This document shows, piece by piece, positions 1 to 64,000 of a DNA stretch of 64,000 nucleotides. Every line of letters starts with the position of its first letter. Position 1 is the stretch's first letter. Both the position numbers and the translations under genes were made by a program. Location: positions 1 to 64,000 of IMG/VR virus record IMGVR_UViG_3300047319_001872; one strand, 5' to 3'. The notes under the pieces were generated by a model. The model did no database searches, was not told where the DNA came from, and saw nothing but the letters and a program-made list of their open reading frames with translations.

Positions 1-148
1 TGCGACGCACGAGCCGCATCACGGGTTGCTCGTCGGGCGTATACAGCGAGTTGATATGGTTTTCGATAAACCCTTCATCTGCGTTTGTCGCTTCGAAATT
101 CTTGAAGTCGTAGTTGGCGAAGAAGAAGGAAAGAGCTTTCTGGTTCAT
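1..148 (-). CDS. hypothetical protein, 3' end runs off the window (MNQKALSFFFANYDF...)
   Basis: Read manually: ATG at 148 with an open minus-strand frame to the window edge; same orientation as its neighbours. Confidence 0.55.
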   Translation of the reverse strand, partial: MNQKALSFFFANYDFKNFEATNADEGFIENHINSLYTPDEQPVMRLVRR

Positions 149-206
149 GTGAATCTCAGTGGTCTGTGTGGTACTTGGGCAAGCCTGGCGTCGCCCCTGG
201 TGTTTA

Positions 207-473
207 TTAAAAGAGTACTAGCAACTGGTACGCGCGATCGAACTGTTCGATGGCGAGCGAGAAGAGATTGATCCTTCGCAGCACAACCCCCGAGCGAAAG
301 TAGGCCGTAGCCAGGCCGTAAGCGGAATTCATGTCAAGCAACATTTTGGTGTGCTCACGCTCAACACGCTTACGTTCTCGTTTTGCTGCCACGTACATGT
401 CACTGCAACGCTGTCGCTCTTCCGTCCAAAAAGCAGGCGGTTGATTCTCGCGGGTCGAGGAAATAGAGTACAT
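207..473 (-). CDS. hypothetical protein (88 aa)
   Basis: ORF track; tiles between neighbouring minus-strand ORFs. Confidence 0.55.
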   Translation of the reverse strand: MYSISSTRENQPPAFWTEERQRCSDMYVAAKRERKRVEREHTKMLLDMNSAYGLATAYFRSGVVLRRINLFSLAIEQFDRAYQLLVLF

Positions 474-481
474 CGTCGACC

Positions 482-754
482 TTACGCAGCAAGTGGGGTA
501 GCGCTACCGTCTTCGATAGCCTTGATGTAAGCCTTCACCTCGTTGAGCATTGTCTGGTAGGTGTTCAGTTTGTGGACCGTGTCGCCACCCAACGCTTCGG
601 GGTGTTTGAGCGTCTGCTCGATCTGAGCGAGGCGCACGAGTTGCCCGATGTTAGAGGTCAGAGCCTTGCATTCCCGCAGTTTGCCATGCAAGGAAACTTT
701 GAGCTTAATCAGGATCGCCTGAAGCTCGTCTTCGGTAAAGCGCGCGTTAGGCAT
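482..754 (-). CDS. hypothetical helical protein (MPNARFTEDELQ...)
   Basis: ORF track 482..898; start moved to the ATG at 754 (GAGAA upstream); phage-like codon usage from there. Confidence 0.65.
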   Translation of the reverse strand: MPNARFTEDELQAILIKLKVSLHGKLRECKALTSNIGQLVRLAQIEQTLKHPEALGGDTVHKLNTYQTMLNEVKAYIKAIEDGSATPLAA

Positions 755-1063
755 GCTAGTTCTCACGCGGGTAGGTTGGGAAAATAAGAAGGGCTTCTCG
801 TCCCCTCTCATGTAATTTAGGTATCCCGACATACCAAGAAAGCATCCCATCATTTTTGCTTCGAAGGAGGCGCTGGAGGGTCGACTTGACCGGGCCATTT
901 GACGACCACCAGCTCTTTACTCTCGTGAAGCGGCAGGCTCGTCTGGAGTGCGTGCAGATTGTACAGGCAGTTCTTGCTAAAGAACGCACCGATATGCCCG
1001 TGGGGGAGTTCCACCAGTCCTACTTCCTTTTTTGCCATCACAAACCTAGAGAAAAGACCAAAA

Positions 1064-1087
1064 AAAAGAGGAGCCGAAGCCCCTCTA
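1064..1087 (-). terminator. intrinsic terminator for the leftward cluster
   Basis: Minus strand reads AGAGGGGC-TTCG-GCTCCTCT followed by a T8 run. Confidence 0.7.
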
Positions 1088-1133
1088 TTAACTCACCCCT
1101 CAGGCGAGGGGCAAGGGAGTAGCTAAGAGACCG

Positions 1134-1421
1134 TTATTTAGTCGAGGCGATGAAAGTGTCAAGCGCTTCGACCAGTACCTCGGCTTCAAAACGCGTGATT
1201 TCCAAGTCGCTTGCGCGGCCGCCCGAACAGAACTTGATCTTGACTATGGCCGCAGCGCGGGCGTATTTCTCGGCTTCATAGGGATCGTAAGCCGGATCAG
1301 CGGGCGTGAGTGCGCCTTCGCCTTGCGTGATCGTGAATCCACCGGACTCGCCGAATTCGTTGATGGTACCTTGACGTTGCTCATGCATCACGGGCTCCTT
1401 AAGTGTGATCGGCTTCCACAT
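1134..1421 (-). CDS. hypothetical protein (start may be the ATG near 1388)
   Basis: ORF track; ends just before the terminator. Confidence 0.65.
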   Translation of the reverse strand: MWKPITLKEPVMHEQRQGTINEFGESGGFTITQGEGALTPADPAYDPYEAEKYARAAAIVKIKFCSGGRASDLEITRFEAEVLVEALDTFIASTK

Positions 1422-1593
1422 CCAGCATTCCAGCCAAGCGATGCAAGGCAGCAGCGGCTTGAGTTGCCGAGGCCGCGGCCGTCTTGATCTCCTGAAAGGT
1501 CAGTGTCTGAAGCTCAGCAGACTCTAGCACATGGGTTGCCTGAGCTAGATCGTTCTTGATCTCCCTGAGCAGGAGTGCCTTATTACGAGCCAT
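1399..1593 (-). CDS. small helical hypothetical protein (MARNKALLLREIK...)
   Basis: ORF track; ATG at 1593 overlaps the end of the upstream gene, consistent with translational coupling. Confidence 0.6.
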   Translation of the reverse strand: MARNKALLLREIKNDLAQATHVLESAELQTLTFQEIKTAAASATQAAAALHRLAGMLDVEADHT

Positions 1594-2116
1594 AGCGCGC
1601 GCCGTCAATGAACGACACTTCGAACTGGCCATCAAAGCGCATCGTCACGCGTTCGTAAACCGGATACTCACCGTCATGCGTGAGTTCGCGGGGCTTGACG
1701 AAGCGGATCTTGCACTTGACAGCCGACTCATCGTCAATCACTTTGCACTCGCGCTTGAGGAGTTCCTCGAAACCGCGCTCAAGCGCGAAAGCATACTGAG
1801 CATCTTCGCCCAGCTTCACCATGATGACATTCTGCATGAGCACCCGCAGATTATCGACCACGACGTTGTAGGCGCGTTTGCGGCGCAGATCCGCAGGCTT
1901 CACCCCTGCACGATCGGCCATGATGATGAGATCAGCCATGGCACGCAGGCTGTCACGCACCTTGCCTGCCCACAGCGTGGTATCCAAATCACCGCTGGCG
2001 AACTTGAACTTACCGATGATGCGCTGATCGAGGCTCAGGTTAGCAATCTTACGGATCTCTTCCGTGTGAGCCTTCAGCGAGGTGACGGGAATTGCTGTAG
2101 TGTTAGTTTCGGCCAT
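1583..2116 (-). CDS. hypothetical protein (177 aa)
   Basis: ORF track; GGAGAG Shine-Dalgarno before ATG; strong GC3 bias. Confidence 0.8.
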   Translation of the reverse strand: MAETNTTAIPVTSLKAHTEEIRKIANLSLDQRIIGKFKFASGDLDTTLWAGKVRDSLRAMADLIIMADRAGVKPADLRRKRAYNVVVDNLRVLMQNVIMVKLGEDAQYAFALERGFEELLKRECKVIDDESAVKCKIRFVKPRELTHDGEYPVYERVTMRFDGQFEVSFIDGARYGS

Positions 2117-2154
2117 TTTGGCTCTCCTTGTTACGAGGGGGTTATGCGAACGAC

Positions 2155-2481
2155 TCAGTGCGACGGGGCGAGCAGGTTAACGCTGGTCTCACCGATGCAG
2201 ACATTGAACTGATCGAAGATCAACCAATGGTCTTGCCATTCGATATTGCCCAATACGGGGTGCTGTGCGTCACCGGCGCGCGGCAGGGTAAACCCAAAGA
2301 GCTCAGCCAGGAACGTTTGGTTCGGCAGGGCGATCACTTTACGTTGGCTACCCGGACCTTCAGGCAACACATAGCGTTGCAGTGCTTTCTTGAGCTCGTT
2401 GATCGTGGCTTGCGCTTGCGACTGTTGTGCATCCTGATAACGCAAGGTAAGCAAGTGACTGACAATACTGGTTCCGTACAT
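2155..2481 (-). CDS. hypothetical protein (MYGTSIVSHLL...)
   Basis: ORF track; start moved to the ATG at 2481 (GGAG upstream). Confidence 0.65.
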   Translation of the reverse strand: MYGTSIVSHLLTLRYQDAQQSQAQATINELKKALQRYVLPEGPGSQRKVIALPNQTFLAELFGFTLPRAGDAQHPVLGNIEWQDHWLIFDQFNVCIGETSVNLLAPSH

Positions 2482-2491
2482 TGAGAGCTCC

Positions 2492-2674
2492 TTATTGGCC
2501 TTGAGATTGGATCTCAGCGATGCGCGCCATCTGCATCGAGTGACCCATTTCGCAGGTGGTAGCCAAGACGCCACCAAAGGTCATGAAGCACAGAACGACG
2601 AAGGCAACCTTCTTCACTGTGTTCACGAGCTTGGCGCTGTCAGCGAGGTAGTCTTTGTTTGCGTGATCGATCAT
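2492..2674 (-). CDS. small single-pass membrane protein (MIDHANKDY...)
   Basis: GGAG SD before the ATG at 2674; hydrophobic stretch VAFVVLCFMTFGGVLA. Confidence 0.65.
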   Translation of the reverse strand: MIDHANKDYLADSAKLVNTVKKVAFVVLCFMTFGGVLATTCEMGHSMQMARIAEIQSQGQ

Positions 2675-2767
2675 GGTAATACTCCAAGAGATGAAAAGAG
2701 GGATGTAAAAACTGAGATTATTTAAACGGCACACTGGCCTGGGGTTGCCCCCAGGCCGCTATGTCGT

Positions 2768-3370
2768 CTAGCGACGGCTACGGCTTAGGCCAACCATGGC
2801 CATGCCAAGCAGCGCGCCTGCGAGGGTGCCCACAGCTTCTTCCGTGCTGTAGGTTTCGCGACGAGCCGGACGACCCACTGTCATCGTGACCGTCGGGCGA
2901 TGCGGCGCATAGGTTTCTTCTACGTGCACAGTCGTCGTCTTGGTACCGAAGGCCGTATGCTCATGATGCACTTCGGTGTGAGCGTGCGACATCGTCGGCT
3001 GCATCGAAGCAATCTTGTAGATCTTGATGGTCGTGGCACCGTAGATACCGTTCGGGTTCTTCTCGACGACTTCCAGCGTCAGCGGCAGATGCTCGATGCC
3101 TTCCACCATGAAAGACTTGATACGGCGACCGTAGAAGCTGCCTTCGTTGTACTCGACACCGACGATCGCGCCTTCGTAAAGACGCACGAGCTCGTTGCGA
3201 CGGTGCTCCTGCGACTCACGACGACCACCGAAGCGATCTTCGTTCGTGATGTACGTCACGTTCAGGGCTTGCGGACGCGCACGCAGTTCACGCAGCCGTC
3301 GTTCAGCCCGCTCCGCTGCTGTTTCGTTAGCGCGATACTCGTAGTCAGGCAGGTTGTTGATGCTCAGCAT
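2768..3370 (-). CDS. hypothetical protein with a C-terminal hydrophobic Gly/Ala tail
   Basis: ORF track; GGAG SD; C-terminus AVGTLAGALLGMAMVGLSRSRR. Confidence 0.8.
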   Translation of the reverse strand: MLSINNLPDYEYRANETAAERAERRLRELRARPQALNVTYITNEDRFGGRRESQEHRRNELVRLYEGAIVGVEYNEGSFYGRRIKSFMVEGIEHLPLTLEVVEKNPNGIYGATTIKIYKIASMQPTMSHAHTEVHHEHTAFGTKTTTVHVEETYAPHRPTVTMTVGRPARRETYSTEEAVGTLAGALLGMAMVGLSRSRR

Positions 3371-3436
3371 GGTAATTCTCCTTGTCAGGAATGAGGTACG
3401 CCAGGGGTCACCCCTGGCTGAATGTGTCGGGCGGGC

Positions 3437-3862
3437 TTAGAAGCCGAAGCGCGTACGCGGACGTTCTGCACGGCGCACCGAGATGCGCACTTCTTCGACA
3501 TTGCGACGCGGCATCGGGCGCGACACCCGTGCGGCGCTCAGCAGGGATTCGACGTCCGACTGGATGCGAACCACTGTCACGCTGTTTTCACCGAAGATCG
3601 AATCGCGTGCCGACGTATCGGTCGTGAGATTCAGCCCCAGACCGTCCAGGCCTTCGACGACCATCGTGGTGATCTTCTTGCCAAAGATCGTCGAGAGGAC
3701 TTCGGTCTTACCCAACACTGTACCTGCTTCCAGGACGATGTCTTCTTCCTGCGACCAGCTGCGGCTCACATGGCCAGTAACGGTATCTTCTTCCAGCGTA
3801 CGGCGCACCGTAGCGCGGATGACGTTAGAACGATGAGCGGCGTTGATGTGCAGAGCGAACAT
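3437..3862 (-). CDS. hypothetical protein (141 aa)
   Basis: ORF track; AAGGAAG SD; strong GC3 bias. Confidence 0.8.
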   Translation of the reverse strand: MFALHINAAHRSNVIRATVRRTLEEDTVTGHVSRSWSQEEDIVLEAGTVLGKTEVLSTIFGKKITTMVVEGLDGLGLNLTTDTSARDSIFGENSVTVVRIQSDVESLLSAARVSRPMPRRNVEEVRISVRRAERPRTRFGF

Positions 3863-3940
3863 GGCTTTTGCTTCCTTGTTTAAATGTAGGGGGTATTCAA
3901 AAACAGGGGAGCATCTTCTCTCCCCTGTCGGTACTACAGC

Positions 3941-4204
3941 TTACTCGGCTGCGAAGAGTGCATCGAGGGCGTCACTCGACCAGGCTTCAGTGTAGCCGAA
4001 GGAGGTCTCCTCTGCTAAGCCGAACTGCTCAGGCAGATTCAGCTCATGGCGCAGCGAGACTTCCTGAACCTCCTCGAACACTGACATTTCTTCGATGTCG
4101 TAGATGTCCAGGAGTTGCCTGCGCTTCGGCGTATGGTCCTTCGCTTCAGACTTGCGAAAGAGGTGGTCCGGACGAACGAAGCGAAAGGGCTTGTTTTGCG
4201 ACAT
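3941..4204 (-). CDS. hypothetical acidic protein (MSQNKPFRF...)
   Basis: GGAG SD before the ATG at 4204; the longer track start overlaps a promoter-like repeat. Confidence 0.65.
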   Translation of the reverse strand: MSQNKPFRFVRPDHLFRKSEAKDHTPKRRQLLDIYDIEEMSVFEEVQEVSLRHELNLPEQFGLAEETSFGYTEAWSSDALDALFAAE

Positions 4205-4277
4205 GGTTTCTCCAATTGCTTGAGAAGAGGTTGAACAACGAAAGTGGTTAGAACTTGTTACTTGCTCTAACTCAGCC

Positions 4278-4347
4278 GGAGAATATATGGTTGAAATCTT
4301 TTTCAATCCACGACTCTACGGCATAAAGGCCTGGGTTACCCCAGGCC
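4278..4347 (-). promoter_or_regulatory. hairpin/TATGCCG element followed by a promoter-like CCATATATTCTCC motif (copy 1)
   Basis: Hairpin GGCCTGGG-TTAC-CCCAGGCC at 4328-4347; about 50 bp nearly identical to 5006-5053. Confidence 0.55.
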
Positions 4348-4361
4348 CCTATATTACCCGA

Positions 4362-4697
4362 CTACCACCACTTCGCCAAACAGAATGCCGCGAAGCATTC
4401 CATCGAGTCGAAGAGCTCGGGCTCCTGGTGGTTGCCACTGCTGTCCTTCCAGAGCAACTCGCCCCAGATCGGAAAGCTGTGCAGTCGCCCCGGTGAGAGC
4501 TCATGCACGATCGTCGCATTGGCATTCACCTGTGCTTCGATCGTGTGCTCCGTGCGAAACTCCCACGTGAGCGTCTTCATGAACTGGGCCAGTGTCGAAC
4601 CCTTGTCCCGATCGTACGGGAGGCGCTCGAGATACTTCACGGCCGCGGGGTGATCGCGGGAGAAGTCTTCAGCACACTGGAAACGTTCTTCACTCAT
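4362..4697 (-). CDS. hypothetical protein (111 aa)
   Basis: ORF track; AAGGAG SD. Confidence 0.75.
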   Translation of the reverse strand: MSEERFQCAEDFSRDHPAAVKYLERLPYDRDKGSTLAQFMKTLTWEFRTEHTIEAQVNANATIVHELSPGRLHSFPIWGELLWKDSSGNHQEPELFDSMECFAAFCLAKWW

Positions 4698-4715
4698 GTC
4701 GTTCTCCTTGAACGG

Positions 4716-4946
4716 TTAATGGGTTTTCAAGCGACGATGGCTATCCATCAAGCCGCAATTGCACGGACCACCATGACCATGAATCGCCGACCAATCCGAC
4801 GACGCACAGTTAGTCCGTTTACGATTTCGTATCAGCCACTGCATGCCGTGAGGCGGTTGACGACAGCTACGGTCTCGCGTGAGATCCTGAGTTTCCTCAT
4901 GGATCTTCTTAAAGTTAGCCAGGATGGCTGTAAAACGTTCAGGCAT
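4716..4946 (-). CDS. possible small hypothetical protein
   Basis: ORF track only; fills the gap downstream of the promoter-like motif. Confidence 0.4.
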   Translation of the reverse strand: MPERFTAILANFKKIHEETQDLTRDRSCRQPPHGMQWLIRNRKRTNCASSDWSAIHGHGGPCNCGLMDSHRRLKTH

Positions 4947-5005
4947 AGGTCTCGGCGTGTAGTGACAGGAACGAGCTGCAAGTCTTTACTTGCTTGTGCT
5001 CGCCG

Positions 5006-5076
5006 GGAGAATATATGGTTGAATCTTTCTAGGATCACGACTCAGCGGCATAAGAGCCAGGCTACTGTGCCCGGCT
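5006..5076 (-). promoter_or_regulatory. hairpin/TATGCCG element followed by a promoter-like CCATATATTCTCC motif (copy 2)
   Basis: Imperfect direct repeat of 4278-4327. Confidence 0.55.
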
Positions 5077-5089
5077 CAGTCTGGTCTTG

Positions 5090-5640
5090 TAATTAAATAT
5101 TCTATTCTTACAGAGTATGACTCCAGGGAGTATTCCTTTCTAGGGAATAATAAAGAGAGGGGCTCCGCCCCTCTCTACGCTTAATTCTCTTCCTCCGCTT
5201 CGCTCCGCGTCGCCTCTGCTCCTTGACACATATCTAAGTTCCTACACAGTATTTTTTTACTTTATCCTTATAAATCAAGTACTTAGCTTCTAAACCCGAT
5301 ATTAACTTATCGGGGAAGGGGCTTGGTCCCCCTTCCCCTTTTTAAAAAGTTTAGACCGGGGTTTGTCAACCTAGAGAGTGAGCGCTGGCGCGCTAGGGAG
5401 AGGAAGCAAAGCACGAGCGCAGCGACAGAGATAGTTTTGGATAGGTATTGGATTGTATTGTTGATGAATGACACCGCATGGTCGAAAACCCGCCCAGCGT
5501 TGCAAACCCGTCTTAGGGGCGCGGCGGGCGGGTTTTTATCGTGTTCCCCTATCTTGTTATGCACCGCACGCAGCAGGATCTTTTATCCTGTAGATAGCAA
5601 TACTGTGAATCTCCAATTCCGTTCCTACTCCCTAAGGAAA
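5090..5640. other. AT-rich non-coding region at a divergent strand switch with several hairpins (candidate origin or ncRNA locus)
   Basis: Perfect stems at 5154-5176, 5295-5314, 5312-5338 and 5485-5536; no convincing ORF. Confidence 0.5.
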
Positions 5641-5646
5641 GAACCC

Positions 5647-6723
5647 ATGAGCAAGAGCATGTTCCGAATGGCGCTGGAAGGCGAGACGGTCGAGATGACC
5701 TCGCGTCCTAACGAGCCGACCATCGTGATGAGCGGTCCGTTGTCCGAGATCTTCACCAAGGCGCTGGATGTGGCCTACGCCAAAGAGCCGAGCCAAGGTG
5801 AGGGTGTAGTGGCCACGGAAAGCCAAGCCCAAGACGTGACGGTCATGCAAAAGATCGTCGAATCCATCAGCAACAACCAACAGCAGTCGGTCCAGCCGGT
5901 GAGCGAAGTCAACGGCGAAATCGGTGCCCCTGGTGCCGAAGGTGCTGACCTGCAAGTGTACGGTGTGGCGAAAGCTGACATCACCGACGCTGACGTGGTC
6001 GATGTGGCCGATGCGCTGATGAACGAAGACAGCGAAAGCCGCCCGAAGGAATTCGTGGTGGTGGTCGACGGCACTTTGCCCTCGGTCAACGGTCTGGGTG
6101 GCGCACCCAAGGAAGAAGTCGAATATCTGTCCGAAGCGATGGAAGCCCTGACCAAGCGGCTGGGTGGCAAGTTCTATCGTTCGTTCGAAGAATTCGTCGA
6201 AGGCGTGGTGAATCCGGAAACCGATCTCGGTAACGGTGGCAACGACGGCGCGGACGGTGTGGGTACGGCCGGTGATGTGACGGCCCAACAAGGTGGTGAA
6301 GGCGTCGCAGGTGACCCGGCAACCAATCCCTGCCCGCAAGATCCGTCGATCACCTCACGTGTGGTCGAGATCGCGAAGATCGCCGCTGAAGAAGCCGCTG
6401 CCGCTGCCGAAGCTCCGGCTGGTGAAGACAGCGGGGTGGCGCCTGCGCTGGAAGAAGGCAATACCGACACGGGTCAACCGGTCGTGCAACCGGTCTCGGC
6501 CTTGCCGAACGATCCGGGTGCTTTGAGCCCTGAAGCGCAAGCTGCCATCGGCGCGGGTGACGACAAGGTCCCCGCACCCAAGAAGGAGGGTGAAGTCCCG
6601 CAGAACCAGGCTAACGGCGAAGACCCGACGGTCCCCGTGGCCAATGGTGACGCTGCCCTCGAAAGCTTCCGTGTTCGTCTCGTTACGTTGGCGCCTCGCC
6701 AACGCGTGCGCGCACGTAAGTAA
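5647..6723 (+). CDS. acidic putative virion head/ejection protein
   Basis: AAGGA SD before the ATG at 5647; several A-x-E motifs (ALE, ATE, AME) typical of phiKZ-type prohead-protease substrates. Confidence 0.7.
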   Translation: MSKSMFRMALEGETVEMTSRPNEPTIVMSGPLSEIFTKALDVAYAKEPSQGEGVVATESQAQDVTVMQKIVESISNNQQQSVQPVSEVNGEIGAPGAEGADLQVYGVAKADITDADVVDVADALMNEDSESRPKEFVVVVDGTLPSVNGLGGAPKEEVEYLSEAMEALTKRLGGKFYRSFEEFVEGVVNPETDLGNGGNDGADGVGTAGDVTAQQGGEGVAGDPATNPCPQDPSITSRVVEIAKIAAEEAAAAAEAPAGEDSGVAPALEEGNTDTGQPVVQPVSALPNDPGALSPEAQAAIGAGDDKVPAPKKEGEVPQNQANGEDPTVPVANGDAALESFRVRLVTLAPRQRVRARK

Positions 6724-6751
6724 TCTCATCCCTGGAACGGATGGTGTAAAC

Positions 6752-6780
6752 GGCGGGGCTTCGGCCTCGCCTTTATGCCG
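6752..6780 (+). terminator. GC hairpin followed by TTTATGCCG
   Basis: GGCGGGGC-TTCG-GCCTCGCC then TTTATGCCG, directly after the gene stop. Confidence 0.65.
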
Positions 6781-6826
6781 TTGATCCTAATTCTGTGTAT
6801 CGTTGCCCTATCTGAGAGGATGCTAA

Positions 6827-8068
6827 ATGGTAGACGTTTCTATCAAGGGCGTGTTTGAGAGCGAGTGTGCCCACCTCGCGCTGGACGCGCAATTGGCCAA
6901 ACGCATCCATTTGTACACAGTCGGTTTCGCCCATAAAAACCAGGACCACATCGAGTTCTTTGGCGGGAACCTGACCGGTGTGCAAGTGGTGCGCTTTACT
7001 GACAGTGATAAAGACCGCTGGTTCACCGAGATTCTCCAAGCGGACGAAAGCACACTCGAAGCACGGCTGGTGGCGCTGCCCACGGTCAACAGTGACTGGG
7101 TGGTGTCCTCCGACACGCTCAATCTTTCCTGTGCCTGGCTCTTGCATGCGTTGCTCCACAGCAAGAAGCTAAGCGACGCTCAGCGTCATCAGGCGATGTT
7201 GGATGTCGTCCTGGTGATGCAGTACAAGTTCCTCACATCCCGTCTGTACCGGCACTTTAAGTACCCGGCGGATCGTGCGACGGCAGAAGCCACGTATGCA
7301 GCCCTGACGTTTAAGTATGCGATTAAACAGTACGGCTCTTGGGCCGCAGTGCTCAATGCCCGCGCCGAAGAAGTGATCAGCCCGACCGGTCTTCACCGCA
7401 AAGCCATCGAACTGATGGACCCCGATAGCACCGTCATTTATTTGCTCAATGATACGCAAGGCCGGATTCGTGACATGTTGAAAAACATTTACGATGTCTT
7501 CTTGCAAGTGCATCGGCAGGGTATCAAGATCAGCTCGACGAGTTCGCTAGTCGAACACGACGGGGTCGAGATCTTGAAGGACAAGTCGAAAAACCTCCTG
7601 GCTTACACCAGGTACATCAACTCGATCATCACCGACCGGAACTCCTTTATTCGCGAAGAGCTTCTCACTGTTATCGAGAAGCAGATGAAGACGATGCCGC
7701 CCCGTCTTTTCCGCGAATCGCTCGAATGGATGTCGGACAATTACCGCCAGTCCGGCGCGAGCATGATCGAAGAGCTGCTTAACGAAACCCTGATCCACAG
7801 TTTTGACTACCTCGCGGAGAATCGGAACTTGGTGAGGAATTCTACGGACTTGGCCAGCCTACTCACACGCTTGCGTGGTGTGTACATGAGTTCGCGGTCC
7901 ACGGACCCTGCTCTGTTCTCGCTGCGGGAGAAAGCAGAAAAGATCGTGAAGCTCGCGACTAACAATAAGAACTCCAGTGTGATTGCGGCTGTGCGCACCG
8001 GGATACTGCTGTACTTGATCGCCCGCGCGTATTCGATGCGGTATTACTCCCAGAGCGCCGCTGCATAA
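6827..8068 (+). CDS. conserved phiKZ-like virion structural protein
   Basis: 413-aa ORF; N-terminal HIEFFGGNL.GVQVVRFT segment recalled from phiKZ-like phages; lies upstream of terminase. Confidence 0.75.
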   Translation: MVDVSIKGVFESECAHLALDAQLAKRIHLYTVGFAHKNQDHIEFFGGNLTGVQVVRFTDSDKDRWFTEILQADESTLEARLVALPTVNSDWVVSSDTLNLSCAWLLHALLHSKKLSDAQRHQAMLDVVLVMQYKFLTSRLYRHFKYPADRATAEATYAALTFKYAIKQYGSWAAVLNARAEEVISPTGLHRKAIELMDPDSTVIYLLNDTQGRIRDMLKNIYDVFLQVHRQGIKISSTSSLVEHDGVEILKDKSKNLLAYTRYINSIITDRNSFIREELLTVIEKQMKTMPPRLFRESLEWMSDNYRQSGASMIEELLNETLIHSFDYLAENRNLVRNSTDLASLLTRLRGVYMSSRSTDPALFSLREKAEKIVKLATNNKNSSVIAAVRTGILLYLIARAYSMRYYSQSAAA

Positions 8069-8095
8069 GGCTTGGTCGCACGACCAGGTTCTACC

Positions 8096-8506
8096 ATGTC
8101 GCTTTTGAAGAGGTTAGCTACCCGAGGGTTCCTGTGGCTGGAGCACGTAAAGGGTAACAGGTCGTTCCAGCAAGAGATCGTGATCCAGACGAATCGCCGT
8201 AATACGCTTCGGGTGATTCATCATTCGGGTTACGACATCACCATCTACTGTCAGCGCTTGCAGTTCGAGACGGGCTACTCGCTCTGGCAATGGCCGAAGA
8301 AGAAACACCTGGCTTACCAGTTGTTTTCAACGACGACCAATGATGCACCGGAACTGATTCGTCGGGCATGTGACTTAGCGGTTACATTGCCTGCCCTGTG
8401 TCCCGGTTATGTAGAAGACGAAGTGCAAAAGCTCTACGCCATTGATGCGTACGTGGATTTGATCACGGACAAATTAAGAGCGCTCAAGCAAAGTAGCTTC
8501 ATCTAG
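8096..8506 (+). CDS. hypothetical protein (MSLLKRLATRG...)
   Basis: ORF track; ATG at 8096. Confidence 0.65.
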   Translation: MSLLKRLATRGFLWLEHVKGNRSFQQEIVIQTNRRNTLRVIHHSGYDITIYCQRLQFETGYSLWQWPKKKHLAYQLFSTTTNDAPELIRRACDLAVTLPALCPGYVEDEVQKLYAIDAYVDLITDKLRALKQSSFI

Positions 8507-8513
8507 CGCGTAT

Positions 8514-8542
8514 GGGGGAGGCTTCGGCCTCCCTCTATGCCG
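8514..8542 (+). terminator. GC hairpin followed by TATGCCG
   Basis: GGGGGAGGC-TTCG-GCCTCCCTC then TATGCCG. Confidence 0.65.
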
Positions 8543-8583
8543 CATCAGTATGATTACATTTACAGAAGACTCAGGGCAAGTAA

Positions 8584-9402
8584 ATGAACGAAACAATAGA
8601 CAATGTTGTAGACAGCTATGTTCCCCCGTTTACGGGCGAGCATCCCTACTACAAAGGGTATTACCAAGTCCCAGTTGGTCAAAGTCATGTGGTGATTAAC
8701 AAGCGTGGCGAGCTCATCAATCTCATTACAGGCGAGAAACACTTCACGCGGATTGCCGGGAGAGGGTACGTAATTACCACGCTCTGTGACGATGGGATTT
8801 GGAAAAACTACTTAGTCCATCGGCTGGTAGCTTTGCTGTTCGTGGATAAACCTGAACGACACAAAGAGATCAGCTTCGATGAATTGCAAGTGAACCATAT
8901 CGACGGTGACAAGCTGAACAACGTTTGGGATAACCTCGAGTGGGTCACTGGTGAAGAAAACATGAAGCATGCCCGAGAGCACGGGTTGTTTAGCAACCAG
9001 CTCAAGGTTTTGTCCAAAGACGTAGAGACTGGCGAAATGGAGAGCTACTACTCGGTAAGCGAGTGTGCTCGAAAAGCCGGTGTGACCCAGTCGGTCATGT
9101 TCATCCACCTCTGGTCTGTGGCAGCCGGTCGAATCAAACACCTAGGCCGGGTGTACAAGTTCGATGACGGAAAACCATGGCCTGAATTCCTTGCTCCGGA
9201 TGATAGCGAGGAGTACACGCTAGGCAGGGTCTGCGATATTGTCGGAGAGAATATCGAAACAGGTGAACGCACACTTTTTTGTTCAGTCAAACACGCTTGC
9301 CGATTGCTAAAGCTCGACATCGTCGGGTATCGCAATCATAAGGCACGAAAGGGAGCCGCTACCCCCTACAAGGGTTGGCTCTTTTCTCCATTAACCGAAT
9401 GA
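8584..9402 (+). CDS. HNH homing endonuclease (HNH_3 type with NUMOD1-like C-terminal repeats)
   Basis: VHRLVA...[11 protein letters not shown]...NLEWVT..EN motif; two S-V-x-x-A helix-turn-helix-like repeats; codon usage more AT-rich than neighbours. Confidence 0.9.
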
Positions 9403-9411
9403 GGTGACATT

Positions 9412-11679
9412 ATCATACTCTTCGAACAGGACTGGTATCGTTATCCGACCGCGATCATCGACACCAAGACCACCAACAAAAGTTGGATTCGTCTGGCAGC
9501 GGTGTATCGCTCGATGGGTATCAAGAACCACGCCTTCCTGCTCGCGCTGGTGAATCCGAAACTGCAAGGGGTGGACCCCTTCAGCAAGGACCTCACTCCT
9601 GAGCAGATGTACATGATCGCTGTCGAGTGCAAGATCAACCCCTGGTACTTCTTCCGGGAAATCGCACGGGCTCCGGGTAACTCCGGTTCCGATGCGGTGC
9701 CCTTGGAAGCCAACCGGGCGAACATTGCGCTCTACTGGTCCTTCTTTAACCACATCTTCTTTACGCTCATTCAGCCACGTCAGACCGGCAAGTCGTTCTC
9801 GACTGATACGCTGATGAGCTACCTGATGAACGTCGTCTGTACGGGTACCAGCATCAACCTGTTGACGAAGGACGATAACCTGCGCCGCAAGAATATCGAG
9901 CGGATCAAGGAAATCATGTCCGAGCTGCCACCGTACCTGAGCCAACGCTCGAAGGACGATGCGCAGAACGGTGAAGAAATCACCGTGAAGGCCTTGAAGA
10001 ATTCGTACAACACGCACGTGCCGCAATCGAGCCCGAAGCGTGCGTACAACATGGGTCGAGGTCTCACGACCGCGATCTTCCACATCGACGAGCCGCCGTT
10101 CCAGCCCAATATCGCGATTGCATTGCCTGCTGCTCTGGCTGCTACCGGCGCCGCTGTGGAACGGGCCAAGGCCGCGGGCGCGCCGTACGGGACGATCCTG
10201 ACGACGACCGCAGGCAAGAAGGACGACCGCGATGGTCGCTTCATCTACAAGCTGCTGGAAGACTCAGCTTCGTGGACTGAGAAGTTCTTCGACTGCCAGA
10301 ACTGGGCTGAACTCGATCGCATGGTCCGTCGTAATAGCCGCGCGGGTCTGTTCCGGATCAATGGCACCTTCAGTCACCGTCAGTTGGGTAAGAGCGATGA
10401 GTGGCTCAAGCAGAAGATTGAAGAATCGCTGCAGACCGGTGATGATGCGAACCGAGATTACTTTAACCTGTGGACCTCGGGTACGGAAAGCTCCCCGCTC
10501 TCCACCAGCACGGCTGAGATGATCGCTTCGTCGCGTCTGGACGAGCTCTACACTTCCATCAGTGATCCGGACGGCTACATCACGCGCTGGTACATTGCAC
10601 AGGAAGAGATTGAAGAGCGCATGGCGACCGGCAAATTCGTGCTTGGCATGGATACGTCTGAAGCAGGCGGGGGCGATGACATTTCCCTCGTCTTGATGGA
10701 TGTGGAAACCCTGGAGGTGGTCGCAGCGGGCTCGTATAACGAAACCAACCTGATTACCTTCTCCAAGTGGGTGTGCGATACGCTTGTCAGGTATTCGAAC
10801 ATCACAGCAGTCATCGAGCGGCGCTCCACTGGGGCGATGTTGCTGGACTACCTGCTCCTGATGTTGCCCAACTATGGCGAAGATCCGTTTAAACGCGTCT
10901 TTAACAAGGTGGTGCAGGATTACGACGAGTATCCGGATCGCTTCAAGGAAATCAAGGTGCCAATCGGTCGTCGTCCGACTGACATCTACGTGCGCTACAA
11001 GACCACGTTCGGCTTTGCCACCTCCGGTTCGGGGGCCAACAGTCGCAATGCCTTGTATGGTCAGGTGCTTCAAGCTGCGGCCCAGCGCAGCGGCATGAAG
11101 GTGCATGACAAGATGCTCGCCGGGCAGATCCTCGGTCTCGTGTACAAGAATGGTCGCATCGACCACGAAGATGGCGAACACGATGACTTGGTGATCGGCT
11201 GGTTGTTGTGTCACTGGTTCCTCATGCATGGCAAGAACCTGCAACACTATGGCATCGATCCCCGCCAGGTTATGTGTGCAGTCAAAACCAAGCAGACTGA
11301 GTCGCAAGAGGACTTCTTCCGGCGCATGGAGCAACAGACTGTGCGCAGTCGCATCGAGGAGATCTACAACGCACTCACCGGTGAGCACGATGACTTTGTG
11401 GCCGCGCGTCTGGAGCAGGAGCTGCGTATGCTGGATAAGAAGATCATCCTCGAACAGGATGAGATCTATTCGGTGGACGAACTCATCCGCAGTGCTCGGG
11501 AAACCAAGCGCAATAAGGTGAGGACCTCGAACCTGTACCAGCAAAGCCAGCAGAACCAGTACCTCGGTCACAATACGGGGATGCTGGTGACGAGCGAGTT
11601 ACCGATGACGCATGTGGACATGTTTGGTGCACCGGCTAACTACGGCGTGTATTCGACAGCCTCAGGCGCTCGTTGGTAA
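9412..11679 (+). CDS. terL: terminase large subunit (phiKZ gp25-like); the start codon appears non-canonical
   Basis: Walker A-like QPRQTGKS, Walker B FHIDE, RNase H-like nuclease LGMDTSE...HDDLVIGW; the frame is open from 9403 and encodes ILFEQDWYRYPTAIID upstream of the track's GTG at 9502. Confidence 0.92.
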   Translation: MILFEQDWYRYPTAIIDTKTTNKSWIRLAAVYRSMGIKNHAFLLALVNPKLQGVDPFSKDLTPEQMYMIAVECKINPWYFFREIARAPGNSGSDAVPLEANRANIALYWSFFNHIFFTLIQPRQTGKSFSTDTLMSYLMNVVCTGTSINLLTKDDNLRRKNIERIKEIMSELPPYLSQRSKDDAQNGEEITVKALKNSYNTHVPQSSPKRAYNMGRGLTTAIFHIDEPPFQPNIAIALPAALAATGAAVERAKAAGAPYGTILTTTAGKKDDRDGRFIYKLLEDSASWTEKFFDCQNWAELDRMVRRNSRAGLFRINGTFSHRQLGKSDEWLKQKIEESLQTGDDANRDYFNLWTSGTESSPLSTSTAEMIASSRLDELYTSISDPDGYITRWYIAQEEIEERMATGKFVLGMDTSEAGGGDDISLVLMDVETLEVVAAGSYNETNLITFSKWVCDTLVRYSNITAVIERRSTGAMLLDYLLLMLPNYGEDPFKRVFNKVVQDYDEYPDRFKEIKVPIGRRPTDIYVRYKTTFGFATSGSGANSRNALYGQVLQAAAQRSGMKVHDKMLAGQILGLVYKNGRIDHEDGEHDDLVIGWLLCHWFLMHGKNLQHYGIDPRQVMCAVKTKQTESQEDFFRRMEQQTVRSRIEEIYNALTGEHDDFVAARLEQELRMLDKKIILEQDEIYSVDELIRSARETKRNKVRTSNLYQQSQQNQYLGHNTGMLVTSELPMTHVDMFGAPANYGVYSTASGARW

Positions 11680-11695
11680 GCCGTTGGTAGAACGA

Positions 11696-11735
11696 CAGCA
11701 TAGAGCCCAGGGGTTTCCCCCTGGGCCTTATGACG
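11696..11735. terminator. bidirectional hairpin element at a convergent junction
   Basis: CAGCATA...CCCAGGGG-TTTC-CCCCTGGG...TATGACG. Confidence 0.7.
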
Positions 11736-11752
11736 CTGAGGACGCCAAAGCG

Positions 11753-13519
11753 TTAGTTGGTTTGCCAGACTGCCATCGGACAGAGTGCCAGCTCGAGGTC
11801 GTTCTCCGGCGTGCGGAAGAAGAACTTCACCACGAGCGTGCTGCCTGCCGCAATGGCCTGACCAATCGCCAGCTGAGAAGCCCACTGACTGATCGGGAAC
11901 TCCACCGGTGCCTGGTTGGGCAGCAGCAACGCGAACATGTTCGGTTGCGGTGCCTGCGTCTCGACGTTCGGATCGGTGAGCGGCTTGGCCGGGTAGTACA
12001 CCTGGTCGAGGAACGTGTCGAAGTCCGTGAGACCCTGATTGATGTACACCTGCATCAGGTTCTGGTTCACGAAGGTCGTCGACGCATGGGTGTTCAAGCC
12101 ATACGCAGGCGTCTGACCCGGATCGTACGCAATGGTCCAGTTGGTGCCCGTCTTATCCGTACCGTCACGATTGAGCACGAGCCCGATGGTCTGCGTGAAC
12201 TGCACGTTCTTGTAGGCCGGATTCACATCCGAGAGCTTCAACTGCACCTGCAACTGTTGATTCACGCCGTAGCCGTGCGGCAAGAAGGCCGGGCTATTCG
12301 GTGCGAACGTCACATACGGCGTGACCAGTTGCGCAAGGTTGCGATCGAGGTTAAAGAGGTACCAATCCAGATACCAGCCGTTGACCGAGTCAATGAAGCG
12401 CGGCACGCAGAAGAGCTTAAGCGTGTACGCACCGTCGACATTCTCGGTGGTAGCGTTGTACGTTTCCTGGATGAAAGCGGCTCCGCCCGACCCATCGACA
12501 TTGGCTGTGGCGCCGTACACCAGCTCGTCTTGCGACAGATTGTACTTGAGCACCAGCTTGAACTTCTGACCGACGATGGTGGCCACGTACGCGTCCAGCC
12601 CGAAGAGCTGGAACTTGGTCCCGTCGACCGGCATCGAGCCCGTAGTCCCGTCCGAGTAATGGACCTGTCCCATCAGGTTCAGACCATCCTTGGGCACATT
12701 GATCGGGTAGACCAACGTGTTCGGATCGCTCGAGCTCATAAACGGCGAAGTCATCGAGATACCAGTGATGTACTTCTCGCTCGCATCGGTCGAGCGGATA
12801 AACGCCGTGTTCTCAATCAGCAGCTGGCGCTTGGAGAGCACCGTGCCATCCGCCGCGTAGATCACCACGGTGACAATCTCGCCATCGAGCAGCGCGACCT
12901 TGGTGTAGCACTGCTTGATGACCTTCAGTGCGGTGGTGACCACGCCTTGTTGCGACGTTTGCACGACTTCGAGCGGCACGTTCTCGCCCAGCAGGTTGCC
13001 CGACTGATCGTAAAACGCCGAAATCACCGTACCATCATCACCGAGGATGGCGCCCTTGAAGATCTTCGCGTACGATGCCTGGCTACCGCCCACCACCAGA
13101 CGCACGTCGACCGCCATCGAGAACGGCATCACGCTCTGATCGAGGTAGCAGCGATAGGTATCGGACTGCGTCCCAGGGCCGACGCCCATGAGCAGATCGT
13201 CCTCGCTGAATTCCCCCGTCGCTGCGGTGGTGATTGAGAGGAGGGTTGGAATGAGCGTAGTCTGGTCCAGAGCGGCGACCCGATACCACGCATTGGAGCC
13301 CGGTGAGTTATCCACCACGTAGTCGCCCACATTCGGCACGTACATGTTGGTGCCCACCTGGCCACGATAGACCTCGGACAATGCCCAGATCCGAAACCCG
13401 CTGTCCGGGTTATAGACGGGGACACCCCCGTCCGTGCCCGTGACGCTGGTATTCCCAATGGATGCGCCAAGGGTAGCCCCCAGCGGCATCATCAGGGTTG
13501 ATTTACCCAAGACGTCCAT
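11753..13519 (-). CDS. virion structural protein (syntenic with phiKZ gp26; probably baseplate-associated)
   Basis: 588-aa beta-rich ORF between terminase and sheath; TAATG coupling to the upstream gene. Confidence 0.75.
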   Translation of the reverse strand: MDVLGKSTLMMPLGATLGASIGNTSVTGTDGGVPVYNPDSGFRIWALSEVYRGQVGTNMYVPNVGDYVVDNSPGSNAWYRVAALDQTTLIPTLLSITTAATGEFSEDDLLMGVGPGTQSDTYRCYLDQSVMPFSMAVDVRLVVGGSQASYAKIFKGAILGDDGTVISAFYDQSGNLLGENVPLEVVQTSQQGVVTTALKVIKQCYTKVALLDGEIVTVVIYAADGTVLSKRQLLIENTAFIRSTDASEKYITGISMTSPFMSSSDPNTLVYPINVPKDGLNLMGQVHYSDGTTGSMPVDGTKFQLFGLDAYVATIVGQKFKLVLKYNLSQDELVYGATANVDGSGGAAFIQETYNATTENVDGAYTLKLFCVPRFIDSVNGWYLDWYLFNLDRNLAQLVTPYVTFAPNSPAFLPHGYGVNQQLQVQLKLSDVNPAYKNVQFTQTIGLVLNRDGTDKTGTNWTIAYDPGQTPAYGLNTHASTTFVNQNLMQVYINQGLTDFDTFLDQVYYPAKPLTDPNVETQAPQPNMFALLLPNQAPVEFPISQWASQLAIGQAIAAGSTLVVKFFFRTPENDLELALCPMAVWQTN

Positions 13520-16092
13520 TAACTTCCACCTGTGTAGTTTTGGATGTTGACAAAGTTGGCCAGATTCACCAACCCATTCAGATACAGGTTGACAGCGCGC
13601 AGCAAGAACTTGTAGTGGTAGATCGAGGTGCCAATCACCGTCATCAAGTCATGCGGATGGATTTCGACAAAGCGCAGGTCCGGTGTGTTGGCTGGCTGAG
13701 TCGGGTCCATCGTGAGCAGATACGCGTACGGCGCACACAGCTCGCGCACTACGTCGTCGTTGTACTGCAGGTACATGCGCGGATCATCCAGCAAGCCATT
13801 GTTCATGTCGTACAGCAGCTTGCAGGCAAAGGGACTGTAGACCGCCCATTTCTGTTCGATCTGATCCGGCCCACTCGGTTGCGGCATCGGGTAATACTGC
13901 GACATGTAGTCGCTTACCACCTGATCCGTTTCCATGGCGATGGCTCGCAACGAATACGTATCGGTCGTTGTCAACCCGCGCAGCGGCACCACGATGTCGC
14001 GCACCAAGTACGGCGTGCCATTCAGGGCGTTGGGGGCCGAGACCCCGGCATTGCCTTCCTGGAACAGCAACGCGGAACGATCAAGCGTCGCTCCATTTAC
14101 CTGGATGCGCAGCACCTTGTCGTCACGGATGTCAAAGCGGTTGTTATCCGAGAGCAGCCCGTACTGGATAAAACCCTTGTCCTCTTGGGGCGTACGGGTT
14201 TTGTCGGCATTGCAAAAGCCCGTGAAGCGAATGTCCACGTGCTGGGTGCCGCTGCCCGCCAGCCGAAACGCTTTGTTGACGATCACGATCTGCGGAAAAT
14301 TGACATAGTAGTCAATATTCTCCACCAGCGCCTTGCCATTTAACCACAGGTCCAGCTCACCCATTGGGATCTGCATGGTCCAGTTGGTCGTCTGGTTATT
14401 GCGATGCATGCGCTGCGTGAGCGTGAATTCCAGCAAGCCGTCAGTGGTGGTCAGATCCAGCGAATACGCCAAGAAGAAGCGATCACCGCGCACCAGCGTG
14501 TAGAACTTGGTTGGGTCCACCAGCCAGGTGAGTTTGCCATTCGCATCCACTGCGTACGCGCCCGAGCCCGTCACATCCGTCCAGACGTTGGTCGGCACTC
14601 CACCCACGATCGGACAGGTGTACATCCGGTAATCGGTTGCTGAATCCAGCGTTTGCGACGCGATCCCGTAGTTCTCATCCAGTTGGGTATTGCCTGTGCC
14701 CGAAATGAGCTCCACCAGGGTAGCGTTCGAGTAACCGCACGCGTAGATCGAACCTGCCTGATGCGAGGTCCAGCCTAGCAGCGCGCCATTGCTGTCGTAC
14801 TCGTACCCGGTGGACTTCACCTGCAAGCCATACGGCACGTCCACCACGTTCTGGCTGGATTCGATCCGCACTTGCTGCGGCGTATCACCCAGCAGCTTAC
14901 TGATCGCGTTGTAACCCAGCGCGTCTTCGACTTCCGCCTTCGAGAGCACCGGCATCAACGAGCCCATGATCTGCGTATAGGTCGACGACTCCAGGTTCGC
15001 TGCCTTCCAGTTCTCGACGTTCGAGTTGATCCCGAGCAGCGCCCCACGGATCAGGTTATCCGGCAGCTTGTAGAGCTCATGGATGCGGTTATGCTCGAAC
15101 ACCAGCGAGCGGTTCCAGCCCCCATTGCGAATATGCAGTCGCACGTAGCACTGCATCGGGTCCCAACCCTGGTCCGAACAGAATGCATTCACATAGGCCG
15201 GAACAATCGCATAGTCTTTGTGCGTGACCATGCGCAGACTGTCGCCTGCATTGCGATGGTAATACACGCCCTTCCAGCGATTGGAGGGTTGCGGCTGACA
15301 GACGAAGACATCGATGTCGTCTTCGTAGTCGATCTCGTTGACATTGCCCGCATAGTGAAGGAGCCACTTCTGCTTGGTGTCGAGCGTACTGGTGAAAGAC
15401 TGCAGGTCACTGACCTTGAAGTCCACCACCTTGTAGATCGAGGCGTCATAAACGAATTCGACCACATCACCGACATTGACCGTGAACAGATCGATCTGAC
15501 TGACCTTGTAGCCATTCACGTACGCATACACCACGCCTTGCTTCGCTTTGTAAGCAGCCAGATCGTTTTGCAACGTGAGGATCGCGTCGGTGTTCAGCGG
15601 GGTGCGACCCTCGACATAGATCTTCGCGCTCGCATCGGTGGCCGCTTGCGACTTGTAATACGCGTTGCTATAGACCCGCAAGAAGAGCGGCTCGGTGTCG
15701 AGGTTGATGTTGATCTTCGGCTGCACTTGCACCGCGACGATCAGGTTGTGATTCTCCGTGATCATGTACCAGCTTTGCGTACGCGGCATTTGCAGGCCAC
15801 TGTTCGCATACAGGTCCACCATCAGGTTCTCTTTGTTGCACGCGTCAGCAAACGTATTCCAGGTCCACTTGGGGTAGATCCCCAGCAGCATCGGGTTGAC
15901 TTGGCCAATCGAGTAGACATGAAAGCGTGTCTTCTTGACCGGGAACCAGACCGTATTGTTCTGAACCTTGAAATAATTGAACGCACCCCCTACCGGAGTC
16001 AGACGAGCCAGTTCAAGGATCGCCTGATTATCCTGGTAGGGAGCACACCACACGTTTGACAGCGCGTATGCTTCGAGGTAGTCGTAAGCCAT
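13519..16092 (-). CDS. large virion structural protein (syntenic with phiKZ gp27)
   Basis: Start moved to the ATG at 16092 (MAYDYLE...); N-terminal NVWCAPYQD motif; synteny. Confidence 0.78.
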   Translation of the reverse strand: MAYDYLEAYALSNVWCAPYQDNQAILELARLTPVGGAFNYFKVQNNTVWFPVKKTRFHVYSIGQVNPMLLGIYPKWTWNTFADACNKENLMVDLYANSGLQMPRTQSWYMITENHNLIVAVQVQPKININLDTEPLFLRVYSNAYYKSQAATDASAKIYVEGRTPLNTDAILTLQNDLAAYKAKQGVVYAYVNGYKVSQIDLFTVNVGDVVEFVYDASIYKVVDFKVSDLQSFTSTLDTKQKWLLHYAGNVNEIDYEDDIDVFVCQPQPSNRWKGVYYHRNAGDSLRMVTHKDYAIVPAYVNAFCSDQGWDPMQCYVRLHIRNGGWNRSLVFEHNRIHELYKLPDNLIRGALLGINSNVENWKAANLESSTYTQIMGSLMPVLSKAEVEDALGYNAISKLLGDTPQQVRIESSQNVVDVPYGLQVKSTGYEYDSNGALLGWTSHQAGSIYACGYSNATLVELISGTGNTQLDENYGIASQTLDSATDYRMYTCPIVGGVPTNVWTDVTGSGAYAVDANGKLTWLVDPTKFYTLVRGDRFFLAYSLDLTTTDGLLEFTLTQRMHRNNQTTNWTMQIPMGELDLWLNGKALVENIDYYVNFPQIVIVNKAFRLAGSGTQHVDIRFTGFCNADKTRTPQEDKGFIQYGLLSDNNRFDIRDDKVLRIQVNGATLDRSALLFQEGNAGVSAPNALNGTPYLVRDIVVPLRGLTTTDTYSLRAIAMETDQVVSDYMSQYYPMPQPSGPDQIEQKWAVYSPFACKLLYDMNNGLLDDPRMYLQYNDDVVRELCAPYAYLLTMDPTQPANTPDLRFVEIHPHDLMTVIGTSIYHYKFLLRAVNLYLNGLVNLANFVNIQNYTGGS

Positions 16093-16109
16093 AGCCTGCC
16101 TTGGAGAAG

Positions 16110-17027
16110 TTACTTGCCCATCGCCACGTTCACGAGGTTCACGATCTGGCGCGCAAACTGCTGGTTCACCGACATGCTGGAGCGCTCCGCAATCTTGGCG
16201 ATCTGCGAGTTCTTGAACGTGCGTTCGCTGGTCGCCGCCATCATGATGGACAGCCACGTCGGCGGATGCTCGAGGGCCACGGCGATGAGTTCCGGTGCAT
16301 TCGGACCGAACCAGGTGCGCCCCAGAATCTGGTAGAGCACCCCGACGTTAAAGTCTTGCAGGCGGATCGAACCCGTCACTTCTTCAGCGCGATCACAGAA
16401 CTCTTTGATGCCGGTGAGCGGCGCAGTGAATTGATCGAGCACGTCGAGCACGTCGGTGTTCTTCGCGTGCGTGTTCTTGGCAATCGACTGCACCATGCGC
16501 AGCTTATCGCGCTCGGTGAGCTCCTTCATGTCGGTAAAGAGCGACTGATAGAAGAAGCCCGTGTAGACTGCCAGCTTCATCTGTTCGAGCGGATCGAGCG
16601 CAAAGCGGCGCGAGACGTTCTCGCTGATCCAGGCACAGAACACCTGCATGGCAAAGGGCGACACATCGCGCAGCACTTCGGCTGGGTGCGACAACCAGAT
16701 CGAGTTCAGCTTGGCGCGAAACACCAGCAAATCGTATTCGATCGGATTGCGCACGACGAACTCGCGCTGATGCGGATTCCATTTGCCGAAGGGTCGCGTG
16801 TCGATAACCAGATCGAGTTGGTTGCCTTCGCGTTCGATCAGGAGCGGATGCAAAAAGCTCGGGATGGTGGAGGTGAGCGTATCGCTGCCGTCAACCTGAC
16901 GGATGGGCGTATCGGCTACCGGGCTCAGCCAGCCCACGGTCATTGCTTTGGCGACTTCGCCTTGGAGCTTACTGACCGCGAAGCCTTCGCAAGCTTTCGT
17001 GTCGTAGGCTGTTCTGAAGATACTCAT
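16110..17027 (-). CDS. virion structural protein (syntenic with phiKZ gp28)
   Basis: 305-aa ORF divergent from the sheath gene; synteny. Confidence 0.72.
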   Translation of the reverse strand: MSIFRTAYDTKACEGFAVSKLQGEVAKAMTVGWLSPVADTPIRQVDGSDTLTSTIPSFLHPLLIEREGNQLDLVIDTRPFGKWNPHQREFVVRNPIEYDLLVFRAKLNSIWLSHPAEVLRDVSPFAMQVFCAWISENVSRRFALDPLEQMKLAVYTGFFYQSLFTDMKELTERDKLRMVQSIAKNTHAKNTDVLDVLDQFTAPLTGIKEFCDRAEEVTGSIRLQDFNVGVLYQILGRTWFGPNAPELIAVALEHPPTWLSIMMAATSERTFKNSQIAKIAERSSMSVNQQFARQIVNLVNVAMGK

Positions 17028-17178
17028 GTTTCATCCCAGAGTGGTTGGGGTCGCTTGGACCAAAGTGTCTATTCATAGTGAAAACTTACTGCCCATCCTA
17101 TGGCGATTTTTACTTGGGCGCTTTGCAGCTCGAAAGTACCCCTCTGTAGCAGCCCCGGCGAATTAAATTTTAAATACT

Positions 17179-17185
17179 TATGACT
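17179..17185 (+). promoter_or_regulatory. candidate late promoter (TATG) for the sheath-tube operon
   Basis: TATGACT after an AT-rich stretch, 130 nt upstream of the sheath ATG; TATG is the known phiKZ late promoter core. Confidence 0.4.
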
Positions 17186-17310
17186 GACATTTTCCTGCAG
17201 CTGGTGTTTTTGGCCAACTGATTTGGAGGGATACGGTCAGCCTCACCAGAGGACGCCAGGATGTTCAGCATCGTCTTCGAAACCATACCATTCAACTAAG
17301 GAATCGCGAA

Positions 17311-19449
17311 ATGGCGAATGCAATTATCAACGCCGCTCCGATGACGAACTTCCTCGGCGTGCAGGATAACAGCACCCGAGCACTGGTTCCGATTCCGGAG
17401 AACCTGCCGACCCACCTGGCGAAGGTCTATCTGTTTGCGCAGACTGGCCCTGGCCCGAGCCAACCGATGCTGGTCGGCGGTGACGGCATGACCCAGATGT
17501 ACGGTGCCGACACGTTCGACTATCTGAAGTCGTACGCTAACCACCAAACTGTGCTGGCCAACACGCTCAATGCAGCGGGCAACCAGATGATGATCGAGCG
17601 GGTCATTCCGACGGATGCAGCGCCGCGCGCGAACCTGCGCGTCTACCTCGATGTGTTGCCGACTAACGTGCCGGATTATGTCCGTAACGTCGACGGCTCG
17701 ATCAAGCTCGACACGGGCGGCAACCCGGTTCCAGTGACCGGCGAAGGTGCCACGATCGCAGGCTATCAAGTGAAGTGGGTTACGGCCTACATCACCCCGG
17801 AAGAAGACGGCACGACCAACTTCGGTGCGGGCGAGATCATTCCGGGCGACATGACTGACGGCGCGTCCGCTCAATCGCAGCGCTACCCGATCTTTGATCT
17901 GGAAGTGCCGCACATCGGTGCCGAAGGCAACTGGCACGGCTTCCGTATGTGGGCGCCCACCTCGGTGTCGAGCACGCCGATCAACGACGCGTACATCACC
18001 GACGATCTGATGTACCCGTTCCGCTTTGCGTTCGCTAACAAGCCGAGCGCTAACGGTACGGCTGCCATTGTGGCAGGCCGCGATGGCTCGCAGTACTACG
18101 ACCTGGGTTTCAAGCCCGGCGTGATCGACAAGTCGACGACGCAGAAAATGTACGTCGGCGACCGCCTGATCCAGGCTTACCAGAATCTGCAACCGACCGA
18201 CGGTACGCCGCCGGTGTGGGGTCCGTTCGGCAAGCTGAAGGTGTACGACGCGAACGTCGCCACGGTGTTGGGTCTGTTCTACGCAGCGGAGTACCCGGTA
18301 GCGGGTGCCTTCAGCGACTTCACGGGCGCAGCAGGTGAAGAGTACCTGTTCAACTTCGTGTCGGGCGTGTCGAGCCAGAACGTGCCGTATCATTCGTTCC
18401 AGGTGGTCACGCAAGCGGCTAACGCCGTGCGCTTCACGCAGAATTCGACGATCTACGCGTCGGGTGGTTCGGACGGCACGATGAATGATGCGTCGTTCGC
18501 GACGCTGGTGTCCGCGGCAGTGGCGGGTTACGCTGATCCGAATGCGTACCTGCAAGATACGGCTACGTATCCGGAATCGATCCTGTACGACACGGGCTTC
18601 CCGCTCGAAACGAAGTACGACCTGTGCCAATTCATCTCGGTCCGTAAGGATACCGCGGTGGTGCTCTCCGTCTACGACGGCAGCGGCCAGGTGATGACGG
18701 CGGCTCAGGAATCGGCTCTCGCCATCGCGCTGCGTACGCGTTTGCAGATGTACCCGGAGTCGGACTACTTCGGCACCGCCACGATGCGCGGCATGATCAT
18801 CGGTCGCTCCGGCACGCTGATCAACAGCCTGTACGGCAAGCGCTTGCCGCTCACCATCGAGTTCGCAGCGAAAGCGGCGAAGTACATGGGCGCGGGCGAC
18901 GGCGTGTGGAAGTCGGTGTACTCGTTCGACAGCGACCCGCTGAATCAAGTGACGCTGATGACGGACATCAACGTGACCTTCACGCCTGCCTCGGTGCGCA
19001 ACAGCGACTGGGACAACGGTCTCGTGTGGGTGGAGTCGTACGGCCGTCGCTCGTACTACTTCCCGGCGTTCAAGACGGTGTACGACGACGACACCTCGGT
19101 GCTCACCAGCTTCTTCACCATGATGGGCTGCGTGGAACTCGAGAAGGTCGGCGACCGTATCCGTCGCAAGTTCAGCGGCAACAGCAAGCTGAAGCCTGGC
19201 CAGTTGGTCGACCAGGTGAACAAGGAAGCGGTGAAGCAGACGAACCAGCGCTTCGATGGTCGCTTCACGATCATCCCGAACTGCTACTTCACGGCAGACG
19301 ACACGCAACGCGGCTACAGCTGGACGCTGATGCTGAAGATCTACGCGGACAACATGGATACGGTGGAAACGCTGATCATCCAGGCGAATCGTTCGTCGGA
19401 TCTGTCGACCACCTCGGGTGGTACGGCCCAGCAGCTGATCGCGACCTAA
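17311..19449 (+). CDS. tail sheath protein (phiKZ gp29-like)
   Basis: 712 aa; C-terminal sheath-like YDTGFPLETKYDL...VELEKVGDRIRRKFSG; very strong codon bias; position before the tube gene. Confidence 0.9.
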   Translation: MANAIINAAPMTNFLGVQDNSTRALVPIPENLPTHLAKVYLFAQTGPGPSQPMLVGGDGMTQMYGADTFDYLKSYANHQTVLANTLNAAGNQMMIERVIPTDAAPRANLRVYLDVLPTNVPDYVRNVDGSIKLDTGGNPVPVTGEGATIAGYQVKWVTAYITPEEDGTTNFGAGEIIPGDMTDGASAQSQRYPIFDLEVPHIGAEGNWHGFRMWAPTSVSSTPINDAYITDDLMYPFRFAFANKPSANGTAAIVAGRDGSQYYDLGFKPGVIDKSTTQKMYVGDRLIQAYQNLQPTDGTPPVWGPFGKLKVYDANVATVLGLFYAAEYPVAGAFSDFTGAAGEEYLFNFVSGVSSQNVPYHSFQVVTQAANAVRFTQNSTIYASGGSDGTMNDASFATLVSAAVAGYADPNAYLQDTATYPESILYDTGFPLETKYDLCQFISVRKDTAVVLSVYDGSGQVMTAAQESALAIALRTRLQMYPESDYFGTATMRGMIIGRSGTLINSLYGKRLPLTIEFAAKAAKYMGAGDGVWKSVYSFDSDPLNQVTLMTDINVTFTPASVRNSDWDNGLVWVESYGRRSYYFPAFKTVYDDDTSVLTSFFTMMGCVELEKVGDRIRRKFSGNSKLKPGQLVDQVNKEAVKQTNQRFDGRFTIIPNCYFTADDTQRGYSWTLMLKIYADNMDTVETLIIQANRSSDLSTTSGGTAQQLIAT

Positions 19450-19515
19450 GCAATCCACGGGTGGGGGAGCTACGGCTCCCTCTCTAGCTGACATTCTTAA
19501 GAACAGGAGTTTTAC

Positions 19516-20436
19516 ATGAGCCGTATCGCACAAACGCTGTTGCCGCAAGGTTACGCGTTCGGCGCTGGCGTGAATATCCCGATGGCGGATCTGCAGTATT
19601 CCGCACAAATGGGTTACGCACCGGATCTGACGGAGTGGGTCGGTAATCAGGCGTACGTGCGCCGGAACCTGATCGCTCTGCTGATCGAAGCCCCGACCGC
19701 TTTCTCGGACCTGCCGAACCCGGACTACTGGATCGGCACGCTGCGCGCCCTGGTCGAGCTGCACCCGCTCACCATCACGGGCCTGAGCTCCACGCTCACG
19801 GTCGACACCACGGACGGTAACCCCGTCGGCGGTGGCGGTCAGGTGCAAGAAGAATTCACCGACGTGAAGGAAAGCCGCTCGCAGCCGAACTTCCGCTGGA
19901 ACGAAAAGTACGGCATGCCGATCAACCGCTTCCTGCGCGGCTGGATTCAGTACTGCATGATGGACCCGAACAGCAAGGTCGCCTCGATCAACACGATCGC
20001 GGGCAACCAAGTCACCGACATGCTGCCGGACCGTTACACGATGACCTGCGCGTTCATCGAACCGGACCCGACCCACACCAAGGTCAACAAGTCCTGGCTC
20101 GTGACGAACATGTTCCCGAAGACCTCGGGCGAAGTCACTGGTCAGCGCGATCTGAACAGCGGCGGCGAAATCGTGGCGTACGACGTCGAGTTCGCCGGTA
20201 TTGCGCAGTTTGGCCTGGGTGTCGACGCGTTCAACCAGACGCTGCTCAACGGTATCAACATCACGGGCGCGAACCCGTACGAGCGTGCACCGTTCGTCGA
20301 TTCGATCGCCGCTGATGTGGCGAACTGGGGTACCTCGAACTACGCTCAAGGCATCAGCGATCTCGCTGCTGGCGCGGCGCAAGTTCAAGCCGGTCTGACC
20401 GGTAGCGATTCCCTCTCGGTGAACGTCACGTTCTAA
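19516..20436 (+). CDS. tail tube protein (phiKZ gp30-like)
   Basis: AGGAG SD; follows the sheath; AFIEPDPT...WLVTNMFPK motif. Confidence 0.88.
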   Translation: MSRIAQTLLPQGYAFGAGVNIPMADLQYSAQMGYAPDLTEWVGNQAYVRRNLIALLIEAPTAFSDLPNPDYWIGTLRALVELHPLTITGLSSTLTVDTTDGNPVGGGGQVQEEFTDVKESRSQPNFRWNEKYGMPINRFLRGWIQYCMMDPNSKVASINTIAGNQVTDMLPDRYTMTCAFIEPDPTHTKVNKSWLVTNMFPKTSGEVTGQRDLNSGGEIVAYDVEFAGIAQFGLGVDAFNQTLLNGINITGANPYERAPFVDSIAADVANWGTSNYAQGISDLAAGAAQVQAGLTGSDSLSVNVTF

Positions 20437-20461
20437 GACGAAACCAAAAAAAGAGTGATAG

Positions 20462-20520
20462 CGGCATAGAGCCAGAAAAGACCTTTGCGGGTCTTTTCTG
20501 GCTTTTATGTCGTTATGCCG
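20462..20520. terminator. bidirectional hairpin element at a convergent junction
   Basis: CGGCATA, AGCCAGAAAAGACC/GGTCTTTTCTGGCT stem, then TATGTCG and TATGCCG. Confidence 0.72.
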
Positions 20521-21948
20521 TTAGGCAGTTGCGGCCGCTTCTTGCGCTTCTTCTTCCTCGCCCTCCAACTCGCCCATCAATTCGAGCCACTTGTTGGAGA
20601 TCACCTTGAACGACTGGCCTGTCTCGTGATTCTTCATCACTAGTCCTTCGCGCAACGTCGGCTTCGGATCAGACGGCGACGTCGCCAGCAGTGCCGACTT
20701 ACCGTCGGCGAGCTTGAGCAACTCGTTCATGTCCGCAGGCAACTTGATACGGGCCAGCTTCGGATCAACCGGGATGTAATCCAAACCCAAGTAAGCGGCG
20801 ATTGCCTTGGTTTCATCCGGCGTGAATCGGTAGGTCCCATTGCCGTAGGCGCGATACACGTAGAAGCGGTTTTCGGCCAGCTTTTCAGCATTGCCGTTGA
20901 ACTTCGGTCCGACCATCTCGCCTTGAATCGCCACGATCTTGCCGTGAGCGAATGCCAGCCCAATCCCCTTAGCAATCGACACGTCCATCATCAGCGCTCG
21001 ATTGAGCGCTTTCAGATTCTGCACGATACCTTGGTTGAGCATCCAGCGCACCAACGGCACCCCCGTCGGATCGAAGCCCTTCTTCCAGCGCGGCACCTCG
21101 CACTCACCACCGCGCAAGCGCCGTGGCACGAAACGCATCCAGTCCGACACATAGACCTTGAACGATTCCTTGCGGGTGTAGGGGACAAACTCGGTGCGCA
21201 GCGACCAGTTGCGTTGAGCCAGGCCGATGTCGCCGGTATCCAGATCCTGGTAGGCCATGGCGGATTCACCATCGAGCTTGACTGAACCTTCCCAGTCATC
21301 GCCTTCCTTGACGAGCCTGTCGTATTCCTTTTTCAGGTTCTGGACACGCTCTTCATCGGACTTCACATGCCCACGCGGGAAGTCTTGCAGGCCGTCGACC
21401 AAAATGCCGTCGATCAACTTCATGCGCAGCTTCCACCACCAGCTCTTGGTCTGTCGCCCGCGCTCGCCTGCTTCTTCTGCCAGACGGCGCAGGTACAGTT
21501 TGTACTCGACCGGATTCACGTACTTGAGAATCTCGAGCTCCTGCGTGACGTTGGCTTCCTCTTCACCCTGCGCAGTGGCAGTGGCGATCTTGAGCAAAGC
21601 CGGAATGCTTTCGAGATTCTTCAGCTGCATGAGCAGACCCTGCGAGCGCACGCCGCGCAGCTTGAGGGTCTTGATCACGGCGTATTCCTTCCCGCCGTTT
21701 TCCGTGTCTTGCCGGATCAGCAGGTAGCGCTTGTCGAAGTCACCCCACACTGGGCTATCCAACGGAACCGCCGCGTCGATCTCGAAGTAGACAGCAAAGT
21801 CCCCGACCTTGTACAGTTCCTTCTGGACCACACATTCCCACCCCCCAACGACCGCAATTTCCAGACGGTCGGCTTTCTTGATCGGCTTGATCTCATCGAT
21901 CTTGACGATACGGGCGAGCGCCCGCGTTTCTTCTTTTACGAACGGCAT
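20521..21948 (-). CDS. ATP-dependent RNA ligase (Rnl2-superfamily, DRB0094-like, N-terminal OB-like domain)
   Basis: Nucleotidyltransferase motifs I KLDG, III IQGEMVG, IV REGLVMK and V SFKVIS; N-terminal ADRLEIAVVGGWECVV. Confidence 0.88.
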   Translation of the reverse strand: MPFVKEETRALARIVKIDEIKPIKKADRLEIAVVGGWECVVQKELYKVGDFAVYFEIDAAVPLDSPVWGDFDKRYLLIRQDTENGGKEYAVIKTLKLRGVRSQGLLMQLKNLESIPALLKIATATAQGEEEANVTQELEILKYVNPVEYKLYLRRLAEEAGERGRQTKSWWWKLRMKLIDGILVDGLQDFPRGHVKSDEERVQNLKKEYDRLVKEGDDWEGSVKLDGESAMAYQDLDTGDIGLAQRNWSLRTEFVPYTRKESFKVYVSDWMRFVPRRLRGGECEVPRWKKGFDPTGVPLVRWMLNQGIVQNLKALNRALMMDVSIAKGIGLAFAHGKIVAIQGEMVGPKFNGNAEKLAENRFYVYRAYGNGTYRFTPDETKAIAAYLGLDYIPVDPKLARIKLPADMNELLKLADGKSALLATSPSDPKPTLREGLVMKNHETGQSFKVISNKWLELMGELEGEEEEAQEAAATA

Positions 21949-21959
21949 TGTAATTCTCT

Positions 21960-22361
21960 TTAGATAAGTACGTCGCGAATAAACGGAACGCGAAAGCGCG
22001 CCTGCTCTTTAAGCCAAGCGCGGGTCTGCCAGTAGTCCTTGTGCCAGATCGAATCAATCTTACAATCGTGATCGAGGCTCAAGGTAAAGCCAAACTCGTC
22101 CCCCGTCGCTAACACAAAGACGAGGTGGTAGCCGGGCCGCCCGCTTGGGTTCCACCATTCGTCCTGCTGATCAATGATGGCAGGCGTGAAGCACCAGGCG
22201 GCGGCTTGCACGCCACAATCAAAGGACAGGCGCAGTCGCTGCAGGGTGCGCAGATACCCCATCTGAATCTCGAGCATCATGCAGTTATACGTTGCTTCGT
22301 CACGCGCGTGGTGATGCAAGAACAACTGCAAACGAGTATCGAGATTAAGATGACGTGGCAT
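21960..22361 (-). CDS. hypothetical protein (133 aa)
   Basis: ORF track; tiles between neighbours. Confidence 0.6.
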   Translation of the reverse strand: MPRHLNLDTRLQLFLHHHARDEATYNCMMLEIQMGYLRTLQRLRLSFDCGVQAAAWCFTPAIIDQQDEWWNPSGRPGYHLVFVLATGDEFGFTLSLDHDCKIDSIWHKDYWQTRAWLKEQARFRVPFIRDVLI

Positions 22362-22911
22362 CAGGGAGCTCCGGTTTCGGAAAATGATCTTTGGTTATTT
22401 CACCCATTAACTTCACTCTCCATCCCATCGACTCTAGGTGAGCTTTTGCATGGTGAATGAATAGTAATCGGTGACAGAACACCCCAGCCGGGCAGTAGCA
22501 CCCATACGCTGCGTACGGATACACGGAGAGGCGATCCCACGCCGCTCGATGCATGTCACGCGACTCCACCATCTTGTCTTCGTAGAGTTCCGTGTAGCTC
22601 TGCTCGTTTAAGCGCCCGTCCTTGTACGCCTTTACATTCTCCCAATCCGGTGCAAACGCCAGGACCCCTGACTTGGCGGTGGTGTCAATCAGTTTAATGT
22701 GATCGACATCCCGACCTATCAGGTAAGGGGTTTCAGCCCCAGACGGGTCGGCGGTAGCCGGTGATGGGGTCGATGACGTCGTGCTTGACGTTGCCGAATC
22801 CGAGGGTAGGGTCGACGACGCCGTCGGGGTTGACGTCGACTCGGCGCTCGATGTCGCGCTTCGTGCGCGCAGCAGCCTGTGCTGCCCAAGCTGAATTGTC
22901 CAGAGAAAGAA
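22345..22911 (-). CDS. DUF488-like protein with a 52-aa low-complexity insert; start unresolved
   Basis: DTTAKSG..FAPDW..V..YK.G.L.E..YTELY and CYCPAGVFCHRLL resemble DUF488/YeaO-like phage proteins; no ATG near the apparent N-terminus. Confidence 0.6.
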   Translation of the reverse strand, partial: FFLWTIQLGQHRLLRARSATSSAESTSTPTASSTLPSDSATSSTTSSTPSPATADPSGAETPYLIGRDVDHIKLIDTTAKSGVLAFAPDWENVKAYKDGRLNEQSYTELYEDKMVESRDMHRAAWDRLSVYPYAAYGCYCPAGVFCHRLLFIHHAKAHLESMGWRVKLMGEITKDHFPKPELPDATSS

Positions 22912-23506
22912 CTGCGGGGTAGGACTTGGGGATGCTGGTGTGTCGGTAGACGAGATGGCGGATGCGTCCACAGGTCGGACCTCCCGTACGGTAGTTAAGG
23001 GATTCCCAGTCCGTGCGCTCGAGCACGTAACCGTTCGCGTCCAGCGACTCCTCATCGAAGAGGACATTGCCGACGACTGCACCGTCGGGCGCCTTCTGGT
23101 TAAAGAGCTGCGCGACGTGGATGCGACTCACGAAGCCCGTGAGGCTCGGAGTGTTACTGCGCTGCACCAGCCGGTGGATCGCACCGTGCTGATAGTCGAC
23201 CAGCCAGTGTTGGGTTTCGAGATTGGACACTTCGCCCAGATAGAGCTGGTTGTCTTCGCGATAGGCGTTGATCAAATCCGTGCTCAGCTGACCGTTGTGG
23301 TCAATCAGGTGGGAAATAGCCTGCGTCGCATTACAGGCGCTATACGCCTCTTCTGCGCAATGCAGCACCTGACCCTGCAAGATGTTCTTCAGACGGCTCA
23401 GAGAGTGGTTTAAGAGCGCCGGAGCACCATCCTTGTACACGGGGCGACCCGCTTGGTCCAAAGTGATGATCAACTGCACGTTTTCTTTGCGGTTTTGTTC
23501 TTTCAT
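22733..23506 (-). CDS. degenerate DHFR-fold protein with a C-terminal extension
   Basis: Pattern LIITLD..G....DG..P...L.RLK.IL.G.V and later SRIHVAQL parallels DHFR strands; catalytic and NADPH-binding motifs (IGxxxxLPW, MGRKT, GG) are not intact. Confidence 0.5.
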   Translation of the reverse strand: MKEQNRKENVQLIITLDQAGRPVYKDGAPALLNHSLSRLKNILQGQVLHCAEEAYSACNATQAISHLIDHNGQLSTDLINAYREDNQLYLGEVSNLETQHWLVDYQHGAIHRLVQRSNTPSLTGFVSRIHVAQLFNQKAPDGAVVGNVLFDEESLDANGYVLERTDWESLNYRTGGPTCGRIRHLVYRHTSIPKSYPAVLSLDNSAWAAQAAARTKRDIERRVDVNPDGVVDPTLGFGNVKHDVIDPITGYRRPVWG

Positions 23507-23545
23507 GGTCCCTGCAACAACAAAAAAATAAGATGTCACAAACTC

Positions 23546-23570
23546 CCAGAGGCCGAAACCCCTGGGAGTA
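23546..23570 (-). terminator. hairpin with T-run
   Basis: CTCCCAG...CTGGGAG stem at about 23544-23569; TTTTTTT downstream on the minus strand. Confidence 0.45.
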
Positions 23571-23610
23571 TTCCTCAGCAACTGCCCCCGTAAACGGATG
23601 CGGAGCTGGC

Positions 23611-24096
23611 TTAGTCGCTCAGCGCCGACGCGGCGATGTCCGTCAGGTGATCACGCACCTTCTTGAATTCGCCACGCGATTGCGAACCGCCGTAGAAGTC
23701 GAGCTTCAGCGAGCCGGTGCCGAACTTGGTGGTCGGCTCTTGGCCCGGTGCGCGCACTTGCGACGAACGCTCGAAAACGCCTTCGAACTTCGACTTGCCG
23801 ACCGTCGGGAACGTGGCCGTCACTTCGTTCACGCTCTTGTGCTTCTTGAAGAAGTCGACGCCGGTTTCGCCGAGTGCCAGGAACGATGCGGCAGCGAAAC
23901 GCGTGTTGTGGTTGTCGATCGCGAGCACGGTGTCGGCGCTCACGCCTTCGGGCAGCAGTTCGACGTACACGCCCTTCAGCTTTTCCGGATCGGCGAGGCC
24001 GGTCTTCGGATCGATGTGGATGTGCTTCTTGATCTTGTCGGCCAGTTCACGCGTTTCCGGCTTGAAGACGATGGATTCTTTAACAGTCGTGGTCAT
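23611..24096 (-). CDS. conserved, highly expressed hypothetical protein (161 aa)
   Basis: AAGGA SD; very strong codon bias. Confidence 0.8.
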   Translation of the reverse strand: MTTTVKESIVFKPETRELADKIKKHIHIDPKTGLADPEKLKGVYVELLPEGVSADTVLAIDNHNTRFAAASFLALGETGVDFFKKHKSVNEVTATFPTVGKSKFEGVFERSSQVRAPGQEPTTKFGTGSLKLDFYGGSQSRGEFKKVRDHLTDIAASALSD

Positions 24097-24169
24097 GATA
24101 CGTTTCCTTGTTTATCAGAATGGTGATGAAAAGAGAGTTACTACCTGGAGTCCTTGAGCTCAAGAACCA

Positions 24170-24655
24170 CTATTTGCTTCGAGCGTACTGGTTGCCGCCG
24201 GAAGGCTGCCGAGAAATCGTCGGGCGGCTCCCGTACGGCTTCCGCGGCGTTCTCACCTCAGTGCGGTTGGAGGGCACCGAGTTGAACTTGTCGGCCAATG
24301 CTTCCACTGCCGCCGGAGCTGCTGCCACCGGCGTGTCGATGCGCGCAGCTTTGAGCGCGGGACTGGAAAGGATGTGGCCGGAGATGTGAGTCTTACCCTG
24401 TTGCAGGTCGCGACTGACGTGATCGCGCCCGCCGAAGACGATAAACTTGCCTTCGAGCTTGAAGAAACTGATCGTGCCGCCATGGAACTGCGGACAGTCT
24501 TGCGAGAGGTCGATCATGGCAAGCGCTGCGTCGGAGAAGTTGATGTCCTTTACCTCGACAGAAGCGATGCTACCGGAGCCAGCTTTGGCCATGACTTTGG
24601 TCAGCGAGTACTGCTGGTCTTTGAAGGTCAGGATGACTTTCGAAATATCTTCCAT
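24170..24655 (-). CDS. hypothetical protein, possibly a degenerate ParB/Srx-like fold
   Basis: ORF track; segment ISFFKLEGKFIVFGGRDH loosely resembles the ParB-N core. Confidence 0.6.
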   Translation of the reverse strand: MEDISKVILTFKDQQYSLTKVMAKAGSGSIASVEVKDINFSDAALAMIDLSQDCPQFHGGTISFFKLEGKFIVFGGRDHVSRDLQQGKTHISGHILSSPALKAARIDTPVAAAPAAVEALADKFNSVPSNRTEVRTPRKPYGSRPTISRQPSGGNQYARSK

Positions 24656-24762
24656 GATAGATGCAGAGAATTCCTCGTGTTTAGGGACGATACTGTTATC
24701 GCATAGCAGGAGTCACGCGCGTAAAATAATCCGCGTATTTGAGTGCTTCTGTTTTTGCTCTG

Positions 24763-24777
24763 GTTAGTGATATATCG
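24763..24777 (-). promoter_or_regulatory. candidate early promoter CGATATATCACTAAC
   Basis: 14/15 identical to 46469-46483; resembles the phiKZ early consensus TATATTAC; upstream of a minus-strand gene. Confidence 0.55.
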
Positions 24778-24806
24778 TTGAGTTTTCTTTGAATCATGCG
24801 GTTTAG

Positions 24807-24835
24807 CGGCATAAACCCCAGGGTTTCCCCTGGGG
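24807..24835 (-). terminator. GC hairpin followed by TTTATGCCG on the minus strand
   Basis: CCCCAGGG-TTTC-CCCTGGGG with CGGCATA on the left; downstream of the protease stop. Confidence 0.65.
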
Positions 24836-24851
24836 CAGCCTTACGGTGGGA

Positions 24852-25652
24852 TCACCACTGCAAGAAGGCGGGCTTCTTCGCCCCTTCGGTTTCGGTCGTG
24901 TCCCAACCCATGGCAGAAAATAATTCCTGCCCCGTCAAGATAGCTGATTCCTGAGCTACCCCGTACATCGAGTTGCGTTTGATGCCGCGCTCGATCTGAC
25001 CCCGGCTAAACAGATGGTCGAAGTCATGCGTGTTGCGATCGCTCGCCCCCACATGCGCTCCTTCCAGGGCCGGTGCCTTGAACTTCTCAGCGGCCGCCAG
25101 TCCGGGTTCCAACACTTGGTCCCAGGTGACGATCGTGCGCAAGATGCGCTTGCAGGTGCCGCGTTCCATGAAGTCATCGGTGAACGCCCGGATCGAGAAG
25201 CAGACGTTCTCGTTCGGATTGTCCAGACTCCGCCGCAGCTGCTCGCCATGGGGACCCGACGGATAGACGCGCGAGATGATGGCGATCACGGGGTTACCGT
25301 GGTCATCCTTCACCCGATCGAAATCCAGGTAGATCTCCTTGTGGTGGCAGCACACGTTGTCTTCATAGATCGACATCACGCGTTGTGCAAACTGCTCTTC
25401 ACTCATGCCAGGCAGTGGCTTGGGATGACCCAGCTCACCACGCAGCACGCCGCGCTTCACGCGTCGCATGAAGGTGCTCGAGCCTTCGAACAGATCACGG
25501 GCTTGATCGTACACGTAGTACTGACCAATTGAATTGAAGACGTTCAGCGCGCCGACCACCAGTTCGTAGTAGCCGTTCTCGTCTTTCTTCAACACCCCGC
25601 TCTTGTTCGATGCCGCGAGTGCCGTACACGCGAATCGAATTTGATTGCCCAT
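24852..25652 (-). CDS. prohead protease (phiKZ gp175-like)
   Basis: GELGHP (catalytic His) and CFSIR (catalytic Ser) motifs; start moved to the ATG at 25652 (GAGAA SD). Confidence 0.88.
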   Translation of the reverse strand: MGNQIRFACTALAASNKSGVLKKDENGYYELVVGALNVFNSIGQYYVYDQARDLFEGSSTFMRRVKRGVLRGELGHPKPLPGMSEEQFAQRVMSIYEDNVCCHHKEIYLDFDRVKDDHGNPVIAIISRVYPSGPHGEQLRRSLDNPNENVCFSIRAFTDDFMERGTCKRILRTIVTWDQVLEPGLAAAEKFKAPALEGAHVGASDRNTHDFDHLFSRGQIERGIKRNSMYGVAQESAILTGQELFSAMGWDTTETEGAKKPAFLQW

Positions 25653-25672
25653 TGTGTTCTCGACTTGTTGAC

Positions 25673-26398
25673 TTATGCTCGCAAGAGAGACTCGATGCGC
25701 TCCACGCGATCCGCCGGATTCACGAGAGCAGACACCAGAGCATCTCCAAAGTACGACCCGGCGAGCTTGTTGGTCGTATTGGTCGCTGCGTACTGCACGG
25801 AGCGCAGCGGAATGAACGCAGGCTTCACGACCATGAGCTGGGAGAGGTCTTCGATCGTGGTCCGGTAGTACTGGTTGCGATCCTTCTCCGAGCGCGAGAT
25901 CATCGAAATGATCAGCTCCGTGACTTCCTGGTTGGCCCCGATATTGGCTCCGGCGTGATACAGCGCCGTGTCGAAGATTTTCCCGAGCTCCAGATAGCCC
26001 AAGTACCAAGGTACCCGGCCCTTCGAAATGATCTCGTCGTAGATTTTGTACACCAACACGTCGGTCTTCACCAGATCCGTGCTTGTGACCACGACGCTAC
26101 CCGCATCGAAGCTGAACTCGTAATACTCATCCCCGTCGATTTGCATCTTCAGGGTCGCCGTCGGTTCGATGGGCAACATGGCGTTCACCATGGAGACGCC
26201 ATAGTACACATCTTCTACGACAATCGCATAGACGCCCACAATGTAGGTTTCAATGCCGATCTGAGCGAGGCCCCGTTCTGCGAAGCGCACCGGAATATAG
26301 ATCTTCACCGGCTTCTTGCACACGAGGCTCCCGTTTGGAAGTTCTTCGAGGTAAGCCTGGACCCGTTTGGGATCGCGAATGAGTTTACTCACGTCCAT
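25673..26398 (-). CDS. virion RNA polymerase beta' middle subunit (phiKZ gp176 / SPN3US gp244-like)
   Basis: 241-aa ORF next to the protease; G+vPWYl motif; synteny with phiKZ-like phages. Confidence 0.65.
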   Translation of the reverse strand: MDVSKLIRDPKRVQAYLEELPNGSLVCKKPVKIYIPVRFAERGLAQIGIETYIVGVYAIVVEDVYYGVSMVNAMLPIEPTATLKMQIDGDEYYEFSFDAGSVVVTSTDLVKTDVLVYKIYDEIISKGRVPWYLGYLELGKIFDTALYHAGANIGANQEVTELIISMISRSEKDRNQYYRTTIEDLSQLMVVKPAFIPLRSVQYAATNTTNKLAGSYFGDALVSALVNPADRVERIESLLRA

Positions 26399-26413
26399 GA
26401 CTTACCCCCGCGC

Positions 26414-27868
26414 TTAGATGGATTGCTTGAAACCCGCGTCGACCACTTGCAGCTGCGAGCCGACCCACCAGGCGACGTATTCGATCACCGAGATAGCGGC
26501 CGCTTCACGTACTTCGAGCGACGGGTTCTTCTTCTTGATGCGATCGATCCCAGCGAGGATACGCTCGGCTTCGGTCTTCGAGAAACGCGCGCGGCACACG
26601 AGCTTCAGGCCCAGCGTGTACAGGCATTCCAGATCCGACTCGACCACTTCGTCAAGCAGCTCATCGAACTTGGCCGTGGTGGCCGCGACGTCGAGGTTCG
26701 CGAGATCCTCATCGGCGAGCTCACGCAGCTGACGACGAAACACCGTCGAGAGCGCTTCCTTGGTGCGGGCGAACTTGCGGTTCGCTTCGACCGTGGCGGT
26801 CAAGGCTGCGTGGTTGTCCCACGCGCGCTTCAGCGTCCCGGCGTTCGCTTCGATGTCCTCGAGCATCACGTACGGGTTCGATTGCAGCAGATTGCCGAAG
26901 AGCACTTCGTTCTCGCCACCGTTCTCGATGTACTGCTTGTAGAGCTGCGGGTTGACGACGATCTCGTTGCTGCTCAGGCTGATCACCAGCGCGCCTGCCG
27001 ATTCGGCTTGCTCGTAAGCATTCAGTTCCCGGCACAGGAAGGCCGCGGCTTGATCGCGGAAGTCCGCCATCAGCGTTTCGTACTGCTGCAGGCTCATCGT
27101 GATCCCGTCGAGCGGGTTGTCGATCAGCTTGCGCGCCAGCAAGAAGATGATGAGTGCGTTGTCCACGCCACAGTCGGGCGAATTGAGCAGATCGACGAAG
27201 CGATGCACGCGTGCGTCGTTGATGTCGGCTTGACGTTGCTGGAAGGCTTTCGCCCACACGTCGATCAGGCAACCGTCACCCAGGGTGGCGGCAAACTGTT
27301 CGATGTCGGCATCAAGCGAAGCCGAACCGGTCTTCATCAGTTCGACGATTTCCGCGCCGGTTTGATCCGGCAGGTTGAAGTTCAGCGCCGGGGAATCCAG
27401 CGGCGTTTCTTCGAACTTGCGCACCATCGCATCGAATGCAGCATTCGTGAGCGGTGCGGGCAATTCGTCGATCCGCACTTCCATGCCGAGCAACTGGCTC
27501 GGGGTGTGCTGCGACAGAATGTCGGTCACGCGCGTGACCAGATCGTCGACGGCCGGAGCCACCACTTCCTTGGCGAACTTCACGTGCGACTGCACCGCCG
27601 GAATACAGACTTCGGCGATCTGGTCGAAGATGTTATCGTGATCCGAATCCCCAAAGACCGGATCTTTGATCGCCGCCGACGCCGCGAGTTGTTGCAGGTC
27701 GACCTTGATCGTTACGCCATCGTGCGAGGACGTGACGGTTTCGGGACTGCGGGTGCGGTTCACCAGCATTTCCAGCGGGGTGTCCGCACGCGGCAGCACC
27801 AGCAGCTTGCGCTGGTCGAAGCGCTCGGCCAACGGCAGCGCGCTCTCGAGGGCTTGAAGGCTCAGCAT
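26414..27868 (-). CDS. virion head protein (syntenic with phiKZ gp177)
   Basis: 484 aa; N-terminal ALE motif; synteny. Confidence 0.72.
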   Translation of the reverse strand: MLSLQALESALPLAERFDQRKLLVLPRADTPLEMLVNRTRSPETVTSSHDGVTIKVDLQQLAASAAIKDPVFGDSDHDNIFDQIAEVCIPAVQSHVKFAKEVVAPAVDDLVTRVTDILSQHTPSQLLGMEVRIDELPAPLTNAAFDAMVRKFEETPLDSPALNFNLPDQTGAEIVELMKTGSASLDADIEQFAATLGDGCLIDVWAKAFQQRQADINDARVHRFVDLLNSPDCGVDNALIIFLLARKLIDNPLDGITMSLQQYETLMADFRDQAAAFLCRELNAYEQAESAGALVISLSSNEIVVNPQLYKQYIENGGENEVLFGNLLQSNPYVMLEDIEANAGTLKRAWDNHAALTATVEANRKFARTKEALSTVFRRQLRELADEDLANLDVAATTAKFDELLDEVVESDLECLYTLGLKLVCRARFSKTEAERILAGIDRIKKKNPSLEVREAAAISVIEYVAWWVGSQLQVVDAGFKQSI

Positions 27869-27869
27869 G

Positions 27870-28067
27870 TTAGTCGGCTCCCAGAACTTTGCCCGCGCTC
27901 TCTTGGAACTTGAGCTGAGCCAGATTGAAAATCGTGCCGCGCGTGAGGGGCGACCCGTCGATGGTGTCCGCTACGTCGTTACCGACGACTCCCTGGACGA
28001 TAGCCGCAACCAACTCAGCGGCATTGCCGAGTGTCGCGACGGTCCGATGCGAATCTTGCAATTGCAT
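27870..28067 (-). CDS. small hypothetical protein (65 aa)
   Basis: ORF track; tiles between RNAP beta and the head gene. Confidence 0.6.
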   Translation of the reverse strand: MQLQDSHRTVATLGNAAELVAAIVQGVVGNDVADTIDGSPLTRGTIFNLAQLKFQESAGKVLGAD

Positions 28068-28159
28068 AGCTTTTCCTGTCTAGTAGACGTAAACGTTGAA
28101 AGGACGTGAAAAAAGGCCGAGTAGGTCACCCTCACCGCAATGAGGGCAACCACACTCAG

Positions 28160-31100
28160 TTAGCTCTTGTAGGCAGCGACTGCTCGTTTAGCAATCACGT
28201 CCAGCAGGGTGGTAGTAGTGCCGATAATCGCAGGGCTATTCACAATACGATCGTAGACACTCTTGTAACCGAATACGCAGTCGATGACTGTGCCCGACTC
28301 CGTCTTCAGTTCGTTCTCCATCACCTTACCGAACACCGTCTTCATCTGGTTGGCAAACACACCCTTGTCGCCGACCCCTGCGCTCACATCAGCCGTGATG
28401 TAGATCTGAATCGCCACCGTATCCAACGCCAGTGGTTCTCCGTCGACCCGGAAGCCCTCATCGGTACTTCCCGTGAAGCCCTTTCGTCCAGCGGACTTAT
28501 GGCGCTTCGCCATCTCACGATCCGACATGTTCGTCAGTTGCCGCAGCGACTCCGACATGTCCTCTTTGTCCCCATGATAGAAGACTTCAATGCGCTCGAC
28601 CACGCCCTTGGTCTTGGAGAGCGGCACCTGAGCAGACAGATTGCGCAAGGTGTCCAGCGACTCCTCATCAAAGAGGTGATTGTTCGCGGTGACCGCGTCC
28701 TCGATTATGCATAAGATGTCCTCGCTGCCCACGCGCTGGCCGGTTTTCACCAACCGATGCACGGCTTGATCGAAGTTCACCACGATCTTACGCACCTTGG
28801 TGGTCTTCGTGGTCAAGAGACCCGACACCCGTTTGCTAATCGCCGAGGAGTCTTCCAGGGTATCGGTCGACTCCAACAGAACCGTTTTGACAATCGTCCC
28901 GGCCTTCCACACCACCTGATTCGGATTCAACGTATCACGCTCGAAGAAGCCGGTGTTGTGACACAAGAGGTCGCCTGCCTTAAACGTCTGTCCTTCCTGC
29001 ACGTCTGCCACCACTTCATGCGCGACAGTCAGACCGGCTGCGTTGCCATAACGCCGCCCCAGCTCGATGCCCTTGCGCGTGCCATCCGCATACTCGATCA
29101 CCATGCCGGTGTCCGAGACACTGATTACCTTGCCGTCCTTCTTGGCCGTGTAAGCGTAGAGGTCCGAGGTCCGGTGAGCCAGCACCTGTTCATACCCGGT
29201 GCGCACCGATGCTTGTGTGTAACCCGCGCAGGCAATCCCGTGAGAGTGTTGAATCCCCACGAAGTTCACCCGCTTCGCATCGTCGCGATCCGAGCCGGGC
29301 GACAAGAGAGCTGCCGTTGAGAGCAGTGCCGTCGCCCCTGTCACCCCGATCTCGTACGGATTAGACGTCCCGCGCAGCGAATTAAACTGCGGGTCCGCGG
29401 ACAGGTAGGTGTTGATGGCCACGTCCGAGCTGTCCTTCGTCGACTCGGAGATGGTCCCCATGTCGTTGCGATGGTACTGACGCGTGCGTTTAGTCATCGA
29501 GCGACTGCCTCGACCGCCGGTGCCCGAGAAGGTCACCGCTTCGACGTCCTTCAGGTTTTCCACCGGGTTGATGTCCGACACCTGGTTCTTCGCCGGGTCG
29601 GTCTGAATGGCCGTCCAGACTGCGTACGGGTTCAGATCGATCGGATGCTTGTTCTTGCCCGGACGCCCGTTATGAATCCGGATCGCCCGAATCAGTTCCG
29701 CATACACGGCACCCGCCATACGCTCGTAGCCCTTGATCCGCATGTACTTCGGATCGAGCTCATCCGGGTGAGTATCCGAGAGCAGCATCTCCACCGCGCG
29801 CACCAGCAGACCCTGGAAGGTCAGCGGCTCTTTCATGCCCTGCAAGATTTCCCGTGTGATCGGATCGATAAACATCTGGTACATCAAATCGATCTCACGC
29901 AGGTACCGCTCCGAACGCCCGTTGCCTTCGAGGATGTTCAGATAGACGCCGCGCCGATCAAACTCGAACACGCTGTAGTTACGGATCTGACGGTGGAACT
30001 CGTTAAAGCCCCCGAGGATCATCGCCGCAAAGGTGTTATCGCGCGGGAAGATCAACGTCTCGTCCGAGAATGCAATCGCGTACTCGTTATCTTGCAGGTT
30101 CAGGCGCTGACCGGCATTCACTCGACGCGCTGTGACTTTCAGCGCCCGCATGAGCTTTTCCAAGCCCAGTTGGTAGCCCAGCACCACGGCCAACGGAATC
30201 GTGCGACCCAGCACCTTCAGTTCAGCAAACTCGACCGGCGCCTTCTTCGACTCCAGATCAAGCAACTCTTCCAAAGGCGGGACTGCATCCCCCGTGACAA
30301 GACTGACACCGTCTTTAAGCGTCGCAAGGAAGAAGTCCCCCTCACGATCCATGACGATGTAGTCACCCCCTTCGGCCTGACCACACACCAAACGACCGTC
30401 CACTTCGAGCGCCTTGACCACGTCCGGCCCGTAGAGCTTGTCGCGCTTCGAGTGATCAAAGAGGAAGTTGAGCTTCTTCGGGAAGTGCGCCGAATCGACC
30501 GTGAATCCGCGGAAACCCATCGCCATCGAAGAATACAGACGCGGCGCTTCAAAGAGGTTGTCGAACACGTCACCCGGATGCAGATTCACCACCGTGGTGT
30601 TTTCGTTATCCAACCCCATGGCCATGATCGCATTACGCAGCCATTGCGCGCGATCATTCACGCGCTTCTCGCTGCGCGAGACAAACACCTTACCGTAGTA
30701 GGAGGTCAGTGCCACGCGGTCCGGGGCGATCTTACGGATCGGCATGTCACCCTTTTGCTTGCGGATGCGATAGCGCGTGCCGTTGGCCATGTAGGTGCCG
30801 TCGTCTTGCAACAGCGGCAGCTTAAAGTGCAGCGTCGAAGCCGTACCCTGGACCGGCACAATCCGTACGTGGTACATCACGTACGAACCCATCACGTCAT
30901 CCACCTCTTCACGCTCGTAGGACGTCACGCAGATGCCAGCATTTTGCAAGGCCAGCACCATACCTGCCACGTCCTTTTCCAACAGCGTCTCGATGTAGCG
31001 CTGATCGAATTCGAGCAACGACGATTTCAACATCGTCTTATCCAGCACCGTCGGAATGTCCTTGATGGCAGGGGACTTATCCATCTTGGTTTCGTGCGGC

Positions 31101-32698
31101 TGGACTTGCGAGAAGTCGTGCAGATTCCCTTCACCCTTGGGAGCGGGCAGGTTCTTGGGGGATTGGGCCAGTTGCGTGAAGCGGCGATACTCGGCTGCAC
31201 TCACCATGCCATCGTCCGCCAGGCGATTGAGCAAGGCAATCACACCGTCTTCCGGTTGCGGCACGTCGTTCAGCTCGACCACTTCCGCCGGGTGCGGAAT
31301 CTCACCCGAGCCCACTGCGACCGCTTGACGACTGAACTTATCGAGCTCTTGCAGATCCTTTTCAATCTGCGCGTCCTCAGTCGGGTCAAAGACAAAGTCC
31401 TCGGCCTTCTCCGTGGGGGTGAATTCATCGGTCGGCGTGGTCTTGACCGTGGTGGTCTTGACCGCGGTCGGCTTCAGAATCGCTTCGCCCGTAATCGGAT
31501 CGACCTTGGGCAGACTCCCCGTTTGCTTAAAGGTCGGCAAGAGACTCTCGTCTTCCTCGTCGCCCTTACCCGCATCGAACTGCTCATCGGGATCGTAGTG
31601 TTGCGCTTCCGGTACTCCATCAGCACTCGCATCTTGCGCGTCCGCTGCCTGGATCGACTCTTCGTCTTGGGCGGCGTCTTCGGCTTCCGGACCCACGTCG
31701 GTGCGTACTTGAAAGAGCGACATCGACATACGCAGCAAGCGACGCTGCATCTGCACTGGTGAGAGCCCCTTCTGATTCGCTTGCGGATTCGCCGCGAGCT
31801 CTTCCTCAGTGGCCACGCGCCAACGATTGATCACACCCAGGTTCACCACGAACCAGCGACCCGATTCCGTGAAGATCAGATTCACGCGATCCAGATGCTC
31901 ATCATTGACGTTGGCAATCAGCGAGCTATGACGCGCATCACCTGCCCACTTCCACAGCTCGAGCAGCATCAATGCTTCGGGCGTATGGAACACCTTGAGC
32001 GTGCGCTGGTTCATTGCTTCCAGCGCCATGCTATCGACGTAATGGGGCGAGGCTTGGACCAGGTCCAGATACTCCTGATCGACCGACTCGAGCGCCAGCT
32101 TGATGCCTTCGGTGGCGACGCTCAGCACGTCCCCCTCAATCAACGACTCCGAAGCAATGCGCAGATCCGTCAAACCGGGCAGAATCTTGGGCAGCCGGAT
32201 TTCGATGAACTGATGGCGGGTCGAGTCTTTGGCCAGATCACCAATACGCTTCCAGACGGTCGCCGCAATATTGTACCAGCGGTTGTACTCCGCGAACATT
32301 GAGCGCTGATAACGGTAGAGCCCTGCCAGGAAGCCGTAGTTCATCACGAACGGGACATTCACATCCCGCAGCGCGGCGCTCAGGTTGATCTGACGACGAA
32401 AGCGCCGATGATGCTGATGGTACTTGCGAATCTCCGTTTCCACCGGCACCGCGACGCGTCGCGGCATGCCCTTATCCGAGAGCAACTCGATCTGGTGCAT
32501 GATCGGGATGGGACGCGCCACATGCCGGAAGAGGAATTCATCCGAGCGCGGCCCGATGTCCACCGCGCTTTCACTCACGTAGTGAAAGATCGACTCGCGC
32601 GGCAACTCCAGCAAATCGAGCTTGGGCATGGGCGGGTTCGTCAACTGCGAAGCCGTGCGCACCCCAAAGCGTCGAAAAAAGTTGTTGTAGAAAATCAT
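28160..32698 (-). CDS. virion RNA polymerase beta subunit, N-terminal part (phiKZ gp178-like)
   Basis: 1512 aa; beta motifs QKNQVSD-like region, KRVNFVGIQ, LEDSSAIS and VGDKG at the C-terminus. Confidence 0.92.
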   Translation of the reverse strand: MIFYNNFFRRFGVRTASQLTNPPMPKLDLLELPRESIFHYVSESAVDIGPRSDEFLFRHVARPIPIMHQIELLSDKGMPRRVAVPVETEIRKYHQHHRRFRRQINLSAALRDVNVPFVMNYGFLAGLYRYQRSMFAEYNRWYNIAATVWKRIGDLAKDSTRHQFIEIRLPKILPGLTDLRIASESLIEGDVLSVATEGIKLALESVDQEYLDLVQASPHYVDSMALEAMNQRTLKVFHTPEALMLLELWKWAGDARHSSLIANVNDEHLDRVNLIFTESGRWFVVNLGVINRWRVATEEELAANPQANQKGLSPVQMQRRLLRMSMSLFQVRTDVGPEAEDAAQDEESIQAADAQDASADGVPEAQHYDPDEQFDAGKGDEEDESLLPTFKQTGSLPKVDPITGEAILKPTAVKTTTVKTTPTDEFTPTEKAEDFVFDPTEDAQIEKDLQELDKFSRQAVAVGSGEIPHPAEVVELNDVPQPEDGVIALLNRLADDGMVSAAEYRRFTQLAQSPKNLPAPKGEGNLHDFSQVQPHETKMDKSPAIKDIPTVLDKTMLKSSLLEFDQRYIETLLEKDVAGMVLALQNAGICVTSYEREEVDDVMGSYVMYHVRIVPVQGTASTLHFKLPLLQDDGTYMANGTRYRIRKQKGDMPIRKIAPDRVALTSYYGKVFVSRSEKRVNDRAQWLRNAIMAMGLDNENTTVVNLHPGDVFDNLFEAPRLYSSMAMGFRGFTVDSAHFPKKLNFLFDHSKRDKLYGPDVVKALEVDGRLVCGQAEGGDYIVMDREGDFFLATLKDGVSLVTGDAVPPLEELLDLESKKAPVEFAELKVLGRTIPLAVVLGYQLGLEKLMRALKVTARRVNAGQRLNLQDNEYAIAFSDETLIFPRDNTFAAMILGGFNEFHRQIRNYSVFEFDRRGVYLNILEGNGRSERYLREIDLMYQMFIDPITREILQGMKEPLTFQGLLVRAVEMLLSDTHPDELDPKYMRIKGYERMAGAVYAELIRAIRIHNGRPGKNKHPIDLNPYAVWTAIQTDPAKNQVSDINPVENLKDVEAVTFSGTGGRGSRSMTKRTRQYHRNDMGTISESTKDSSDVAINTYLSADPQFNSLRGTSNPYEIGVTGATALLSTAALLSPGSDRDDAKRVNFVGIQHSHGIACAGYTQASVRTGYEQVLAHRTSDLYAYTAKKDGKVISVSDTGMVIEYADGTRKGIELGRRYGNAAGLTVAHEVVADVQEGQTFKAGDLLCHNTGFFERDTLNPNQVVWKAGTIVKTVLLESTDTLEDSSAISKRVSGLLTTKTTKVRKIVVNFDQAVHRLVKTGQRVGSEDILCIIEDAVTANNHLFDEESLDTLRNLSAQVPLSKTKGVVERIEVFYHGDKEDMSESLRQLTNMSDREMAKRHKSAGRKGFTGSTDEGFRVDGEPLALDTVAIQIYITADVSAGVGDKGVFANQMKTVFGKVMENELKTESGTVIDCVFGYKSVYDRIVNSPAIIGTTTTLLDVIAKRAVAAYKS

Positions 32699-34323
32699 GA
32701 ATCGTAACCTGTCAGATTGTGGAACACCAAGGACACGGTCGAGACCTCGATACTGGACATGAAGGAGCCGTCGGTACCCACGTAGGCGCGCTTCTTACTC
32801 AGGTGTGCCTTGACTTCCGCGATGGATTCGTCCGAATACGTGACGTTACCCGAAGCAGTATCGCCGTCAAAGTCAGCGCCCAGTTTGCCGAGCTTGGCCG
32901 AGTGCGGCACCAGCGAGTTGATAAAGGCCCCGCCTGCAATCGGGAACTGATACGCCACGGGCGCATCCAGACGCAGATGCCATTGCTCGTCGAGCTCCTT
33001 GCGGACCTCAGCCTTAATCGTCGTCTTCACATAGGCGAGCGACGGATAGATCGAGCCTACCCCTGTCACCGGGTAGCGCGTCACAAAGAGCGGCAAGCCA
33101 TTAATCGCCTGGAAGGTCGACAGATACAGCAACTCACAGAAGGTGAGTGGCGTCACATCCTTGCGACTGCGATCAATCGGCACATCGCCGATGTCCTGGA
33201 AGATCTTGTAGGTCCCGTCCGGGCCCTTGTAAATCAGACCCAGGTAATACCCTTCAATCTCCAACGGTTTATGGCGCAGGTCTTCGTCACCAAAGGACGT
33301 GATCACCTTCTCGATGCCTTCGTTGGTCATCCAGCGATCGTAGCTTTGCGTCTTAAGCGTGACTTCAACCGGGCGCAGCGTCTTCTTGTCAATCAGCTTA
33401 ACGGGCCGACCTACTTCAAAGAACACCTTGGAGAGAAAGCCATTGCGAATGTTGTACATCGCAATCGGGCGTGCCGCTTTCAGCATCTGGTACAGGCCGA
33501 TCACGGTGTTATTAAAGCCCACCGCATCGGGTGCTCCCAGATAGGGACTGGAGGTATCCATCGCGGTAATCACGTTTCGCGTGCCGTCCTGAATCCGCCG
33601 TGACGCCCACTTACCCATCAGCAGCTTCTTCTTGCCCTGCACCATGTTTTCCAGCATGTCGTACAGCTGGTTAAAGGTGAGCTGCAAGTTGTAGCGTGCG
33701 GTGTTGATGACTTCCGGCGCGGTCTTGACCGACGCTTCGGAGATGGTGTTGGAGATCGCCAGCAGTTTGCGGTAAAAGGTGTTGATCTCATCCATCTGCA
33801 CCCGACCACCGTCAAGCTCCACGTCCCGCATCCCCGCAGGCATCACGATCACTTTGCTCGTCAGCGCCACGCTCTGGAACTTCTTCAAGAGCGACACATT
33901 CATTTCCCGTGTCACACTCTTGGTGTCACCGAATTCGATCAGCTTCCAGTATTCCAGAAAGAACGCGTAGCCGGTACGGCCGGTAATCGAATTGCTGCGC
34001 TCAAAGTCTTTGGTTTCGGGATTCCACACGGCGTACTCGGTGCCCGCCATGATCGCGGCATAGAGACGCTTGAGCTGGGCGAGTGCCCGATAGATCACCG
34101 GATGGAACACCGGGGCCTTGATGTCGACAAATGAAAAGCGCTGACTCCGGCGCTCATCCCCGACTTTGCCGAAGATGCTCACCGAGAAGAGTCCGCCTTC
34201 ATCGAAGTTGTGGGTCGCGCCATCGAAGATGTCCTGTTTCGTAACAGGCTTCACCCCCACGAGCTTTTTCTCCGTGAGTTCAAGGATACTCACGTTAAAT
34301 GGCACGTCGGATTTTTGCGGCAT
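32695..34323 (-). CDS. virion RNA polymerase beta' subunit, N-terminal/catalytic part (phiKZ gp180-like)
   Basis: Catalytic ADFDGD motif; GLFSVSIFG and RYP motifs; ATGA overlap with beta. Confidence 0.93.
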   Translation of the reverse strand: MPQKSDVPFNVSILELTEKKLVGVKPVTKQDIFDGATHNFDEGGLFSVSIFGKVGDERRSQRFSFVDIKAPVFHPVIYRALAQLKRLYAAIMAGTEYAVWNPETKDFERSNSITGRTGYAFFLEYWKLIEFGDTKSVTREMNVSLLKKFQSVALTSKVIVMPAGMRDVELDGGRVQMDEINTFYRKLLAISNTISEASVKTAPEVINTARYNLQLTFNQLYDMLENMVQGKKKLLMGKWASRRIQDGTRNVITAMDTSSPYLGAPDAVGFNNTVIGLYQMLKAARPIAMYNIRNGFLSKVFFEVGRPVKLIDKKTLRPVEVTLKTQSYDRWMTNEGIEKVITSFGDEDLRHKPLEIEGYYLGLIYKGPDGTYKIFQDIGDVPIDRSRKDVTPLTFCELLYLSTFQAINGLPLFVTRYPVTGVGSIYPSLAYVKTTIKAEVRKELDEQWHLRLDAPVAYQFPIAGGAFINSLVPHSAKLGKLGADFDGDTASGNVTYSDESIAEVKAHLSKKRAYVGTDGSFMSSIEVSTVSLVFHNLTGYDS

Positions 34324-34398
34324 ATCTTATCCTGCGGGTTTTAAGCCCAAACCTATGAGGGGCTCACGTGCAGCCCGACATCATTGGAGCCTGTGTTT

Positions 34399-37300
34399 AT
34401 GGCCAAGCAACAAAAATTCACGTTGAACGATTTCCAGTTCGACAAGAACCTTGACGTGCCTGATTTCGATTTCGATCTCAAGCCGCCGAAGGATAACCGC
34501 AAGCCGGTTACCAAAGTCGGTGCTGGCCTGAAAGAAGGCATCAGCATGTCGGCCAAGAACTCCGAGTTTATCAAGGGAGTCATTGAGAAAGCACTTCCTC
34601 GGGGATACGGCTCCGCGTATGATCTCGCCGAGAAATCGTTCGGATCGATAAAAAGTCTATACGATGATACGACCAAGGAAATCCGGCCGTTCATGAACGA
34701 CTTGAAGCGCACGACGGCACGCTTGCTCCCGAAGGTGGAGCAGGCGATGCCCGACAAGCTCAAGAAGCAAGTGAAGGACTGGACTGAGACGGCCGATGCC
34801 AAGCCGGGTACCTCGAACTATGATCCTCGCGAGGCCGAGATCAGTGCGATGCTCGCAGGCTTCGCCCAGGTGCAGTCCCAACTCCAATACAAACAAACCA
34901 CAGAATCAGACACTAAGGATCGACTCCGTGAAGGCCTCGAACAAGTCCGCCATCGGGACAAACTCAACCAGATGGATGCGCTTCGCGTTGGTATCACTCA
35001 GCTTGTGGATTACCAAGCCAACGTTACCGCTAACTACCATCGCAAGTCGCTCGAGCTCCAATACCGCCATTACTTCGTTGCTGTAGACGCGCTGGAAGAA
35101 GCCAAGCGCAGCAACGCCGAGATGCGACTGCTCTTGCAAAGCGTAGTGCACAATACCGCGCTGCCCGAGCAAGCCAAGCTTAAAGCGTCAGACACCTTCA
35201 AGGACATGGCCAAGCAACAGGCGATGAAGCTGATTGGTGGGACGATCCTCGGGCGCGGTCAAGAGTTCCTCGGCAACTTCACCAACAACTTGAAGAAGTC
35301 AGCCCTGCGTACGGTGAAGGGCGGCCTGGGTCATGGCCGCTCAGGGCTTGATATGTTAAACGGCGTCTTGGATGCCGATGACATGGCGCGTGCGATGGGC
35401 ATGCAGACCGACCCGTATCATGCTGGTGGGATGGTGGCTGGTGCGTTTGGCACGGGTATCATCGGCCAGTGGCTCGCTAAGAAGATGGCACCCCATCTGT
35501 CGAAGATGCCAGGGGTGAAGAAGTTCGGTAACAAGCTGCAGTATGGCGTGGAGAATATCCCGCAGATGCTCGGTGAGTGGGCCCGCTCCTCGAAGGGGGA
35601 GAATGGTGGCATTACTGACGGTCTGGTGCGTCTCTTGAAGATGAACGTCAAGAGTTCGCAGAAGATGCAGACGGGCTTGCAGAAGGATACTGTCGAAGGG
35701 ATGGGTGAGCCCTCGTACTTTAGCCGTCAGTCGGCCAAGTCGCTCAACGAGATCATCCCTGGTTACCTTGCGCGGATTCTGCGTGAGTTGCAGATCACAC
35801 GCACGGGTGATCCAAACGTCGAGATGACGCATTACGACTACACCAAGAACAAGTTCGACACGCAAAGCAATGTGCGCAAGAACGCGTTTAAGTCCCTGGT
35901 CAAGGATAACGAGCGTAAGTGGACGACTGACTCGGTCGATAGCCTGATCGATGAAGTTACCAGTAAGACCGGTAAGACGCTCACGCCGGAACAGAAGAAG
36001 ATTCTCGGCAGCCAACTCCTGCGTAACAATGTCAAGGGACGACTGGGCGGCGAAGAAGTGCTCGGTAACCGACGCCGTTACGATGGCGAGGCAGCGGATC
36101 ATGCCGATACCTTCTCTGATCTGTTCCGTTCGTACTTCCGTAACGATCACGAGAACGAGCGCAAGCATTCCTTTGCTAATCAGTACAACGCGCTCGGTCA
36201 GTACGCTTCGGCTTCCCGTGAAAAGGTGCAACACTTCTCTAACTTGGGCATGAACGACTTCTTGAATGAAGCGGGTCTGCTCAATGATGACGAAGATGGC
36301 GTGAAGCTTGAGCAGTTCTTCGACTACTATTACGGCAGTGACTTCCATCCGGCCGCGGGTAGCGCAGCGCAGGGTTTCCGTCAACAACCTGGTGGACAGC
36401 CCGGCTCAGCCGCAGCGGCAGTGGGTCCGCGCCGTCGGCGCCGTCGGGGTAATGCGGCGACCAAGGGTCGAGTCAATCGGGGTGGCGTGCATCAGGCACT
36501 GTCTCAGCTGGCCGCGGGTCCGGTGCCGTCCTTTGCCACACCTGGCCTGATTACACCGAGCCTGGTGCCGACGACGGCCGCGCCGGGCTTGTACAGTCAG
36601 CAACCGAGCGCTCAAGCAGGAACGCCGAAGTATAAGCAACAACTGGCGAACTATCTGCAAAAGCTCGGGGTGCCGACCCCGCAGATTGGTCAGCTGGTCG
36701 AACAAACCGTTGCCGCGATGAGTTCGAGCGCTCACTCGGCTGTCCAGGGTGTGGCAGGGTTGCACGCCGCAGGTAGTCAGCAGGCCGGTGGTTTCTTTAG
36801 CAATGCTCGCGATCATGCCCGTGAGTTCGCCAATCGGACAGCTTCCGGTGCCCGTGCCCTGCACGAGAATGCCAAGAACCACATCGAGACGTTGCTGGAG
36901 AAACTCTCCGAAGGCGTCAGCTCGATGAGTGACGGCATCAAAGCCATTCAGGAACGCTTCGCTGACGCGCTGCCAGTGATGGTGGTGGGTAATGCTGCGG
37001 ATGGTTCGATCCCGACGGGCGCAGCAGGTACGGGTCGCAAGGTGCGCTGGTGGAACAAGTCAATCAAGGACGGCGTCAAGAGCCTCGCGTCGGGTGCTTG
37101 GGGTGGTATGAAGGGCGCAGGCAAGCTGGGTAACTGGTTAGTCGGCAGCAGCTTCGGGGGCCTCTTCGGTACGGCTAAGGCTGTGGGTGGCATCGCCAGT
37201 GGCATCGCAGGCAAGGTGCTCGACAAGGCCCGTGGCTTTAAGGATGTGTATTCGGAAGAGACGGGCCCGCGTAAGGTCTTGCTCTATGGTGCACGCCTGA

Positions 37301-40300
37301 AGGCCGGAGAATATTTCGATGTCAAGACGGGCAAACCGGTCAAGACATGGCGGGACATTCAGGGTGCAGTGGCCGATGCCTCGGGCATTGTGATGACTGA
37401 AGAGCAGGCCTCGACCGCCTATGTGCGAGAAGGGCTCGGTAAGAAGGCCCTGAGGGGGCTGGGTGCCGGTATCAAGGTCGCCAGCAAGCTCGGTAGCTTC
37501 CTCGGTGGCAACCTCTTGGGCGGCCCTCTGGCGGGCTACAAAGCGATCGCTAAACTCGGTGAGCTGGCGATCAAAGGCGTGATGGGTTACGCCAATGGTC
37601 CGCAAGATGTCTACGTGTTCGATAAGGATCATCCGAAGCGACTGCGTAAGGCACTCGACGCGAAGACGATGCGCGCCGGTGGCTATCACTCGGCAGTCAA
37701 TGACAAACCGATCAAGAGTCCCAAAGACATTGATGGCGAAGTCTACAACTACAAGGGTGTGACGGTACTCGACGAAGAGGAATTCAAGCGCGGCCTGTAC
37801 GATAAGAACGGCAACCAGTTGAAGCACGGTATTGGTCGAATTCTGTCCGGGGCGACGAAGATTCTCGGCGGCGGCTTCGGCGCACTTAAGTGGTTGGCGG
37901 GGGGTGTGAACCAAGGCATCGGTCATGCGTTCGGTCTGGGCAAGGGCATGTTCAGCGGACTGGGTTCGCTCTTTGGCAAGACGGGGATTTTCTTTGGTGG
38001 CGGCAAGAAGCTGATGTCCGCCGTGGAAGAGATTCGTGACTTGCTCAAAGACCGGCTGCCTGCACAGCACAAAATCCGTAAGGGCTCGATCGAGGATCAG
38101 CACAAGTCGCGTAAGGAACAGCTCGAAGAGGAATGGAAGAAGCACCTGGGTCAGAGCGGTCAAGGTGAGGACGGCCAGAAGAAGGGCGGTATTCTCAGCC
38201 TGCTCAGCGGTCTGTTCAAACGCAAGAAAAAGAAGGACGATGACGAAGACGACTCCAAGGGCGGTCTGGTTGATGGGGTCGAGTCCGCAGTCGAACAAAC
38301 GATTGCTGATAAGCTCCTCGGCAAAATCCCTGGAGGCAAACTCCTGCGCAGGATTCCGGGTGTGGGGCGACTCTTCGGTAAGGGCGGCGCCAGTGCAGCA
38401 GCAGGCGCGGCTGAAAACATCGTCGGCAGTGCGGCTAAGCAAGGTCTCGGCGGCCGGATCATGGGTGGTCTGAAATGGGGCAAAGGCTTCGGTGCAGGCA
38501 TGGCGCTCACCGGCGCCTCGGCACTGGCTAATGCCACCGGGCACGATACCATTGGAAAGGGGTTGGGCTATGCAGGTGATGCTGCGACTGGGTGGTCTCT
38601 TGCTTCTGGGGCTGCTGGTCTACTCGGTGTTGAAGGTGGAGCATTGGGCCTTGCAGGCGCTGCAGGCGGGGCACTCCTTACTGGACTTGGGGCGGTGCTT
38701 GCTTCGCCTGTGCTCTTGCCTGCTCTGGGTATTGCAGCAGCTGGGGCTGCAGTGTACGGGGGCTACAAGCTCCTGACCCGGAACAAGCTCGACGATCTCT
38801 CGAAGATCCGGTACGCGCAGTACGGCTGGAAACCGGACGATGACGGCAACGTACACAAAGTGTTCGCACTGGAAAACGCCCTGATGCCGGGTGTCACGTA
38901 CGTGGGTGGTCAGGCGCAGATTGATCCGAAGAAGGTGGACATCAAGAGTGCAGTGGAAGGCCTCGGGGTGGATCTGAAGGATAAGGATCAGGTGCAGAAC
39001 TTCGCGACCTGGTACGTCCGTCGATTCAAGCCGGTGTTTATCACCCACTTGACCATCCTGAATAACGTCAAGAAGGGCACGGCTTTGTCGGATGCCAATG
39101 ACAAACTGTCAGCGGCTGAGAAGAAGACGTTCCTGCAAGGCATTCGCATGCCTGCGGACCCGTACAACTCGATGGTCTCGCCGATTCCGGGTGAGAAGCA
39201 ATTGAGTGCGGGGGCGGATGACGTGAAAGCGGTGATGGATGAAGTCCAGGCTGCCAACGATAAGGACGTCGAAAAGGATAAAGACAAGAAGACGAACGAG
39301 AAAGCAGACAAGGCCAAGGACAGCGCGAAGCACGACGCAGCCACCAAGGGCGATAACAAGCCTGAGCCGAGCTGGATGGATAATCTTAAGTCAGGTATCA
39401 GTAACGCTTGGGATAAGACCAAACAGTTTGCAGGCAATGCGTGGGATGCGACGAAGAATGTTGCCAGCTCCGTCGGCTCGGCGGCGTCTAGTCTCATCTC
39501 AGGCGCAGGCGATGCGCTGAAGTCTGGCTACCAGGCCGCGAAGGGGGCTGCGGGTAAGATTGGTGCCACGCTCACTGCTTCGGCCTCGGCGATTAAGGGT
39601 GCGTTGATTGCGGCGATGAAAACCGCAGGCATGAGTGACCCGACTGAGCAAGCGATGTTCATGGCGCAGATGGACCATGAGAGTGGTGGCTTTAAGTCAC
39701 TCTCGGAAAATCTGAACTATCGGCCCTCGGTGCTCGCGAGTCTCTTTAAGTCGCACTTTAATGGCGAAGGGGATGCTGCCAATGTGGCTGCTGGCGGTCC
39801 GCAAGCGATTGCGAATCGGATCTACGGTGGTCGCATGGGGAACACAGCGCCTGATGATGGCTGGACCTATCGGGGGCGCGGGGTCGTCCAGTTGACCGGT
39901 AAGGCCAACTACGCCAAGTACGGCAAGATGACGGGTTTGGATCTGGTGAACAATCCGGATCTCGCCTCTGACCCGGCTAATGCCGCTAAGATCGCACTGG
40001 CGTACTGGAAGGATCGGGTGTCTTCAGCGGCTGCGAAAGCAGGCGATGTGCTCTCGGTCACGAAAGCGATCAACGGTGGCACGAACGGGCTGAGCGATCG
40101 TCAGGCGAAGTTCCAGGCTTACCTCGGTCAGGCCCAGCAAGGCCAGCTCGGTGGCAAGCCGGACCCGAATGCGAAGCCGGGCGAGGCGGGTACCCAAGTT
40201 GCCTCGACGGGCAGTGCCCCGGCGACGGGTGGGGGAGATGCGACAGGTGGAGCAGCAGGCGGTATTATCAAGGTCGCGGATCAGACCCCTGGTCCGGCCC

Positions 40301-40704
40301 CGGCGCTGAAGTCCACCCCTGTGGTGAGCTCGGATGCAGCGCCCGCCGATACTGGCGCAAGCGCGGCAGTCAGTGCGCTGCCTGATTCCATCAATAGCCA
40401 AACCGCGGCTGCGATGGGGGGCTTCCAGAACCGCAGTAAGGATCTGGCGGCACAAAGCCAAGCCCAGTCGCAAGATCTGGCCAAAACACTCGGTCCGGTC
40501 TCCGATGTGCTTAAGCAATCGCTCGATGTCCAAAAGCAGATGCTAACGGCGTTGCAACAACTCGTGGGTTTCGCAGGTAAGCAAGGGAGTAATTCTCAAG
40601 CGAACGCGAAGACACCGACGGGCACGCTCTCGCCTGATGCTATGCAAAGGAAGACACCGCAGCCGATGACGTCTGCTCCGGTTTCCATGTCCAAAGTGGC
40701 TTAA
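34399..40704 (+). CDS. giant tail (tape-measure-like) protein with a C-terminal GH19 lysozyme domain (phiKZ gp181 position)
   Basis: About 2100 aa; GH19 motifs MAQMDHESGG, ENLNY, YRGRGVVQLTGKANY and INGGTNGL at about 39610-40125; hydrophobic Gly/Ala segments; GGAG SD before the ATG at 34399. Confidence 0.9.
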   Translation: MAKQQKFTLNDFQFDKNLDVPDFDFDLKPPKDNRKPVTKVGAGLKEGISMSAKNSEFIKGVIEKALPRGYGSAYDLAEKSFGSIKSLYDDTTKEIRPFMNDLKRTTARLLPKVEQAMPDKLKKQVKDWTETADAKPGTSNYDPREAEISAMLAGFAQVQSQLQYKQTTESDTKDRLREGLEQVRHRDKLNQMDALRVGITQLVDYQANVTANYHRKSLELQYRHYFVAVDALEEAKRSNAEMRLLLQSVVHNTALPEQAKLKASDTFKDMAKQQAMKLIGGTILGRGQEFLGNFTNNLKKSALRTVKGGLGHGRSGLDMLNGVLDADDMARAMGMQTDPYHAGGMVAGAFGTGIIGQWLAKKMAPHLSKMPGVKKFGNKLQYGVENIPQMLGEWARSSKGENGGITDGLVRLLKMNVKSSQKMQTGLQKDTVEGMGEPSYFSRQSAKSLNEIIPGYLARILRELQITRTGDPNVEMTHYDYTKNKFDTQSNVRKNAFKSLVKDNERKWTTDSVDSLIDEVTSKTGKTLTPEQKKILGSQLLRNNVKGRLGGEEVLGNRRRYDGEAADHADTFSDLFRSYFRNDHENERKHSFANQYNALGQYASASREKVQHFSNLGMNDFLNEAGLLNDDEDGVKLEQFFDYYYGSDFHPAAGSAAQGFRQQPGGQPGSAAAAVGPRRRRRRGNAATKGRVNRGGVHQALSQLAAGPVPSFATPGLITPSLVPTTAAPGLYSQQPSAQAGTPKYKQQLANYLQKLGVPTPQIGQLVEQTVAAMSSSAHSAVQGVAGLHAAGSQQAGGFFSNARDHAREFANRTASGARALHENAKNHIETLLEKLSEGVSSMSDGIKAIQERFADALPVMVVGNAADGSIPTGAAGTGRKVRWWNKSIKDGVKSLASGAWGGMKGAGKLGNWLVGSSFGGLFGTAKAVGGIASGIAGKVLDKARGFKDVYSEETGPRKVLLYGARLKAGEYFDVKTGKPVKTWRDIQGAVADASGIVMTEEQASTAYVREGLGKKALRGLGAGIKVASKLGSFLGGNLLGGPLAGYKAIAKLGELAIKGVMGYANGPQDVYVFDKDHPKRLRKALDAKTMRAGGYHSAVNDKPIKSPKDIDGEVYNYKGVTVLDEEEFKRGLYDKNGNQLKHGIGRILSGATKILGGGFGALKWLAGGVNQGIGHAFGLGKGMFSGLGSLFGKTGIFFGGGKKLMSAVEEIRDLLKDRLPAQHKIRKGSIEDQHKSRKEQLEEEWKKHLGQSGQGEDGQKKGGILSLLSGLFKRKKKKDDDEDDSKGGLVDGVESAVEQTIADKLLGKIPGGKLLRRIPGVGRLFGKGGASAAAGAAENIVGSAAKQGLGGRIMGGLKWGKGFGAGMALTGASALANATGHDTIGKGLGYAGDAATGWSLASGAAGLLGVEGGALGLAGAAGGALLTGLGAVLASPVLLPALGIAAAGAAVYGGYKLLTRNKLDDLSKIRYAQYGWKPDDDGNVHKVFALENALMPGVTYVGGQAQIDPKKVDIKSAVEGLGVDLKDKDQVQNFATWYVRRFKPVFITHLTILNNVKKGTALSDANDKLSAAEKKTFLQGIRMPADPYNSMVSPIPGEKQLSAGADDVKAVMDEVQAANDKDVEKDKDKKTNEKADKAKDSAKHDAATKGDNKPEPSWMDNLKSGISNAWDKTKQFAGNAWDATKNVASSVGSAASSLISGAGDALKSGYQAAKGAAGKIGATLTASASAIKGALIAAMKTAGMSDPTEQAMFMAQMDHESGGFKSLSENLNYRPSVLASLFKSHFNGEGDAANVAAGGPQAIANRIYGGRMGNTAPDDGWTYRGRGVVQLTGKANYAKYGKMTGLDLVNNPDLASDPANAAKIALAYWKDRVSSAAAKAGDVLSVTKAINGGTNGLSDRQAKFQAYLGQAQQGQLGGKPDPNAKPGEAGTQVASTGSAPATGGGDATGGAAGGIIKVADQTPGPAPALKSTPVVSSDAAPADTGASAAVSALPDSINSQTAAAMGGFQNRSKDLAAQSQAQSQDLAKTLGPVSDVLKQSLDVQKQMLTALQQLVGFAGKQGSNSQANAKTPTGTLSPDAMQRKTPQPMTSAPVSMSKVA

Positions 40705-40707
40705 CAC

Positions 40708-40735
40708 GAGGGGAGCTTCGGCTCCCCTCTTTATT
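40708..40735 (+). terminator. GC hairpin followed by TTTATTTCG
   Basis: GAGGGGAGC-TTCG-GCTCCCCTC. Confidence 0.6.
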
Positions 40736-40749
40736 TCGTAGGAGCAGCC

Positions 40750-42861
40750 GTGGCTTCAACAGTCTCGCTGAACAATCTTGAAAAAGACGCGTCCTGGGTG
40801 CGGCAGTCTTTTCTGGTGAACCTGTCTCACCTGCAGCCGGTGGATCAGCAAAACCGGATCTTCACACCGGTGAGTCTGGACTTTCAGGACACCCGTCCGG
40901 GTGGGAGTTTGTGTATCAATCCGCCCCCGCAGTTTACCCGCAACGCGGATCTGAAACCACGCGCGCCGAATGGGAGTTGGAACCCCAACCAGGTCAATCG
41001 GGCTGGGAATACCGGCTATGGTCGCTACTACGGGGAAGCGATCGCGGCGAACTCACAGATCATCAATATCCGCTGTGGCTTGCCTTCGTTCAATTCACTG
41101 ACGACCTTCTTCACCGGCTTCTATAACACCAGTGCCGGTACGCTGGCGCGTACCGGTCGCGCACCGTCGGCGTTTTATGAGCTGGGGCGTGCCGCTGGTT
41201 TTGTGGTCTCGATCCTGTCATGGAAGTTGCTGGCAGTCACGCTCCTCGGTAACGCGGCGCGCTTCTTTCTGCAAAAGCCCTCGAGTAAGTTCTACTACTC
41301 GAAGCCCGCCATGCCGCTTTACTGGAATGCGGTGACCACCATCGTCAACCAGATTGCAGTGAACATGGGGATTGTGCCGCGCATTGGCGGCACTTCGATG
41401 GCCCAGCAGTTGGGCGAAGGCTATCAGTTCGACGCCAAGGCCCAGACGCAACTGCATCAGCTCTTGCCCGACATCATCAACGAAGGCGGTTCGATTAACG
41501 TCTACGCGATGGCTAACCGGGCGCAACGTCTGGCCACCCTGCATCAGAACAACCTGAAGCAGGCGTTTAATACCGATAACCTCGATCTGACGAGCGCAGT
41601 GCAGAAGGCGTATAGCCAGTCGCTGAAAGATAACGGCGGCACAGGCTGGAGTGATTACCTGAAGAAATGGCTGGGCTCCTCTCAGGCCATCCCCCAAGCG
41701 GCGGGTAACGGCGGCGAGAGTTCGACCACGGAGTCGCTCAATAACGACGACACGGGGACGACTGCGCCCAATCAGGCCTACGATGCGGGCTTCTTTGATT
41801 TTCTCGGTGCAGAGATCAATGACGGGTCGGCTTTTGTCGGCTTCCGGGTCAACGCAACCGGGCCGGTGGGTGAGTCGTTTTCCAGCCAAGCCCAGGAATC
41901 AGAAATTGCGCAGAAGATCAATAGCATCTCCTCCCAGGCGCGATCGGCGGAGTTTGATCTGGCCAATGGTAATCTGGGCGGCGGTGCCATCGGTAGCATG
42001 GTCACCAGTGCCTTCGGGGCCGTGGGGAATTTCATCAAGGGCGGGCTGGACTCCCTACACTTGTCCGGCTTGGCAGCCCTGGGCGGGGCCGCGTTCGTGG
42101 ACATCCCGCGTTCCTGGCAGTCCTCGGCTGCGTCCTTGCCGCGGATGAGCTACACCATCAACCTGGTGAGCCCGTACGGTAATCGCGTCTCGCAGCTACT
42201 GAATCTGTACGTGCCGCTCGCGATGCTGTTGGCGATGACCTTGCCGATTGCGACGGGTAAGCAGTCGTACACCAGTCCGTTCCTGTGCGAGATCTTTGAC
42301 CGGGGTCGCTGCCAGTCGCGTTTGTCCATGGTGGAGAGCTTGTCCATTACCCGCGGTACGGGTAACACGGGCTTTAACAACAAGGGCCACGCGATGGGCA
42401 TTGAAGTGAGCATTACGTTCATGGACATGTCCACCGTGCTGGCGATGCCGATCAGTCAGGGTTTCTCCTCCAATGCCACAGCAGCAGGCAGTGAACTGGG
42501 CGCGGTCGCAGGAGGCGTGGTGGGTGCAGGCGGTGGTCCGCTGACTGCGATCGGAGGTGCAGCACTCGGCGGAGCAATTGGTGGCGCGCTCGGCGCAGGT
42601 GCCGATGCCTTGAACAATGCCGCGCAAACCATCGGCTCGATCTTCGACGATGACAATACCTTCACGGATTACATGGCAGTGTTGTCAGGCATGGGTCTCA
42701 CGGACCAGATTTACTCGATGAACAAGTTCAAGCTTAACTTGACGCGCGCCATGACAAGCTGGAAGACCTGGTATAGCACGGCGCACTTTGCCAGCTTTGC
42801 CGGGGATACCCTGCCGGGCAGTTTAGTCTCCGCGATCTTTGGTCGCACCGTCCGTAACTAA
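40750..42861 (+). CDS. virion structural/baseplate protein (phiKZ gp182-like)
   Basis: 703 aa after the tail lysin; C-terminal glycine-zipper segment; GGAG SD before GTG. Confidence 0.75.
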   Translation: MASTVSLNNLEKDASWVRQSFLVNLSHLQPVDQQNRIFTPVSLDFQDTRPGGSLCINPPPQFTRNADLKPRAPNGSWNPNQVNRAGNTGYGRYYGEAIAANSQIINIRCGLPSFNSLTTFFTGFYNTSAGTLARTGRAPSAFYELGRAAGFVVSILSWKLLAVTLLGNAARFFLQKPSSKFYYSKPAMPLYWNAVTTIVNQIAVNMGIVPRIGGTSMAQQLGEGYQFDAKAQTQLHQLLPDIINEGGSINVYAMANRAQRLATLHQNNLKQAFNTDNLDLTSAVQKAYSQSLKDNGGTGWSDYLKKWLGSSQAIPQAAGNGGESSTTESLNNDDTGTTAPNQAYDAGFFDFLGAEINDGSAFVGFRVNATGPVGESFSSQAQESEIAQKINSISSQARSAEFDLANGNLGGGAIGSMVTSAFGAVGNFIKGGLDSLHLSGLAALGGAAFVDIPRSWQSSAASLPRMSYTINLVSPYGNRVSQLLNLYVPLAMLLAMTLPIATGKQSYTSPFLCEIFDRGRCQSRLSMVESLSITRGTGNTGFNNKGHAMGIEVSITFMDMSTVLAMPISQGFSSNATAAGSELGAVAGGVVGAGGGPLTAIGGAALGGAIGGALGAGADALNNAAQTIGSIFDDDNTFTDYMAVLSGMGLTDQIYSMNKFKLNLTRAMTSWKTWYSTAHFASFAGDTLPGSLVSAIFGRTVRN

Positions 42862-42865
42862 TCGA

Positions 42866-42903
42866 CGGCATAGAGGCCAGGGGAAACCCTGGCCCTTATG
42901 ACG
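42866..42903. terminator. bidirectional hairpin element at a convergent junction
   Basis: CGGCATA...GGCCAGGG-GAAA-CCCTGGCC...TATGACG. Confidence 0.72.
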
Positions 42904-42934
42904 TTAAAACGGACGTTGAAATGCGCCGCGCCGC

Positions 42935-44461
42935 TTAGTCGAACGTAATGCCCTTGGATACATAGCCTTGACCCGTATCCTTGTTCGTGTAGACGCCACC
43001 AATCTGCCAGTGACCGTCCGGCCAGATGTAGTAGCCGTTCTGGTTCTTCACGCCCGGATCGCTCAGGTCGTAAGCGCCGCCCGTCTGCGGGTTGATCGTC
43101 TTCGGGTCCGGTGCCGGGTTGACCGTTTGTCCGGTATTGGGCGAGACATTCGAATAGCCCGTCGGTACCGTGATCGCTTGGGCACCCGAAGCCAATGCCA
43201 GCGGATCTTGCGTGGAAGCCGATTGACTGTTGCCCTCAAACACGGTCATCGGAAACTGTGAGGCCAGTTTGTCCGCCACGGTGGATTGCTGTACCACCCC
43301 TGCCAACGCCATCACGTTATTGGTGCGATCCGTGGTACTGGTCACGCCCTGCTGGATCACCTTCTTAAAGTCATCCGAGCCATTGGTAATCGCATTCAGA
43401 TTAAACGCCGGATCGTTTTGTGTCAGGTCATTACCGTCGGCATCGGTAATGGTGGTTTCCCGATTGAGCGTTGCCCAGTCCGGATCAACGGTGCTATACG
43501 CGCTGGTCAGATTACTAAAGCAGTCCGCGTAATCCACCTGATTCGTATTGGACGAGGGCGGGGGCAGATAGTACGACGAACTGAAGTCCGCCAGGATGTT
43601 CGGGTTGTAGGCGTACGCGCCGCGCGCCCCCAGGCTTGCTCCAATCGACATCAGGCTGTGCACGTCCCCGCTGGCAATCACCGAAGGCAGCACCCTCGCC
43701 GTAATCTGCGCGAGCATGCCGCGATCCGAGATCGCTGCGGTCAGTGAACCGAATGAATTCGGAATCCCATAGCCGCACGAGGTTTGAATCAGCCCCGCAT
43801 ACAGACCGACCTTTACCCCAACGTCGTTGATATTGAAGTTCGCACTGATGCCCAGCGAGTTAATGCATTCCCCGAGCGCCTGCATGCCGCCCGCATACGC
43901 TTGGTCCACTTGTTGCATCACGCCACCGAGCTCGGCGTAGATCTGCGTACCTACTTGACCCACGGCCTGACCCACGGCACCTTGGGCTGCCCCAATTCCT
44001 GCATTGATGGAACCGGCGATATTATCCAGTCCTGCTAGGCCAAGCGCGTTCAGTGCGCCTTTGGTGACCAGCGACGCACCGAGGATGCGCGCCATGATGT
44101 CACCCTTTTGCAGCATGGTGACCCCGCGCTGAATCTGACCCGCGACGCGCAGACCCGTGCGCAAGCCTGCTATCACCGCCCCGGCTTCCTGGGCGATAAA
44201 CTTACCCCCGCGCAAGACGTCGGAGATAGAGAAGTCAAACTTCTGAAACAGATTCTGGACGTCCGTGATGATGGCATTGCCACCCGGTGGATTGTAGACG
44301 TCGGCGGTAGCGAGCTTATTATCAGCGGAGCCGACCCAGGCATTTTGCGCCAGCGCTGCTTGCTGCGCAGACATTGCACCATTGACACCCGTCAGTGCCG
44401 TGCTGGTGCTCGCGGCCACAGCGTTAGTAGCGCTCTGAACCGCATCGGTAATAGACGGCAT
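42935..44461 (-). CDS. putative virion structural protein
   Basis: Start moved to the ATG at 44461 (GAGGA SD); Ala/Gly/Asn-rich composition. Confidence 0.72.
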   Translation of the reverse strand: MPSITDAVQSATNAVAASTSTALTGVNGAMSAQQAALAQNAWVGSADNKLATADVYNPPGGNAIITDVQNLFQKFDFSISDVLRGGKFIAQEAGAVIAGLRTGLRVAGQIQRGVTMLQKGDIMARILGASLVTKGALNALGLAGLDNIAGSINAGIGAAQGAVGQAVGQVGTQIYAELGGVMQQVDQAYAGGMQALGECINSLGISANFNINDVGVKVGLYAGLIQTSCGYGIPNSFGSLTAAISDRGMLAQITARVLPSVIASGDVHSLMSIGASLGARGAYAYNPNILADFSSSYYLPPPSSNTNQVDYADCFSNLTSAYSTVDPDWATLNRETTITDADGNDLTQNDPAFNLNAITNGSDDFKKVIQQGVTSTTDRTNNVMALAGVVQQSTVADKLASQFPMTVFEGNSQSASTQDPLALASGAQAITVPTGYSNVSPNTGQTVNPAPDPKTINPQTGGAYDLSDPGVKNQNGYYIWPDGHWQIGGVYTNKDTGQGYVSKGITFD

Positions 44462-44492
44462 GTTGGTCCTCGAAACAAAAAAAAAGAAGAAG

Positions 44493-44519
44493 GGGCATAG
44501 GGGAGGCCGAAGCCTCCCC
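44493..44519 (-). terminator. GC hairpin followed by TATGCCC and a T-rich run on the minus strand
   Basis: Minus strand GGGGAGGC-TTCG-GCCTCCCC-TATGCCC then CTTCTTCTTTTTTTTT. Confidence 0.7.
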
Positions 44520-44541
44520 GAGCGATACAACGCGAACTGCG

Positions 44542-45276
44542 TTAGTGCCCGTTCCGTTCCGGATTGGGATTGAACACGTCGCTGTAGTCGGGTTTATCCG
44601 GACGACGCCCTTCCTTCATCATCGTACGAATGCTCTCCATGCCGCGGGTAAACCAGGGAGCAATCTGAGGACGAATCGGAAAACCGGGGTCGTTGGCGTT
44701 GGCTTCCTTACCACGAAAGATGTAGTAGTGATCGAACGGCAACTCGGACGCCACAAACAGCGCTTTGAGGTGGTCATTCTGTTCGATCTTGAAGTAGTTC
44801 GCCTCCATAATGATCTGGTGAAAATTGGCGATCCAGCGCACCCCCAAGTTACGCGTCTCGCGCTTGGCGGTCATGCCGGAGACGTAACGCCAGCGATCAT
44901 CGCGCGTCGTATCACGCACATAGCCCCAGAATCCCTCGACTGAGCGAAAGCGCCCGAACTGCGGGTGCTCGAACTTTGACGCGAACTGATGCACCAGCAT
45001 CCGTCCTAGTTCAGTCTGGGCAAACGCATCGATGTTAATGTGCGTCTTACCGTCTTCCAGAACGAGCGGATGCACCGGCACCTGCACTTCCTCGGTTACT
45101 GCTTGCATGACATTCTCCGCGGGTTTGGCTCCCGTCCTTGTATTGTCTTGTGCGTTTGCCCCAGTGTCTGACTGCTCCTGGGACGCCTCTCTGCGGCGTT
45201 CATCACTAATGTTCGGGAAACGCACTCTTCCCTTGCGTTCACGATCACTGAACATTCCTTCTATCCTCGCGCTCAA
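44542..45276 (-). CDS. conserved jumbo-phage protein (HINI...TELGR...F.HP.FG.F.SVEG.W motif; loosely NADAR-like)
   Basis: Motif recalled from large-phage proteins; function unverified. Confidence 0.6.
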   Translation of the reverse strand: MSARIEGMFSDRERKGRVRFPNISDERRREASQEQSDTGANAQDNTRTGAKPAENVMQAVTEEVQVPVHPLVLEDGKTHINIDAFAQTELGRMLVHQFASKFEHPQFGRFRSVEGFWGYVRDTTRDDRWRYVSGMTAKRETRNLGVRWIANFHQIIMEANYFKIEQNDHLKALFVASELPFDHYYIFRGKEANANDPGFPIRPQIAPWFTRGMESIRTMMKEGRRPDKPDYSDVFNPNPERNGH

Positions 45277-45318
45277 TTAGTTCAACCCGAGCTGACCGCA
45301 CTCGGGAACGAAGATGGC

Positions 45319-45744
45319 TCATTCGTCTCCCTTAGGTGTGTTGTCAGTCAAAGTCTGAGTAGGCACCGTGCGGTCGCCCAGATTCACATCTGTGCTAAAC
45401 GCAATTTCACGCCCGTGTTTATCGCGCGCGATGATGCACACCTCGAAGTGAACAAACTGCATGAACATCATGGCCTTGCAGAACACCTTCCACGTCATCT
45501 GCGGCCGGGCGAATTCCTTCGTCAAATTCCCCCGCATGCTGGTCTGATCTTTACGCGTATTGGGCACGCCATTACGCGGATCGTTCAGGAACGCATGCAT
45601 TAGGATGTTCCACCGGTTCTCATTGACGTTCATGGTCAGCAAGAGCTTCCGGAAGAGGCGAGAGAGCACCCCGTTCGGACCGTATGTGCCGCCTACGTCC
45701 TTGTCGGTTTTGGCGAGGATGTTCGCCATCTGATTCTTTGCCAT
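45319..45744 (-). CDS. conserved hypothetical protein
   Basis: GAGGT SD before the ATG at 45744. Confidence 0.7.
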   Translation of the reverse strand: MAKNQMANILAKTDKDVGGTYGPNGVLSRLFRKLLLTMNVNENRWNILMHAFLNDPRNGVPNTRKDQTSMRGNLTKEFARPQMTWKVFCKAMMFMQFVHFEVCIIARDKHGREIAFSTDVNLGDRTVPTQTLTDNTPKGDE

Positions 45745-45794
45745 TTGTACCTCGCGTTTCAATTGTAAATCGCTATTAAGTCCTGCGCCTTGTT

Positions 45795-46355
45795 TTACTT
45801 CTTGCCCTGCTCGAGCCCCACCTCCACCAACGCGGTGCTCAGTTCCCGCAACTGCACAAAGAGTCGTGACAGCATACGAAAGTTGTGCTCGTGGATGCCA
45901 TGCGTGGCGGTGTCTGATTCGTGCATCAGCTCACACAGCCGCAGGCCCGCTACCTTAAACTTGTGCACGCTTTGTGCCACATCCAAGTAGTAGCCTCCAC
46001 TCGCGATAAAGAGCCGGTCAAACTGCACCAGCACTTCATCGGGTTTCATCCAGCCAGGCGGTATTGGCGTTTCCTTCAATACCATCGCCGAGGTATCTAG
46101 GAGGCGTTTAGTGAACGCCTCCAGATTGGCGATGTCTTCACCTAGCTTCACCTGCTTGGCATAGTACGGCTGATAGCCAATGTACTTGTCCGGCTCCAGC
46201 AGGGTCAAAATTTCTTCGCAGCTCTTGCGATGCGGCTTCTTCTCCGGAATCTCCTTGAGCCGTATTTTCAGTGCTTCGTATTGCGCGCGCGTATTATGGT
46301 CACGCAGCCCCTGGCTGACCCGCATCACCCAGTTCTTCCAGCGATCAACGAACAT
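45795..46355 (-). CDS. hypothetical protein (186 aa)
   Basis: ORF track; GAGGG SD. Confidence 0.7.
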   Translation of the reverse strand: MFVDRWKNWVMRVSQGLRDHNTRAQYEALKIRLKEIPEKKPHRKSCEEILTLLEPDKYIGYQPYYAKQVKLGEDIANLEAFTKRLLDTSAMVLKETPIPPGWMKPDEVLVQFDRLFIASGGYYLDVAQSVHKFKVAGLRLCELMHESDTATHGIHEHNFRMLSRLFVQLRELSTALVEVGLEQGKK

Positions 46356-46468
46356 AACGCCCTCTTTGTAAATTCGCCTATTTACGGTGCCTTTTGACCG
46401 ATACTATGACTCCAGCCCCCGATCGAGCATAGGGGCATTGGATAAGGACACCTTGTTACTTATCTCTA

Positions 46469-46483
46469 GTTAGTAATATATCG
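46469..46483 (-). promoter_or_regulatory. candidate early promoter CGATATATTACTAAC
   Basis: Contains TATATTAC (phiKZ early consensus) on the minus strand; twin of 24763-24777. Confidence 0.6.
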
Positions 46484-46507
46484 CTGAAACCGTTTAGGAA
46501 TACGACC

Positions 46508-46954
46508 ATGTCTGCAGATCAAGTCACAGAAGTAGTCGGTCCCGTCGACGCAGACGAGGCCGTACTCGACTATACCCAAGGAATGCGTAAGCAGATCGTC
46601 GGCGTACTCGCTAAGGATCTGCAGAACCTTGCCGACCCCAAGATCGTGGGCACCATCGCCCAAGTGCTCGACGGCATGGACCGCCAGGCGCTCGGTAAGA
46701 TGAAGCTGCGCGTGGAAGAAGCGCAGGTCATGAACCAGGAAGGCATGGCCGCCAACATTGCTGAGATCCTGCGCCAGATGGGCAGCGGCGGGCATAACTT
46801 CCAAGCCGCTGAACCTGTTCCAAGGGAGGTTCCGAAGCTCGGAAGCGATGTACCCGACCCCGTCCTGGTGGAAGGGGAAGTTGCCACTACGCCGGTTCAG
46901 CAAGACTTCGATTCGTTCCACGCTCAGTTTGCGCCCGTTGAAGGCGCAGACTAA
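46508..46954 (+). CDS. conserved acidic hypothetical protein (148 aa)
   Basis: AGGA SD; strong codon bias. Confidence 0.75.
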   Translation: MSADQVTEVVGPVDADEAVLDYTQGMRKQIVGVLAKDLQNLADPKIVGTIAQVLDGMDRQALGKMKLRVEEAQVMNQEGMAANIAEILRQMGSGGHNFQAAEPVPREVPKLGSDVPDPVLVEGEVATTPVQQDFDSFHAQFAPVEGAD

Positions 46955-47034
46955 CGGAAACCCGCTCCAAACCGTGACTGTGCTCCGCACCCACCTCGAC
47001 CGCTCCAGAAGTGGGGTCGAGGGGTGCGGGGCGT

Positions 47035-47763
47035 TTATGCCGGTTCGGAAGGTCGAATTATGCTGAAGTATTCGACATCGATCAAGTTCAGGCCGACGAG
47101 CGACCTTCCCAGGATCTCTACAGCTTGCAGTGGATGGGCTGCGCGCTTAATGACTTGCTGCAACTCTTTGTCGCTTGGCTTATCCGCGAAGAATATCGCT
47201 GGCGCGAATATTGAGACATCTTGGATAGGCGTTGCTTGCTTCGATGTGGGTCCAAAATGCAGACTCATCCAAGGATCGTACTCGTACATCAACAGGCTCG
47301 AATACGACTGCTGTTTAACGTACAGAGGAGAAAGCTCTTGTGGGCGCATATGTACGAGCTCAACCGGTGCGAGCCCTGAAATCCAGGTCGCAATGACCTT
47401 GCCCAACTCAGCTTCTTCTTCGACGCTCAGCACGTAAGGGAACGTATTAATGACGACTTTTGCACTCTCGTGATACGGGCGTACAGTCGCCTGTTCCTTC
47501 AGATAACGCACTAGCGAATTCAGGAGGAACACCGCTTTAGTCGCACGTGAGAACTTTAACGTCTCTACGTCGCGCTTAGAGTACAGGTCACGGTAGACCT
47601 GCATATCCACGCCTGCGAACACGTCGCAGTCGCGTTTATGATAACTCTCGGACAACAATACAGCTTCGGCTACATGGTTGCCCATGCGTGCCAGGGTCCC
47701 GAGCCGTGTATCGAGCAGAGCATCGAGCTCCGCGTATACGACGGCAACCGCTGATTGATCCAT
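47035..47763 (-). CDS. conserved hypothetical protein (242 aa; N-terminal YAELDALLDTR resembles a HAD-like start)
   Basis: ORF track. Confidence 0.72.
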   Translation of the reverse strand: MDQSAVAVVYAELDALLDTRLGTLARMGNHVAEAVLLSESYHKRDCDVFAGVDMQVYRDLYSKRDVETLKFSRATKAVFLLNSLVRYLKEQATVRPYHESAKVVINTFPYVLSVEEEAELGKVIATWISGLAPVELVHMRPQELSPLYVKQQSYSSLLMYEYDPWMSLHFGPTSKQATPIQDVSIFAPAIFFADKPSDKELQQVIKRAAHPLQAVEILGRSLVGLNLIDVEYFSIIRPSEPA

Positions 47764-47830
47764 TCATTCCTGCCAGGCTTATTGTTGTTGACCTGGCGCC
47801 CCGTTAAATATCTGACATCGCCATCGGCCC

Positions 47831-48373
47831 TCAGGCCTCCGGCATTTGGCCGTTGGTCGGTTTGACGAATAGCTTGATCAGCATCGCCACGACGACCCAC
47901 TTATTGGCTCTGAGGTATTTTTTTACAGTCTCAGTCGGTGATAGACGAGCGCTAAGGTCTTTCGACATTAGCACGTAACCTTTATCGTCACCTTCTTCAT
48001 CGGCTGCGCATCCCCAGCTCAATGTATCTATCAGGCCAGTAAATTTTACTTTTCCCTCACCCCAGCGGGCAAAAAAGGTGAACGTCAGCAGCATGATAAA
48101 ATCACGCGTGAACTCGTCGACCATGAAGAGATCATCCACGTGGCTCGGCCCTTCAGGCGAGACCCAGACCCAGGGTTTTTCTTGCACCACGATGTTGTTG
48201 ATAAACATCAGGAGCTTTTCCCTGAGCGCCTCGTCCCGGTATTGCTCCAGCACGGTTTTAATCGCTGCCTCGAAAGCCCCGGCGACGACTTCCATGTCAT
48301 CATTGGTGAATACGTTCGGGTCCGCGACGTCTTTCGGATTGCGCCACGCGCTCTCTGCTTTAAAACCACTCAC
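47831..48373 (-). CDS. conserved hypothetical or virion protein (180 aa)
   Basis: ORF track; GGAG before GTG. Confidence 0.7.
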   Translation of the reverse strand: MSGFKAESAWRNPKDVADPNVFTNDDMEVVAGAFEAAIKTVLEQYRDEALREKLLMFINNIVVQEKPWVWVSPEGPSHVDDLFMVDEFTRDFIMLLTFTFFARWGEGKVKFTGLIDTLSWGCAADEEGDDKGYVLMSKDLSARLSPTETVKKYLRANKWVVVAMLIKLFVKPTNGQMPEA

Positions 48374-48759
48374 TCCAGCACCCCGTTATTCAGTAAAGTA
48401 GTGCAGTCTTTATAGGCTGCTAGAAATTGCTCGAGAAGGGATCGCGCTTGCTCACGACTTGACGTAAAAATCGCGAAGAATAGGACCTTGCCTTCCGGAT
48501 CGTCGTTGAAAGCTTGTTGTACAGCCGGGTTTTCATGACGGTTACAGCGAAGTTTATACAGGTGATCGGCTTTCGCGTGCTCTAGGTCACCTGCTTCGCC
48601 AAAGTACACGGATTCATGCTCCGGAAAGTACAAGGCATAGAGGCCCACAGCTTTACGAAGCTCGGGAAATAAGGGCCCGACTGGCTGCGGCTCCCGAGAG
48701 AGTGCCGAGGCCAGTTCGAGCGTGATCCACTTGTCGACGAAATATGCGTCGATATTCAT
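48370..48759 (-). CDS. GIY-YIG-like endonuclease, possibly degenerate
   Basis: GLYALYF...YFGE...HLYKL...HENPAVQQAF pattern of Seg-type GIY-YIG domains. Confidence 0.65.
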   Translation of the reverse strand: MNIDAYFVDKWITLELASALSREPQPVGPLFPELRKAVGLYALYFPEHESVYFGEAGDLEHAKADHLYKLRCNRHENPAVQQAFNDDPEGKVLFFAIFTSSREQARSLLEQFLAAYKDCTTLLNNGVLE

Positions 48760-48846
48760 TGTTGTTTCGGTGTGACGATGACGCCCCAGCCCGAGTCCTG
48801 CGCTCGTTTCCAAGCGCGGATTTGAGCCATCAGGCGTTTATGCACT

Positions 48847-49095
48847 TCAGACATGATTGCTCCAGACGTGGTGGTCACTCAAGATAATAGCCGCCATCCC
48901 GATCAGACCAATCAGCGCAAGAATCACGCAAATCCAGCCATCTATCGTCGTGAAGCGGGACTCCTCGTCCCAGGGATAGTTCAGATCCGGACGGTTGATA
49001 AAGCCTAGACTCTCATTGGCTCGGCCTTCACGAATCAAGCGCTCACGGCGTTGCTTGGCGAGTAGGTCGTAGCCGATGTCAGTAAAGAGTCCCAC
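48847..49095 (-). CDS. small membrane protein (82 aa)
   Basis: AGGAG SD before GTG; TM segment WICVILALIGLIGMAAIIL. Confidence 0.75.
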   Translation of the reverse strand: MGLFTDIGYDLLAKQRRERLIREGRANESLGFINRPDLNYPWDEESRFTTIDGWICVILALIGLIGMAAIILSDHHVWSNHV

Positions 49096-49104
49096 GATGT
49101 GCTC

Positions 49105-49221
49105 CTAAGACCAGGCCTTTAAGAGCCCGATCAGAATGACTTCAAGGATCAGACAGGCGAGAAACAGATCGTCCCGGTCGCAGGAATCCTCATACCACGG
49201 AGAGTTCGGATCTTCTTCCAT
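49105..49221 (-). CDS. 38-aa membrane peptide MEEDPNSPWYEDSCDRDDLFLACLILEVILIGLLKAWS (not in the ORF track)
   Basis: Read manually; its stop overlaps the SD of the next gene; shares a motif with that gene. Confidence 0.55.
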   Translation of the reverse strand: MEEDPNSPWYEDSCDRDDLFLACLILEVILIGLLKAWS

Positions 49222-49278
49222 TAGGCTGTGGTCCAGTTGGGAAACTTGTCGCTCGTGAGCCGATGGGCAACACCTTGC

Positions 49279-49980
49279 TTAATTAAGCCCAGTGTTACTG
49301 AGATGCATGCAGGTCAGAATGATGGACAGCGTCTGCGTCGACTTCACCTGGGTGCCCAGCTTCTCGATCGACTTGAGCGACACGCCGCCAGTTTTGCTGA
49401 TAGCGGAATTGAGCGCATCAAAGCCTTTCTCATCCCCGCCTCGATACTTAAGCATCTCGGTGAGGTTAGCGTCCAGGTTAAGGGCGGCCATGATCTGGGT
49501 CTCCGGATAGGAGATCTTCGATCCCTTGGACTTCCCGGTCGGCTGGCCTGTGAAATCGTCCACGGACTTAGAGTCTTCAGGAATCGAGATCTTCTTGACC
49601 AGCAACTGCGCTTGACGGCGCAGGGGGAGATCAACCACCAGGTACGGAATCGGTGACAGATACGGTGGAATATCGTTGCCATTGTCGATCCAGATCCTTT
49701 CAAAGAAGTTGTGACCGAGTTCATCAGCCAGCTTCAGGTTCCGTTCGATGTCAAGACGCACGAGCTTCTTGTCACCACCCGTGGGGTGCTCGGCCAAATT
49801 CGGCGCGATCACCGCGAGTCGAATCTCCTGCCGCTCGAGCTTTTCCATCCATACGGCAAACGCCGCGTCGTCCATGCTGGCAAAGAGGTTGCGGTAAATG
49901 TCGGTGTTACCCGACTCGGGGATCAACTTCTCGATCCATTCGTAGATAACCGCTTCAGCAGCTGCTCGGTTTCCTGCCAT
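49279..49980 (-). CDS. virion RNA polymerase beta subunit, C-terminal part (phiKZ gp149-like)
   Basis: SKISYPETQIM...LTEMLKYRGGD corresponds to beta region I (GGQRFGEME...L.EML..KSDD). Confidence 0.82.
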   Translation of the reverse strand: MAGNRAAAEAVIYEWIEKLIPESGNTDIYRNLFASMDDAAFAVWMEKLERQEIRLAVIAPNLAEHPTGGDKKLVRLDIERNLKLADELGHNFFERIWIDNGNDIPPYLSPIPYLVVDLPLRRQAQLLVKKISIPEDSKSVDDFTGQPTGKSKGSKISYPETQIMAALNLDANLTEMLKYRGGDEKGFDALNSAISKTGGVSLKSIEKLGTQVKSTQTLSIILTCMHLSNTGLN

Positions 49981-50546
49981 GATGTTTTCCTAATCCGTTC
50001 AAGCCAGTCCTCGTCCGGTTCCACAAGGTTGATCGTCATCGCGAGCTCGTACTTCTTGCCCTGCTCGATCATGTGTTTCGTGCCTCGTGATTCACCGTCC
50101 CAGAACGTGATGAGATGGGTTGCCACTCGTGCCATTTGAGCGTTACGCACATACCCTGCGCTCCGTCCGAGCCCGTCCCAGTCGGCAGGAAACTCTGCCC
50201 ACGGGAAGCCGTTCTCTTTGCACCAGCGGATAATCATATCATCAGCGCCCTTACTGGCCTTGCCGGAGACAAACACAATCCTGGGTAAGTCAACCAAGTC
50301 CTCTTTCATGAGGCGCAACTCCAACCAGTGGACAAAGTCCTCGTAGCGGTTATAGTTGCGACCCCCGGCGACCACAATGATCGCGTCCCAGATCTCGCGA
50401 GTCAAAAGTTCATGGGGGACTACGAACTCTTGACCCTTAACAATCGGCCATTCGGCGAACAGATTTAGGCGCTCGCGTAGTGCGATTGCGGAATGCTGAA
50501 TTTCATCATGCATGGCAGGACCATCTGTTCGAAGAGGCGCATCCAA
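49923..50546 (-). CDS. SLOG superfamily protein (DUF2493/YspA-like)
   Basis: IVVAGGRNY...VSGKASKGAD...FPADW...G.SAG..RN..MA...FWDGESRGT motifs. Confidence 0.85.
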   Translation of the reverse strand: MDAPLRTDGPAMHDEIQHSAIALRERLNLFAEWPIVKGQEFVVPHELLTREIWDAIIVVAGGRNYNRYEDFVHWLELRLMKEDLVDLPRIVFVSGKASKGADDMIIRWCKENGFPWAEFPADWDGLGRSAGYVRNAQMARVATHLITFWDGESRGTKHMIEQGKKYELAMTINLVEPDEDWLERIRKTSWQETEQLLKRLSTNGSRS

Positions 50547-50824
50547 TCGTCCGCTGTGCCCTGATCGACCAGACAGAAACGAATCTGCGTGGTGTTGGCG
50601 GGGACAGCGCCGACCAGCTGGCGCAGTTGACGGTTGACCAGAAAGCGATGACGCGGGAACTCGATCGTGCTGTAGGCGTCGCTGTGGATGCCTTCGCCGT
50701 AAGTCTGCCAGGCGCTCGGATTCGGGTGGCCGGATTCGGCCAGGCGATTCGTCACGTAGTCGATCAGGTTCGCGTCCAGCTTCGGCGCGGGTGCTTCTTG
50801 GGTTACTTCTGCTACGGTGTTCAT
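50465..50824 (-). CDS. conserved hypothetical protein (119 aa)
   Basis: AGGAG SD; codon bias. Confidence 0.72.
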   Translation of the reverse strand: MNTVAEVTQEAPAPKLDANLIDYVTNRLAESGHPNPSAWQTYGEGIHSDAYSTIEFPRHRFLVNRQLRQLVGAVPANTTQIRFCLVDQGTADDWMRLFEQMVLPCMMKFSIPQSHYASA

Positions 50825-50833
50825 TTGGTGCTC

Positions 50834-51124
50834 CTACGCGCGCGGGTGAATCCCGCGGCTGGTTTCTCTGGGATAGGTCGAGCCATCGGCCCGGCCACGA
50901 TATTCAAAACGACCGTCCTCGAACTCCGACTGGCAGCGCACGCAAATGCGTCCGTCCGCCATGCGGTACGCGTAAGCAGGCTCGCGCGTGTTTTCGAGCA
51001 CGTACTCCGTGGGCAGTCCGGCGACCACGTACATCCCGCCAGACTTGACATGTTCGACGACGTCGTTGATCATGAATTTGCAGGGTGACACGACGGCGAC
51101 TTCTTCTTGTTTATTTGCGCTCAT
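50834..51124 (-). CDS. small SH3-like protein (DUF1653-like)
   Basis: VEHVKSGGMYVV...EPAYAY...VR..SEF..RFE pattern. Confidence 0.6.
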   Translation of the reverse strand: MSANKQEEVAVVSPCKFMINDVVEHVKSGGMYVVAGLPTEYVLENTREPAYAYRMADGRICVRCQSEFEDGRFEYRGRADGSTYPRETSRGIHPRA

Positions 51125-51275
51125 GCTTGTTCAATTCCTTAAAGCCGTTGTAGGTTTCGACGAATTCCTTCTGGCAGCAATCGCACCGGCGTTTGATGAG
51201 GACCAGATCGGTCCAGACATCCCACTTGACCCGGTGCTTACAGAGCAGCTGCTTAAACTTCAGCCGCCAGTTCAT
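51111..51275 (-). CDS. small Cys-rich protein (MNWRLKFKQLLCKH...CDCC)
   Basis: TAATG coupling to the UvsX stop; possible zinc ribbon. Confidence 0.6.
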   Translation of the reverse strand: MNWRLKFKQLLCKHRVKWDVWTDLVLIKRRCDCCQKEFVETYNGFKELNKHERK

Positions 51276-52705
51276 TACGCTGCTGCCTTCAGGGCATCCA
51301 CGCCGACCGGATACCAGTACGGATGGTACAGACCCTTGCGCATGCGCAAGAGATCCATGGTCGAGAGGAAAGGCAGCGGATGATCTTCGTCCGTGGTCCA
51401 CCAGCCGCGCGTATTGAGCAGCAGGTCCCAGTCGTAACCCTTGGCCTTGAGATCCGTGTAGAGCTCTTCAGGCGTGCACATCAGATCATCCAGGTGATGC
51501 CACATGTACGACATCTGGCACATCTCGGAAGTGATGTTTAAGGCGCGGCGCAGCTTCGCGTCTTCATCGATCTTGCTACGCACGGTAGTGCGACCCAGTT
51601 TGCACTCTGGATAGAGGGCAAGCGCGTAGTTGATCTTGCTACCCACGAGCCCGTAGTAGTCCTGTTCGCGGATGTGATGGAACTCGGTGAGCGAGGGCAA
51701 CACGCCTTCGGTTTGTGAGACGATCAAAGTGATCGCCATGCCCGACGGACCCGACTTGGAGCGCAGGTTGCGCAACTGGACTGTGTTCAGGTCCGTATCG
51801 AGCTTGACCTTGTCATCGGAATCGCGCGGATACTCCGGCCCGTTCTTGTCCGCCGCCATCAAAGGCGAGGCGTTATAAGCGTGCCAGCAGTTGTGCGTGA
51901 TGAAGGTGAACTTGTCGGTCGTGCCCTTGATCTTGTCGCCGTTTTTCAGGTGCTTGAGTTTGACGATCGGGACCGAACCGGCGGGACCCGCATTTTGCAT
52001 CGTCGACTCTTTGCCGATGTGCGCGGTCATCAGCGAGTAGTTATTCGCCTGACCGTTCAGACGCGGCGCTTCCATCAGCAAGCGCAGCTTAGCGAGACCC
52101 TGACGCATGTGAATCGTGTTACCGCCCGACTCACCCAGATCGTTCTTATCCTGCATGTCCATCACGTCCGAGGTTTCGAATTCCGTGAAGGAGTCGATCT
52201 CATTGAACGTGGGGATGATCATGCGCAGCGGACCCGAGCGATCGCGATTCCAAAATGGCGTATCCACCGACCACTTGCCGATGTTCTTGGCTTTCTCTTC
52301 CAGGAACTCCCGTTGCTTGGCGTACCAGTCGTCGCCCGTGTGCATGGTCTTGTCGGTGATGATCCAGCGTCCCGTTTGCAGGACGTCTTCTTCGTGCAGG
52401 CCTTCGACTCGACGGATCATTTCCATCAAGTGCCATTCCTGAATGTTGACTTCTGTGTCGTAGGTGGAGGCCGAAGCCTGACGAAAACGCGACATCGCGG
52501 TGAGCATCTGGTAGTGCATCACCGTGGACTTGAAGTTGTTACCAATCCCCACGACGCCGGTGAGCGTAGCCAGGCCGCCGTTAAGGATGTGCTCACCCTT
52601 GCGCCCTTCGATATAAGTGCCGGTGGGAATGTCCATCAGTGCACCGATGTTAATCATCAGTTTCACGTTGGGCGCAGCGTTGATTTTAGGTTGAAGAAAT
52701 TCCAT
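51275..52705 (-). CDS. uvsX: UvsX/RecA-like recombinase (phiKZ gp152-like)
   Basis: Start moved to the ATG at 52705; P-loop GIGNNFKST; IDSFTE Walker B-like motif. Confidence 0.82.
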   Translation of the reverse strand: MEFLQPKINAAPNVKLMINIGALMDIPTGTYIEGRKGEHILNGGLATLTGVVGIGNNFKSTVMHYQMLTAMSRFRQASASTYDTEVNIQEWHLMEMIRRVEGLHEEDVLQTGRWIITDKTMHTGDDWYAKQREFLEEKAKNIGKWSVDTPFWNRDRSGPLRMIIPTFNEIDSFTEFETSDVMDMQDKNDLGESGGNTIHMRQGLAKLRLLMEAPRLNGQANNYSLMTAHIGKESTMQNAGPAGSVPIVKLKHLKNGDKIKGTTDKFTFITHNCWHAYNASPLMAADKNGPEYPRDSDDKVKLDTDLNTVQLRNLRSKSGPSGMAITLIVSQTEGVLPSLTEFHHIREQDYYGLVGSKINYALALYPECKLGRTTVRSKIDEDAKLRRALNITSEMCQMSYMWHHLDDLMCTPEELYTDLKAKGYDWDLLLNTRGWWTTDEDHPLPFLSTMDLLRMRKGLYHPYWYPVGVDALKAAA

Positions 52706-52846
52706 GTGCTTTGCTTTGGTCTTAAATGGAGAATGACGAAACACAGCCGTACAAATAATGGCGGTAGCCGGTGAAAAATACCACACAGCTATAACCGCCA
52801 CGCGCATGTTATGGCTTACAAACTTACCCCAGTCAGAAGGACACCT

Positions 52847-53674
52847 ATGGACTCGCTTCAAACTCTGCGTCACCATCGTGACGTTGTGGCGCTGGAGACT
52901 TTCAGCGTCCAGGCACTCGATGTCACCGGGATGCTCAAAAGCATGTTTCCCGACATCAAGAAACACTTCCTCGATTTCACGCAACGCTTTTCGGGCGCCG
53001 ACAAGCCGGTGCCGCTTTCGCGCCATCAGGCGAGCTTCATGAAGTTGCTGGAGCGTCACAACTTCGTCGACATCAGCCCGCTGACCGTCTACTGCCCCGA
53101 GGGCATGAAGAGCAACTACCTGGAACTCGCCGCAGCACTGAAGCGCGGCGCCGAGCATTCGGCCAAGGTGATGAACCTGCTCAATACGTACACCACGTAT
53201 TTGGCGCTCTTGATCACCAACGAGTATCAGCGCTTCTCGACGGAAAATTCGGCGAAGGTCTACCAGGGCCTGCAAGAAGAACGCGACGCTCTCTTGAAAG
53301 ACATCGGTGCCTGCTTCACTCCGGGTCGCCACGACACGACCATGAAGTACGGTGACGCCGTCGCCCGTAACAAGGACTGGGAACTCGTCTTCGGTGAAGT
53401 CGACACGCTCTCCAAGCTGAGCAACAGCGTCTCGCGCGAGAAGCTCAATGCGAAGGTGAAGGAAGCTACCCAGTACATGGAAAAGATCGTCCAGATGCTC
53501 AAGGACGGCAAGATGGAAAGCACGGCGTACGAAGTGGCGCAAGAGCTCTCTGACGGTGCCTACCAGATCGCCTGTGAGCTCGAGTTCTTCTCGACGATGT
53601 ACTTCCGCGTGATGGCGTTTAACACGAGCATCAACGAATCGGTCGACAAGATTACCGATAACCTGAAGTCGTAA
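52847..53674 (+). CDS. virion structural protein (syntenic with phiKZ gp153)
   Basis: AAGGA SD; ALE motif near the N-terminus; strong codon bias. Confidence 0.72.
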   Translation: MDSLQTLRHHRDVVALETFSVQALDVTGMLKSMFPDIKKHFLDFTQRFSGADKPVPLSRHQASFMKLLERHNFVDISPLTVYCPEGMKSNYLELAAALKRGAEHSAKVMNLLNTYTTYLALLITNEYQRFSTENSAKVYQGLQEERDALLKDIGACFTPGRHDTTMKYGDAVARNKDWELVFGEVDTLSKLSNSVSREKLNAKVKEATQYMEKIVQMLKDGKMESTAYEVAQELSDGAYQIACELEFFSTMYFRVMAFNTSINESVDKITDNLKS

Positions 53675-53689
53675 GCCCTGTTGCCAGAC

Positions 53690-53745
53690 CGGCATAAACC
53701 CACTAACCCGCCCGTATTACTGGGGAGGTTAGTGGGAATATGACC
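53690..53745. terminator. bidirectional hairpin element at a convergent junction
   Basis: CGGCATA, CCCACTAACC/GGTTAGTGGG stem, then TATGACC. Confidence 0.65.
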
Positions 53746-53754
53746 GCGGTTGCA

Positions 53755-54168
53755 CTAGCCCAACACTTCGGACTTATGACGGAACAACTTCTGCAGATCC
53801 GCATCGACCTCACCTTCACGACCGTAACGCAACCACGCTGGGATGCAGGCCTTGATCTGTTGTACGAGGTCACCGATGGTGGATTCAGGAAGAGGACCTC
53901 CCTTGGATAGCAACGCTATGGCATCGACCGAAGTCTTGCCGTCCCAGATGGCTTTGGAAAGCGACGCGGGCAAACCCATCGCCTTTTCCTCACCAGCCAG
54001 GTCCATGAGATTGTTGAGCTTACGAATCGTCTGAACATCCAAGCTGCGCGTTTCCTTCGCCTGGGCGACGATCGACGTCACCAAGATTAGTCGCTTCATC
54101 CGTCCAGGCAATGACGATTCGAGGACCCCCGCCGCCGCAGATTTCAGACTTGCCGTTAACCGTAACAT
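53755..54168 (-). CDS. conserved hypothetical protein (MLRLTASLK...)
   Basis: ORF track; ATG at 54168. Confidence 0.65.
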   Translation of the reverse strand: MLRLTASLKSAAAGVLESSLPGRMKRLILVTSIVAQAKETRSLDVQTIRKLNNLMDLAGEEKAMGLPASLSKAIWDGKTSVDAIALLSKGGPLPESTIGDLVQQIKACIPAWLRYGREGEVDADLQKLFRHKSEVLG

Positions 54169-54224
54169 GGATAAAACTCCAATATGGGCCACCACTGACG
54201 GTAATAAGCAGCAGCCCATCGAGG

Positions 54225-55865
54225 TTAGTGAGATTGCGGTGTCACAATCCGCACGTTGCTGTATACACCCGCCCAGATCCCCAAATCCTCCTCGGTTTCA
54301 ACTACCGTGGCGTAACGGAAAATGTGCGGGGCCTCCAGCCAGGTAATTAAACTGACTTTCGGGTGAGAATTCTCCAGGCGCTTCAGAGCGTTCCGATCGA
54401 GGAGGTCAATGCCAAGCGTCAGGGTCACCGACGCAGAGCCGATACCTTCATCGGTCTTATACTTAGCATCAACATCCATGGCCGCAAACCCGACATTGTA
54501 TTTCGGATTTAGCGTGCAGATGTCGACCGTCTCTTTCTTGACGACCTTTTGACTCTTCTCATACAGAATATCGGTCAGATCCGTGACAACAATCTCGGGG
54601 TCCTTCGCCAGATACTGGTTGAGCTTGTGCATCAGGAGCTCAATGGACTCCACCGCGCGCATTGCAAGGTGCGGCGGTTGGTGCTCGCGCGTGATCGGTT
54701 CCTTCTGCTTGTCCTTGTCAAGACTGTGCAAATCGAAGGTGTCCAGCCGCCGCGGATTGTCCTGCACCATCACCAGCGGGCCGTGCTGCGAGAGCTTCTT
54801 GTGAATGTCCGGGCGGTAGATGAAGTCCAGCCGCGCCGAGGCGAGTGCCATGACGTTATCGGCCAGCGTGCTCTGATGACCGCGTACCAGTTCCAACACC
54901 GGGTCGGGGGTCTTCAGTTTGACAATCGCATACGCGCCATCGCTGATACGTTTGCCCGGATGCTCTTCCTCACGACCGTTACTGAGATAGTACTCGCCCG
55001 CGCGGAAGTAATCCGTGCAGGTGTTAAAGTACATGCGGGGCATCGAGATAAACGGATGCTTTTCCGTGTCGTACTTCCAGTAACCGTCGGCCGGGGACGT
55101 GTCAATCGACGCATAGGTGGTCGCGACCGGTCCGTCCGGATCGAAGCTCCAGGACTTGCCGAACATGGCCCGTTGGGAGAGCATCACGCCGATGGTGGCG
55201 GCCTGATCAGCCGTCTCGTTGCCCAGATGGTCGTTATGACCCTTGACCCAGTCAAAGCGCACCATCACGCCCCGATTCGTCAAGATGTCGCGAGCGCTTA
55301 CGAGCTTCTTCCAGTACTCAGCATTCTTCACAACCATGCCGTCGGACTTGATCCAGTTGTTGCGAATCCAGGTCGGCACGTAATCCATCAGACCGTTGCA
55401 GACGTACTTCGAATCGCAATGGACCTGCACAATCTTCACGTCGTACTGCGCGGCGTGTTCCAGTGCTTGGGTCGCGGCCACCAGCTCAGCGATGTTGTTG
55501 GTGATCGCGGCACTGAAAGAACCATACCCGTCGATGTAGGCGATCGGGGTGACTTCCATGTGCTTACGACGGGCAAGCGGATTGCTCAACCATTCCTGGA
55601 AATCAGCGAGCGTCCAGTCATGATTGGTCTGCTTGTTGTACTCCACCTTGGTCACATAACCCGCAGCAGTCACGATGTGGTCCGGATTGCCCGAACCTTT
55701 CTTCGGCTTAGCAGCCGCGTACAGATAGCCATGAATGCCCCAGCCACCAGGGCCAGGGTTCGGGCGGCAGCCTCCGTCGGTGTGATACACTACACCTTGC
55801 GGGGCATCGAGTAGCGCCGGTTGGCCTTTAGCAGGCTCAGCACCGACTTCTTCTACGCTTGACAT
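54225..55865 (-). CDS. rnhA: ribonuclease HI with a long C-terminal region (phiKZ gp155-like)
   Basis: YHTDGGCRPNPGPGGWG, TNNIAELVA, HCDSKYV and WVKGH...GNETAD motifs; AAAGGA SD before the ATG at 55865. Confidence 0.9.
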   Translation of the reverse strand: MSSVEEVGAEPAKGQPALLDAPQGVVYHTDGGCRPNPGPGGWGIHGYLYAAAKPKKGSGNPDHIVTAAGYVTKVEYNKQTNHDWTLADFQEWLSNPLARRKHMEVTPIAYIDGYGSFSAAITNNIAELVAATQALEHAAQYDVKIVQVHCDSKYVCNGLMDYVPTWIRNNWIKSDGMVVKNAEYWKKLVSARDILTNRGVMVRFDWVKGHNDHLGNETADQAATIGVMLSQRAMFGKSWSFDPDGPVATTYASIDTSPADGYWKYDTEKHPFISMPRMYFNTCTDYFRAGEYYLSNGREEEHPGKRISDGAYAIVKLKTPDPVLELVRGHQSTLADNVMALASARLDFIYRPDIHKKLSQHGPLVMVQDNPRRLDTFDLHSLDKDKQKEPITREHQPPHLAMRAVESIELLMHKLNQYLAKDPEIVVTDLTDILYEKSQKVVKKETVDICTLNPKYNVGFAAMDVDAKYKTDEGIGSASVTLTLGIDLLDRNALKRLENSHPKVSLITWLEAPHIFRYATVVETEEDLGIWAGVYSNVRIVTPQSH

Positions 55866-56315
55866 ACGCTGTAATCCTTTCTTTTCTATTCGTACCGAAT
55901 CAGAGTGTTTCGGGCTCGTCAGAGTATCCCTCGGGGGAATATATTGTTTCTTGCGTGTCCGAGACGCCCTCGCCTGATTCAGTAGGTAAGGTTGTCCATG
56001 GTGCAGGTCTAAGTAGTCCTGCTCGACCTCTTTCGTCACCTCGACTGGGAGGTTGATGTAGTAGAAATCAAAGGTTCGCTTACCTTCTTTAAACGCACGT
56101 TGCAAACCCTTGTTTTCGGCTACACCCCGTTTAAGCGCACGTAAGTGTTTAATCCGACCTCGGTACAAGTGCTTGGTTTGTCCGAAGAAGACTTCATCGG
56201 TCTGGGGAAAATGAATCGCATAAACGCCAGGTAAAGGAATGCGTTTGCGCAAATCCCCGTGGACATAAAGCGACAGATTGGTCTGAAGCCAATCTCGGAT
56301 CGTAGATGGTGTCAT
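55866..56315 (-). CDS. GIY-YIG endonuclease domain in frame with RNase HI (no intervening stop)
   Basis: GVYAIHF...FFGQT...R..HL..LK.G..EN..LQRAF...E motif; AT-richer codons; continuous ORF 54225..56510. Confidence 0.72.
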
Positions 56316-56373
56316 GGAACTGCAGGGCAGGCATGTCGCAAAACATGAACCTACCCTGTCAAAATAACTTTTT

Positions 56374-56847
56374 TTACTGCTGATGGAGCATGAACCAGCG
56401 TTTGCACTCAGCCGCGTATTGTCGCCGCTGACGCTCGCTCTGGTCCCGCACCCGCGTGGCATACTGGTGCATCTGATCGATGTGATCATTGAGCAGCTGG
56501 ATGAGCGCATCCTTATCCTTGGGGCTCAATTGCTTGAGCTGGTCCACTGGCACGGATGGAGGCTGCGGCACCGGCACCAGTTTGATATAAGGACACAGCA
56601 CATTACCCGCTTCGTCGCGTGTCGCAATGACGATCTCAGTGGTCGAAGCCGGTTGTTCGACAGGCACCTCACTTGCAGCTTGATCGTCACTGCCAAACAG
56701 GAAAGAGAAGAAGCCCTTATCCTGCTTCTTCGGTTGCTCGCGCTGCTCTTGCCGACCTCGTGGCCCGTGGGGAGGCTCGTAGGTGTTAAAACTATTGCAC
56801 CCCGTGAGGCCAATGGCCAGCACTATTGCGTATTTTAGCGATTTCAT
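56374..56847 (-). CDS. lipoprotein, candidate o-spanin
   Basis: Signal peptide with lipobox LTG-C; Pro-rich segment. Confidence 0.65.
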   Translation of the reverse strand: MKSLKYAIVLAIGLTGCNSFNTYEPPHGPRGRQEQREQPKKQDKGFFSFLFGSDDQAASEVPVEQPASTTEIVIATRDEAGNVLCPYIKLVPVPQPPSVPVDQLKQLSPKDKDALIQLLNDHIDQMHQYATRVRDQSERQRRQYAAECKRWFMLHQQ

Positions 56848-56851
56848 GAGT

Positions 56852-57313
56852 CTACCTGCTCTTATAACCGCCAGCCCGCTCGCGCGCCTGGATTTGATTA
56901 AAACGCGCCACGGTGGCGTCGTAACTGGACCACTGCTGTACCGTAGCCTCCGGCACTACAGGTGCACTGGCAGGCGACCGGGCGGACGCAGGCAGCGCAT
57001 CTGTAATCTTCTCCGGCTGCACCATCGACGTGTACTTCTTCACAGGCGGCGGTGCAGGCGGGGTGTCGACCTTCGGATGTTCGTCGGCACTCGTCTTTAA
57101 ATCATCATACTTGTGCTTGAGCTCCACGTAGTCGGTGGAAATCCGCACAATGTTAGGGACCAACCATAAGTTCATCACGACTGAACCGATGATGGCTATC
57201 ATCAGAAAGACGCGTCCTTTGTTGGTCTTCAGTGCCTCGCTCAGTGTTTTCTTTCCGAGGAAGAGCTCCTTCAGAAACGGCCACAAGAGAGTGAAAGTTT
57301 TCCATGCCAGCAT
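56852..57313 (-). CDS. inner-membrane protein, candidate i-spanin
   Basis: Single TM (VFLMIAIIGSVVMNLWLV) followed by a helical, Pro-rich region; directly upstream of the lipoprotein. Confidence 0.55.
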   Translation of the reverse strand: MLAWKTFTLLWPFLKELFLGKKTLSEALKTNKGRVFLMIAIIGSVVMNLWLVPNIVRISTDYVELKHKYDDLKTSADEHPKVDTPPAPPPVKKYTSMVQPEKITDALPASARSPASAPVVPEATVQQWSSYDATVARFNQIQARERAGGYKSR

Positions 57314-57424
57314 GATAGCCCCTATTGCTTCATTTTATGCTTAGTCTTATTCTAATGGATTTCAAGACACTTGGTCCATCCCCTGGTGTCCACGACCTGT
57401 TGAAGAACAGCTGGAGATTACTCG

Positions 57425-58732
57425 ATGTACACACTTAAAGGTTTTGCGAGCCACGCCCTGTTCGCAAACAACACGCCGGGTCAAGTCAACGCCGTCGGGG
57501 AACTCTCCACGGTGTCGCGGACTTACTCGCGCGAAATCGGCCTCTACACCGACGCAGCGGGTTCGCCGAACGTCACGCTCTGGTCGTTCTTGAGCGCAAC
57601 CGACGGGACAGCCCAAGTTGTCGATGCAGACCTCGCCAAGCGCGTGCTCACGATCTGCGCCTGGTTCTACAACCAGACCATTAACAATGCTGGCCAACAA
57701 TACGCGGACGTCTTGCTCGAAGGCGCCCTCATGCAGTTTGCTGCTACCGCTAACACCTTCGCCTCCGGGGCAATGGTCACCGACGGGACGCGCTGGTTGC
57801 CTGAATGGGTCAGCTGGACCGACGTGGCCAATCCCGGTTCGTTTATCCGCATCTGGTTTGCCGATGCGAGCTTCCAGAACGAATACGACGAATCGGCTTT
57901 CGTCATCGTCCCGCCGATCACGCCGCTCGACGACTTTTTCAAAGCCGCCACGCAAGTGCAAGCGGAAGTCAGCGCGGTCACCAAACCGCAGCTGTTCCTG
58001 AACATCCAGGCAGCCAAGGCGAACAATCCGGAAACCGACATCATCGTCATGTCTTACGACTGGCATGATCCGGCTGGTACCGGTACGCTCATCTCGACGG
58101 ACTGGACGCTGATTCTGTACGGCATGGCGGGTGACAATGTCGACTCGATCAGCGATGCACTGGAAGCCTACATTCTGGCGAACAGCGCGCATACGCGGGC
58201 CGAATGGGTCGCGGTGTTCCCGGACATCTTCAAGCGCACCGAGTTTGTACTGGTGCCGCGGTGGAACAAAATGGCGATCCCTGATCGCGCCACGGGTCAA
58301 GCGGGCATATACTCTCCGATTACGAATCTGACGGATGCGCTCGCGCTGCTCCCCCAGTTCGCTAGTTATCCAAGTGCTCATATCAATGCGCACGGCACGG
58401 TGATGGGGCATCCGTACAAGTCGCTGGCCATCGCCATGATTGGCTCGGACCAGAATCGCGATAACCTGTACGAGCTCTCGGACGTGTTCCCGGATCTCAT
58501 CTCGGTGAGCTCGACCTCGACGGACTTCGCGCGCATGAGCCAGGGCACGCAAGCCTTCTTGTCGGCCTTGGCCACGATGCTGCTGGTGGCGGAATCGATG
58601 ACGCAATATTCCAGCATTCCGCTGGGCTACACGAAGTTGATCCGTAACAACATTCTGTACCTCGTGTACAACTACCAGACGATCGACTACCTCGTCGCTG
58701 CCAAGTCGAACCCGCAGTTCGCCTCGTCGTAA
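57425..58732 (+). CDS. virion structural protein (phiKZ-like head protein family)
   Basis: GGAG SD; N-terminal GQVNAVGELST.S.TYSRE pattern recalled from phiKZ-like structural proteins. Confidence 0.72.
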   Translation: MYTLKGFASHALFANNTPGQVNAVGELSTVSRTYSREIGLYTDAAGSPNVTLWSFLSATDGTAQVVDADLAKRVLTICAWFYNQTINNAGQQYADVLLEGALMQFAATANTFASGAMVTDGTRWLPEWVSWTDVANPGSFIRIWFADASFQNEYDESAFVIVPPITPLDDFFKAATQVQAEVSAVTKPQLFLNIQAAKANNPETDIIVMSYDWHDPAGTGTLISTDWTLILYGMAGDNVDSISDALEAYILANSAHTRAEWVAVFPDIFKRTEFVLVPRWNKMAIPDRATGQAGIYSPITNLTDALALLPQFASYPSAHINAHGTVMGHPYKSLAIAMIGSDQNRDNLYELSDVFPDLISVSSTSTDFARMSQGTQAFLSALATMLLVAESMTQYSSIPLGYTKLIRNNILYLVYNYQTIDYLVAAKSNPQFASS

Positions 58733-58744
58733 TAGGAGCGCCGC

Positions 58745-60022
58745 ATGGCTGTTATCACTACCAACCTGATTCCGGAGCTGGGGGCGGCCGGAGTCTTTAC
58801 GCTCACCTCGCCATTTAACAACGCATTGATGGCGAATGCGTCGTACACCTGTATTTCGATCCGACTGCTTGAGGACATCATCGCGGCGGGTGGCGACCCT
58901 TACACCAAGTATTACCAGCCGCGCGAACAAACCTCGGGTGACCTGCAGGCCCAGTACCAGGCGGACCTCGGCAACGGGGTGTGCATCATCACGCTGCAGC
59001 AGTCGTCTGGCGCGGTCGCTTACGTGCCGTCGAGCTTTGTGGCCAGCTATCCCTCCAAGGGCGGTGTCCCCTACACCAACCTGATGATGGCGGTGGACCT
59101 GGGTGCGATGCCGAATTACGTGGACCTCACGTTCTTAAAGCAACAGATCGCCAATTTGGTGAAGACGACCGTGGGACTGACGAGCGTGTTGATTCAGACG
59201 GTGGTGGTGTCGCCGACGACCAATCTCTCGGCGTCCGACCATGCCCGTGCCGAAGCAGCCCGGCAGGCTAACATCACCAATACCAACACGCCCGAGTCGC
59301 AGGTGATTGCGCTCACTAAACAACTCCAGACGCTGCAAGGGCAGTACGCCAATCTGGAAGCATTTGTGAATGCTAACATCGGTAAGCTCACGGGTGGCAC
59401 GCAACCGACCGACCCGGTAGATCAGTTGGATGCGGCGTTGATTCCGCCAGGCATCACGCTGAGCAACACTAACCTGACGGCGACCAGCACAGTTACCGGC
59501 TGGCAATCAGCGCGTGGTACCGCTGGCCATCAAGCAGGCAAGTTCTACGCGGAAGCCACGATCAACACGCTGGCTGGGGCAGTCGGCTTTGGCATCTGTA
59601 ACGCCAGTCAGCTTAATAACAAGCAGCTTGGCACCGACACCAACGGCATGATGATCTTCACCGAGGCCGATGGTCAAACCGCGGGGATCTTCTACAACGG
59701 TGGCAACGCCCAGACGATCGGCACCACTCCGAAACAGGGTGACGTGGTAGGGATTGCGATTGACCTGAACGCGAAGCTCGGCTGGTTCTACAACCCGCAG
59801 ACGCAGCAGTGGAATGGTGACGTGATTGCCAACCAGAATCCGGCCACGGGTCTCGGGGGTCTGCCGCTGGCGGCGATTGCCGTACCGGGCGGTGCTGCGG
59901 GACTGGTCTACCTCGGCGTGTCACTGGATGCCAACACGGATGCAGTGACGATCAACGCAGGCGCGACCAACTTCGTGCACACAGCACCCACTGGCTTTAA
60001 CAAGTGGAATACCGCAGGCTGA
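58745..60022 (+). CDS. virion protein with a C-terminal SPRY/B30.2 (ConA-like) domain
   Basis: LSNTNLTAT...GKFYAE...GDVVGIAIDLNAKLGWFY SPRY motifs at about 59450-60019; coiled-coil linker. Confidence 0.75.
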   Translation: MAVITTNLIPELGAAGVFTLTSPFNNALMANASYTCISIRLLEDIIAAGGDPYTKYYQPREQTSGDLQAQYQADLGNGVCIITLQQSSGAVAYVPSSFVASYPSKGGVPYTNLMMAVDLGAMPNYVDLTFLKQQIANLVKTTVGLTSVLIQTVVVSPTTNLSASDHARAEAARQANITNTNTPESQVIALTKQLQTLQGQYANLEAFVNANIGKLTGGTQPTDPVDQLDAALIPPGITLSNTNLTATSTVTGWQSARGTAGHQAGKFYAEATINTLAGAVGFGICNASQLNNKQLGTDTNGMMIFTEADGQTAGIFYNGGNAQTIGTTPKQGDVVGIAIDLNAKLGWFYNPQTQQWNGDVIANQNPATGLGGLPLAAIAVPGGAAGLVYLGVSLDANTDAVTINAGATNFVHTAPTGFNKWNTAG

Positions 60023-60030
60023 AGCAACAA

Positions 60031-60066
60031 CGGCATAGAGGGAGGCTTCGGCCTCCCCTTATGTCC
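60031..60066. terminator. bidirectional hairpin element at a convergent junction
   Basis: CGGCATA...GGGAGGC-TTCG-GCCTCCC...TATGTCC. Confidence 0.72.
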
Positions 60067-60074
60067 CTACTTTT

Positions 60075-61091
60075 TTAGTTGTACTTCAGGTTCGGGGCCA
60101 AGATCGATTCGGTCGCCTCGATCGTGACTGCCGTCATGTTGCCCTTGACGTCCAGATCGCCCAACAGCTCAGCCTCGCCCTTGATGCTGATCTTACCCGT
60201 GCCCGACGAGCCCGGCGCAGTCGTCAAGTCACCGTTCAGGCCGATGTTACCGTTATGGATCGTATCACCGTTGTGGGTGGTTTCTGCCGTGACAGTTTCG
60301 GTAGTGGCTTTAACCGTGCGCGTCTCGGTGATTTCACTGGTGCTGTTCGAGGCATTGACCGACCAGTCCTTGGTGGTCCAGCTAATCGAATCGTCGGCAT
60401 GTCCGGTGATGGCTTTCTTGGTCATGTCAAAAAACGACCCATCCGCATTCTCGATGTGCCACTGATGTTGCTGTGAATCCAGGAACATTCCGTTCCCGAT
60501 GTCATCCTCGAGCTGCACCTTGCCGTTACCCGTATCGAACTGGAATGAATAGGCGTAAGGTTCGCCATTGGCCTTGGTGGTGATCAGCGTGATGGACTTC
60601 TTGTGCGAACTGAATTCCACATAGTACGTGTTGGTCTGGTCCGGGCTCGCACCTTCGGCCGCCGTCGCGCTAATGCCAAACACCACCGTCTCGAGCTTAC
60701 GGTAGTTCAGGTCATTGCGCATCGTGTTCCAGTAATACTTGTCGGTGTCACCGTACCGGTAGATGATCACCTGTTCGCCGCGCCGTACATCGGGTGCCGT
60801 CAGCCGGTTCGCTTGACCCACGGGCAGCCAGGTGGCCCTGATGGTCCCCGAGGACGTCATGTTGGTCTGGTACTGTTGACCCGTCAAGTCGGTGCCCTGG
60901 GTGAGGACCTGGTTGGCATTGGTGGAGAGCTCCCCGTCCACCATCGGCGTATCCTCAATCGGCGTAATTTCCAGATCGAAGGAATTCAGGGCTTTGTTCT
61001 CGGCAGCATGGCCCAGTGAGTACACGTGGAACTTACTGACGGTCCCCTGCGGGCTCTCGTGACCCGCTAGTTGGGCGGCAAGGTGGTCCAT
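60075..61091 (-). CDS. baseplate central spike (gp5/VgrG-like, phiKZ-type)
   Basis: OB-like N-terminal RLTAPDVRRGEQV motif; C-terminal beta-helix repeats (HNGDTIHNGNIG); start moved to the ATG at 61091. Confidence 0.75.
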   Translation of the reverse strand: MDHLAAQLAGHESPQGTVSKFHVYSLGHAAENKALNSFDLEITPIEDTPMVDGELSTNANQVLTQGTDLTGQQYQTNMTSSGTIRATWLPVGQANRLTAPDVRRGEQVIIYRYGDTDKYYWNTMRNDLNYRKLETVVFGISATAAEGASPDQTNTYYVEFSSHKKSITLITTKANGEPYAYSFQFDTGNGKVQLEDDIGNGMFLDSQQHQWHIENADGSFFDMTKKAITGHADDSISWTTKDWSVNASNSTSEITETRTVKATTETVTAETTHNGDTIHNGNIGLNGDLTTAPGSSGTGKISIKGEAELLGDLDVKGNMTAVTIEATESILAPNLKYN

Positions 61092-61169
61092 TTTCTTGAG
61101 TCCTGTTAAAAAACACACAGCTCAACCATCGTCTGACGACAGAATCAGGCTGTGCAATAGAAGGCTTAC

Positions 61170-63656
61170 ATGCTCATTAACTCATTAGAGCTGGTCGGAT
61201 ATAAGCGGATCGCGCTCAATGGGCACACCCGCTTTATGATCCGTCCGGCTGAACGCATTCAACTCATTCTCGGCACCAACGGCTCTGGCAAATCCTCCTT
61301 GGTAAAGGAATTGACCCCGTTGCCTGCTGAGCCCAAGGAATACAGTAAAGATGGCTCTAAAACCATAACGATTACTCACCGTGGTAACACGTTTGTGCTC
61401 AAGAGCTGGTTCTCGGAAGGCAATAAGCACAGCTTCCTGAAGAACGGCCAGGAACTCAATGACGGCCACACCATCACTGTGCAGCGCAAGCTGGTGATGA
61501 CGGAGTTCGGTGTCAATGACGACATCCATGAGCTGCTGCGCAATGCGGTCCGTTTCCACACGATGGGACCGACGGATCGCCGCAAGTGGTTTACGATGCT
61601 CTCGGACGTGGACTACACCTACGCCATTGGTTTATTCATGCGACTGAAGGAAGCCGCTACGGTGACTTCCGGTGCGTTGAAGATGGCCAAGAACAAGCTG
61701 GTGGCGGAAACCAGCAAGATCGTTACCGAGGAAGAGGAGCGCAAGCTCAGTCAGGAAGTCGAAACCCTGATCGCGGAGATTGAGCGACTGCAGCGCCAGC
61801 GCGCCCCGCTTCCGCGACCCGTGTCGTCGTTTATGACGGAGCAGGAAGAGATTTTGTCCGAGCTCTACACCATCTCGGATAACCTGCTGCGCCACCGTGC
61901 CTCCTTCTTTGGTTGGAAAGGGTACGACTCGGTTGAACAGATTACCGAGGACATCGATGCGACCAAGCAAGAGATCGCCGCGACCGAAGCGCTCCTGAAT
62001 AAAGCGGTGGAAGAACACGGCAAGCTGAAGGAAAAGCAGGACTTGCTCAAGAAGACGGGGGCGCAAGGTGTCGATGCGCTGCTGCGTCGTCTGCACCTCG
62101 CTCAGGAAACCCGCAACAAGGTCCTCTCAGGCCGCGTGCTGGGCTTGGAAGGCTTCAGTGCTACCCAGGCAGCGGGAGCACTCGAATCGGTCTACGGGGT
62201 GCTCTTTGCGTGCTTCTCGGAGATCCCTTCGAATGAGGATCGGCGCTTCAGTCAGACCAAGAATAACGAGAACCGTCAAAAGGTGCTCGAGCGACGTGAC
62301 CTGATCCTGCAAAAGGAAAAGGAGATTGCGCACTTCGCTGGTAAGAAGCAGCACATGGAGTCGCATAAGCAAGCCGGGAACATCGAGTGTCCGAAGTGTC
62401 ATCACCTGTGGGTGATGGGCTATGATGCCGAAGTGATCCAGAAGTACGAGGCGGCGATTGAATCACGTGGCGAAGAGATCACCAAGCTGAAGGCCGAGAT
62501 CAAGGCACTCGAAGAGGAGATGGAGGCGTTTCAGACCTACCTCAATCTCTACATGGACTTTAACCGCTGCGTGAAGAACTGGCCTGCACTGCAACCGTTC
62601 TGGGATCACCTCTTACATCACGAGATGGTCATCAAGACGCCCCGCGTGGCCCTCATGCAACTCGATCTGCTTAAACAGGATCTGGTGCAAGAGCTCGCCG
62701 CTGAGCGACAGGAACGGGAAATCGCTGACATCAAGGAACTCATCAAACAGGCTGAACAGCTCGGTGATGCGAACCTGAATGAGGTGACGGAGTCGTTGGT
62801 CAAGGTAACGGGTACGGTCGAAGAGCTGACGGGTAAGCTGAACCGACTCAATAAGCACTTGCAGCAAACGATGGCCTACCGTCGCCAGATGTCGGACGTG
62901 CAGGCCACTGGTCAGCGTTTGGAGCAGATGATCGGCCAAGCCGAAGAGGCCACCAAAGAACTGGTGGAGATGCTGCGGCGCGAAGCGATCCAAAATGCGA
63001 TCAATGCTTTGCAACTGTCGCTCGCCCACAAGAACTCGGCCTTGCAGGAGATGAAGCTCCAGAAGGGCATTATCGCTGAGCTGGAAAAGACGATTGCGCA
63101 GTATGCCTTGCGTGACGAAACCTTGAAGCTGATGGTCAAGGAGATGTCGCCCACGGATGGCTTGATTGCAGAAGGGCTGCTCGGCTTCATTCGGCGCTTT
63201 GTGCGCGAGATGAACCATCTCATCAAGAAGATTTGGGCCTATCCGCTGGAGATCCAGCCTTGTGGGGTGGCCACGGATCGTGGCGCAGAGCTCGACTATA
63301 AGTTCCCGCTGATGGTGCAGGACCGGGCGAACATTCGCGACGACGTCAAGAATGGCAGTAGCGGCATGCAGGAAGTCGTCGACCTCGCCTTTAAGGTGGT
63401 CGCCATGAAGTACCTGGGCTTGGGCGAAGCACCGCTCCTACTCGATGAGTTTGGCGCGAGCTTTGACCTGGAGCATCGCACCGCCGCATCGAGCTGTATT
63501 AAGAACCTGATGGATACACAGCACTTCTCGCAACTGTACATGATCTCGCACTACGAAAGTGGTTACGGATCGTTTACCAATGCGCAGACCTGTGTCTTGG
63601 ATGCCCGCAACATCACGGTACCGAGCGTGTACAATCAGCACGTCACTATGCAGTAA
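61170..63656 (+). CDS. sbcC: SbcC/Rad50-like SMC ATPase (phiKZ gp165-like)
   Basis: Walker A GTNGSGKS, zinc hook CPKC, signature SSGMQE, Walker B LLLDE; coiled coils. Confidence 0.9.
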   Translation: MLINSLELVGYKRIALNGHTRFMIRPAERIQLILGTNGSGKSSLVKELTPLPAEPKEYSKDGSKTITITHRGNTFVLKSWFSEGNKHSFLKNGQELNDGHTITVQRKLVMTEFGVNDDIHELLRNAVRFHTMGPTDRRKWFTMLSDVDYTYAIGLFMRLKEAATVTSGALKMAKNKLVAETSKIVTEEEERKLSQEVETLIAEIERLQRQRAPLPRPVSSFMTEQEEILSELYTISDNLLRHRASFFGWKGYDSVEQITEDIDATKQEIAATEALLNKAVEEHGKLKEKQDLLKKTGAQGVDALLRRLHLAQETRNKVLSGRVLGLEGFSATQAAGALESVYGVLFACFSEIPSNEDRRFSQTKNNENRQKVLERRDLILQKEKEIAHFAGKKQHMESHKQAGNIECPKCHHLWVMGYDAEVIQKYEAAIESRGEEITKLKAEIKALEEEMEAFQTYLNLYMDFNRCVKNWPALQPFWDHLLHHEMVIKTPRVALMQLDLLKQDLVQELAAERQEREIADIKELIKQAEQLGDANLNEVTESLVKVTGTVEELTGKLNRLNKHLQQTMAYRRQMSDVQATGQRLEQMIGQAEEATKELVEMLRREAIQNAINALQLSLAHKNSALQEMKLQKGIIAELEKTIAQYALRDETLKLMVKEMSPTDGLIAEGLLGFIRRFVREMNHLIKKIWAYPLEIQPCGVATDRGAELDYKFPLMVQDRANIRDDVKNGSSGMQEVVDLAFKVVAMKYLGLGEAPLLLDEFGASFDLEHRTAASSCIKNLMDTQHFSQLYMISHYESGYGSFTNAQTCVLDARNITVPSVYNQHVTMQ

Positions 63657-63679
63657 CTTAATGAGGAAAGAGAAGAAAC

Positions 63680-64000
63680 ATGAGCCAACAAGAGATCATC
63701 ATCCATCCCGAACAAGACGAGCTGTCGATGTCGCCGACCGAGCTACTGGAAAAGCGCCTGAACCGCGTGAACCTGGCGCTCTCGCAATTGCAGCAACTGC
63801 ACATGAACACCATCACCGACATGCAGAAGGACGTGGTGTTCTCGCTGCACGTGATCGAGGCCCTCAAGGGCTTCCTGCCCGGTGCTGTGGTGGACGACGC
63901 TGTCGCTGCGGCCACGGCCGCCACTGCTTCGGTGGGCGCATACCGGCAGCAGCCTGCAGCGGCCCACGCGAGTGCTCCGACACACGGTCCGACGCCCGTC
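63680..64000 (+). CDS. hypothetical protein, truncated by the window end (MSQQEIIIHPEQ...)
   Basis: Read manually: ATG at 63680 after a purine-rich SD; frame open to the end; strong GC3 bias. Confidence 0.7.
   Translation, partial: MSQQEIIIHPEQDELSMSPTELLEKRLNRVNLALSQLQQLHMNTITDMQKDVVFSLHVIEALKGFLPGAVVDDAVAAATAATASVGAYRQQPAAAHASAPTHGPTPV

What the first reader, a model, noticed from the sequence alone, without database searches (positions are those of the whole stretch)
2727..60066. Family of GC hairpins followed by TATG(C/A/T)C(G/C) instead of a U-tract, oriented by transcription direction
Seen: twelve intergenic hairpins carry a conserved heptamer within a few nt of the stem. After rightward genes it lies on the right (TATGCCG 6774 and 8536). 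After leftward transcription it lies on the left as the complement (CGGCATA 4319, 5046, 24807; GGGCATA 44493). At all five hairpin-bearing convergent junctions it is present on both sides (11696/11729, 20462/20506, 42866/42897, 53690/53739, 60031/60060). One co-directional copy at 2727-2766 also has both flanks. Most copies lack a classical U-run. Known: TATG is the late-promoter core of the phiKZ non-virion RNAP. Inference: this is either a sequence-specific terminator or RNA-processing signal for the phage RNAP(s), or a promoter hard-wired to each terminator. The second option would give systematic antisense transcription at convergent junctions. I do not know of a description of this orientation rule.
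Basis: partly seen in the sequence, partly recalled or inferred. Interest (0 to 1): 0.75.

Follow-up and report, generated by a model that had tools for sequence, protein, structure and literature searches.

The report
Jumbo-phage terminators with a TATG tail
The hairpins followed by TATGCCG are this giant phage's transcription stop signals, a GC-rich version of a terminator motif already published for phiKZ and 201phi2-1, and in the relative 201phi2-1 the RNA ends map inside the heptamer.

Summary
All 17 heptamer coordinates check. Genome-wide (313 kb, phiKZ-like phage from a rhizosphere metagenome, nearest isolate Burkholderia phage FLC9), 96 intergenic TATGs lie 0-5 nt after a compact GC hairpin. 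That is 31% of intergenic TATGs, against 2-4% for control words. The logo is Y-TATG-H-C-G-Y-Y, and a U-run is almost always absent.

Orientation mostly follows transcription. 79 of 96 units follow a gene that reads into them, 1 lies at a divergent junction, and 14-15 of 18 convergent junctions carry the heptamer on both sides. Sixteen units are reversed.

The element is not new in kind. phiKZ has a published terminator consensus (hairpin + YTTATKYYGT, 61 mapped 3' ends), and 201phi2-1 has a similar motif. I placed the eight 3'-end coordinates printed for 201phi2-1 on its genome. Seven fall on position 6 of TATGNY|G and one on position 5.

The heptamer is therefore best read as the release tract that replaces the U-tract. 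A promoter wired to each terminator is not the main role: the motif and hairpins are strongest at convergent junctions. It cannot be excluded as a second function in tight co-directional arrays. TATG is about two-fold depleted inside genes on both strands.

The parts
2727..2766 (.). Hairpin 2736-2757. TATGTCG at 2760-2766 is on the + strand, reversed relative to the flanking minus-strand genes. The left flank 2727-2733 is a degenerate CGGCACA.
4319..4347 (-). Terminator unit. Stem-loop 4328-4347, heptamer TATGCCG on the minus strand at 4319-4325. Predicted RNA 3' end near 4320. An ATATAT-box candidate promoter lies about 30 nt further on.
5046..5078 (-). Terminator unit. Stem-loop 5055-5078, heptamer TATGCCG (minus) at 5046-5052. 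It lies in a gene-poor 949-nt stretch.
6752..6780 (+). Terminator unit after the + gene that ends at 6723. Stem-loop 6752-6771, TATGCCG at 6774-6780. Predicted 3' end near 6779. The FLC9 orthologue keeps TTTATGCCG while the stem shows compensatory changes.
8516..8542 (+). Terminator unit after the + gene that ends at 8506. Stem-loop 8516-8533, TATGCCG at 8536-8542. A second TATGATT lies at 8549.
11696..11735 (.). Bidirectional terminator at a convergent junction (terminase-like + gene and a virion-protein - gene). Stem-loop 11705-11726, TATGACG (+) at 11729-11735, TATGCTG (-) at 11696-11702.
20462..20520 (.). Bidirectional terminator at a convergent junction after the tail sheath and tube genes. 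14-bp stem at 20470-20503, TATGCCG (-) at 20462-20468, TATGTCG (+) at 20506-20512, plus a tandem TATGCCG (+) at 20514-20520.
24807..24835 (-). Terminator unit. Stem-loop 24816-24835, TATGCCG (-) at 24807-24813. It is one-sided in FLC9 too. An ATATAT-box candidate promoter lies 31 nt downstream.
40708..40738 (+). T-variant terminator after the 2101-aa + gene. Stem-loop 40708-40729, then TTTATTTCGT (TATTTCG at 40732-40738). This fits the phiKZ consensus TTATKYYGT with K=T. It is conserved in FLC9.
42866..42903 (.). Bidirectional terminator at a convergent junction. Stem-loop 42875-42894, TATGCCG (-) at 42866-42872, TATGACG (+) at 42897-42903.
44493..44519 (-). Terminator unit. Stem-loop 44500-44519, TATGCCC (-) at 44493-44499. 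A T-run, an SD sequence and the next start codon follow 38 nt on. FLC9 shows a G-C to C-G swap in the stem.
46982..47042 (+). Long hairpin 46982-47032 (-38 kcal/mol) followed by TATGCCG at 47036-47042, at the sixth convergent junction of the window. It is one-sided.
53690..53745 (.). Bidirectional terminator at a convergent junction. Long stem-loop 53699-53736, TATGCCG (-) at 53690-53696, TATGACC (+) at 53739-53745.
60031..60066 (.). Bidirectional terminator at a convergent junction. Stem-loop 60040-60057, TATGCCG (-) at 60031-60037, TATGTCC (+) at 60060-60066.
1067..1086 (-). For contrast, one of the few classical hairpin + U-run terminators (stem-loop followed by TTTTTTTGG on the minus strand). 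Others are 5312-5338 (+) and 5154-5176 (-, tail TTATTATTCC).

Best explanation
The hairpin plus Y-TATG-H-C-G-Y unit is the standard factor-independent transcription terminator of this phiKZ-like jumbo phage. It is orthologous to the conserved terminator motif published for phiKZ and 201phi2-1.

Proposed mechanism (inferred):
1. The GC hairpin forms in the nascent RNA.
2. The heptamer replaces the U-tract. U-A-U supplies the weak upstream end of the RNA:DNA hybrid.
3. The transcript is released at position 6 (a pyrimidine), just before the conserved G at position 7. That is 6-8 nt past the stem, the canonical distance.
4. This Y|G step is the same dinucleotide as in the elemental pause consensus of multisubunit polymerases (from my own knowledge).

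A hairpin flanked on both sides is a bidirectional terminator. In that case CAUA can pair with UAUG and lengthen the stem.

Shown here: the association, the orientation, the conservation, and the position of published 3' ends in relatives. Inferred: that 3' ends fall at the same place in this phage, and the pause-and-release mechanism.
For: 1. Association of TATG with hairpins: 96 of 307 intergenic TATGs against 2-4% for control words, and 58 against 3.0 expected next to perfect hairpins.
2. Extended logo Y-TATG-H(C64/A25/T10)-C80-G68-Y82-Y82, found only in hairpin-linked copies.
3. Placement: 79 of 96 units follow a gene that reads into them, 1 lies at a divergent junction, and 14-15 of 18 convergent junctions are two-sided.
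4. At convergent junctions the heptamer pattern match is higher (91% against 66%) and the hairpins are more stable.
5. Published phiKZ terminator consensus ...GGBYTTATKYYGT at 61 mapped terminators, and a similar motif A in 201phi2-1.
6. The eight 201phi2-1 3'-end coordinates printed in PMC11512511 map to position 6 of TATGNY|G in 7 cases and to position 5 in 1. Six of the eight performed as well as or better than lambda T0 in the paper's in vivo assay (four outperformed it, two equalled it).
7. A published phiKZ small-RNA 3' end (270485) also maps to position 6 after hairpin + TTAT.
8. At FLC9 orthologous junctions the stems change by compensatory pairs or are replaced, while CATA/TATG stays.
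9. The same enrichment occurs in FLC9, RP12, RSL2, phiKZ and Erwinia phage RAY.
10. The phage encodes phiKZ-type split RNA polymerase subunits.
11. At least five units are followed by a separate ATATAT-box promoter candidate.
Against: - No RNA data exist for this phage. The two RNA runs found hold only low-coverage contigs of a 90-95% relative. 3' ends here are therefore inferred by homology.
- ONT 3' ends are good to about 2 nt and could reflect trimming or processing.
- 16 of 96 units point against the gene flow. About six of them are solitary.
- The GCCG part of the hybrid is strong, which does not fit the classical weak-hybrid model.
- TATG alone is two-fold avoided in genes on both strands. 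This points to an activity of TATG beyond termination.
- 11 units leave no space for another promoter before the next gene.
Confidence: 0.75

Rival explanations
1. Dual module. The hairpin terminates, and the adjoining TATG is also a working nvRNAP start site (+1 at G4). Each co-directional terminator would restart transcription for the next gene. Convergent copies would give antisense RNA, or would be silenced by context.
For: - TATG with +1 at G is necessary for phiKZ nvRNAP initiation, and no upstream sequence is required.
- 8 of the 14 phiKZ gp123 residues that contact TATG are identical in this phage's orthologue, at 30% overall identity.
- TATG is strongly avoided in genes, slightly more so on the antisense strand by the Markov estimate.
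- 11 of 47 co-directional units lie 22-31 nt before the next start codon. 24 of 47 have no other TATG or ATATAT box before the gene.
Against: - 32 units lie at convergent junctions and only 1 at a divergent junction.
- The CCG extension is best kept where no promoter is wanted.
- Hairpin-less intergenic TATGs, including those at divergent junctions before structural genes, lack the extension.
- phiKZ P119L has no hairpin.
- The mapped 3' end lies 2 nt downstream of the would-be start.
Confidence: 0.25
2. Promoter-core mimic pause. The elongating nvRNAP captures the non-template TATG in the same beta-lobe pocket that reads it at promoters. It pauses there, and this pause gives the hairpin time to act.
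For: - The pocket binds single-stranded non-template TATG at -3 to +1.
- The pocket residues are partly conserved here.
- TATG is also avoided on the sense strand of genes.
- TAT is kept from 37% to 57% GC genomes instead of a plain T-run.
Against: - Register. With TATG in the pocket, the RNA 3' end would be at U3/G4, only 3-5 nt from the stem. The 3' arm of the hairpin would still be inside the hybrid. Published 3' ends are at position 6.
- The pocket is described as incomplete in the transcribing complex.
- Terminators after early genes, read by the virion polymerase, carry the same motif.
- The 201phi2-1 units also terminate in a host-polymerase reporter assay.
Confidence: 0.12
3. RNA-level signal. 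The single-stranded UAUGNY tail after the hairpin is a processing site or a tag. It could be read by a nuclease or by a phage RNA-binding protein, for 3'-end protection or for export of mRNA from the phage nucleus.
For: - The same 8-9 nt are conserved across distant phiKZ-like phages regardless of GC content.
- In two-sided units position 5 is kept mismatched, so the last nucleotides stay unpaired.
- ONT 3' ends cannot tell termination from cleavage.
Against: - G7 and Y8-Y9 lie beyond the mapped 3' end, yet they are conserved. This fits a DNA or polymerase signal better than a tag on the released RNA.
- The units work as terminators in reporter constructs without phage proteins.
Confidence: 0.1
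4. DNA-level repeat. The unit is a REP/BIME-like mobile palindrome or a protein-binding inverted repeat, unrelated to transcription.
For: It is an intergenic palindrome with a conserved flanking word in about 60-70 copies. Some stems recur, for example GGGAGGC-TTCG-GCCTCCC and GCCCTCCCCG-TAA-CGGGGAGGGC.
Against: - Stem sequences and lengths are heterogeneous.
- The spacing between the two heptamers varies from 24 to 52 nt.
- One-sided units follow gene direction.
- Orthologous positions are kept between phages, with compensatory stem evolution.
Confidence: 0.03

Closest known systems
Conserved intrinsic terminator motif of phiKZ (Putzeys et al. 2024, PMC10914365) and motif A/B of 201phi2-1 (PMC11512511)
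   Same: - A GC stem-loop followed directly by (Y)TTAT-K-Y-Y-G-T.
- Found after genes and, as bidirectional copies, between convergent genes.
- The phages have two split multisubunit RNA polymerases.
- The left CATA flank lengthens the stem (motif B in 201phi2-1).
- Published 3' ends map to position 6 of the heptamer.
   Different: - Here the genome is 57% GC and the T-rich context is gone. What remains is Y-TATG-H-C-G-Y, with G almost fixed at the K position (91%) and C at position 6.
- No transcript ends have been measured for this phage.
Canonical bacterial intrinsic terminator (hairpin + U-tract)
   Same: - A GC hairpin.
- Release 7-9 nt after the stem.
- Works in either direction when flanked on both sides.
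- The 201phi2-1 units stop the host polymerase in vivo.
   Different: There is no U-tract. On average 2.9 T occur in the 8 nt after the stem, and TTTT occurs in only 3 of 96 units. A specific word with an invariant A and a strong GCCG segment stands in its place.
phiKZ nvRNAP late promoter (TATG, +1 at G; Yakunina 2015; IUCrJ 2026 structure)
   Same: - The same tetranucleotide.
- The polymerase orthologue that reads it is present and its pocket is partly conserved.
- TATG is avoided inside genes.
   Different: - Promoter copies need no hairpin (phiKZ P119L) and show no CCG extension.
- Hairpin-linked copies concentrate at gene ends and convergent junctions.
Class II (sequence-specific) terminators of T7 RNA polymerase. 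A 2026 preprint reports that some of them act as promoters in another context (10.64898/2026.02.12.705533; abstract seen)
   Same: A phage polymerase stopping at a specific short word rather than at a plain U-run. There is precedent for one sequence having both terminator and promoter activity.
   Different: - T7 class II signals work without a hairpin and use a different word (ATCTGTT, from my own knowledge).
- T7 has a single-subunit polymerase.

Membership tests
phiKZ-type conserved intrinsic terminator | GC-rich stem-loop, mostly with a tetraloop | tested here: met
   All 13 window units fold, with dG -17 to -38 kcal/mol and z -2.8 to -9.4. 96 units genome-wide.
phiKZ-type conserved intrinsic terminator | 3' flank matching YTTATKYYGT immediately after the stem | tested here: met
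   The logo is Y-T-A-T-G-H-C-G-Y-Y, 0-2 nt after the stem in 81 of 96 units. A T-variant TTTATTTCGT lies at 40730-40739. Consensus.
phiKZ-type conserved intrinsic terminator | Lies downstream of genes in the direction of transcription, and is bidirectional between convergent genes | tested here: met
   79 of 96 units follow a gene that reads into them. 14-15 of 18 convergent junctions are two-sided. 16 units are reversed.
phiKZ-type conserved intrinsic terminator | Transcript 3' ends map at the motif | not testable with these tools
   No usable RNA run exists for this phage. In relatives, 8 of 8 published 201phi2-1 ends and 1 phiKZ end map to positions 5-6.
phiKZ-type conserved intrinsic terminator | The host genome is a phiKZ-like phage with split multisubunit RNA polymerases | tested here: met
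   PHROG RNA polymerase beta families, E=0 and 3e-201. tblastn finds 314 phiKZ-like records. gp123 orthologue, E=2e-76.
Canonical intrinsic terminator | U-tract (at least 5 T in 8) directly after the stem | tested here: not met
   5 of 96 units reach 5 T. Mean 2.9. TTTT within 10 nt in 3 of 96. No enrichment of hairpin + T-run sites.
phiKZ nvRNAP late promoter | TATG core with the start at G | tested here: inconclusive
   The word is present by definition. No 5'-end data. The pocket is 8/14 identical.
phiKZ nvRNAP late promoter | Stands upstream of the genes it drives, including at divergent junctions, and is not expected between convergent genes | tested here: not met
   1 of 96 units at divergent junctions and 32 of 96 at convergent junctions. 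The motif is strongest at convergent junctions.
REP/BIME-like mobile palindromes | A conserved palindrome sequence family linked to a dedicated transposase | tested here: not met
   Stems are heterogeneous in sequence and length. Orthologous sites evolve by compensatory change. I did not search for a transposase.
N4-type hairpin promoters | A short hairpin upstream of early genes, used for initiation by the virion polymerase | tested here: not met
   The units lie at gene ends and convergent junctions. The candidate early promoters are a separate ATATAT-box motif.

The most novel reading that the evidence does not exclude
In phiKZ-like phages one four-letter word, TATG, is read by the phage polymerase at both ends of a transcript. 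Naked, it marks the start. Placed right after a hairpin and extended to TATG-H-C-G, it marks the stop. Such a copy may also restart transcription for the next gene. Terminators and promoters would then be two contexts of one polymerase-DNA contact. This would explain why TATG is purged from coding sequence.
Probability: 0.2. Interest if true: 0.7.

Novelty: new member of a known kind. Interest (0 to 1): 0.4.

Why it matters
Annotation. The motif gives a simple, strand-aware rule for marking transcription-unit ends in uncultured GC-rich jumbo phages, where classical terminator finders see nothing.

Specificity of the tail. The GC-rich relatives show that the conserved tail of phiKZ terminators is a specific word (TATG-H-C-G), not merely a poor U-tract.

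Position of the RNA end. Published 3' ends sit at a fixed Y|G step inside that word.

An open question made testable. The same tetranucleotide is the start-site core of the non-virion polymerase and is two-fold avoided inside genes. Existing phiKZ and 201phi2-1 data sets and purified polymerase can now test how these non-canonical polymerases stop, and whether stopping and starting share a contact.

Tried and rejected
RNA evidence for this phage.
- The window is held only by rhizosphere and soil DNA metagenomes.
- The two RNA runs found hold a few short contigs of a 90-95% relative, with no end information.

Literature access.
- Supplementary TSS/TTS tables of the phiKZ and 201phi2-1 papers are not held.
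- Ceyssens 2014 is not held.
- One literature query was malformed.

Methods that failed or were replaced.
- My first hairpin scan let stems extend through the flanks and so missed the two-sided units. I replaced it with a scan that keeps the hairpin upstream of TATG.
- An uncorrected energy threshold gave many false hairpins, so I added an energy-per-length filter checked against control words.

Other negative results.
- Rfam and tRNA scans of the window found nothing.
- The heptamer as a bare word is not enriched in the window. 'More heptamers than chance' is therefore the wrong test; placement is the signal.

Readings considered and rejected.
- The flanks as mere stem extension. One-sided units exist, and position 5 is kept mismatched in two-sided ones.
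- A REP-like repeat and a protein-binding inverted repeat. Stems are heterogeneous and the spacing varies.

Full report
WHAT THE WINDOW IS. The window is the first 64 kb of a 313,315-bp virus record with terminal repeats. It is 56.6% GC and is held by rhizosphere and soil metagenomes. It encodes phiKZ-type split RNA polymerase beta subunits, a tail sheath and a terminase. The nearest isolate is Burkholderia phage FLC9, with 85% amino-acid identity on one polymerase subunit. Next come Ralstonia phages RP12/RP31 (53%) and RSL2/RSF1 (46%), then several hundred phiKZ-like phages. My own rough gene caller gives about 350 genes, 310 of them on the minus strand.

THE OBSERVATION. There are two small deviations. 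The left flank at 2727 is CGGCACA. The copy at 11696 is CAGCATA, which reads TATGCTG on the minus strand.

The heptamer as a word is not more frequent than chance in the window: 33 matches against 30.4 +/- 5.5 in shuffles. The signal is its placement. 18 of the 33 abut a strong intergenic hairpin.

Genome-wide figures:
- 96 of 307 intergenic TATGs follow a compact hairpin within 0-5 nt, against 1.7-4.3% for five control tetramers. Only 1 of 484 genic TATGs does so.
- Next to perfect-stem hairpins, TATG occurs 58 times against 3.0 expected, while control words are at expectation.
- The hairpin-linked copies share an extended logo, Y-TATG-H(C 64, A 25, T 10, G 1%)-C 80-G 68-Y 82-Y 82. Hairpin-less intergenic TATGs show no extension.
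- A U-run is absent. The 8 nt after the stem hold 2.9 T on average, and TTTT occurs within 10 nt in 3 of 96 units.
- Classical hairpin + T-run sites are not enriched in window 1-20000 (18 against 16.3 +/- 3.7).

ORIENTATION. Of the 96 units:
- 47 follow a gene that reads into them and precede a co-directional gene;
- 32 stand at convergent junctions;
- 16 point against the local gene flow;
- 1 stands at a divergent junction.

Of 18 convergent junctions, 14 are scored two-sided. A 15th (60022|60075) is two-sided by eye. Three are one-sided. Among one-sided hairpins in co-directional arrays, 16 have the heptamer on the downstream side and 6 on the upstream side. I found no missed plus-strand gene that would explain those six.

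IT IS A KNOWN KIND OF ELEMENT. Putzeys et al. 2024 mapped transcript ends in phiKZ by ONT-cappable-seq. They reported a conserved motif at 61 intrinsic terminators, BCCYCCCCHWWDGGGRRGGBYTTATKYYGT: a stem-loop followed by a TTAT region. The 201phi2-1 study found a very similar motif A (n=59). It also found a motif B that lengthens the stem, and 15 bidirectional terminators. Read against the present logo, TAT-K-Y-Y-G-T is TAT-G-H-C-G-Y.

I confirmed the arrangement directly in the sequences. In 100 kb of phiKZ, TATG lies within 8 nt of hairpins 40 times against 4.0 expected. The figures are 22 against 1.2 in FLC9, 17 against 1.2 in RP12 and 6 against 0.7 in RSL2. Erwinia phage RAY also has it. 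Vibrio phage pVa-21 uses T-runs instead. phiKZ shows the same CATA-hairpin-TTATG layout after its major capsid gene.

WHERE THE RNA ENDS. The 201phi2-1 paper prints eight 3'-end coordinates of terminators that were also tested in vivo. On NC_010821.1, seven of them fall on position 6 of the heptamer, a pyrimidine just before G7. Examples are TATGa[C]g, TATGt[T]g, TATGc[T]g, TATGc[C]g and a TATAC[C]G variant. One falls on position 5. A phiKZ small RNA with published bounds ends at position 6 of hairpin-TTATAT[T], and it starts next to a hairpin-less TATG. The heptamer therefore spans the release site, 6-8 nt after the stem. The coordinates come from the papers; the mapping is mine. ONT ends are good to about 2 nt.

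SELECTION ON THE HEPTAMER, NOT ON THE STEM SEQUENCE. I aligned ten junctions with FLC9, and nine of them carry a unit. At those nine the stems differ by compensatory pair changes (for example G-C to C-G at 44509 and three double changes at 11715) or are replaced outright (20486). Every CATA/TATG core is kept, and positions 5-7 vary only within the allowed set.

TERMINATOR OR PROMOTER. Evidence for termination as the selected role:
- The near absence of units from divergent junctions and their presence on both sides of convergent ones.
- A better pattern match at convergent junctions (91% against 66%, Fisher P=0.015) and stronger hairpins there (median -21.9 against -18.6 kcal/mol, P=3e-4).
- Tandem heptamers at convergent junctions.
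- A separate ATATAT-box promoter candidate 20-32 nt after at least five units.
- No hairpin at phiKZ P119L.
- TATGs at divergent junctions before structural genes lack the CCG extension.

Evidence that keeps a promoter role alive as a second function:
- TATG is the start-site core of the phiKZ non-virion polymerase.
- 8 of the 14 gp123 residues that contact TATG are identical in this phage's orthologue, at 30% overall identity.
- TATG is about two-fold depleted in genes on both strands. On the sense strand there are 358 copies against 687 +/- 20 under synonymous-codon shuffling (z = -16). On the antisense strand there are 153 against 281 +/- 12 (z = -11). This is far beyond words of the same composition.
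- 11 of 47 co-directional units lie 22-31 nt from the next start codon, with no room for another promoter.

MECHANISM (INFERENCE). The hairpin forms, and U-A-U gives a weak upstream hybrid end. The polymerase stops at the Y6|G7 step. This is the dinucleotide of the elemental pause consensus G-10/Y-1/G+1 known for bacterial polymerase (from my own knowledge), at the canonical 7-9 nt from the stem.

In two-sided units CAUA pairs with UAUG and lengthens the stem. The 201phi2-1 authors found such elongated stems to be the stronger terminators.

The idea that the polymerase's TATG pocket causes the pause fits the shared word. It fits poorly in register, because the 3' end would lie only 3-5 nt from the stem. 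The pocket is also described as incomplete in the transcribing complex.

UNEXPLAINED.
- In 23 two-sided units the two heptamers share the base at position 5 only 3 times, against 48% expected (P=5e-4). The flank helix is therefore kept mismatched next to the release site.
- Solitary reversed units occur here and in FLC9.
- T-runs lie 1-18 nt after the heptamer in 14 units.

VERDICT. The element is a new member, in a GC-rich uncultured phage, of a terminator family already described for phiKZ and 201phi2-1. The points added here are the fixed position of published 3' ends inside the heptamer, the persistence of TATG-H-C-G where T-richness is lost, and the genome-wide avoidance of TATG.

Noticed in passing
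window 4282-4296, 5010-5024, 24769-24783, 46475-46489 and 55938-55952. Genome: 12 sites in all.: A second intergenic motif: ...TTCAA(A)G...C-R-R-C-N-ATATAT-Y-A/C-C-T. All 19 strand hits of NATATATH in the genome are intergenic. Most point at a gene start 54-127 nt away and lie 20-32 nt after a terminator heptamer. It resembles the AT-rich early (virion-polymerase) promoter box of phiKZ (TATATTAC).
   Followed up: partly
whole genome (G000), all called genes: TATG is the most depleted non-stop tetranucleotide inside genes on both strands. Ratios are 0.52 and 0.55 against synonymous-codon shuffles (z -16 and -11). One third of all TATGs lie in the 13% of the genome that is intergenic.
   Followed up: yes
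23 two-sided hairpins, for example window 11696/11729, 20462/20506, 42866/42897 and 53690/53739: The two heptamers of one hairpin almost never carry the same base at position 5 (3 of 23, expected 48%, P=5e-4). The CAUA/UAUG flank helix therefore always has a mismatch next to the predicted RNA 3' end.
   Followed up: partly
window 4698-5646: A 949-nt stretch with no convincing gene. It holds two opposed classical U-tract hairpins (5154-5176 minus, 5312-5338 plus) and one heptamer unit (5046-5078). The layout and both hairpins recur in FLC9 at 13.75-14.47 kb. It may hold small RNA genes.
   Followed up: no
window 44470-44492. Also genome 80730, 106750, 115410, 134060, 141350, 259005 and 274270.: T-runs of 6-12 nt lie a few nucleotides after the heptamer (14 of 96 units), between the terminator and the next ribosome-binding site. 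This is too far from the stem to be a classical U-tract.
   Followed up: no
genome 87598-87619, 144463-144484, 154650-154671, 164757-164774 and 228989-229009. FLC9 (L008) 27492-27515.: Solitary reversed units. The heptamer lies only upstream of the hairpin relative to the flanking genes, as if to stop antisense or read-through transcription coming the other way. The copy at 87598 also has a U-run on the sense side.
   Followed up: partly
G000 89809-91446 (minus strand): Orthologue of phiKZ gp123, the polymerase subunit whose beta-lobe pocket binds TATG. It is 30% identical overall, with 8 of 14 pocket residues identical and 2 conservative changes.
   Followed up: partly
window 16000-21900 in RNA runs X24 (root metatranscriptome) and X25: Short contigs 90-95% identical to the tail sheath and tube genes. 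A related phage is therefore present in RNA libraries from plant roots, at very low depth.
   Followed up: no

What the first reader, a model, noticed from the sequence alone, without database searches (positions are those of the whole stretch)
8584..9504. Terminase has no canonical start codon and lies in frame behind an HNH gene, separated by a single TGA
Seen: the HNH ORF (8584-9402) and terL share a frame. After TGA (9400-9402) the frame reads GGT GAC ATT ATC ATA CTC TTC GAA CAG GAC TGG..., encoding IILFEQDWYRYPTAIIDTKTTNKSWIRLAA, with no ATG/GTG/TTG until GTG 9502. A GAGGT Shine-Dalgarno (9401-9405) overlaps the HNH stop, 6 nt before ATC 9412. From memory, phiKZ-like terminases start M-I-L-F-x-x-D-W, which puts ATC 9412 at the Met position. 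Inference: terL starts at a non-AUG codon under translational coupling to the endonuclease, or TGA read-through makes an HNH-terminase fusion. Either would tie an essential packaging gene to a selfish element. There is no room for a group I intron core.
Basis: partly seen in the sequence, partly recalled or inferred. Interest (0 to 1): 0.7.

Follow-up and report, generated by a model that had tools for sequence, protein, structure and literature searches.

The report
Jumbo-phage terminase gene with non-AUG start
The large terminase gene of this jumbo phage really has no normal start codon and most likely begins at an AUC/AUU codon behind a very strong ribosome-binding site. Relatives that lack the neighbouring mobile HNH endonuclease gene show the same feature, so the endonuclease is not its cause.

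Summary
HNH ORF 8584-9402 and terL share a frame. After TGA 9400-9402 there is no in-frame ATG, GTG or TTG until GTG 9502. ATC 9412 aligns exactly with the ATG of Burkholderia phage FLC9 terL and with the M of the family-wide MILFxxDW N-terminus. Several independent assemblies carry ATC, so it is not a sequencing error.

The link to HNH is not causal. HNH-less relatives, including a complete 310-kb genome, have ATT at this codon and no canonical alternative. Five more distant phiKZ-like lineages have ATA, ATC or ATT behind a strong Shine-Dalgarno sequence. In total 6-8 of 65 TerL lineages lack a canonical start, against 0 of 57 for a neighbouring control gene.

Codons 2-30 are under purifying selection. 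The window's terL Shine-Dalgarno sequence (GAGGTGA, -13 kcal/mol) is stronger than those of all 55 reference genes in the genome.

Best explanation: near-cognate AUH initiation with fMet. In the window, ribosomes finishing HNH 9 nt upstream may add to this, but that is untested. Read-through fusion, frameshifting, a group I intron and a truncated TerL are disfavoured.

The HNH gene is a mobile cassette (8544-9402) from a family that repeatedly sits at the terL start.

The parts
8516..8539 (+). GC-rich hairpin (stem 8516-8522 / 8527-8533) followed by TATG (8536-8539). This is a putative terminator plus a phiKZ-type late promoter, with G 8539 as the likely transcription start.
   Evidence: Sequence. 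The genome holds 53 such hairpin+TATG modules against 2-7 in shuffles, and near-identical copies lie at 44494-44519 and 262409-262432. In phiKZ the late promoter is TATG with G as +1 (PMC4666361). The function here is inferred.
8544..9402 (+). Mobile HNH cassette of 859 nt. It replaces 111 nt of the native terL 5' UTR.
   Evidence: In runs X6 and X12 an HNH-less contig joins 8543 to 9403 with 111 other letters, alongside the HNH-carrying form. The alignment of HNH-carrying and HNH-less alleles shows the same. The HNH gene is absent from G001, G002 and FLC9.
8584..9402 (+). HNH homing endonuclease gene, 272 aa, with an I-HmuI-like architecture.
   Evidence: Pfam HNH_3 and I-HmuI NUMOD-like. PHROG HNH families. 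Single copy in the genome. Homologues sit directly 5' of terL in L012, RTH11, L128/L163, L166 and L205.
9401..9407 (+). Extended Shine-Dalgarno sequence GAGGTGA, overlapping the HNH stop codon.
   Evidence: Its duplex with the 16S 3' tail is -13.0 kcal/mol. That is stronger than all 55 anchored reference starts in the genome, which have mean -6.3, sd 2.7 and minimum -12.3.
9404..9553 (+). Out-of-frame GTG ORF of 49 aa. Its GTG lies inside the GGTGAC motif.
   Evidence: Listed. The same GTG is in frame with terL in L013 and RTH11, and is shifted by 1 nt in the window, L008 and L010. It is probably not used.
9409..9417 (+). Three consecutive near-cognate start candidates, ATT ATC ATA. ATC 9412-9414 occupies the position of the family's Met codon.
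   Evidence: The spacings from GAGG are 4, 7 and 10 nt.
9412..11679 (+). terL (large terminase subunit), 755 codons plus the stop.
   Evidence: 89.5% amino-acid identity to FLC9 gp25 over residues 1-755. phrog_2 terminase large subunit. Codons 2-30 show synonymous-only differences against close relatives.
11707..11732 (+). Hairpin+TATG module after the terL stop. It probably marks the end of the HNH-terL transcription unit.
   Evidence: No such module lies between 8539 and terL.

Best explanation
terL is translated from a near-cognate AUH codon with initiator fMet-tRNA. The most likely codon is AUC 9412, which occupies the ancestral AUG position; AUU 9409 cannot be excluded. An unusually strong Shine-Dalgarno sequence (GAGGUGA, 9401-9407) positions the ribosome. 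The product is a normal M-I-L-F-E-Q-D-W TerL, probably at a low rate.

This is a property of the terL start region in this phage family and not of the HNH insertion. The start codon flips among ATG, ATT, ATC and ATA in several phiKZ-like lineages, with and without HNH.

The HNH gene is a free-standing homing endonuclease cassette that replaced the native 5' UTR. HNH and terL are therefore probably co-transcribed from the TATG late promoter at 8536-8539.

Shown: the anatomy, the lack of a canonical start, selection on the N-terminus, recurrence across lineages, Shine-Dalgarno strength, and HNH mobility.

Inferred: actual initiation at AUC or AUU, low output, the transcription start, and any boost from ribosomes terminating at the HNH UGA 9 nt upstream.
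For: - ATC aligns with the ATG of FLC9 and with the M of MILFxxDW in the large majority of relatives.
- The in-frame stop lies 4 codons upstream, and the first canonical codon lies 30 codons downstream.
- Codons 2-30 are under purifying selection: window vs L008 has 7 synonymous and 0 nonsynonymous differences, window vs L018 has 9 and 0, and L008 vs L010 has 13 and 2. L3, D7 and W8 are invariant in a 12-sequence family alignment.
- HNH-less genomes have ATT with no canonical alternative. This includes the complete genome G001 and an L008-type allele at 533x word depth in run X12.
- Independent distant cases all have GGAG-type Shine-Dalgarno sequences 5-8 nt upstream: L145 (ATA), L159/L161 (ATC), L164 and L199 (ATT), L205 (ATC).
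- 10 of 80 TerL loci (6-8 of 65 lineages) lack a canonical start, against 0 of 71 loci (0 of 57 lineages) for the neighbouring phrog_2921 gene. Fisher p is 0.0017 for loci and 0.03-0.007 for lineages.
- Within the genome, terL is the only true ATG-to-ATY change among about 111 orthologues whose alignment reaches the FLC9 start.
- The Shine-Dalgarno sequence is the strongest of 56 tested.
- In E. coli, AUA, AUC, AUU and CUG initiate at 1-2% of AUG, and an AUC-initiated protein carries N-terminal Met (bioRxiv 10.1101/063800).
- The phage encodes no initiator or Ile tRNA and no IF3 domain, so host rules apply.
Against: - There is no protein or ribosome-profiling evidence, and no RNA run was listed.
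- Near-cognate codons are weak in E. coli. The host here is unknown, and whether 1-2% output suffices for TerL is assumed.
- L013 and RTH11 have an in-frame GTG three codons upstream. The shared GGTGAC motif could therefore be a former GTG start rather than only a Shine-Dalgarno sequence.
- In L008 and L010 an A-AAA run would allow a -1 slip from that GTG.
- The comparison of Shine-Dalgarno strength with start codon rests on few, related lineages.
- The local hairpin that pairs the Shine-Dalgarno sequence with the start is no stronger than in shuffles, so there is no structural support for coupling.
Confidence: 0.7

Rival explanations
1. UGA 9400-9402 is read through, and functional terminase is made as an HNH-TerL fusion about 31 kDa larger than TerL.
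For: HNH and terL are in frame, separated by 3 sense codons. L012 has the same 9-nt spacing. UGA is the leakiest stop codon (general knowledge).
Against: HNH-less relatives with ATT have no upstream ORF to fuse to. Related HNH genes are out of frame with terL in RTH11, L128 and L205. L012 has TAG plus a normal ATG. No structure stands out downstream (z -0.57). The family N-terminus is a free MILF end in nearly all relatives.
Confidence: 0.05
2. Initiation occurs at the out-of-frame GTG 9404 inside GGTGAC, followed by a -1 ribosomal frameshift into the terL frame.
For: This GTG is in frame in L013 and RTH11, and exactly 1 nt out of frame in the window, L008 and L010. L008 and L010 have A-AAA at the required place.
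Against: The window has no slippery sequence (GTG ACA TTA TC). The GTG has no Shine-Dalgarno sequence of its own because it lies inside the Shine-Dalgarno-like motif. Distant AUH cases (L145, L164, L199) have no such GTG.
Confidence: 0.04
3. TerL starts at GTG 9502 or ATG 9514, giving a protein 30-34 residues shorter. The upstream codons would then be a decaying remnant.
For: These are the first canonical in-frame codons. A gene caller restricted to ATG, GTG and TTG would be expected to pick them; the existing gene calls were not checked.
Against: Only synonymous differences occur in codons 2-30 between non-ATG lineages. L3, D7 and W8 are invariant family-wide. A strong Shine-Dalgarno sequence sits in front of 9412. 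The pattern persists in several diverged lineages and in complete, abundant genomes.
Confidence: 0.05
4. The HNH ORF lies in a group I intron, and splicing joins an upstream ATG (for example 8550) to the terL body.
For: phiKZ-like phages carry HNH-containing group I introns (general knowledge). ATGATT at 8550 superficially resembles the terL start.
Against: No Intron_gpI hit even at E<=10. Only about 37 non-ORF bases are available. The 8550 element belongs to the cassette's shared 5' end. HNH-less alleles carry 111 nt of unrelated UTR rather than a joined exon. No guanosine precedes a usable in-frame 3' splice site.
Confidence: 0.01
5. The missing start is a sequencing or assembly error, or belongs to a defective phage.
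For: The source is a single metagenome-derived record.
Against: The bases are identical in contigs from four runs and in two other IMG/VR assemblies. Some of the four runs may be the source sample. The genome is 100% complete with terminal repeats. Non-ATG alleles recur in other samples and lineages.
Confidence: 0.02

Closest known systems
E. coli infC and pcnB (AUU start codons)
   Same: Both use a near-cognate AUH initiation codon decoded by fMet-tRNA. Both have no canonical alternative and a Shine-Dalgarno sequence at normal spacing, and low output is expected.
   Different: This case is a phage packaging gene. The codon varies among ATG, ATT, ATC and ATA between close relatives. No IF3 feedback loop is evident. 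AUC and AUA are rarer than AUU. Nothing has been tested experimentally.
Free-standing HNH homing endonucleases (I-HmuI-like, T4 mob/seg type, intronless homing)
   Same: The protein has HNH_3 plus a NUMOD-like DNA-binding domain. It shows presence/absence polymorphism among near-identical genomes, and both alleles occur in one sample. A short tract of flanking target-gene sequence has been replaced: 13 of 18 L012-L010 differences lie in terL nt 1-30.
   Different: The cassette replaces a 5' UTR rather than inserting between intact signals. Its stop codon overlaps the target gene's Shine-Dalgarno sequence. The family keeps one address, immediately 5' of the terL start, across phages whose TerL is only about 47-65% identical. 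Cleavage specificity is unknown.
HK97 gp74-type HNH proteins that work with terminase
   Same: An HNH gene lies next to a terminase gene.
   Different: Those proteins are small and conserved, and they are required partners of terminase (general knowledge). Here the HNH is I-HmuI-like, is absent from close relatives that are complete genomes, and is therefore dispensable.
Termination-reinitiation coupling (trpB-trpA type, overlapping stop and start)
   Same: The upstream stop lies within 10 nt of the downstream start and overlaps its Shine-Dalgarno sequence. RTH11 has a true GTGA overlap.
   Different: Coupling is not needed to explain the non-AUG start, because HNH-less alleles have the same codon. 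It has not been tested.

Membership tests
Genes with a non-canonical (AUH) initiation codon | No ATG, GTG or TTG in frame between the upstream stop and the conserved coding sequence | tested here: met
   The stop lies 4 codons upstream and the first canonical codon 30 codons downstream.
Genes with a non-canonical (AUH) initiation codon | The region upstream of the first canonical codon is translated, shown by purifying selection | tested here: met
   7-13 synonymous against 0-2 nonsynonymous codon differences among non-ATG lineages. N-terminal residues are invariant.
Genes with a non-canonical (AUH) initiation codon | A Shine-Dalgarno sequence at functional spacing from the proposed codon | tested here: met
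   GAGGTGA lies 4-7 nt upstream at -13.0 kcal/mol, the strongest of 56 starts tested. GGAG-type Shine-Dalgarno sequences occur in all other AUH cases.
Genes with a non-canonical (AUH) initiation codon | N-terminal Met peptide or an initiating-ribosome footprint at the codon | not testable with these tools
   No RNA or ribosome-profiling run was listed. No proteomics data are available.
Free-standing HNH homing endonuclease | HNH catalytic domain plus a DNA-binding module | tested here: met
   HNH_3 at residues 77-127 and I-HmuI NUMOD-like at 226-245. phrog_59 at E 1e-34.
Free-standing HNH homing endonuclease | Presence/absence polymorphism at one site in otherwise syntenic genomes | tested here: met
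   Absent from G001, G002 and FLC9. Both alleles are present in runs X6 and X12. L012 carries it and L010 does not, with terL 99.2% identical.
Free-standing HNH homing endonuclease | Site-specific cleavage of the HNH-less allele and immunity of the HNH-carrying allele | not testable with these tools
   The only hint is the 30-nt substituted tract in L012.
Group I intron with an HNH ORF | Conserved catalytic core (P3-P9) | tested here: not met
   No Intron_gpI match at E<=10 in 8000-10000.
Group I intron with an HNH ORF | The intron-less allele equals the precise exon junction | tested here: not met
   The HNH-less allele has 111 nt of different sequence in place of the 859 nt.
Programmed stop-codon read-through | A conserved in-frame arrangement of the two ORFs and a conserved stop context or structure | tested here: not met
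   Of the six HNH-carrying lineages, two are in frame (window, L012) and three are out of frame (RTH11, L128, L205); L166 was not measured. The stops are TGA, TAG, TGA, TAG and TAA. No significant structure was found.
Programmed -1 frameshift from GTG 9404 | A slippery sequence at the shift site | tested here: not met
   The window reads GTG ACA TTA TCA. Only L008 and L010 have A-AAA.

The most novel reading that the evidence does not exclude
The terL start codon may be a target in a conflict with a homing endonuclease family that specialises in the terL 5' junction. Under this reading, ATG-to-ATT/ATC/ATA changes, and the substituted first 10 codons in L012, are cleavage-resistant or co-converted alleles. 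They would be tolerated because little TerL is needed, and they would be compensated by stronger Shine-Dalgarno sequences. A selfish element would then be shaping the translation-initiation signal of an essential gene across chimallivirus-like jumbo phages.
Probability: 0.2. Interest if true: 0.75.

Novelty: new member of a known kind. Interest (0 to 1): 0.55.

Why it matters
- Annotation: a gene caller that accepts only ATG, GTG and TTG would be expected to truncate TerL by about 30 conserved residues in these phages. That would affect TerL phylogenies and structure predictions. RTH11's GenBank record already lacks the HNH gene.
- Biology: confirmed AUH starts are very rare; in E. coli only infC and pcnB are confirmed. 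A conserved, essential phage gene that uses them in roughly a tenth of lineages offers a natural series (ATG, ATT, ATC, ATA with matched Shine-Dalgarno strengths). That series could be used to study how much initiation strength TerL needs, and whether weak initiation is selected, for example to limit a nuclease-containing motor protein.
- Mobile elements: the data define an HNH homing endonuclease family with a fixed address at the terL start in diverged jumbo phages. A 30-nt replacement tract is visible, and both alleles occur in the same rhizosphere samples.

Tried and rejected
- Rfam scan of 8000-10000 at E<=10 gave only chance-level hits and no intron.
- I first read 8550 ATGATT... as a possible exon 1 or remnant of the terL start. 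The alignment shows it belongs to the 5' end shared by the two HNH cassettes.
- A search for RNA runs listed none, so there is no transcript or splice evidence.
- Local RNA folds around the start are not distinguishable from shuffles in the window or in 8 relatives. The apparent hairpin at 9347-9387 uses its T-run inside the stem and was not called a terminator.
- The first genome-wide screen for conserved sequence upstream of canonical starts was swamped by shadow frames. After best-frame filtering, the other flagged genes were artefacts. One example is 40705, where a conserved terminator hairpin is read in frame.
- A phage-encoded tRNA or IF3 that might change initiation rules was not found.
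- Literature searches for AUU or ATT starts in terminase or jumbo-phage genes found nothing relevant.
- HNH presence does not predict the start codon. Among carriers, ATC occurs in the window and L205, ATG in L012, L128 and L166, and RTH11 is ambiguous.
Full report
**1. What is there**

The window is the first 64 kb of a 313,315-bp IMG/VR phage record with direct terminal repeats, rated 100% complete. The nearest isolate is Burkholderia jumbo phage FLC9, with TerL 89.5% identical over residues 1-755.

ORF 8584-9402 encodes a 272-aa HNH endonuclease. It matches Pfam HNH_3 and the I-HmuI NUMOD-like domain and PHROG HNH families. The following gene is the large terminase: phrog_2 at E 3.5e-56, with homologues in 315 phage records including phiKZ.

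TGA lies at 9400-9402, followed by GGT GAC ATT ATC ATA CTC TTC GAA CAG GAC TGG in the same frame. No ATG, GTG or TTG occurs until GTG 9502.

**2. Where TerL begins**

FLC9 terL starts ATG ATT CTC TTT GAA GAA GAT TGG, and its ATG aligns with window ATC 9412.

- Among 53 metagenomic relatives (46-97% identical in the first 180 residues), 36 have ATG exactly at this position. Nearly all the others have ATG one or two codons upstream.
- Among 68 further IMG/VR relatives, 50 have ATG there.
- L3, D7 and W8 are invariant in a 12-sequence alignment.

**3. Not an error**

Logan contigs from four rhizosphere runs cover 8400-9700 with no difference at 9412-9414. Some of these runs may be the source sample. 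Two other IMG/VR assemblies (L006, L007) are identical there.

**4. The non-AUG start does not depend on HNH**

Within the FLC9-like clade the start codon and HNH status are as follows.

| Locus | Codon at the Met position | HNH upstream |
|---|---|---|
| Window, L006, L007 | ATC | yes |
| L008, L009, L014 | ATT | no |
| L010, L011 | ATT | no |
| L013 | ATT, plus an in-frame GTG three codons upstream | no |
| L018, L017, L019, L021, FLC9 | ATG | no |
| L012 | ATG | yes |

In L008/L009/L014 and L010/L011 an in-frame stop lies 5-8 codons upstream, and the next canonical codon lies 25-30 codons downstream. L014 belongs to a complete 310-kb genome, G001. An L008-type HNH-less allele reaches 533x word depth in run X12. 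On a terL tree the codon state changes at least three times.

Codons 2-30 are under purifying selection in non-ATG lineages. The counts of synonymous and nonsynonymous codon differences are:

- window vs L008: 7 and 0
- window vs L018: 9 and 0
- L008 vs L010: 13 and 2

A truncated TerL starting at 9502 is therefore unlikely.

**5. Recurrence across the family**

More distant lineages also lack a canonical start. Each has a GGAG-type Shine-Dalgarno sequence 5-8 nt upstream.

| Locus | Codon | Note |
|---|---|---|
| L145 | ATA | |
| L159, L161 | ATC | |
| L164 | ATT | |
| L199 | ATT | |
| L205 | ATC | carries an HNH homologue upstream |

I applied one objective rule to all loci: no ATG, GTG or TTG between the upstream in-frame stop and residue 8.

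- TerL: 10 of 80 IMG/VR loci are flagged, and three more have only implausibly distant candidates.
- Control (the neighbouring conserved phrog_2921 gene, same collection): 0 of 71 loci are flagged.
- After clustering at 95% nucleotide identity: 6-8 of 65 TerL lineages against 0 of 57 control lineages.
- Fisher p is 0.0017 for loci and 0.03-0.007 for lineages.

Inside this genome, terL is the only genuine ATG-to-ATY replacement among about 111 orthologues whose alignment reaches the FLC9 start. Anchored reference starts are 51 ATG, 3 GTG and 1 TTG.

**6. Ribosome-binding site**

GAGGTGA (9401-9407) pairs with the 16S 3' tail at -13.0 kcal/mol. That is stronger than all 55 reference starts in the genome, which have mean -6.3 and minimum -12.3.

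- ATT alleles give -6.2 to -9.0 kcal/mol.
- ATG alleles give -3.6 to -6.4 kcal/mol.

This trend fits compensation, but it rests on few related lineages.

Spacing from GAGG is 4 nt to ATT 9409, 7 nt to ATC 9412 and 10 nt to ATA 9415. Several AUH cases have three or more consecutive ATH codons. Part of this arises because residue 2 is a conserved Ile.

**7. The HNH element**

The HNH gene is single-copy in this genome and absent from G001, G002 and FLC9.

Runs X6 and X12 contain both alleles. The HNH-less contigs join 8543 to 9403 with 111 other letters in between. The cassette is therefore 8544-9402, and it replaces the native 5' UTR.

L012 (HNH-carrying) and L010 (HNH-less) differ at 18 of 2265 terL positions. 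Thirteen of these lie in the first 30 nt, including ATG versus ATT. That is a sharp replacement tract of the kind expected from homing.

Related HNH genes (38-48% identical) sit immediately 5' of terL in four further places:

- Xanthomonas phage RTH11, where the stop TGA overlaps an in-frame GTG, followed by ACC GTC ATT ATC
- L128/L163
- L166
- L205

Their frame relative to terL varies, which argues against read-through fusion as a mechanism.

**8. Transcription (inferred)**

A GC-rich hairpin followed by TATG lies at 8516-8539. The genome has 53 such modules against 2-7 in shuffles. In phiKZ, TATG with G as +1 is the late promoter recognised by the non-virion RNA polymerase (PMC4666361). The next module lies after the terL stop, at 11707-11732. 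HNH and terL are therefore probably one late transcript.

**9. Mechanism**

The most economical reading is that host ribosomes, held by the strong Shine-Dalgarno sequence, initiate with fMet-tRNA at AUC 9412, or at AUU 9409. In E. coli, AUA, AUC, AUU and CUG give 1-2% of AUG output, and an AUC-initiated protein carries N-terminal Met (bioRxiv 10.1101/063800).

The phage encodes no initiator or Ile tRNA and no IF3 domain.

In the window, ribosomes terminating at the HNH UGA sit on the Shine-Dalgarno sequence 9 nt from the start and could reinitiate. That is plausible but unsupported by structure, and it is unnecessary in HNH-less relatives.

**10. Verdict**

The finding is a new and recurrent instance of a known kind of initiation, next to a typical but address-specific homing endonuclease. 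All functional steps are inferred from sequence.

Noticed in passing
window 8516-8539, 11699-11732, 42869-42900, 44496-44518, 60034-60063 and genome-wide: GC-rich hairpins followed within a few bases by TATG(C/A)CG occur 53 times in the genome, against 2-7 in shuffles, and are often bidirectional. They look like terminator plus phiKZ-type late-promoter cassettes.
   Followed up: partly
G000:C1:119290-119963 (outside the window): ARAGORN calls a cluster of four tRNAs. Two have unusual A34 anticodons: Phe-AAA and His-ATG. The others are Asn-GTT and Tyr-GTA.
   Followed up: no
L129:785-1573 (Xanthomonas phage RTH11, record 279584-280372): An intact HNH endonuclease ORF, 38% identical to the window's, is not annotated in the GenBank record. 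The record instead lists an antisense hypothetical protein and a short 3' fragment. The ORF's TGA overlaps the annotated GTG start of terL.
   Followed up: partly
L001:3947-3979 (FLC9); L008 about 2953-2979; L013; L018: The native terL 5' UTR of HNH-less relatives holds a conserved TATGATCT element. It opens a short uORF (M-I-S/L-N/D-...) ending 10-22 nt before terL. It could be a second TATG promoter or a leader peptide. HNH-carrying alleles have lost it.
   Followed up: no
window 9404-9553: A GTG-initiated 49-codon ORF overlaps the terL 5' end in another frame. Its GTG is the one that is in frame with terL in L013 and RTH11. This suggests a 1-nt deletion in the ancestry of the window, L008 and L010 alleles.
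   Followed up: partly
window 40705-40760: A conserved hairpin plus TTTATTT and a Shine-Dalgarno sequence precede a GTG-start gene. The element reads open in frame and mimicked an N-terminal extension in the screen. It is a false positive and not a second non-canonical start.
   Followed up: yes
runs X6 and X12 on window 8400-9700: HNH-carrying and HNH-less alleles of the terL upstream region occur together in the same rhizosphere samples. Word depths are 12.5 and 13.8 in X6, and about 2 and 533 in X12. The HNH-less contig is an L008-type relative about 8% diverged over 9403-9698, so related HNH-carrying and HNH-less phages co-occur in one sample.
   Followed up: partly

What the first reader, a model, noticed from the sequence alone, without database searches (positions are those of the whole stretch)
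22345..22960. DHFR-like and DUF488-like genes with coding signal alternating between two frames around a 156-nt insert
Seen (minus strand): frame A (DHFR-like) has phage-typical C/G-ending codons until about 22915. It then has atypical A/T-ending codons over 22861-22911, where frame B reads FFLWTIQLGQHRLLRAR. Frame A becomes typical again over 22733-22860 (KRDIERRVDV...PVWG*), where frame B is Ser/Thr-rich shadow sequence. Frame B then continues as DHIKLIDTTAKSG...CYC...CHR. Removing exactly 22705-22860 (156 nt, 52 codons) joins LWTIQLGQHRLLRAR to DHIKLIDTTAKSG, which matches my recollection of the compact N-terminus of jumbo-phage DUF488-like proteins. The insert ends carry a 7-bp inverted repeat (CGACATC / GATGTCG). 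Frame B has no nearby ATG. Inference: alternatives are programmed frameshifting, an excisable RNA insert (an RNA ligase gene lies about 400 bp downstream), a recent insertion tolerated in both frames, or assembly indels.
Basis: partly seen in the sequence, partly recalled or inferred. Interest (0 to 1): 0.62.

Follow-up and report, generated by a model that had tools for sequence, protein, structure and literature searches.

The report
Two phage genes interleaved by overlap
In a group of soil jumbo phages, a DUF488-type gene starts at a hidden GTG inside the gene before it and shares about 240 bases with that gene in another reading frame, so its odd look needs no frameshift or splicing, and gene finders cut it short.

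Summary
On the minus strand, purifying selection alternates between two frames: A, then B, then A, then B.

The frame-B peptide FFLWTIQLGQHRLL is the true N-terminal strand and helix of the DUF488-N3a-like family. Relatives in other jumbo phages lack the roughly 50-codon insert.

GGAGG (22980-22984), an 8-nt spacer and GTG (22969-22971) open frame B inside gene A. That site carries GTG, TTG or ATG in 10 of 11 related sequences. The eleventh has moved its start 7 codons upstream, with its own GGGAG.

- Gene B is 22345-22971, 208 aa. It overlaps gene A (22733-23506, 257 aa, probably DHFR fold) by 239 nt in the +1 frame.
- The "insert" is the +1-frame shadow of A's C-terminal tail.
- It stays stop-free in every lineage.
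- A's tail codons end in C far more often than elsewhere in the gene, which rules out stops in frame B and yields Ser/Pro/Thr/Ala.
- AlphaFold predicts the insert as a disordered loop.

Assembly error is refuted. Frameshifting and RNA excision are unnecessary and unsupported: there is no conserved slippery site or RNA structure, and the 7-bp inverted repeat is lost in a 97%-identical relative.

This is a long, conserved, interleaved gene overlap that annotation pipelines truncate. Expression is untested.

The parts
22733..23506 (-). Gene A, 257 aa. Probable DHFR-fold body (about residues 1-189) plus a 68-residue C-terminal tail that runs through the 5' part of gene B.
   Evidence: ORF. Homologues P0001-P0010 and FLC9 gp33. 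AlphaFold pLDDT 53, with top Foldseek hits all DHFR. No Pfam, PHROG or Atlas hit.
22980..22984 (-). GGAGG, the Shine-Dalgarno sequence for gene B. It lies inside gene A, where frame A reads Gly-Gly.
   Evidence: Invariant in 11 of 11 sequences, although GGA is the rarest Gly codon here (6%). Other genes in the window carry AGGAG, GGAG or GAGG 5-9 nt before their ATG.
22969..22971 (-). GTG start codon of gene B, 8 nt after the GGAGG.
   Evidence: At this site: GTG in 7 sequences, TTG in 2, ATG in 1. The frame-A residue there varies (Cys, Leu, Asn). L106 lost the site but has an ATG 7 codons upstream with its own GGGAG.
22345..22971 (-). Gene B, 208 aa, a DUF488-N3a-like protein. It overlaps gene A by 239 nt in the +1 frame.
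   Evidence: Pfam PF22751 at 20.6 bits, below the cut-off of 27. Aligned homologues score 41.7 and 37.9 bits. phrog_2450 E 2e-20. AlphaFold pLDDT 83.6.
22912..22968 (-). N-terminal extension of B (19 codons after the start). It overlaps the last strand of A's fold. Frame A dominates selection here.
   Evidence: Frame A 13 synonymous / 27 non-synonymous against frame B 8 / 34. Variable and Pro-rich in frame B.
22870..22911 (-). B1 core: 14 codons for strand 1 and the start of helix 1 of the DUF488 fold. Frame B dominates selection here.
   Evidence: Frame B 15 synonymous / 0 non-synonymous; frame A 0 / 16. Aligns to the N-terminus of 30 or more homologues. pLDDT 89-97.
22736..22869 (-). A2: the C-terminal tail of A (frame A selected). 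In frame B it forms the Ser/Thr/Pro/Ala-rich linker.
   Evidence: Window against L009: frame A 5 synonymous / 1 non-synonymous, frame B 1 / 6. 78% of A codons end in C, against 41% in the body of A. Frame B is open with chance probability 0.057. pLDDT below 60 in the model of B.
22705..22732 (-). Stretch after A's stop codon that codes only for the end of B's linker.
   Evidence: The distance from A's stop to the conserved I-K-L-I codon (34 nt in the window, so it reaches 6 nt past this part) takes five values across lineages: 4, 10, 28, 31 and 34 nt. All are 1 mod 3.
22348..22704 (-). B2: the rest of the DUF488-like domain, with the C-Y-C ... F-C-H-R motif.
   Evidence: Alignment A3 has C158, C160, H167 and R168 invariant. 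pLDDT 96-98.
22720..22755 (-). 36-nt indel polymorphism. The deletion removes A's stop and last residues and takes 12 residues from B's linker, in frame for both genes.
   Evidence: Deleted in L008/L025. Contigs of run X7 break exactly at 22719 and 22754.
22850..22856 (-). The 3' arm is 22704-22710.
   Evidence: Present in the window. The 97%-identical relative L009 has only 5 bp; the other lineages have 5-6 bp. MFE z-scores run from -1.6 to +0.3. Judged to be chance.

Best explanation
These are two separately translated genes with a long out-of-frame overlap.

Gene A (23506..22733) has a probable DHFR fold and carries a C-terminal tail.

Gene B (22971..22345) is DUF488-N3a-like. It starts inside A at a GTG, 8 nt after a GGAGG, in the +1 frame. 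Ribosomes that start there read a short extension, then B's ancient first strand and helix. They then read straight through the +1 shadow of A's tail, which forms a 45-50 residue disordered linker rich in Ser, Thr, Pro and Ala. Finally they read the rest of the domain.

Selection alternates because each stretch matters to only one of the two proteins. A's tail keeps frame B open by using codons that end in C. This puts C at B's second codon position, which can never give a stop and always gives Ser, Pro, Thr or Ala.

Shown: both frames are selected, the start site is conserved, frame B is open, and the insert is modelled as a loop.

Inferred: initiation actually occurs at the GTG, the linker stays in the protein, and the biochemical roles of A and B.
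For: 1. Homology. B's embedded peptide aligns with the N-terminus of the family in other jumbo phages. Those proteins start M-x-x-[YWF]-T-[IV]-Q and have no insert.

2. Selection. B1 core: frame B 15 synonymous / 0 non-synonymous, frame A 0 / 16. A tail: frame A 32 / 87 against frame B 16 / 94. In the closest pair, frame A 5 / 1 against frame B 1 / 6.

3. Start site. GGAGG plus 8 nt plus NTG occurs in 10 of 11 sequences, as GTG, TTG or ATG, while the frame-A residue changes between Cys, Leu and Asn. GGA is fixed although it makes up only 6% of Gly codons. L106 moved the start 7 codons upstream, with a new GGGAG. Genes in the window use similar Shine-Dalgarno motifs.

4. Frame B is open through the tail in all lineages. 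Chance probabilities are 0.016-0.90 per lineage, with a product near 1e-6 if the lineages are treated as independent. Tail codons end in C in 64% of cases against 40% in the body of A (Fisher 3e-19).

5. AlphaFold model of the 208-aa protein: pLDDT 83.6. Residues 20-44 pack confidently onto the core and 45-88 are disordered.

6. The sequence is confirmed by independent contigs and by the isolate phage FLC9.

7. In L011 a homing-endonuclease cassette supplies a second 5' part of B with an ordinary ATG and a 13-residue linker. So B works as a free-standing protein.
Against: - There are no expression data. No RNA run holds this DNA.
- GGAGG is not by itself a strong predictor of gene starts in this genome: 6 of 55 copies precede an ORF of 60 aa or more.
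- The window's B scores below Pfam's cut-off (20.6 against 27 bits).
- The lineages are related, so the pooled statistics overstate independence.
- Selection on A's tail is modest in the distant pairs.
Confidence: 0.8

Rival explanations
1. Programmed +1 ribosomal frameshifting from A into B, near the C-rich run at about 22915 or at a CTT-T site. It would give a DHFR-like/DUF488 fusion alongside A.
For: B is in the +1 frame of A. CCC-G and CTT-T motifs lie just before the B1 core in the window and in FLC9. The window has no ATG for B.
Against: A conserved Shine-Dalgarno sequence plus start codon explains entry into frame B. The candidate slip sites are not conserved: L014 has no CCC-G, and CTT-T follows simply from coding Phe-Phe. 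There is no stop or rare codon and no correctly spaced stimulator. Homologues and the L011 second copy are free-standing proteins.
Confidence: 0.05
2. The roughly 156-nt insert is removed from B's message or skipped by the ribosome. This would be an RNA excision sealed by the nearby RNA ligase, or a gene-60-type bypass, joining ...RLLRAR to DHIKL...
For: Homologues lack the insert. A 7-bp inverted repeat sits at the insert's ends. An RNA ligase gene lies two genes downstream, and immediately downstream of B in most relatives.
Against: Frame B is stop-free through the insert in all 10 lineages, and codon choice is biased to keep it so. Excision would not require that. The inverted repeat is lost in a 97%-identical relative and there is no fold signal. 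Rfam finds no family. No stop follows a take-off codon and no matching take-off and landing codons were seen. The insert models as a tolerated loop.
Confidence: 0.03
3. The embedded N-terminal piece is a dead relic. The real B is the short ORF that gene callers report (78-107 aa, starting at an internal ATG after A's stop).
For: FLC9 gp32 is annotated as 88 aa, and metagenome gene calls give 78-107 aa.
Against: The relic would not show 15 synonymous and 0 non-synonymous changes, nor a conserved start site. The short form would lack strands 1 and 2 and helix 1 of the fold.
Confidence: 0.02
4. A sequencing or assembly indel splits one simple ORF.
For: Homopolymer runs (CCCC, GGGG) lie near the switch points.
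Against: The same layout appears in the isolate genome FLC9 and in 9 further independent assemblies. Contigs from other samples match the window with no differences across both runs.
Confidence: 0.01

Closest known systems
Out-of-frame overlapping genes (overprinting) in viruses, for example phiX174 A/B/K and D/E and other phage and RNA-virus overlaps (own knowledge; reviewed in PMC8227390, found; only its title and abstract were seen)
   Same: Two proteins are read from one stretch of DNA in different frames. Each has its own start. One frame dominates selection at any given place. The subordinate frame yields low-complexity, disordered sequence.
   Different: Neither partner here is a young, wholly embedded gene. 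The overlap joins the tail of one old-fold protein to the 5' part of another, and dominance switches twice (A, B, A, B). A conserved domain of B is therefore physically split by A's tail. The setting is a 313-kb dsDNA phage, where space is not tight.
DUF488-N3a family (Pfam PF22751) proteins of jumbo phages, for example those of Xanthomonas phage RTH11, Pseudomonas phage Noxifer and Vibrio phage BONAISHI
   Same: Same domain, same invariant C-x-C and C-H-R residues, and same N-terminal strand motif.
   Different: Those proteins are 108-156 aa. They start with Met 3-4 residues before the strand and have no insert. The window's protein has a 20-residue extension and an insert of about 50 residues, and it starts at a GTG inside the upstream gene.
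prfB-type +1 programmed frameshifting and T4 gene 60 translational bypassing (own knowledge)
   Same: A coding signal that changes frame or jumps a gap. In prfB an internal Shine-Dalgarno-like element lies nearby.
   Different: Here the Shine-Dalgarno sequence is followed at start-codon spacing by a conserved NTG. There is no shift site, and the gap is kept translatable.
Free-standing GIY-YIG homing endonuclease cassettes next to phage genes (own knowledge for the T4 examples such as mobE and segA-G)
   Same: In relatives L010/L011 a GIY-YIG gene sits in B and brings a replacement 5' part of the target gene. L032 has a homologous endonuclease directly upstream of its B gene.
   Different: The window itself carries no endonuclease. 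This shows only that B is a recurrent homing target and that it works without the overlap.

Membership tests
DUF488-N3a (PF22751), gene B | Match to the family profile at or above the gathering score | tested here: inconclusive
   Window B scores 20.6-21.8 bits against a cut-off of 27 and covers profile positions 41-109 of 118. Aligned homologues L040 and L041 score 41.7 and 37.9 bits.
DUF488-N3a (PF22751), gene B | Conserved C-x-C and C-H-R residues, and the N-terminal strand shared with the phage subfamily | tested here: met
   Alignment A3: C158, C160, H167 and R168 are invariant; T25 is conserved in 90% or more. The model packs residues 20-44 onto the core with pLDDT 89-97.
Dihydrofolate reductase fold, gene A | Sequence-profile match to DHFR | tested here: not met
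   No Pfam, PHROG or Atlas hit.
Dihydrofolate reductase fold, gene A | Structural similarity to solved DHFRs | tested here: inconclusive
   All top Foldseek hits are DHFRs (E 3e-4 to 4e-3, TM by target 0.4-0.5). However, the model has pLDDT 53 and rmsd is 7-10 A. Catalytic and NADPH-binding residues were not examined.
Out-of-frame overlapping gene pair | Both frames open, and each under purifying selection somewhere in the overlap | tested here: met
   (B1 core: frame B 15/0; A tail: frame A 32/87 against frame B 16/94; close pair 5/1 against 1/6)..
Out-of-frame overlapping gene pair | An independent translation start for the second gene | tested here: met
   Conserved GGAGG plus 8 nt plus GTG, TTG or ATG, and a compensating relocation in L006-type lineage L106. 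Use of the site in vivo was not tested.
Programmed +1 frameshift (prfB or antizyme type) | Conserved slippery codon with a slow or stop codon in the A site and a stimulator at fixed spacing | tested here: not met
   No motif is shared by all lineages between the end of A's fold and the B1 core. There is no in-frame stop in that region.
Translational bypass (T4 gene 60 type) or small RNA intron | Conserved RNA structure, a stop after the take-off codon, and no need for an open frame in the gap | tested here: not met
   MFE z-scores from -1.6 to +0.3, and the inverted repeat is not conserved. No Rfam family. The gap is kept open.

The most novel reading that the evidence does not exclude
Although the linker is translatable, the mature DUF488-like protein might lack it, or be made in two forms. 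Possible routes are ribosomal hopping, RNA processing tied to the syntenic RNA ligase, or a low-level +1 shift that fuses the DHFR-like body to the DUF488 domain. The overlap would then act as a regulatory switch between products.
Probability: 0.05. Interest if true: 0.8.

Novelty: new variant of a known kind. Interest (0 to 1): 0.4.

Why it matters
It corrects the annotation of a conserved jumbo-phage gene. FLC9 gp32 and every automatic call seen in the relatives with called genes give a 78-107 aa fragment that lacks three core structural elements.

It is also a clean natural example of how two old protein folds can come to share DNA. Dominance of selection switches twice within 240 nt. One gene's tail is lodged in a loop of the other. 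A simple codon rule, C at the third position of one frame, keeps the second frame open and harmless.

The clade offers 10 diverged versions, with overlaps of 155-272 nt. It also offers a natural control: an endonuclease cassette that restores a non-overlapped start. This makes it useful for studying how overlaps arise and are maintained.

It warns against invoking recoding when a non-ATG start has not been ruled out.

Tried and rejected
- **Frameshift sites.** I first favoured CCC-G and CTT-T as +1 slip sites because both occur in the window and in FLC9. I dropped this when L014 lacked CCC-G, and when frame-B synonymous changes extended upstream of them.
- **Inverted repeat and RNA fold of the insert.** Not conserved, and no z-score signal.
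- **Rfam scan of 21500-24000.** Only a chance snoRNA-like hit, at E 0.24.
- **Promoter and terminator scan.** Nothing lies between A and B.
- **Metagenome scan with the A alignment.** No loci found.
- **Sequence-family and Atlas searches for A.** Blank.
- **Foldseek of the B model against PDB.** No match at E <= 0.001. The wide VIA search gave only the RapZ C-terminal domain (Z 6.9) and dual-specificity phosphatases (Z about 3), too weak to name a fold.
- **Search of the genome for another protein ending in A's C-terminal motif.** None found.
- **RNA evidence.** No RNA run holds the stretch.
- **Literature.** Searches for DUF488 in phages and for overlaps in jumbo phages found nothing on this locus.

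Full report
**Setting.** The window is the first 64 kb of a 313,315-bp IMG/VR phage genome with terminal repeats and 56% G+C. It recurs in rhizosphere and soil metagenomes. Its only cultured relative in the phage collection is Burkholderia phage FLC9, at about 76% nucleotide identity over part of the region. The local gene order is conserved in all relatives: Peptidase_S80 prohead protease, two unknown genes, gene A, gene B, RNA ligase.

**Check of the observation.** On the minus strand, frame A is open from the ATG at 23506 to the TGA at 22733 (257 aa). Frame B is +1 relative to A and open from 23082 to 22345.
- Third-position G+C in frame A runs 0.72, then 0.42 over 22920-22861, then 0.90 over 22860-22736.
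- Frame B reads 0.70 over the middle stretch and 0.61 over 22704-22348.

**Homology of the embedded peptide.** A tblastn search with B's downstream part finds 63 phage records, nearly all jumbo phages.
- Their proteins start with Met 3-4 residues before a [YWF]-T-[IV]-Q strand. After about 12 more residues they run straight into the I-x-L-[IV]-D-T-T-x-K-S-G strand.
- The window and FLC9 have the same two elements separated by about 50 extra codons.
- A 37-sequence alignment confirms this.
- Clear members of this set pass the Pfam gathering score for DUF488-N3a (41.7 and 37.9 bits). The window's protein scores 20.6.

**Both frames are selected, in alternation.** I collected ten diverged versions of the locus: FLC9; IMG/VR loci L009, L011, L012 and L014; and metagenome contigs L105-L110. 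In four independent pairs:
- The 14 codons of the B1 core show 15 synonymous and 0 non-synonymous differences in frame B, and 0 and 16 in frame A.
- The stretch after it (A's tail) shows 32/87 in frame A against 16/94 in frame B.
- In the closest pair (window against L009), the tail has 5/1 in frame A and 1/6 in frame B.

So A is translated through B's first strand, and B's first strand is translated in its own frame.

**How frame B is entered.** Frame B has no ATG nearby. However, GGAGG at 22980-22984 is followed after 8 nt by GTG at 22969-22971, in frame B.
- The block GGAGG-N-CCGACC is invariant at A's synonymous sites in the first five sequences compared; in the later contigs only GGAGG is invariant. 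GGA is the rarest Gly codon of the genome, at 6%.
- At the start position, seven sequences have GTG, two have TTG and one has ATG. A's residue there changes between Cys, Leu and Asn.
- The one exception, L106, has TCG there. It has gained an ATG 7 codons upstream, preceded at 7 nt by GGGAG, which a silent GAA-to-GAG change in A created.
- In three sequences this NTG is the only start codon in the open part of frame B.
- Ordinary genes in the window carry AGGAG, GGAG or GAGG 5-9 nt before their starts.

This is the signature of a conserved, independent initiation site. Gene B is thus 22971..22345, 208 aa, and overlaps A by 239 nt. The overlap is 155-272 nt in the relatives.

**Is the insert read or removed?** Frame B is stop-free through A's tail in every lineage.
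- I resampled synonymous codons for A's tail using the window's codon usage. The chance of an open +1 frame is 0.057 for the window, 0.016 for L110 and 0.21-0.90 for the others. The product is near 1e-6 if the lineages are treated as independent, which overstates it.
- The cause is visible. 64% of tail codons end in C, against 40% in A's body (Fisher 3e-19, pooled). In the window the figures are 78% and 41%, and all seven Val codons are GTC.
- A C at A's third position is a C at B's second position. That excludes stop codons and yields only Ser, Pro, Thr or Ala, which explains the 'shadow' composition.
- Excision or hopping would not need any of this.
- The inverted repeat is reduced to 5 bp in the 97%-identical L009. 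The insert shows no folding signal (z from -1.6 to +0.3). Rfam finds nothing.
- The distance from A's stop to the conserved I-K-L-I codon takes five values (4-34 nt), all 1 mod 3. That fits either model.
- A 36-nt deletion variant (22720-22755) exists in L008. It coincides exactly with contig breaks in an independent sample. It stays in frame for B and replaces A's last residues.

**Structure.** AlphaFold on the 208-aa protein with the 37-row alignment gives pLDDT 83.6 and pTM 0.72.
- Residues 20-27 form strand 1 and residues 28-44 a helix (block mean pLDDT 97 for 21-30 and 89 for 31-40; the end of the helix is lower).
- Residues 45-88 are disordered.
- Residues 90-200 score 96-98.

The insert therefore sits in a loop between helix 1 and strand 2, where extra residues are tolerated.

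**Assembly error.** This is excluded. Contigs from other samples cover 22300-22962, 22366-22877 and 22848-23041 with no differences, including both homopolymer runs. The layout also recurs in FLC9 and nine other assemblies.

**Gene A.** No sequence family matches. The AlphaFold model is poor (pLDDT 53), yet its sheet core is modelled at 70-80 and every top Foldseek hit is a dihydrofolate reductase (E from 3e-4, TM by target 0.4-0.5).
- The fold ends near residue 189, exactly where selection passes from frame A to frame B.
- The 68-residue tail is an appendage whose end varies among lineages. Most end in T-G-[YL]-R-[RK]-P-x-W, two end in Y-F-x-Q-L-x-x-L-R, and one is short.

**A natural control.** In L010/L011 a GIY-YIG endonuclease gene (Pfam 25.4 bits) is inserted after B's second strand.
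- It brings a second copy of B's 5' part with an ordinary ATG and a 13-residue linker.
- The embedded copy remains upstream as an orphan.
- A homologous endonuclease lies directly upstream of B in an unrelated 144-kb phage contig (L032).

So B functions as a free-standing protein, and the overlap is a feature of this clade's gene arrangement, not of the protein.

**Conclusion.** The finding is a real, conserved, interleaved overlap of two genes. Entry into frame B is by an internal Shine-Dalgarno sequence and GTG start. Recoding and RNA processing are not needed and are not supported, though only expression data can exclude them fully. Automatic annotation truncates B in every relative where called genes were seen (88 aa in FLC9, 78-107 aa elsewhere). 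I estimate 0.8 for this model. Biochemical function remains inferred from family membership only.

Noticed in passing
L011:2151-2987 (also L010); second 5' part of B at L011:2917-3372: A GIY-YIG homing endonuclease cassette is inserted in gene B of a 310-kb relative. It duplicates B's 5' part and supplies an ATG start and a short linker. The endonuclease's 3' end overlaps the new B start in the same relative frame as A does in the window.
   Followed up: partly
L032:535-1845: In an unrelated 144-kb phage contig, a homologous GIY-YIG endonuclease is in the same open frame as, and directly upstream of, a DUF488-like gene. Erwinia phage records also show 'GIY-YIG' annotations under the match (hits H10, H27). 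The gene seems to be a recurrent homing target.
   Followed up: no
window 22720-22755: A 36-nt deletion polymorphism is seen in contig L008 and as contig breaks in run X7. It removes A's stop and conserved end but keeps both frames.
   Followed up: partly
window 21960-22361 (-): A 133-aa ORF with no family match. Its ATG overlaps B's end by 17 nt. It is present in the window, L008 and L011. It is absent from FLC9, L106, L107, L109 and L110, where the RNA ligase follows B directly.
   Followed up: no
window, whole 64 kb: GGAGG occurs 55 times on both strands, against about 178 expected from base composition. Only 6 copies precede an ORF of 60 aa or more.
   Followed up: no
L057:1468-1953: The Erwinia-phage-type homologue also has a Ser/Thr-rich N-terminal extension of about 20 residues before the first strand. 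This hints at a similar upstream overlap in another clade.
   Followed up: no
window 22733-22760 (-); alignment A4: A's C-terminal motif T-G-[YL]-R-[RK]-P-x-W is conserved in most lineages but replaced by two other endings in the rest. No other protein of the genome ends this way.
   Followed up: partly
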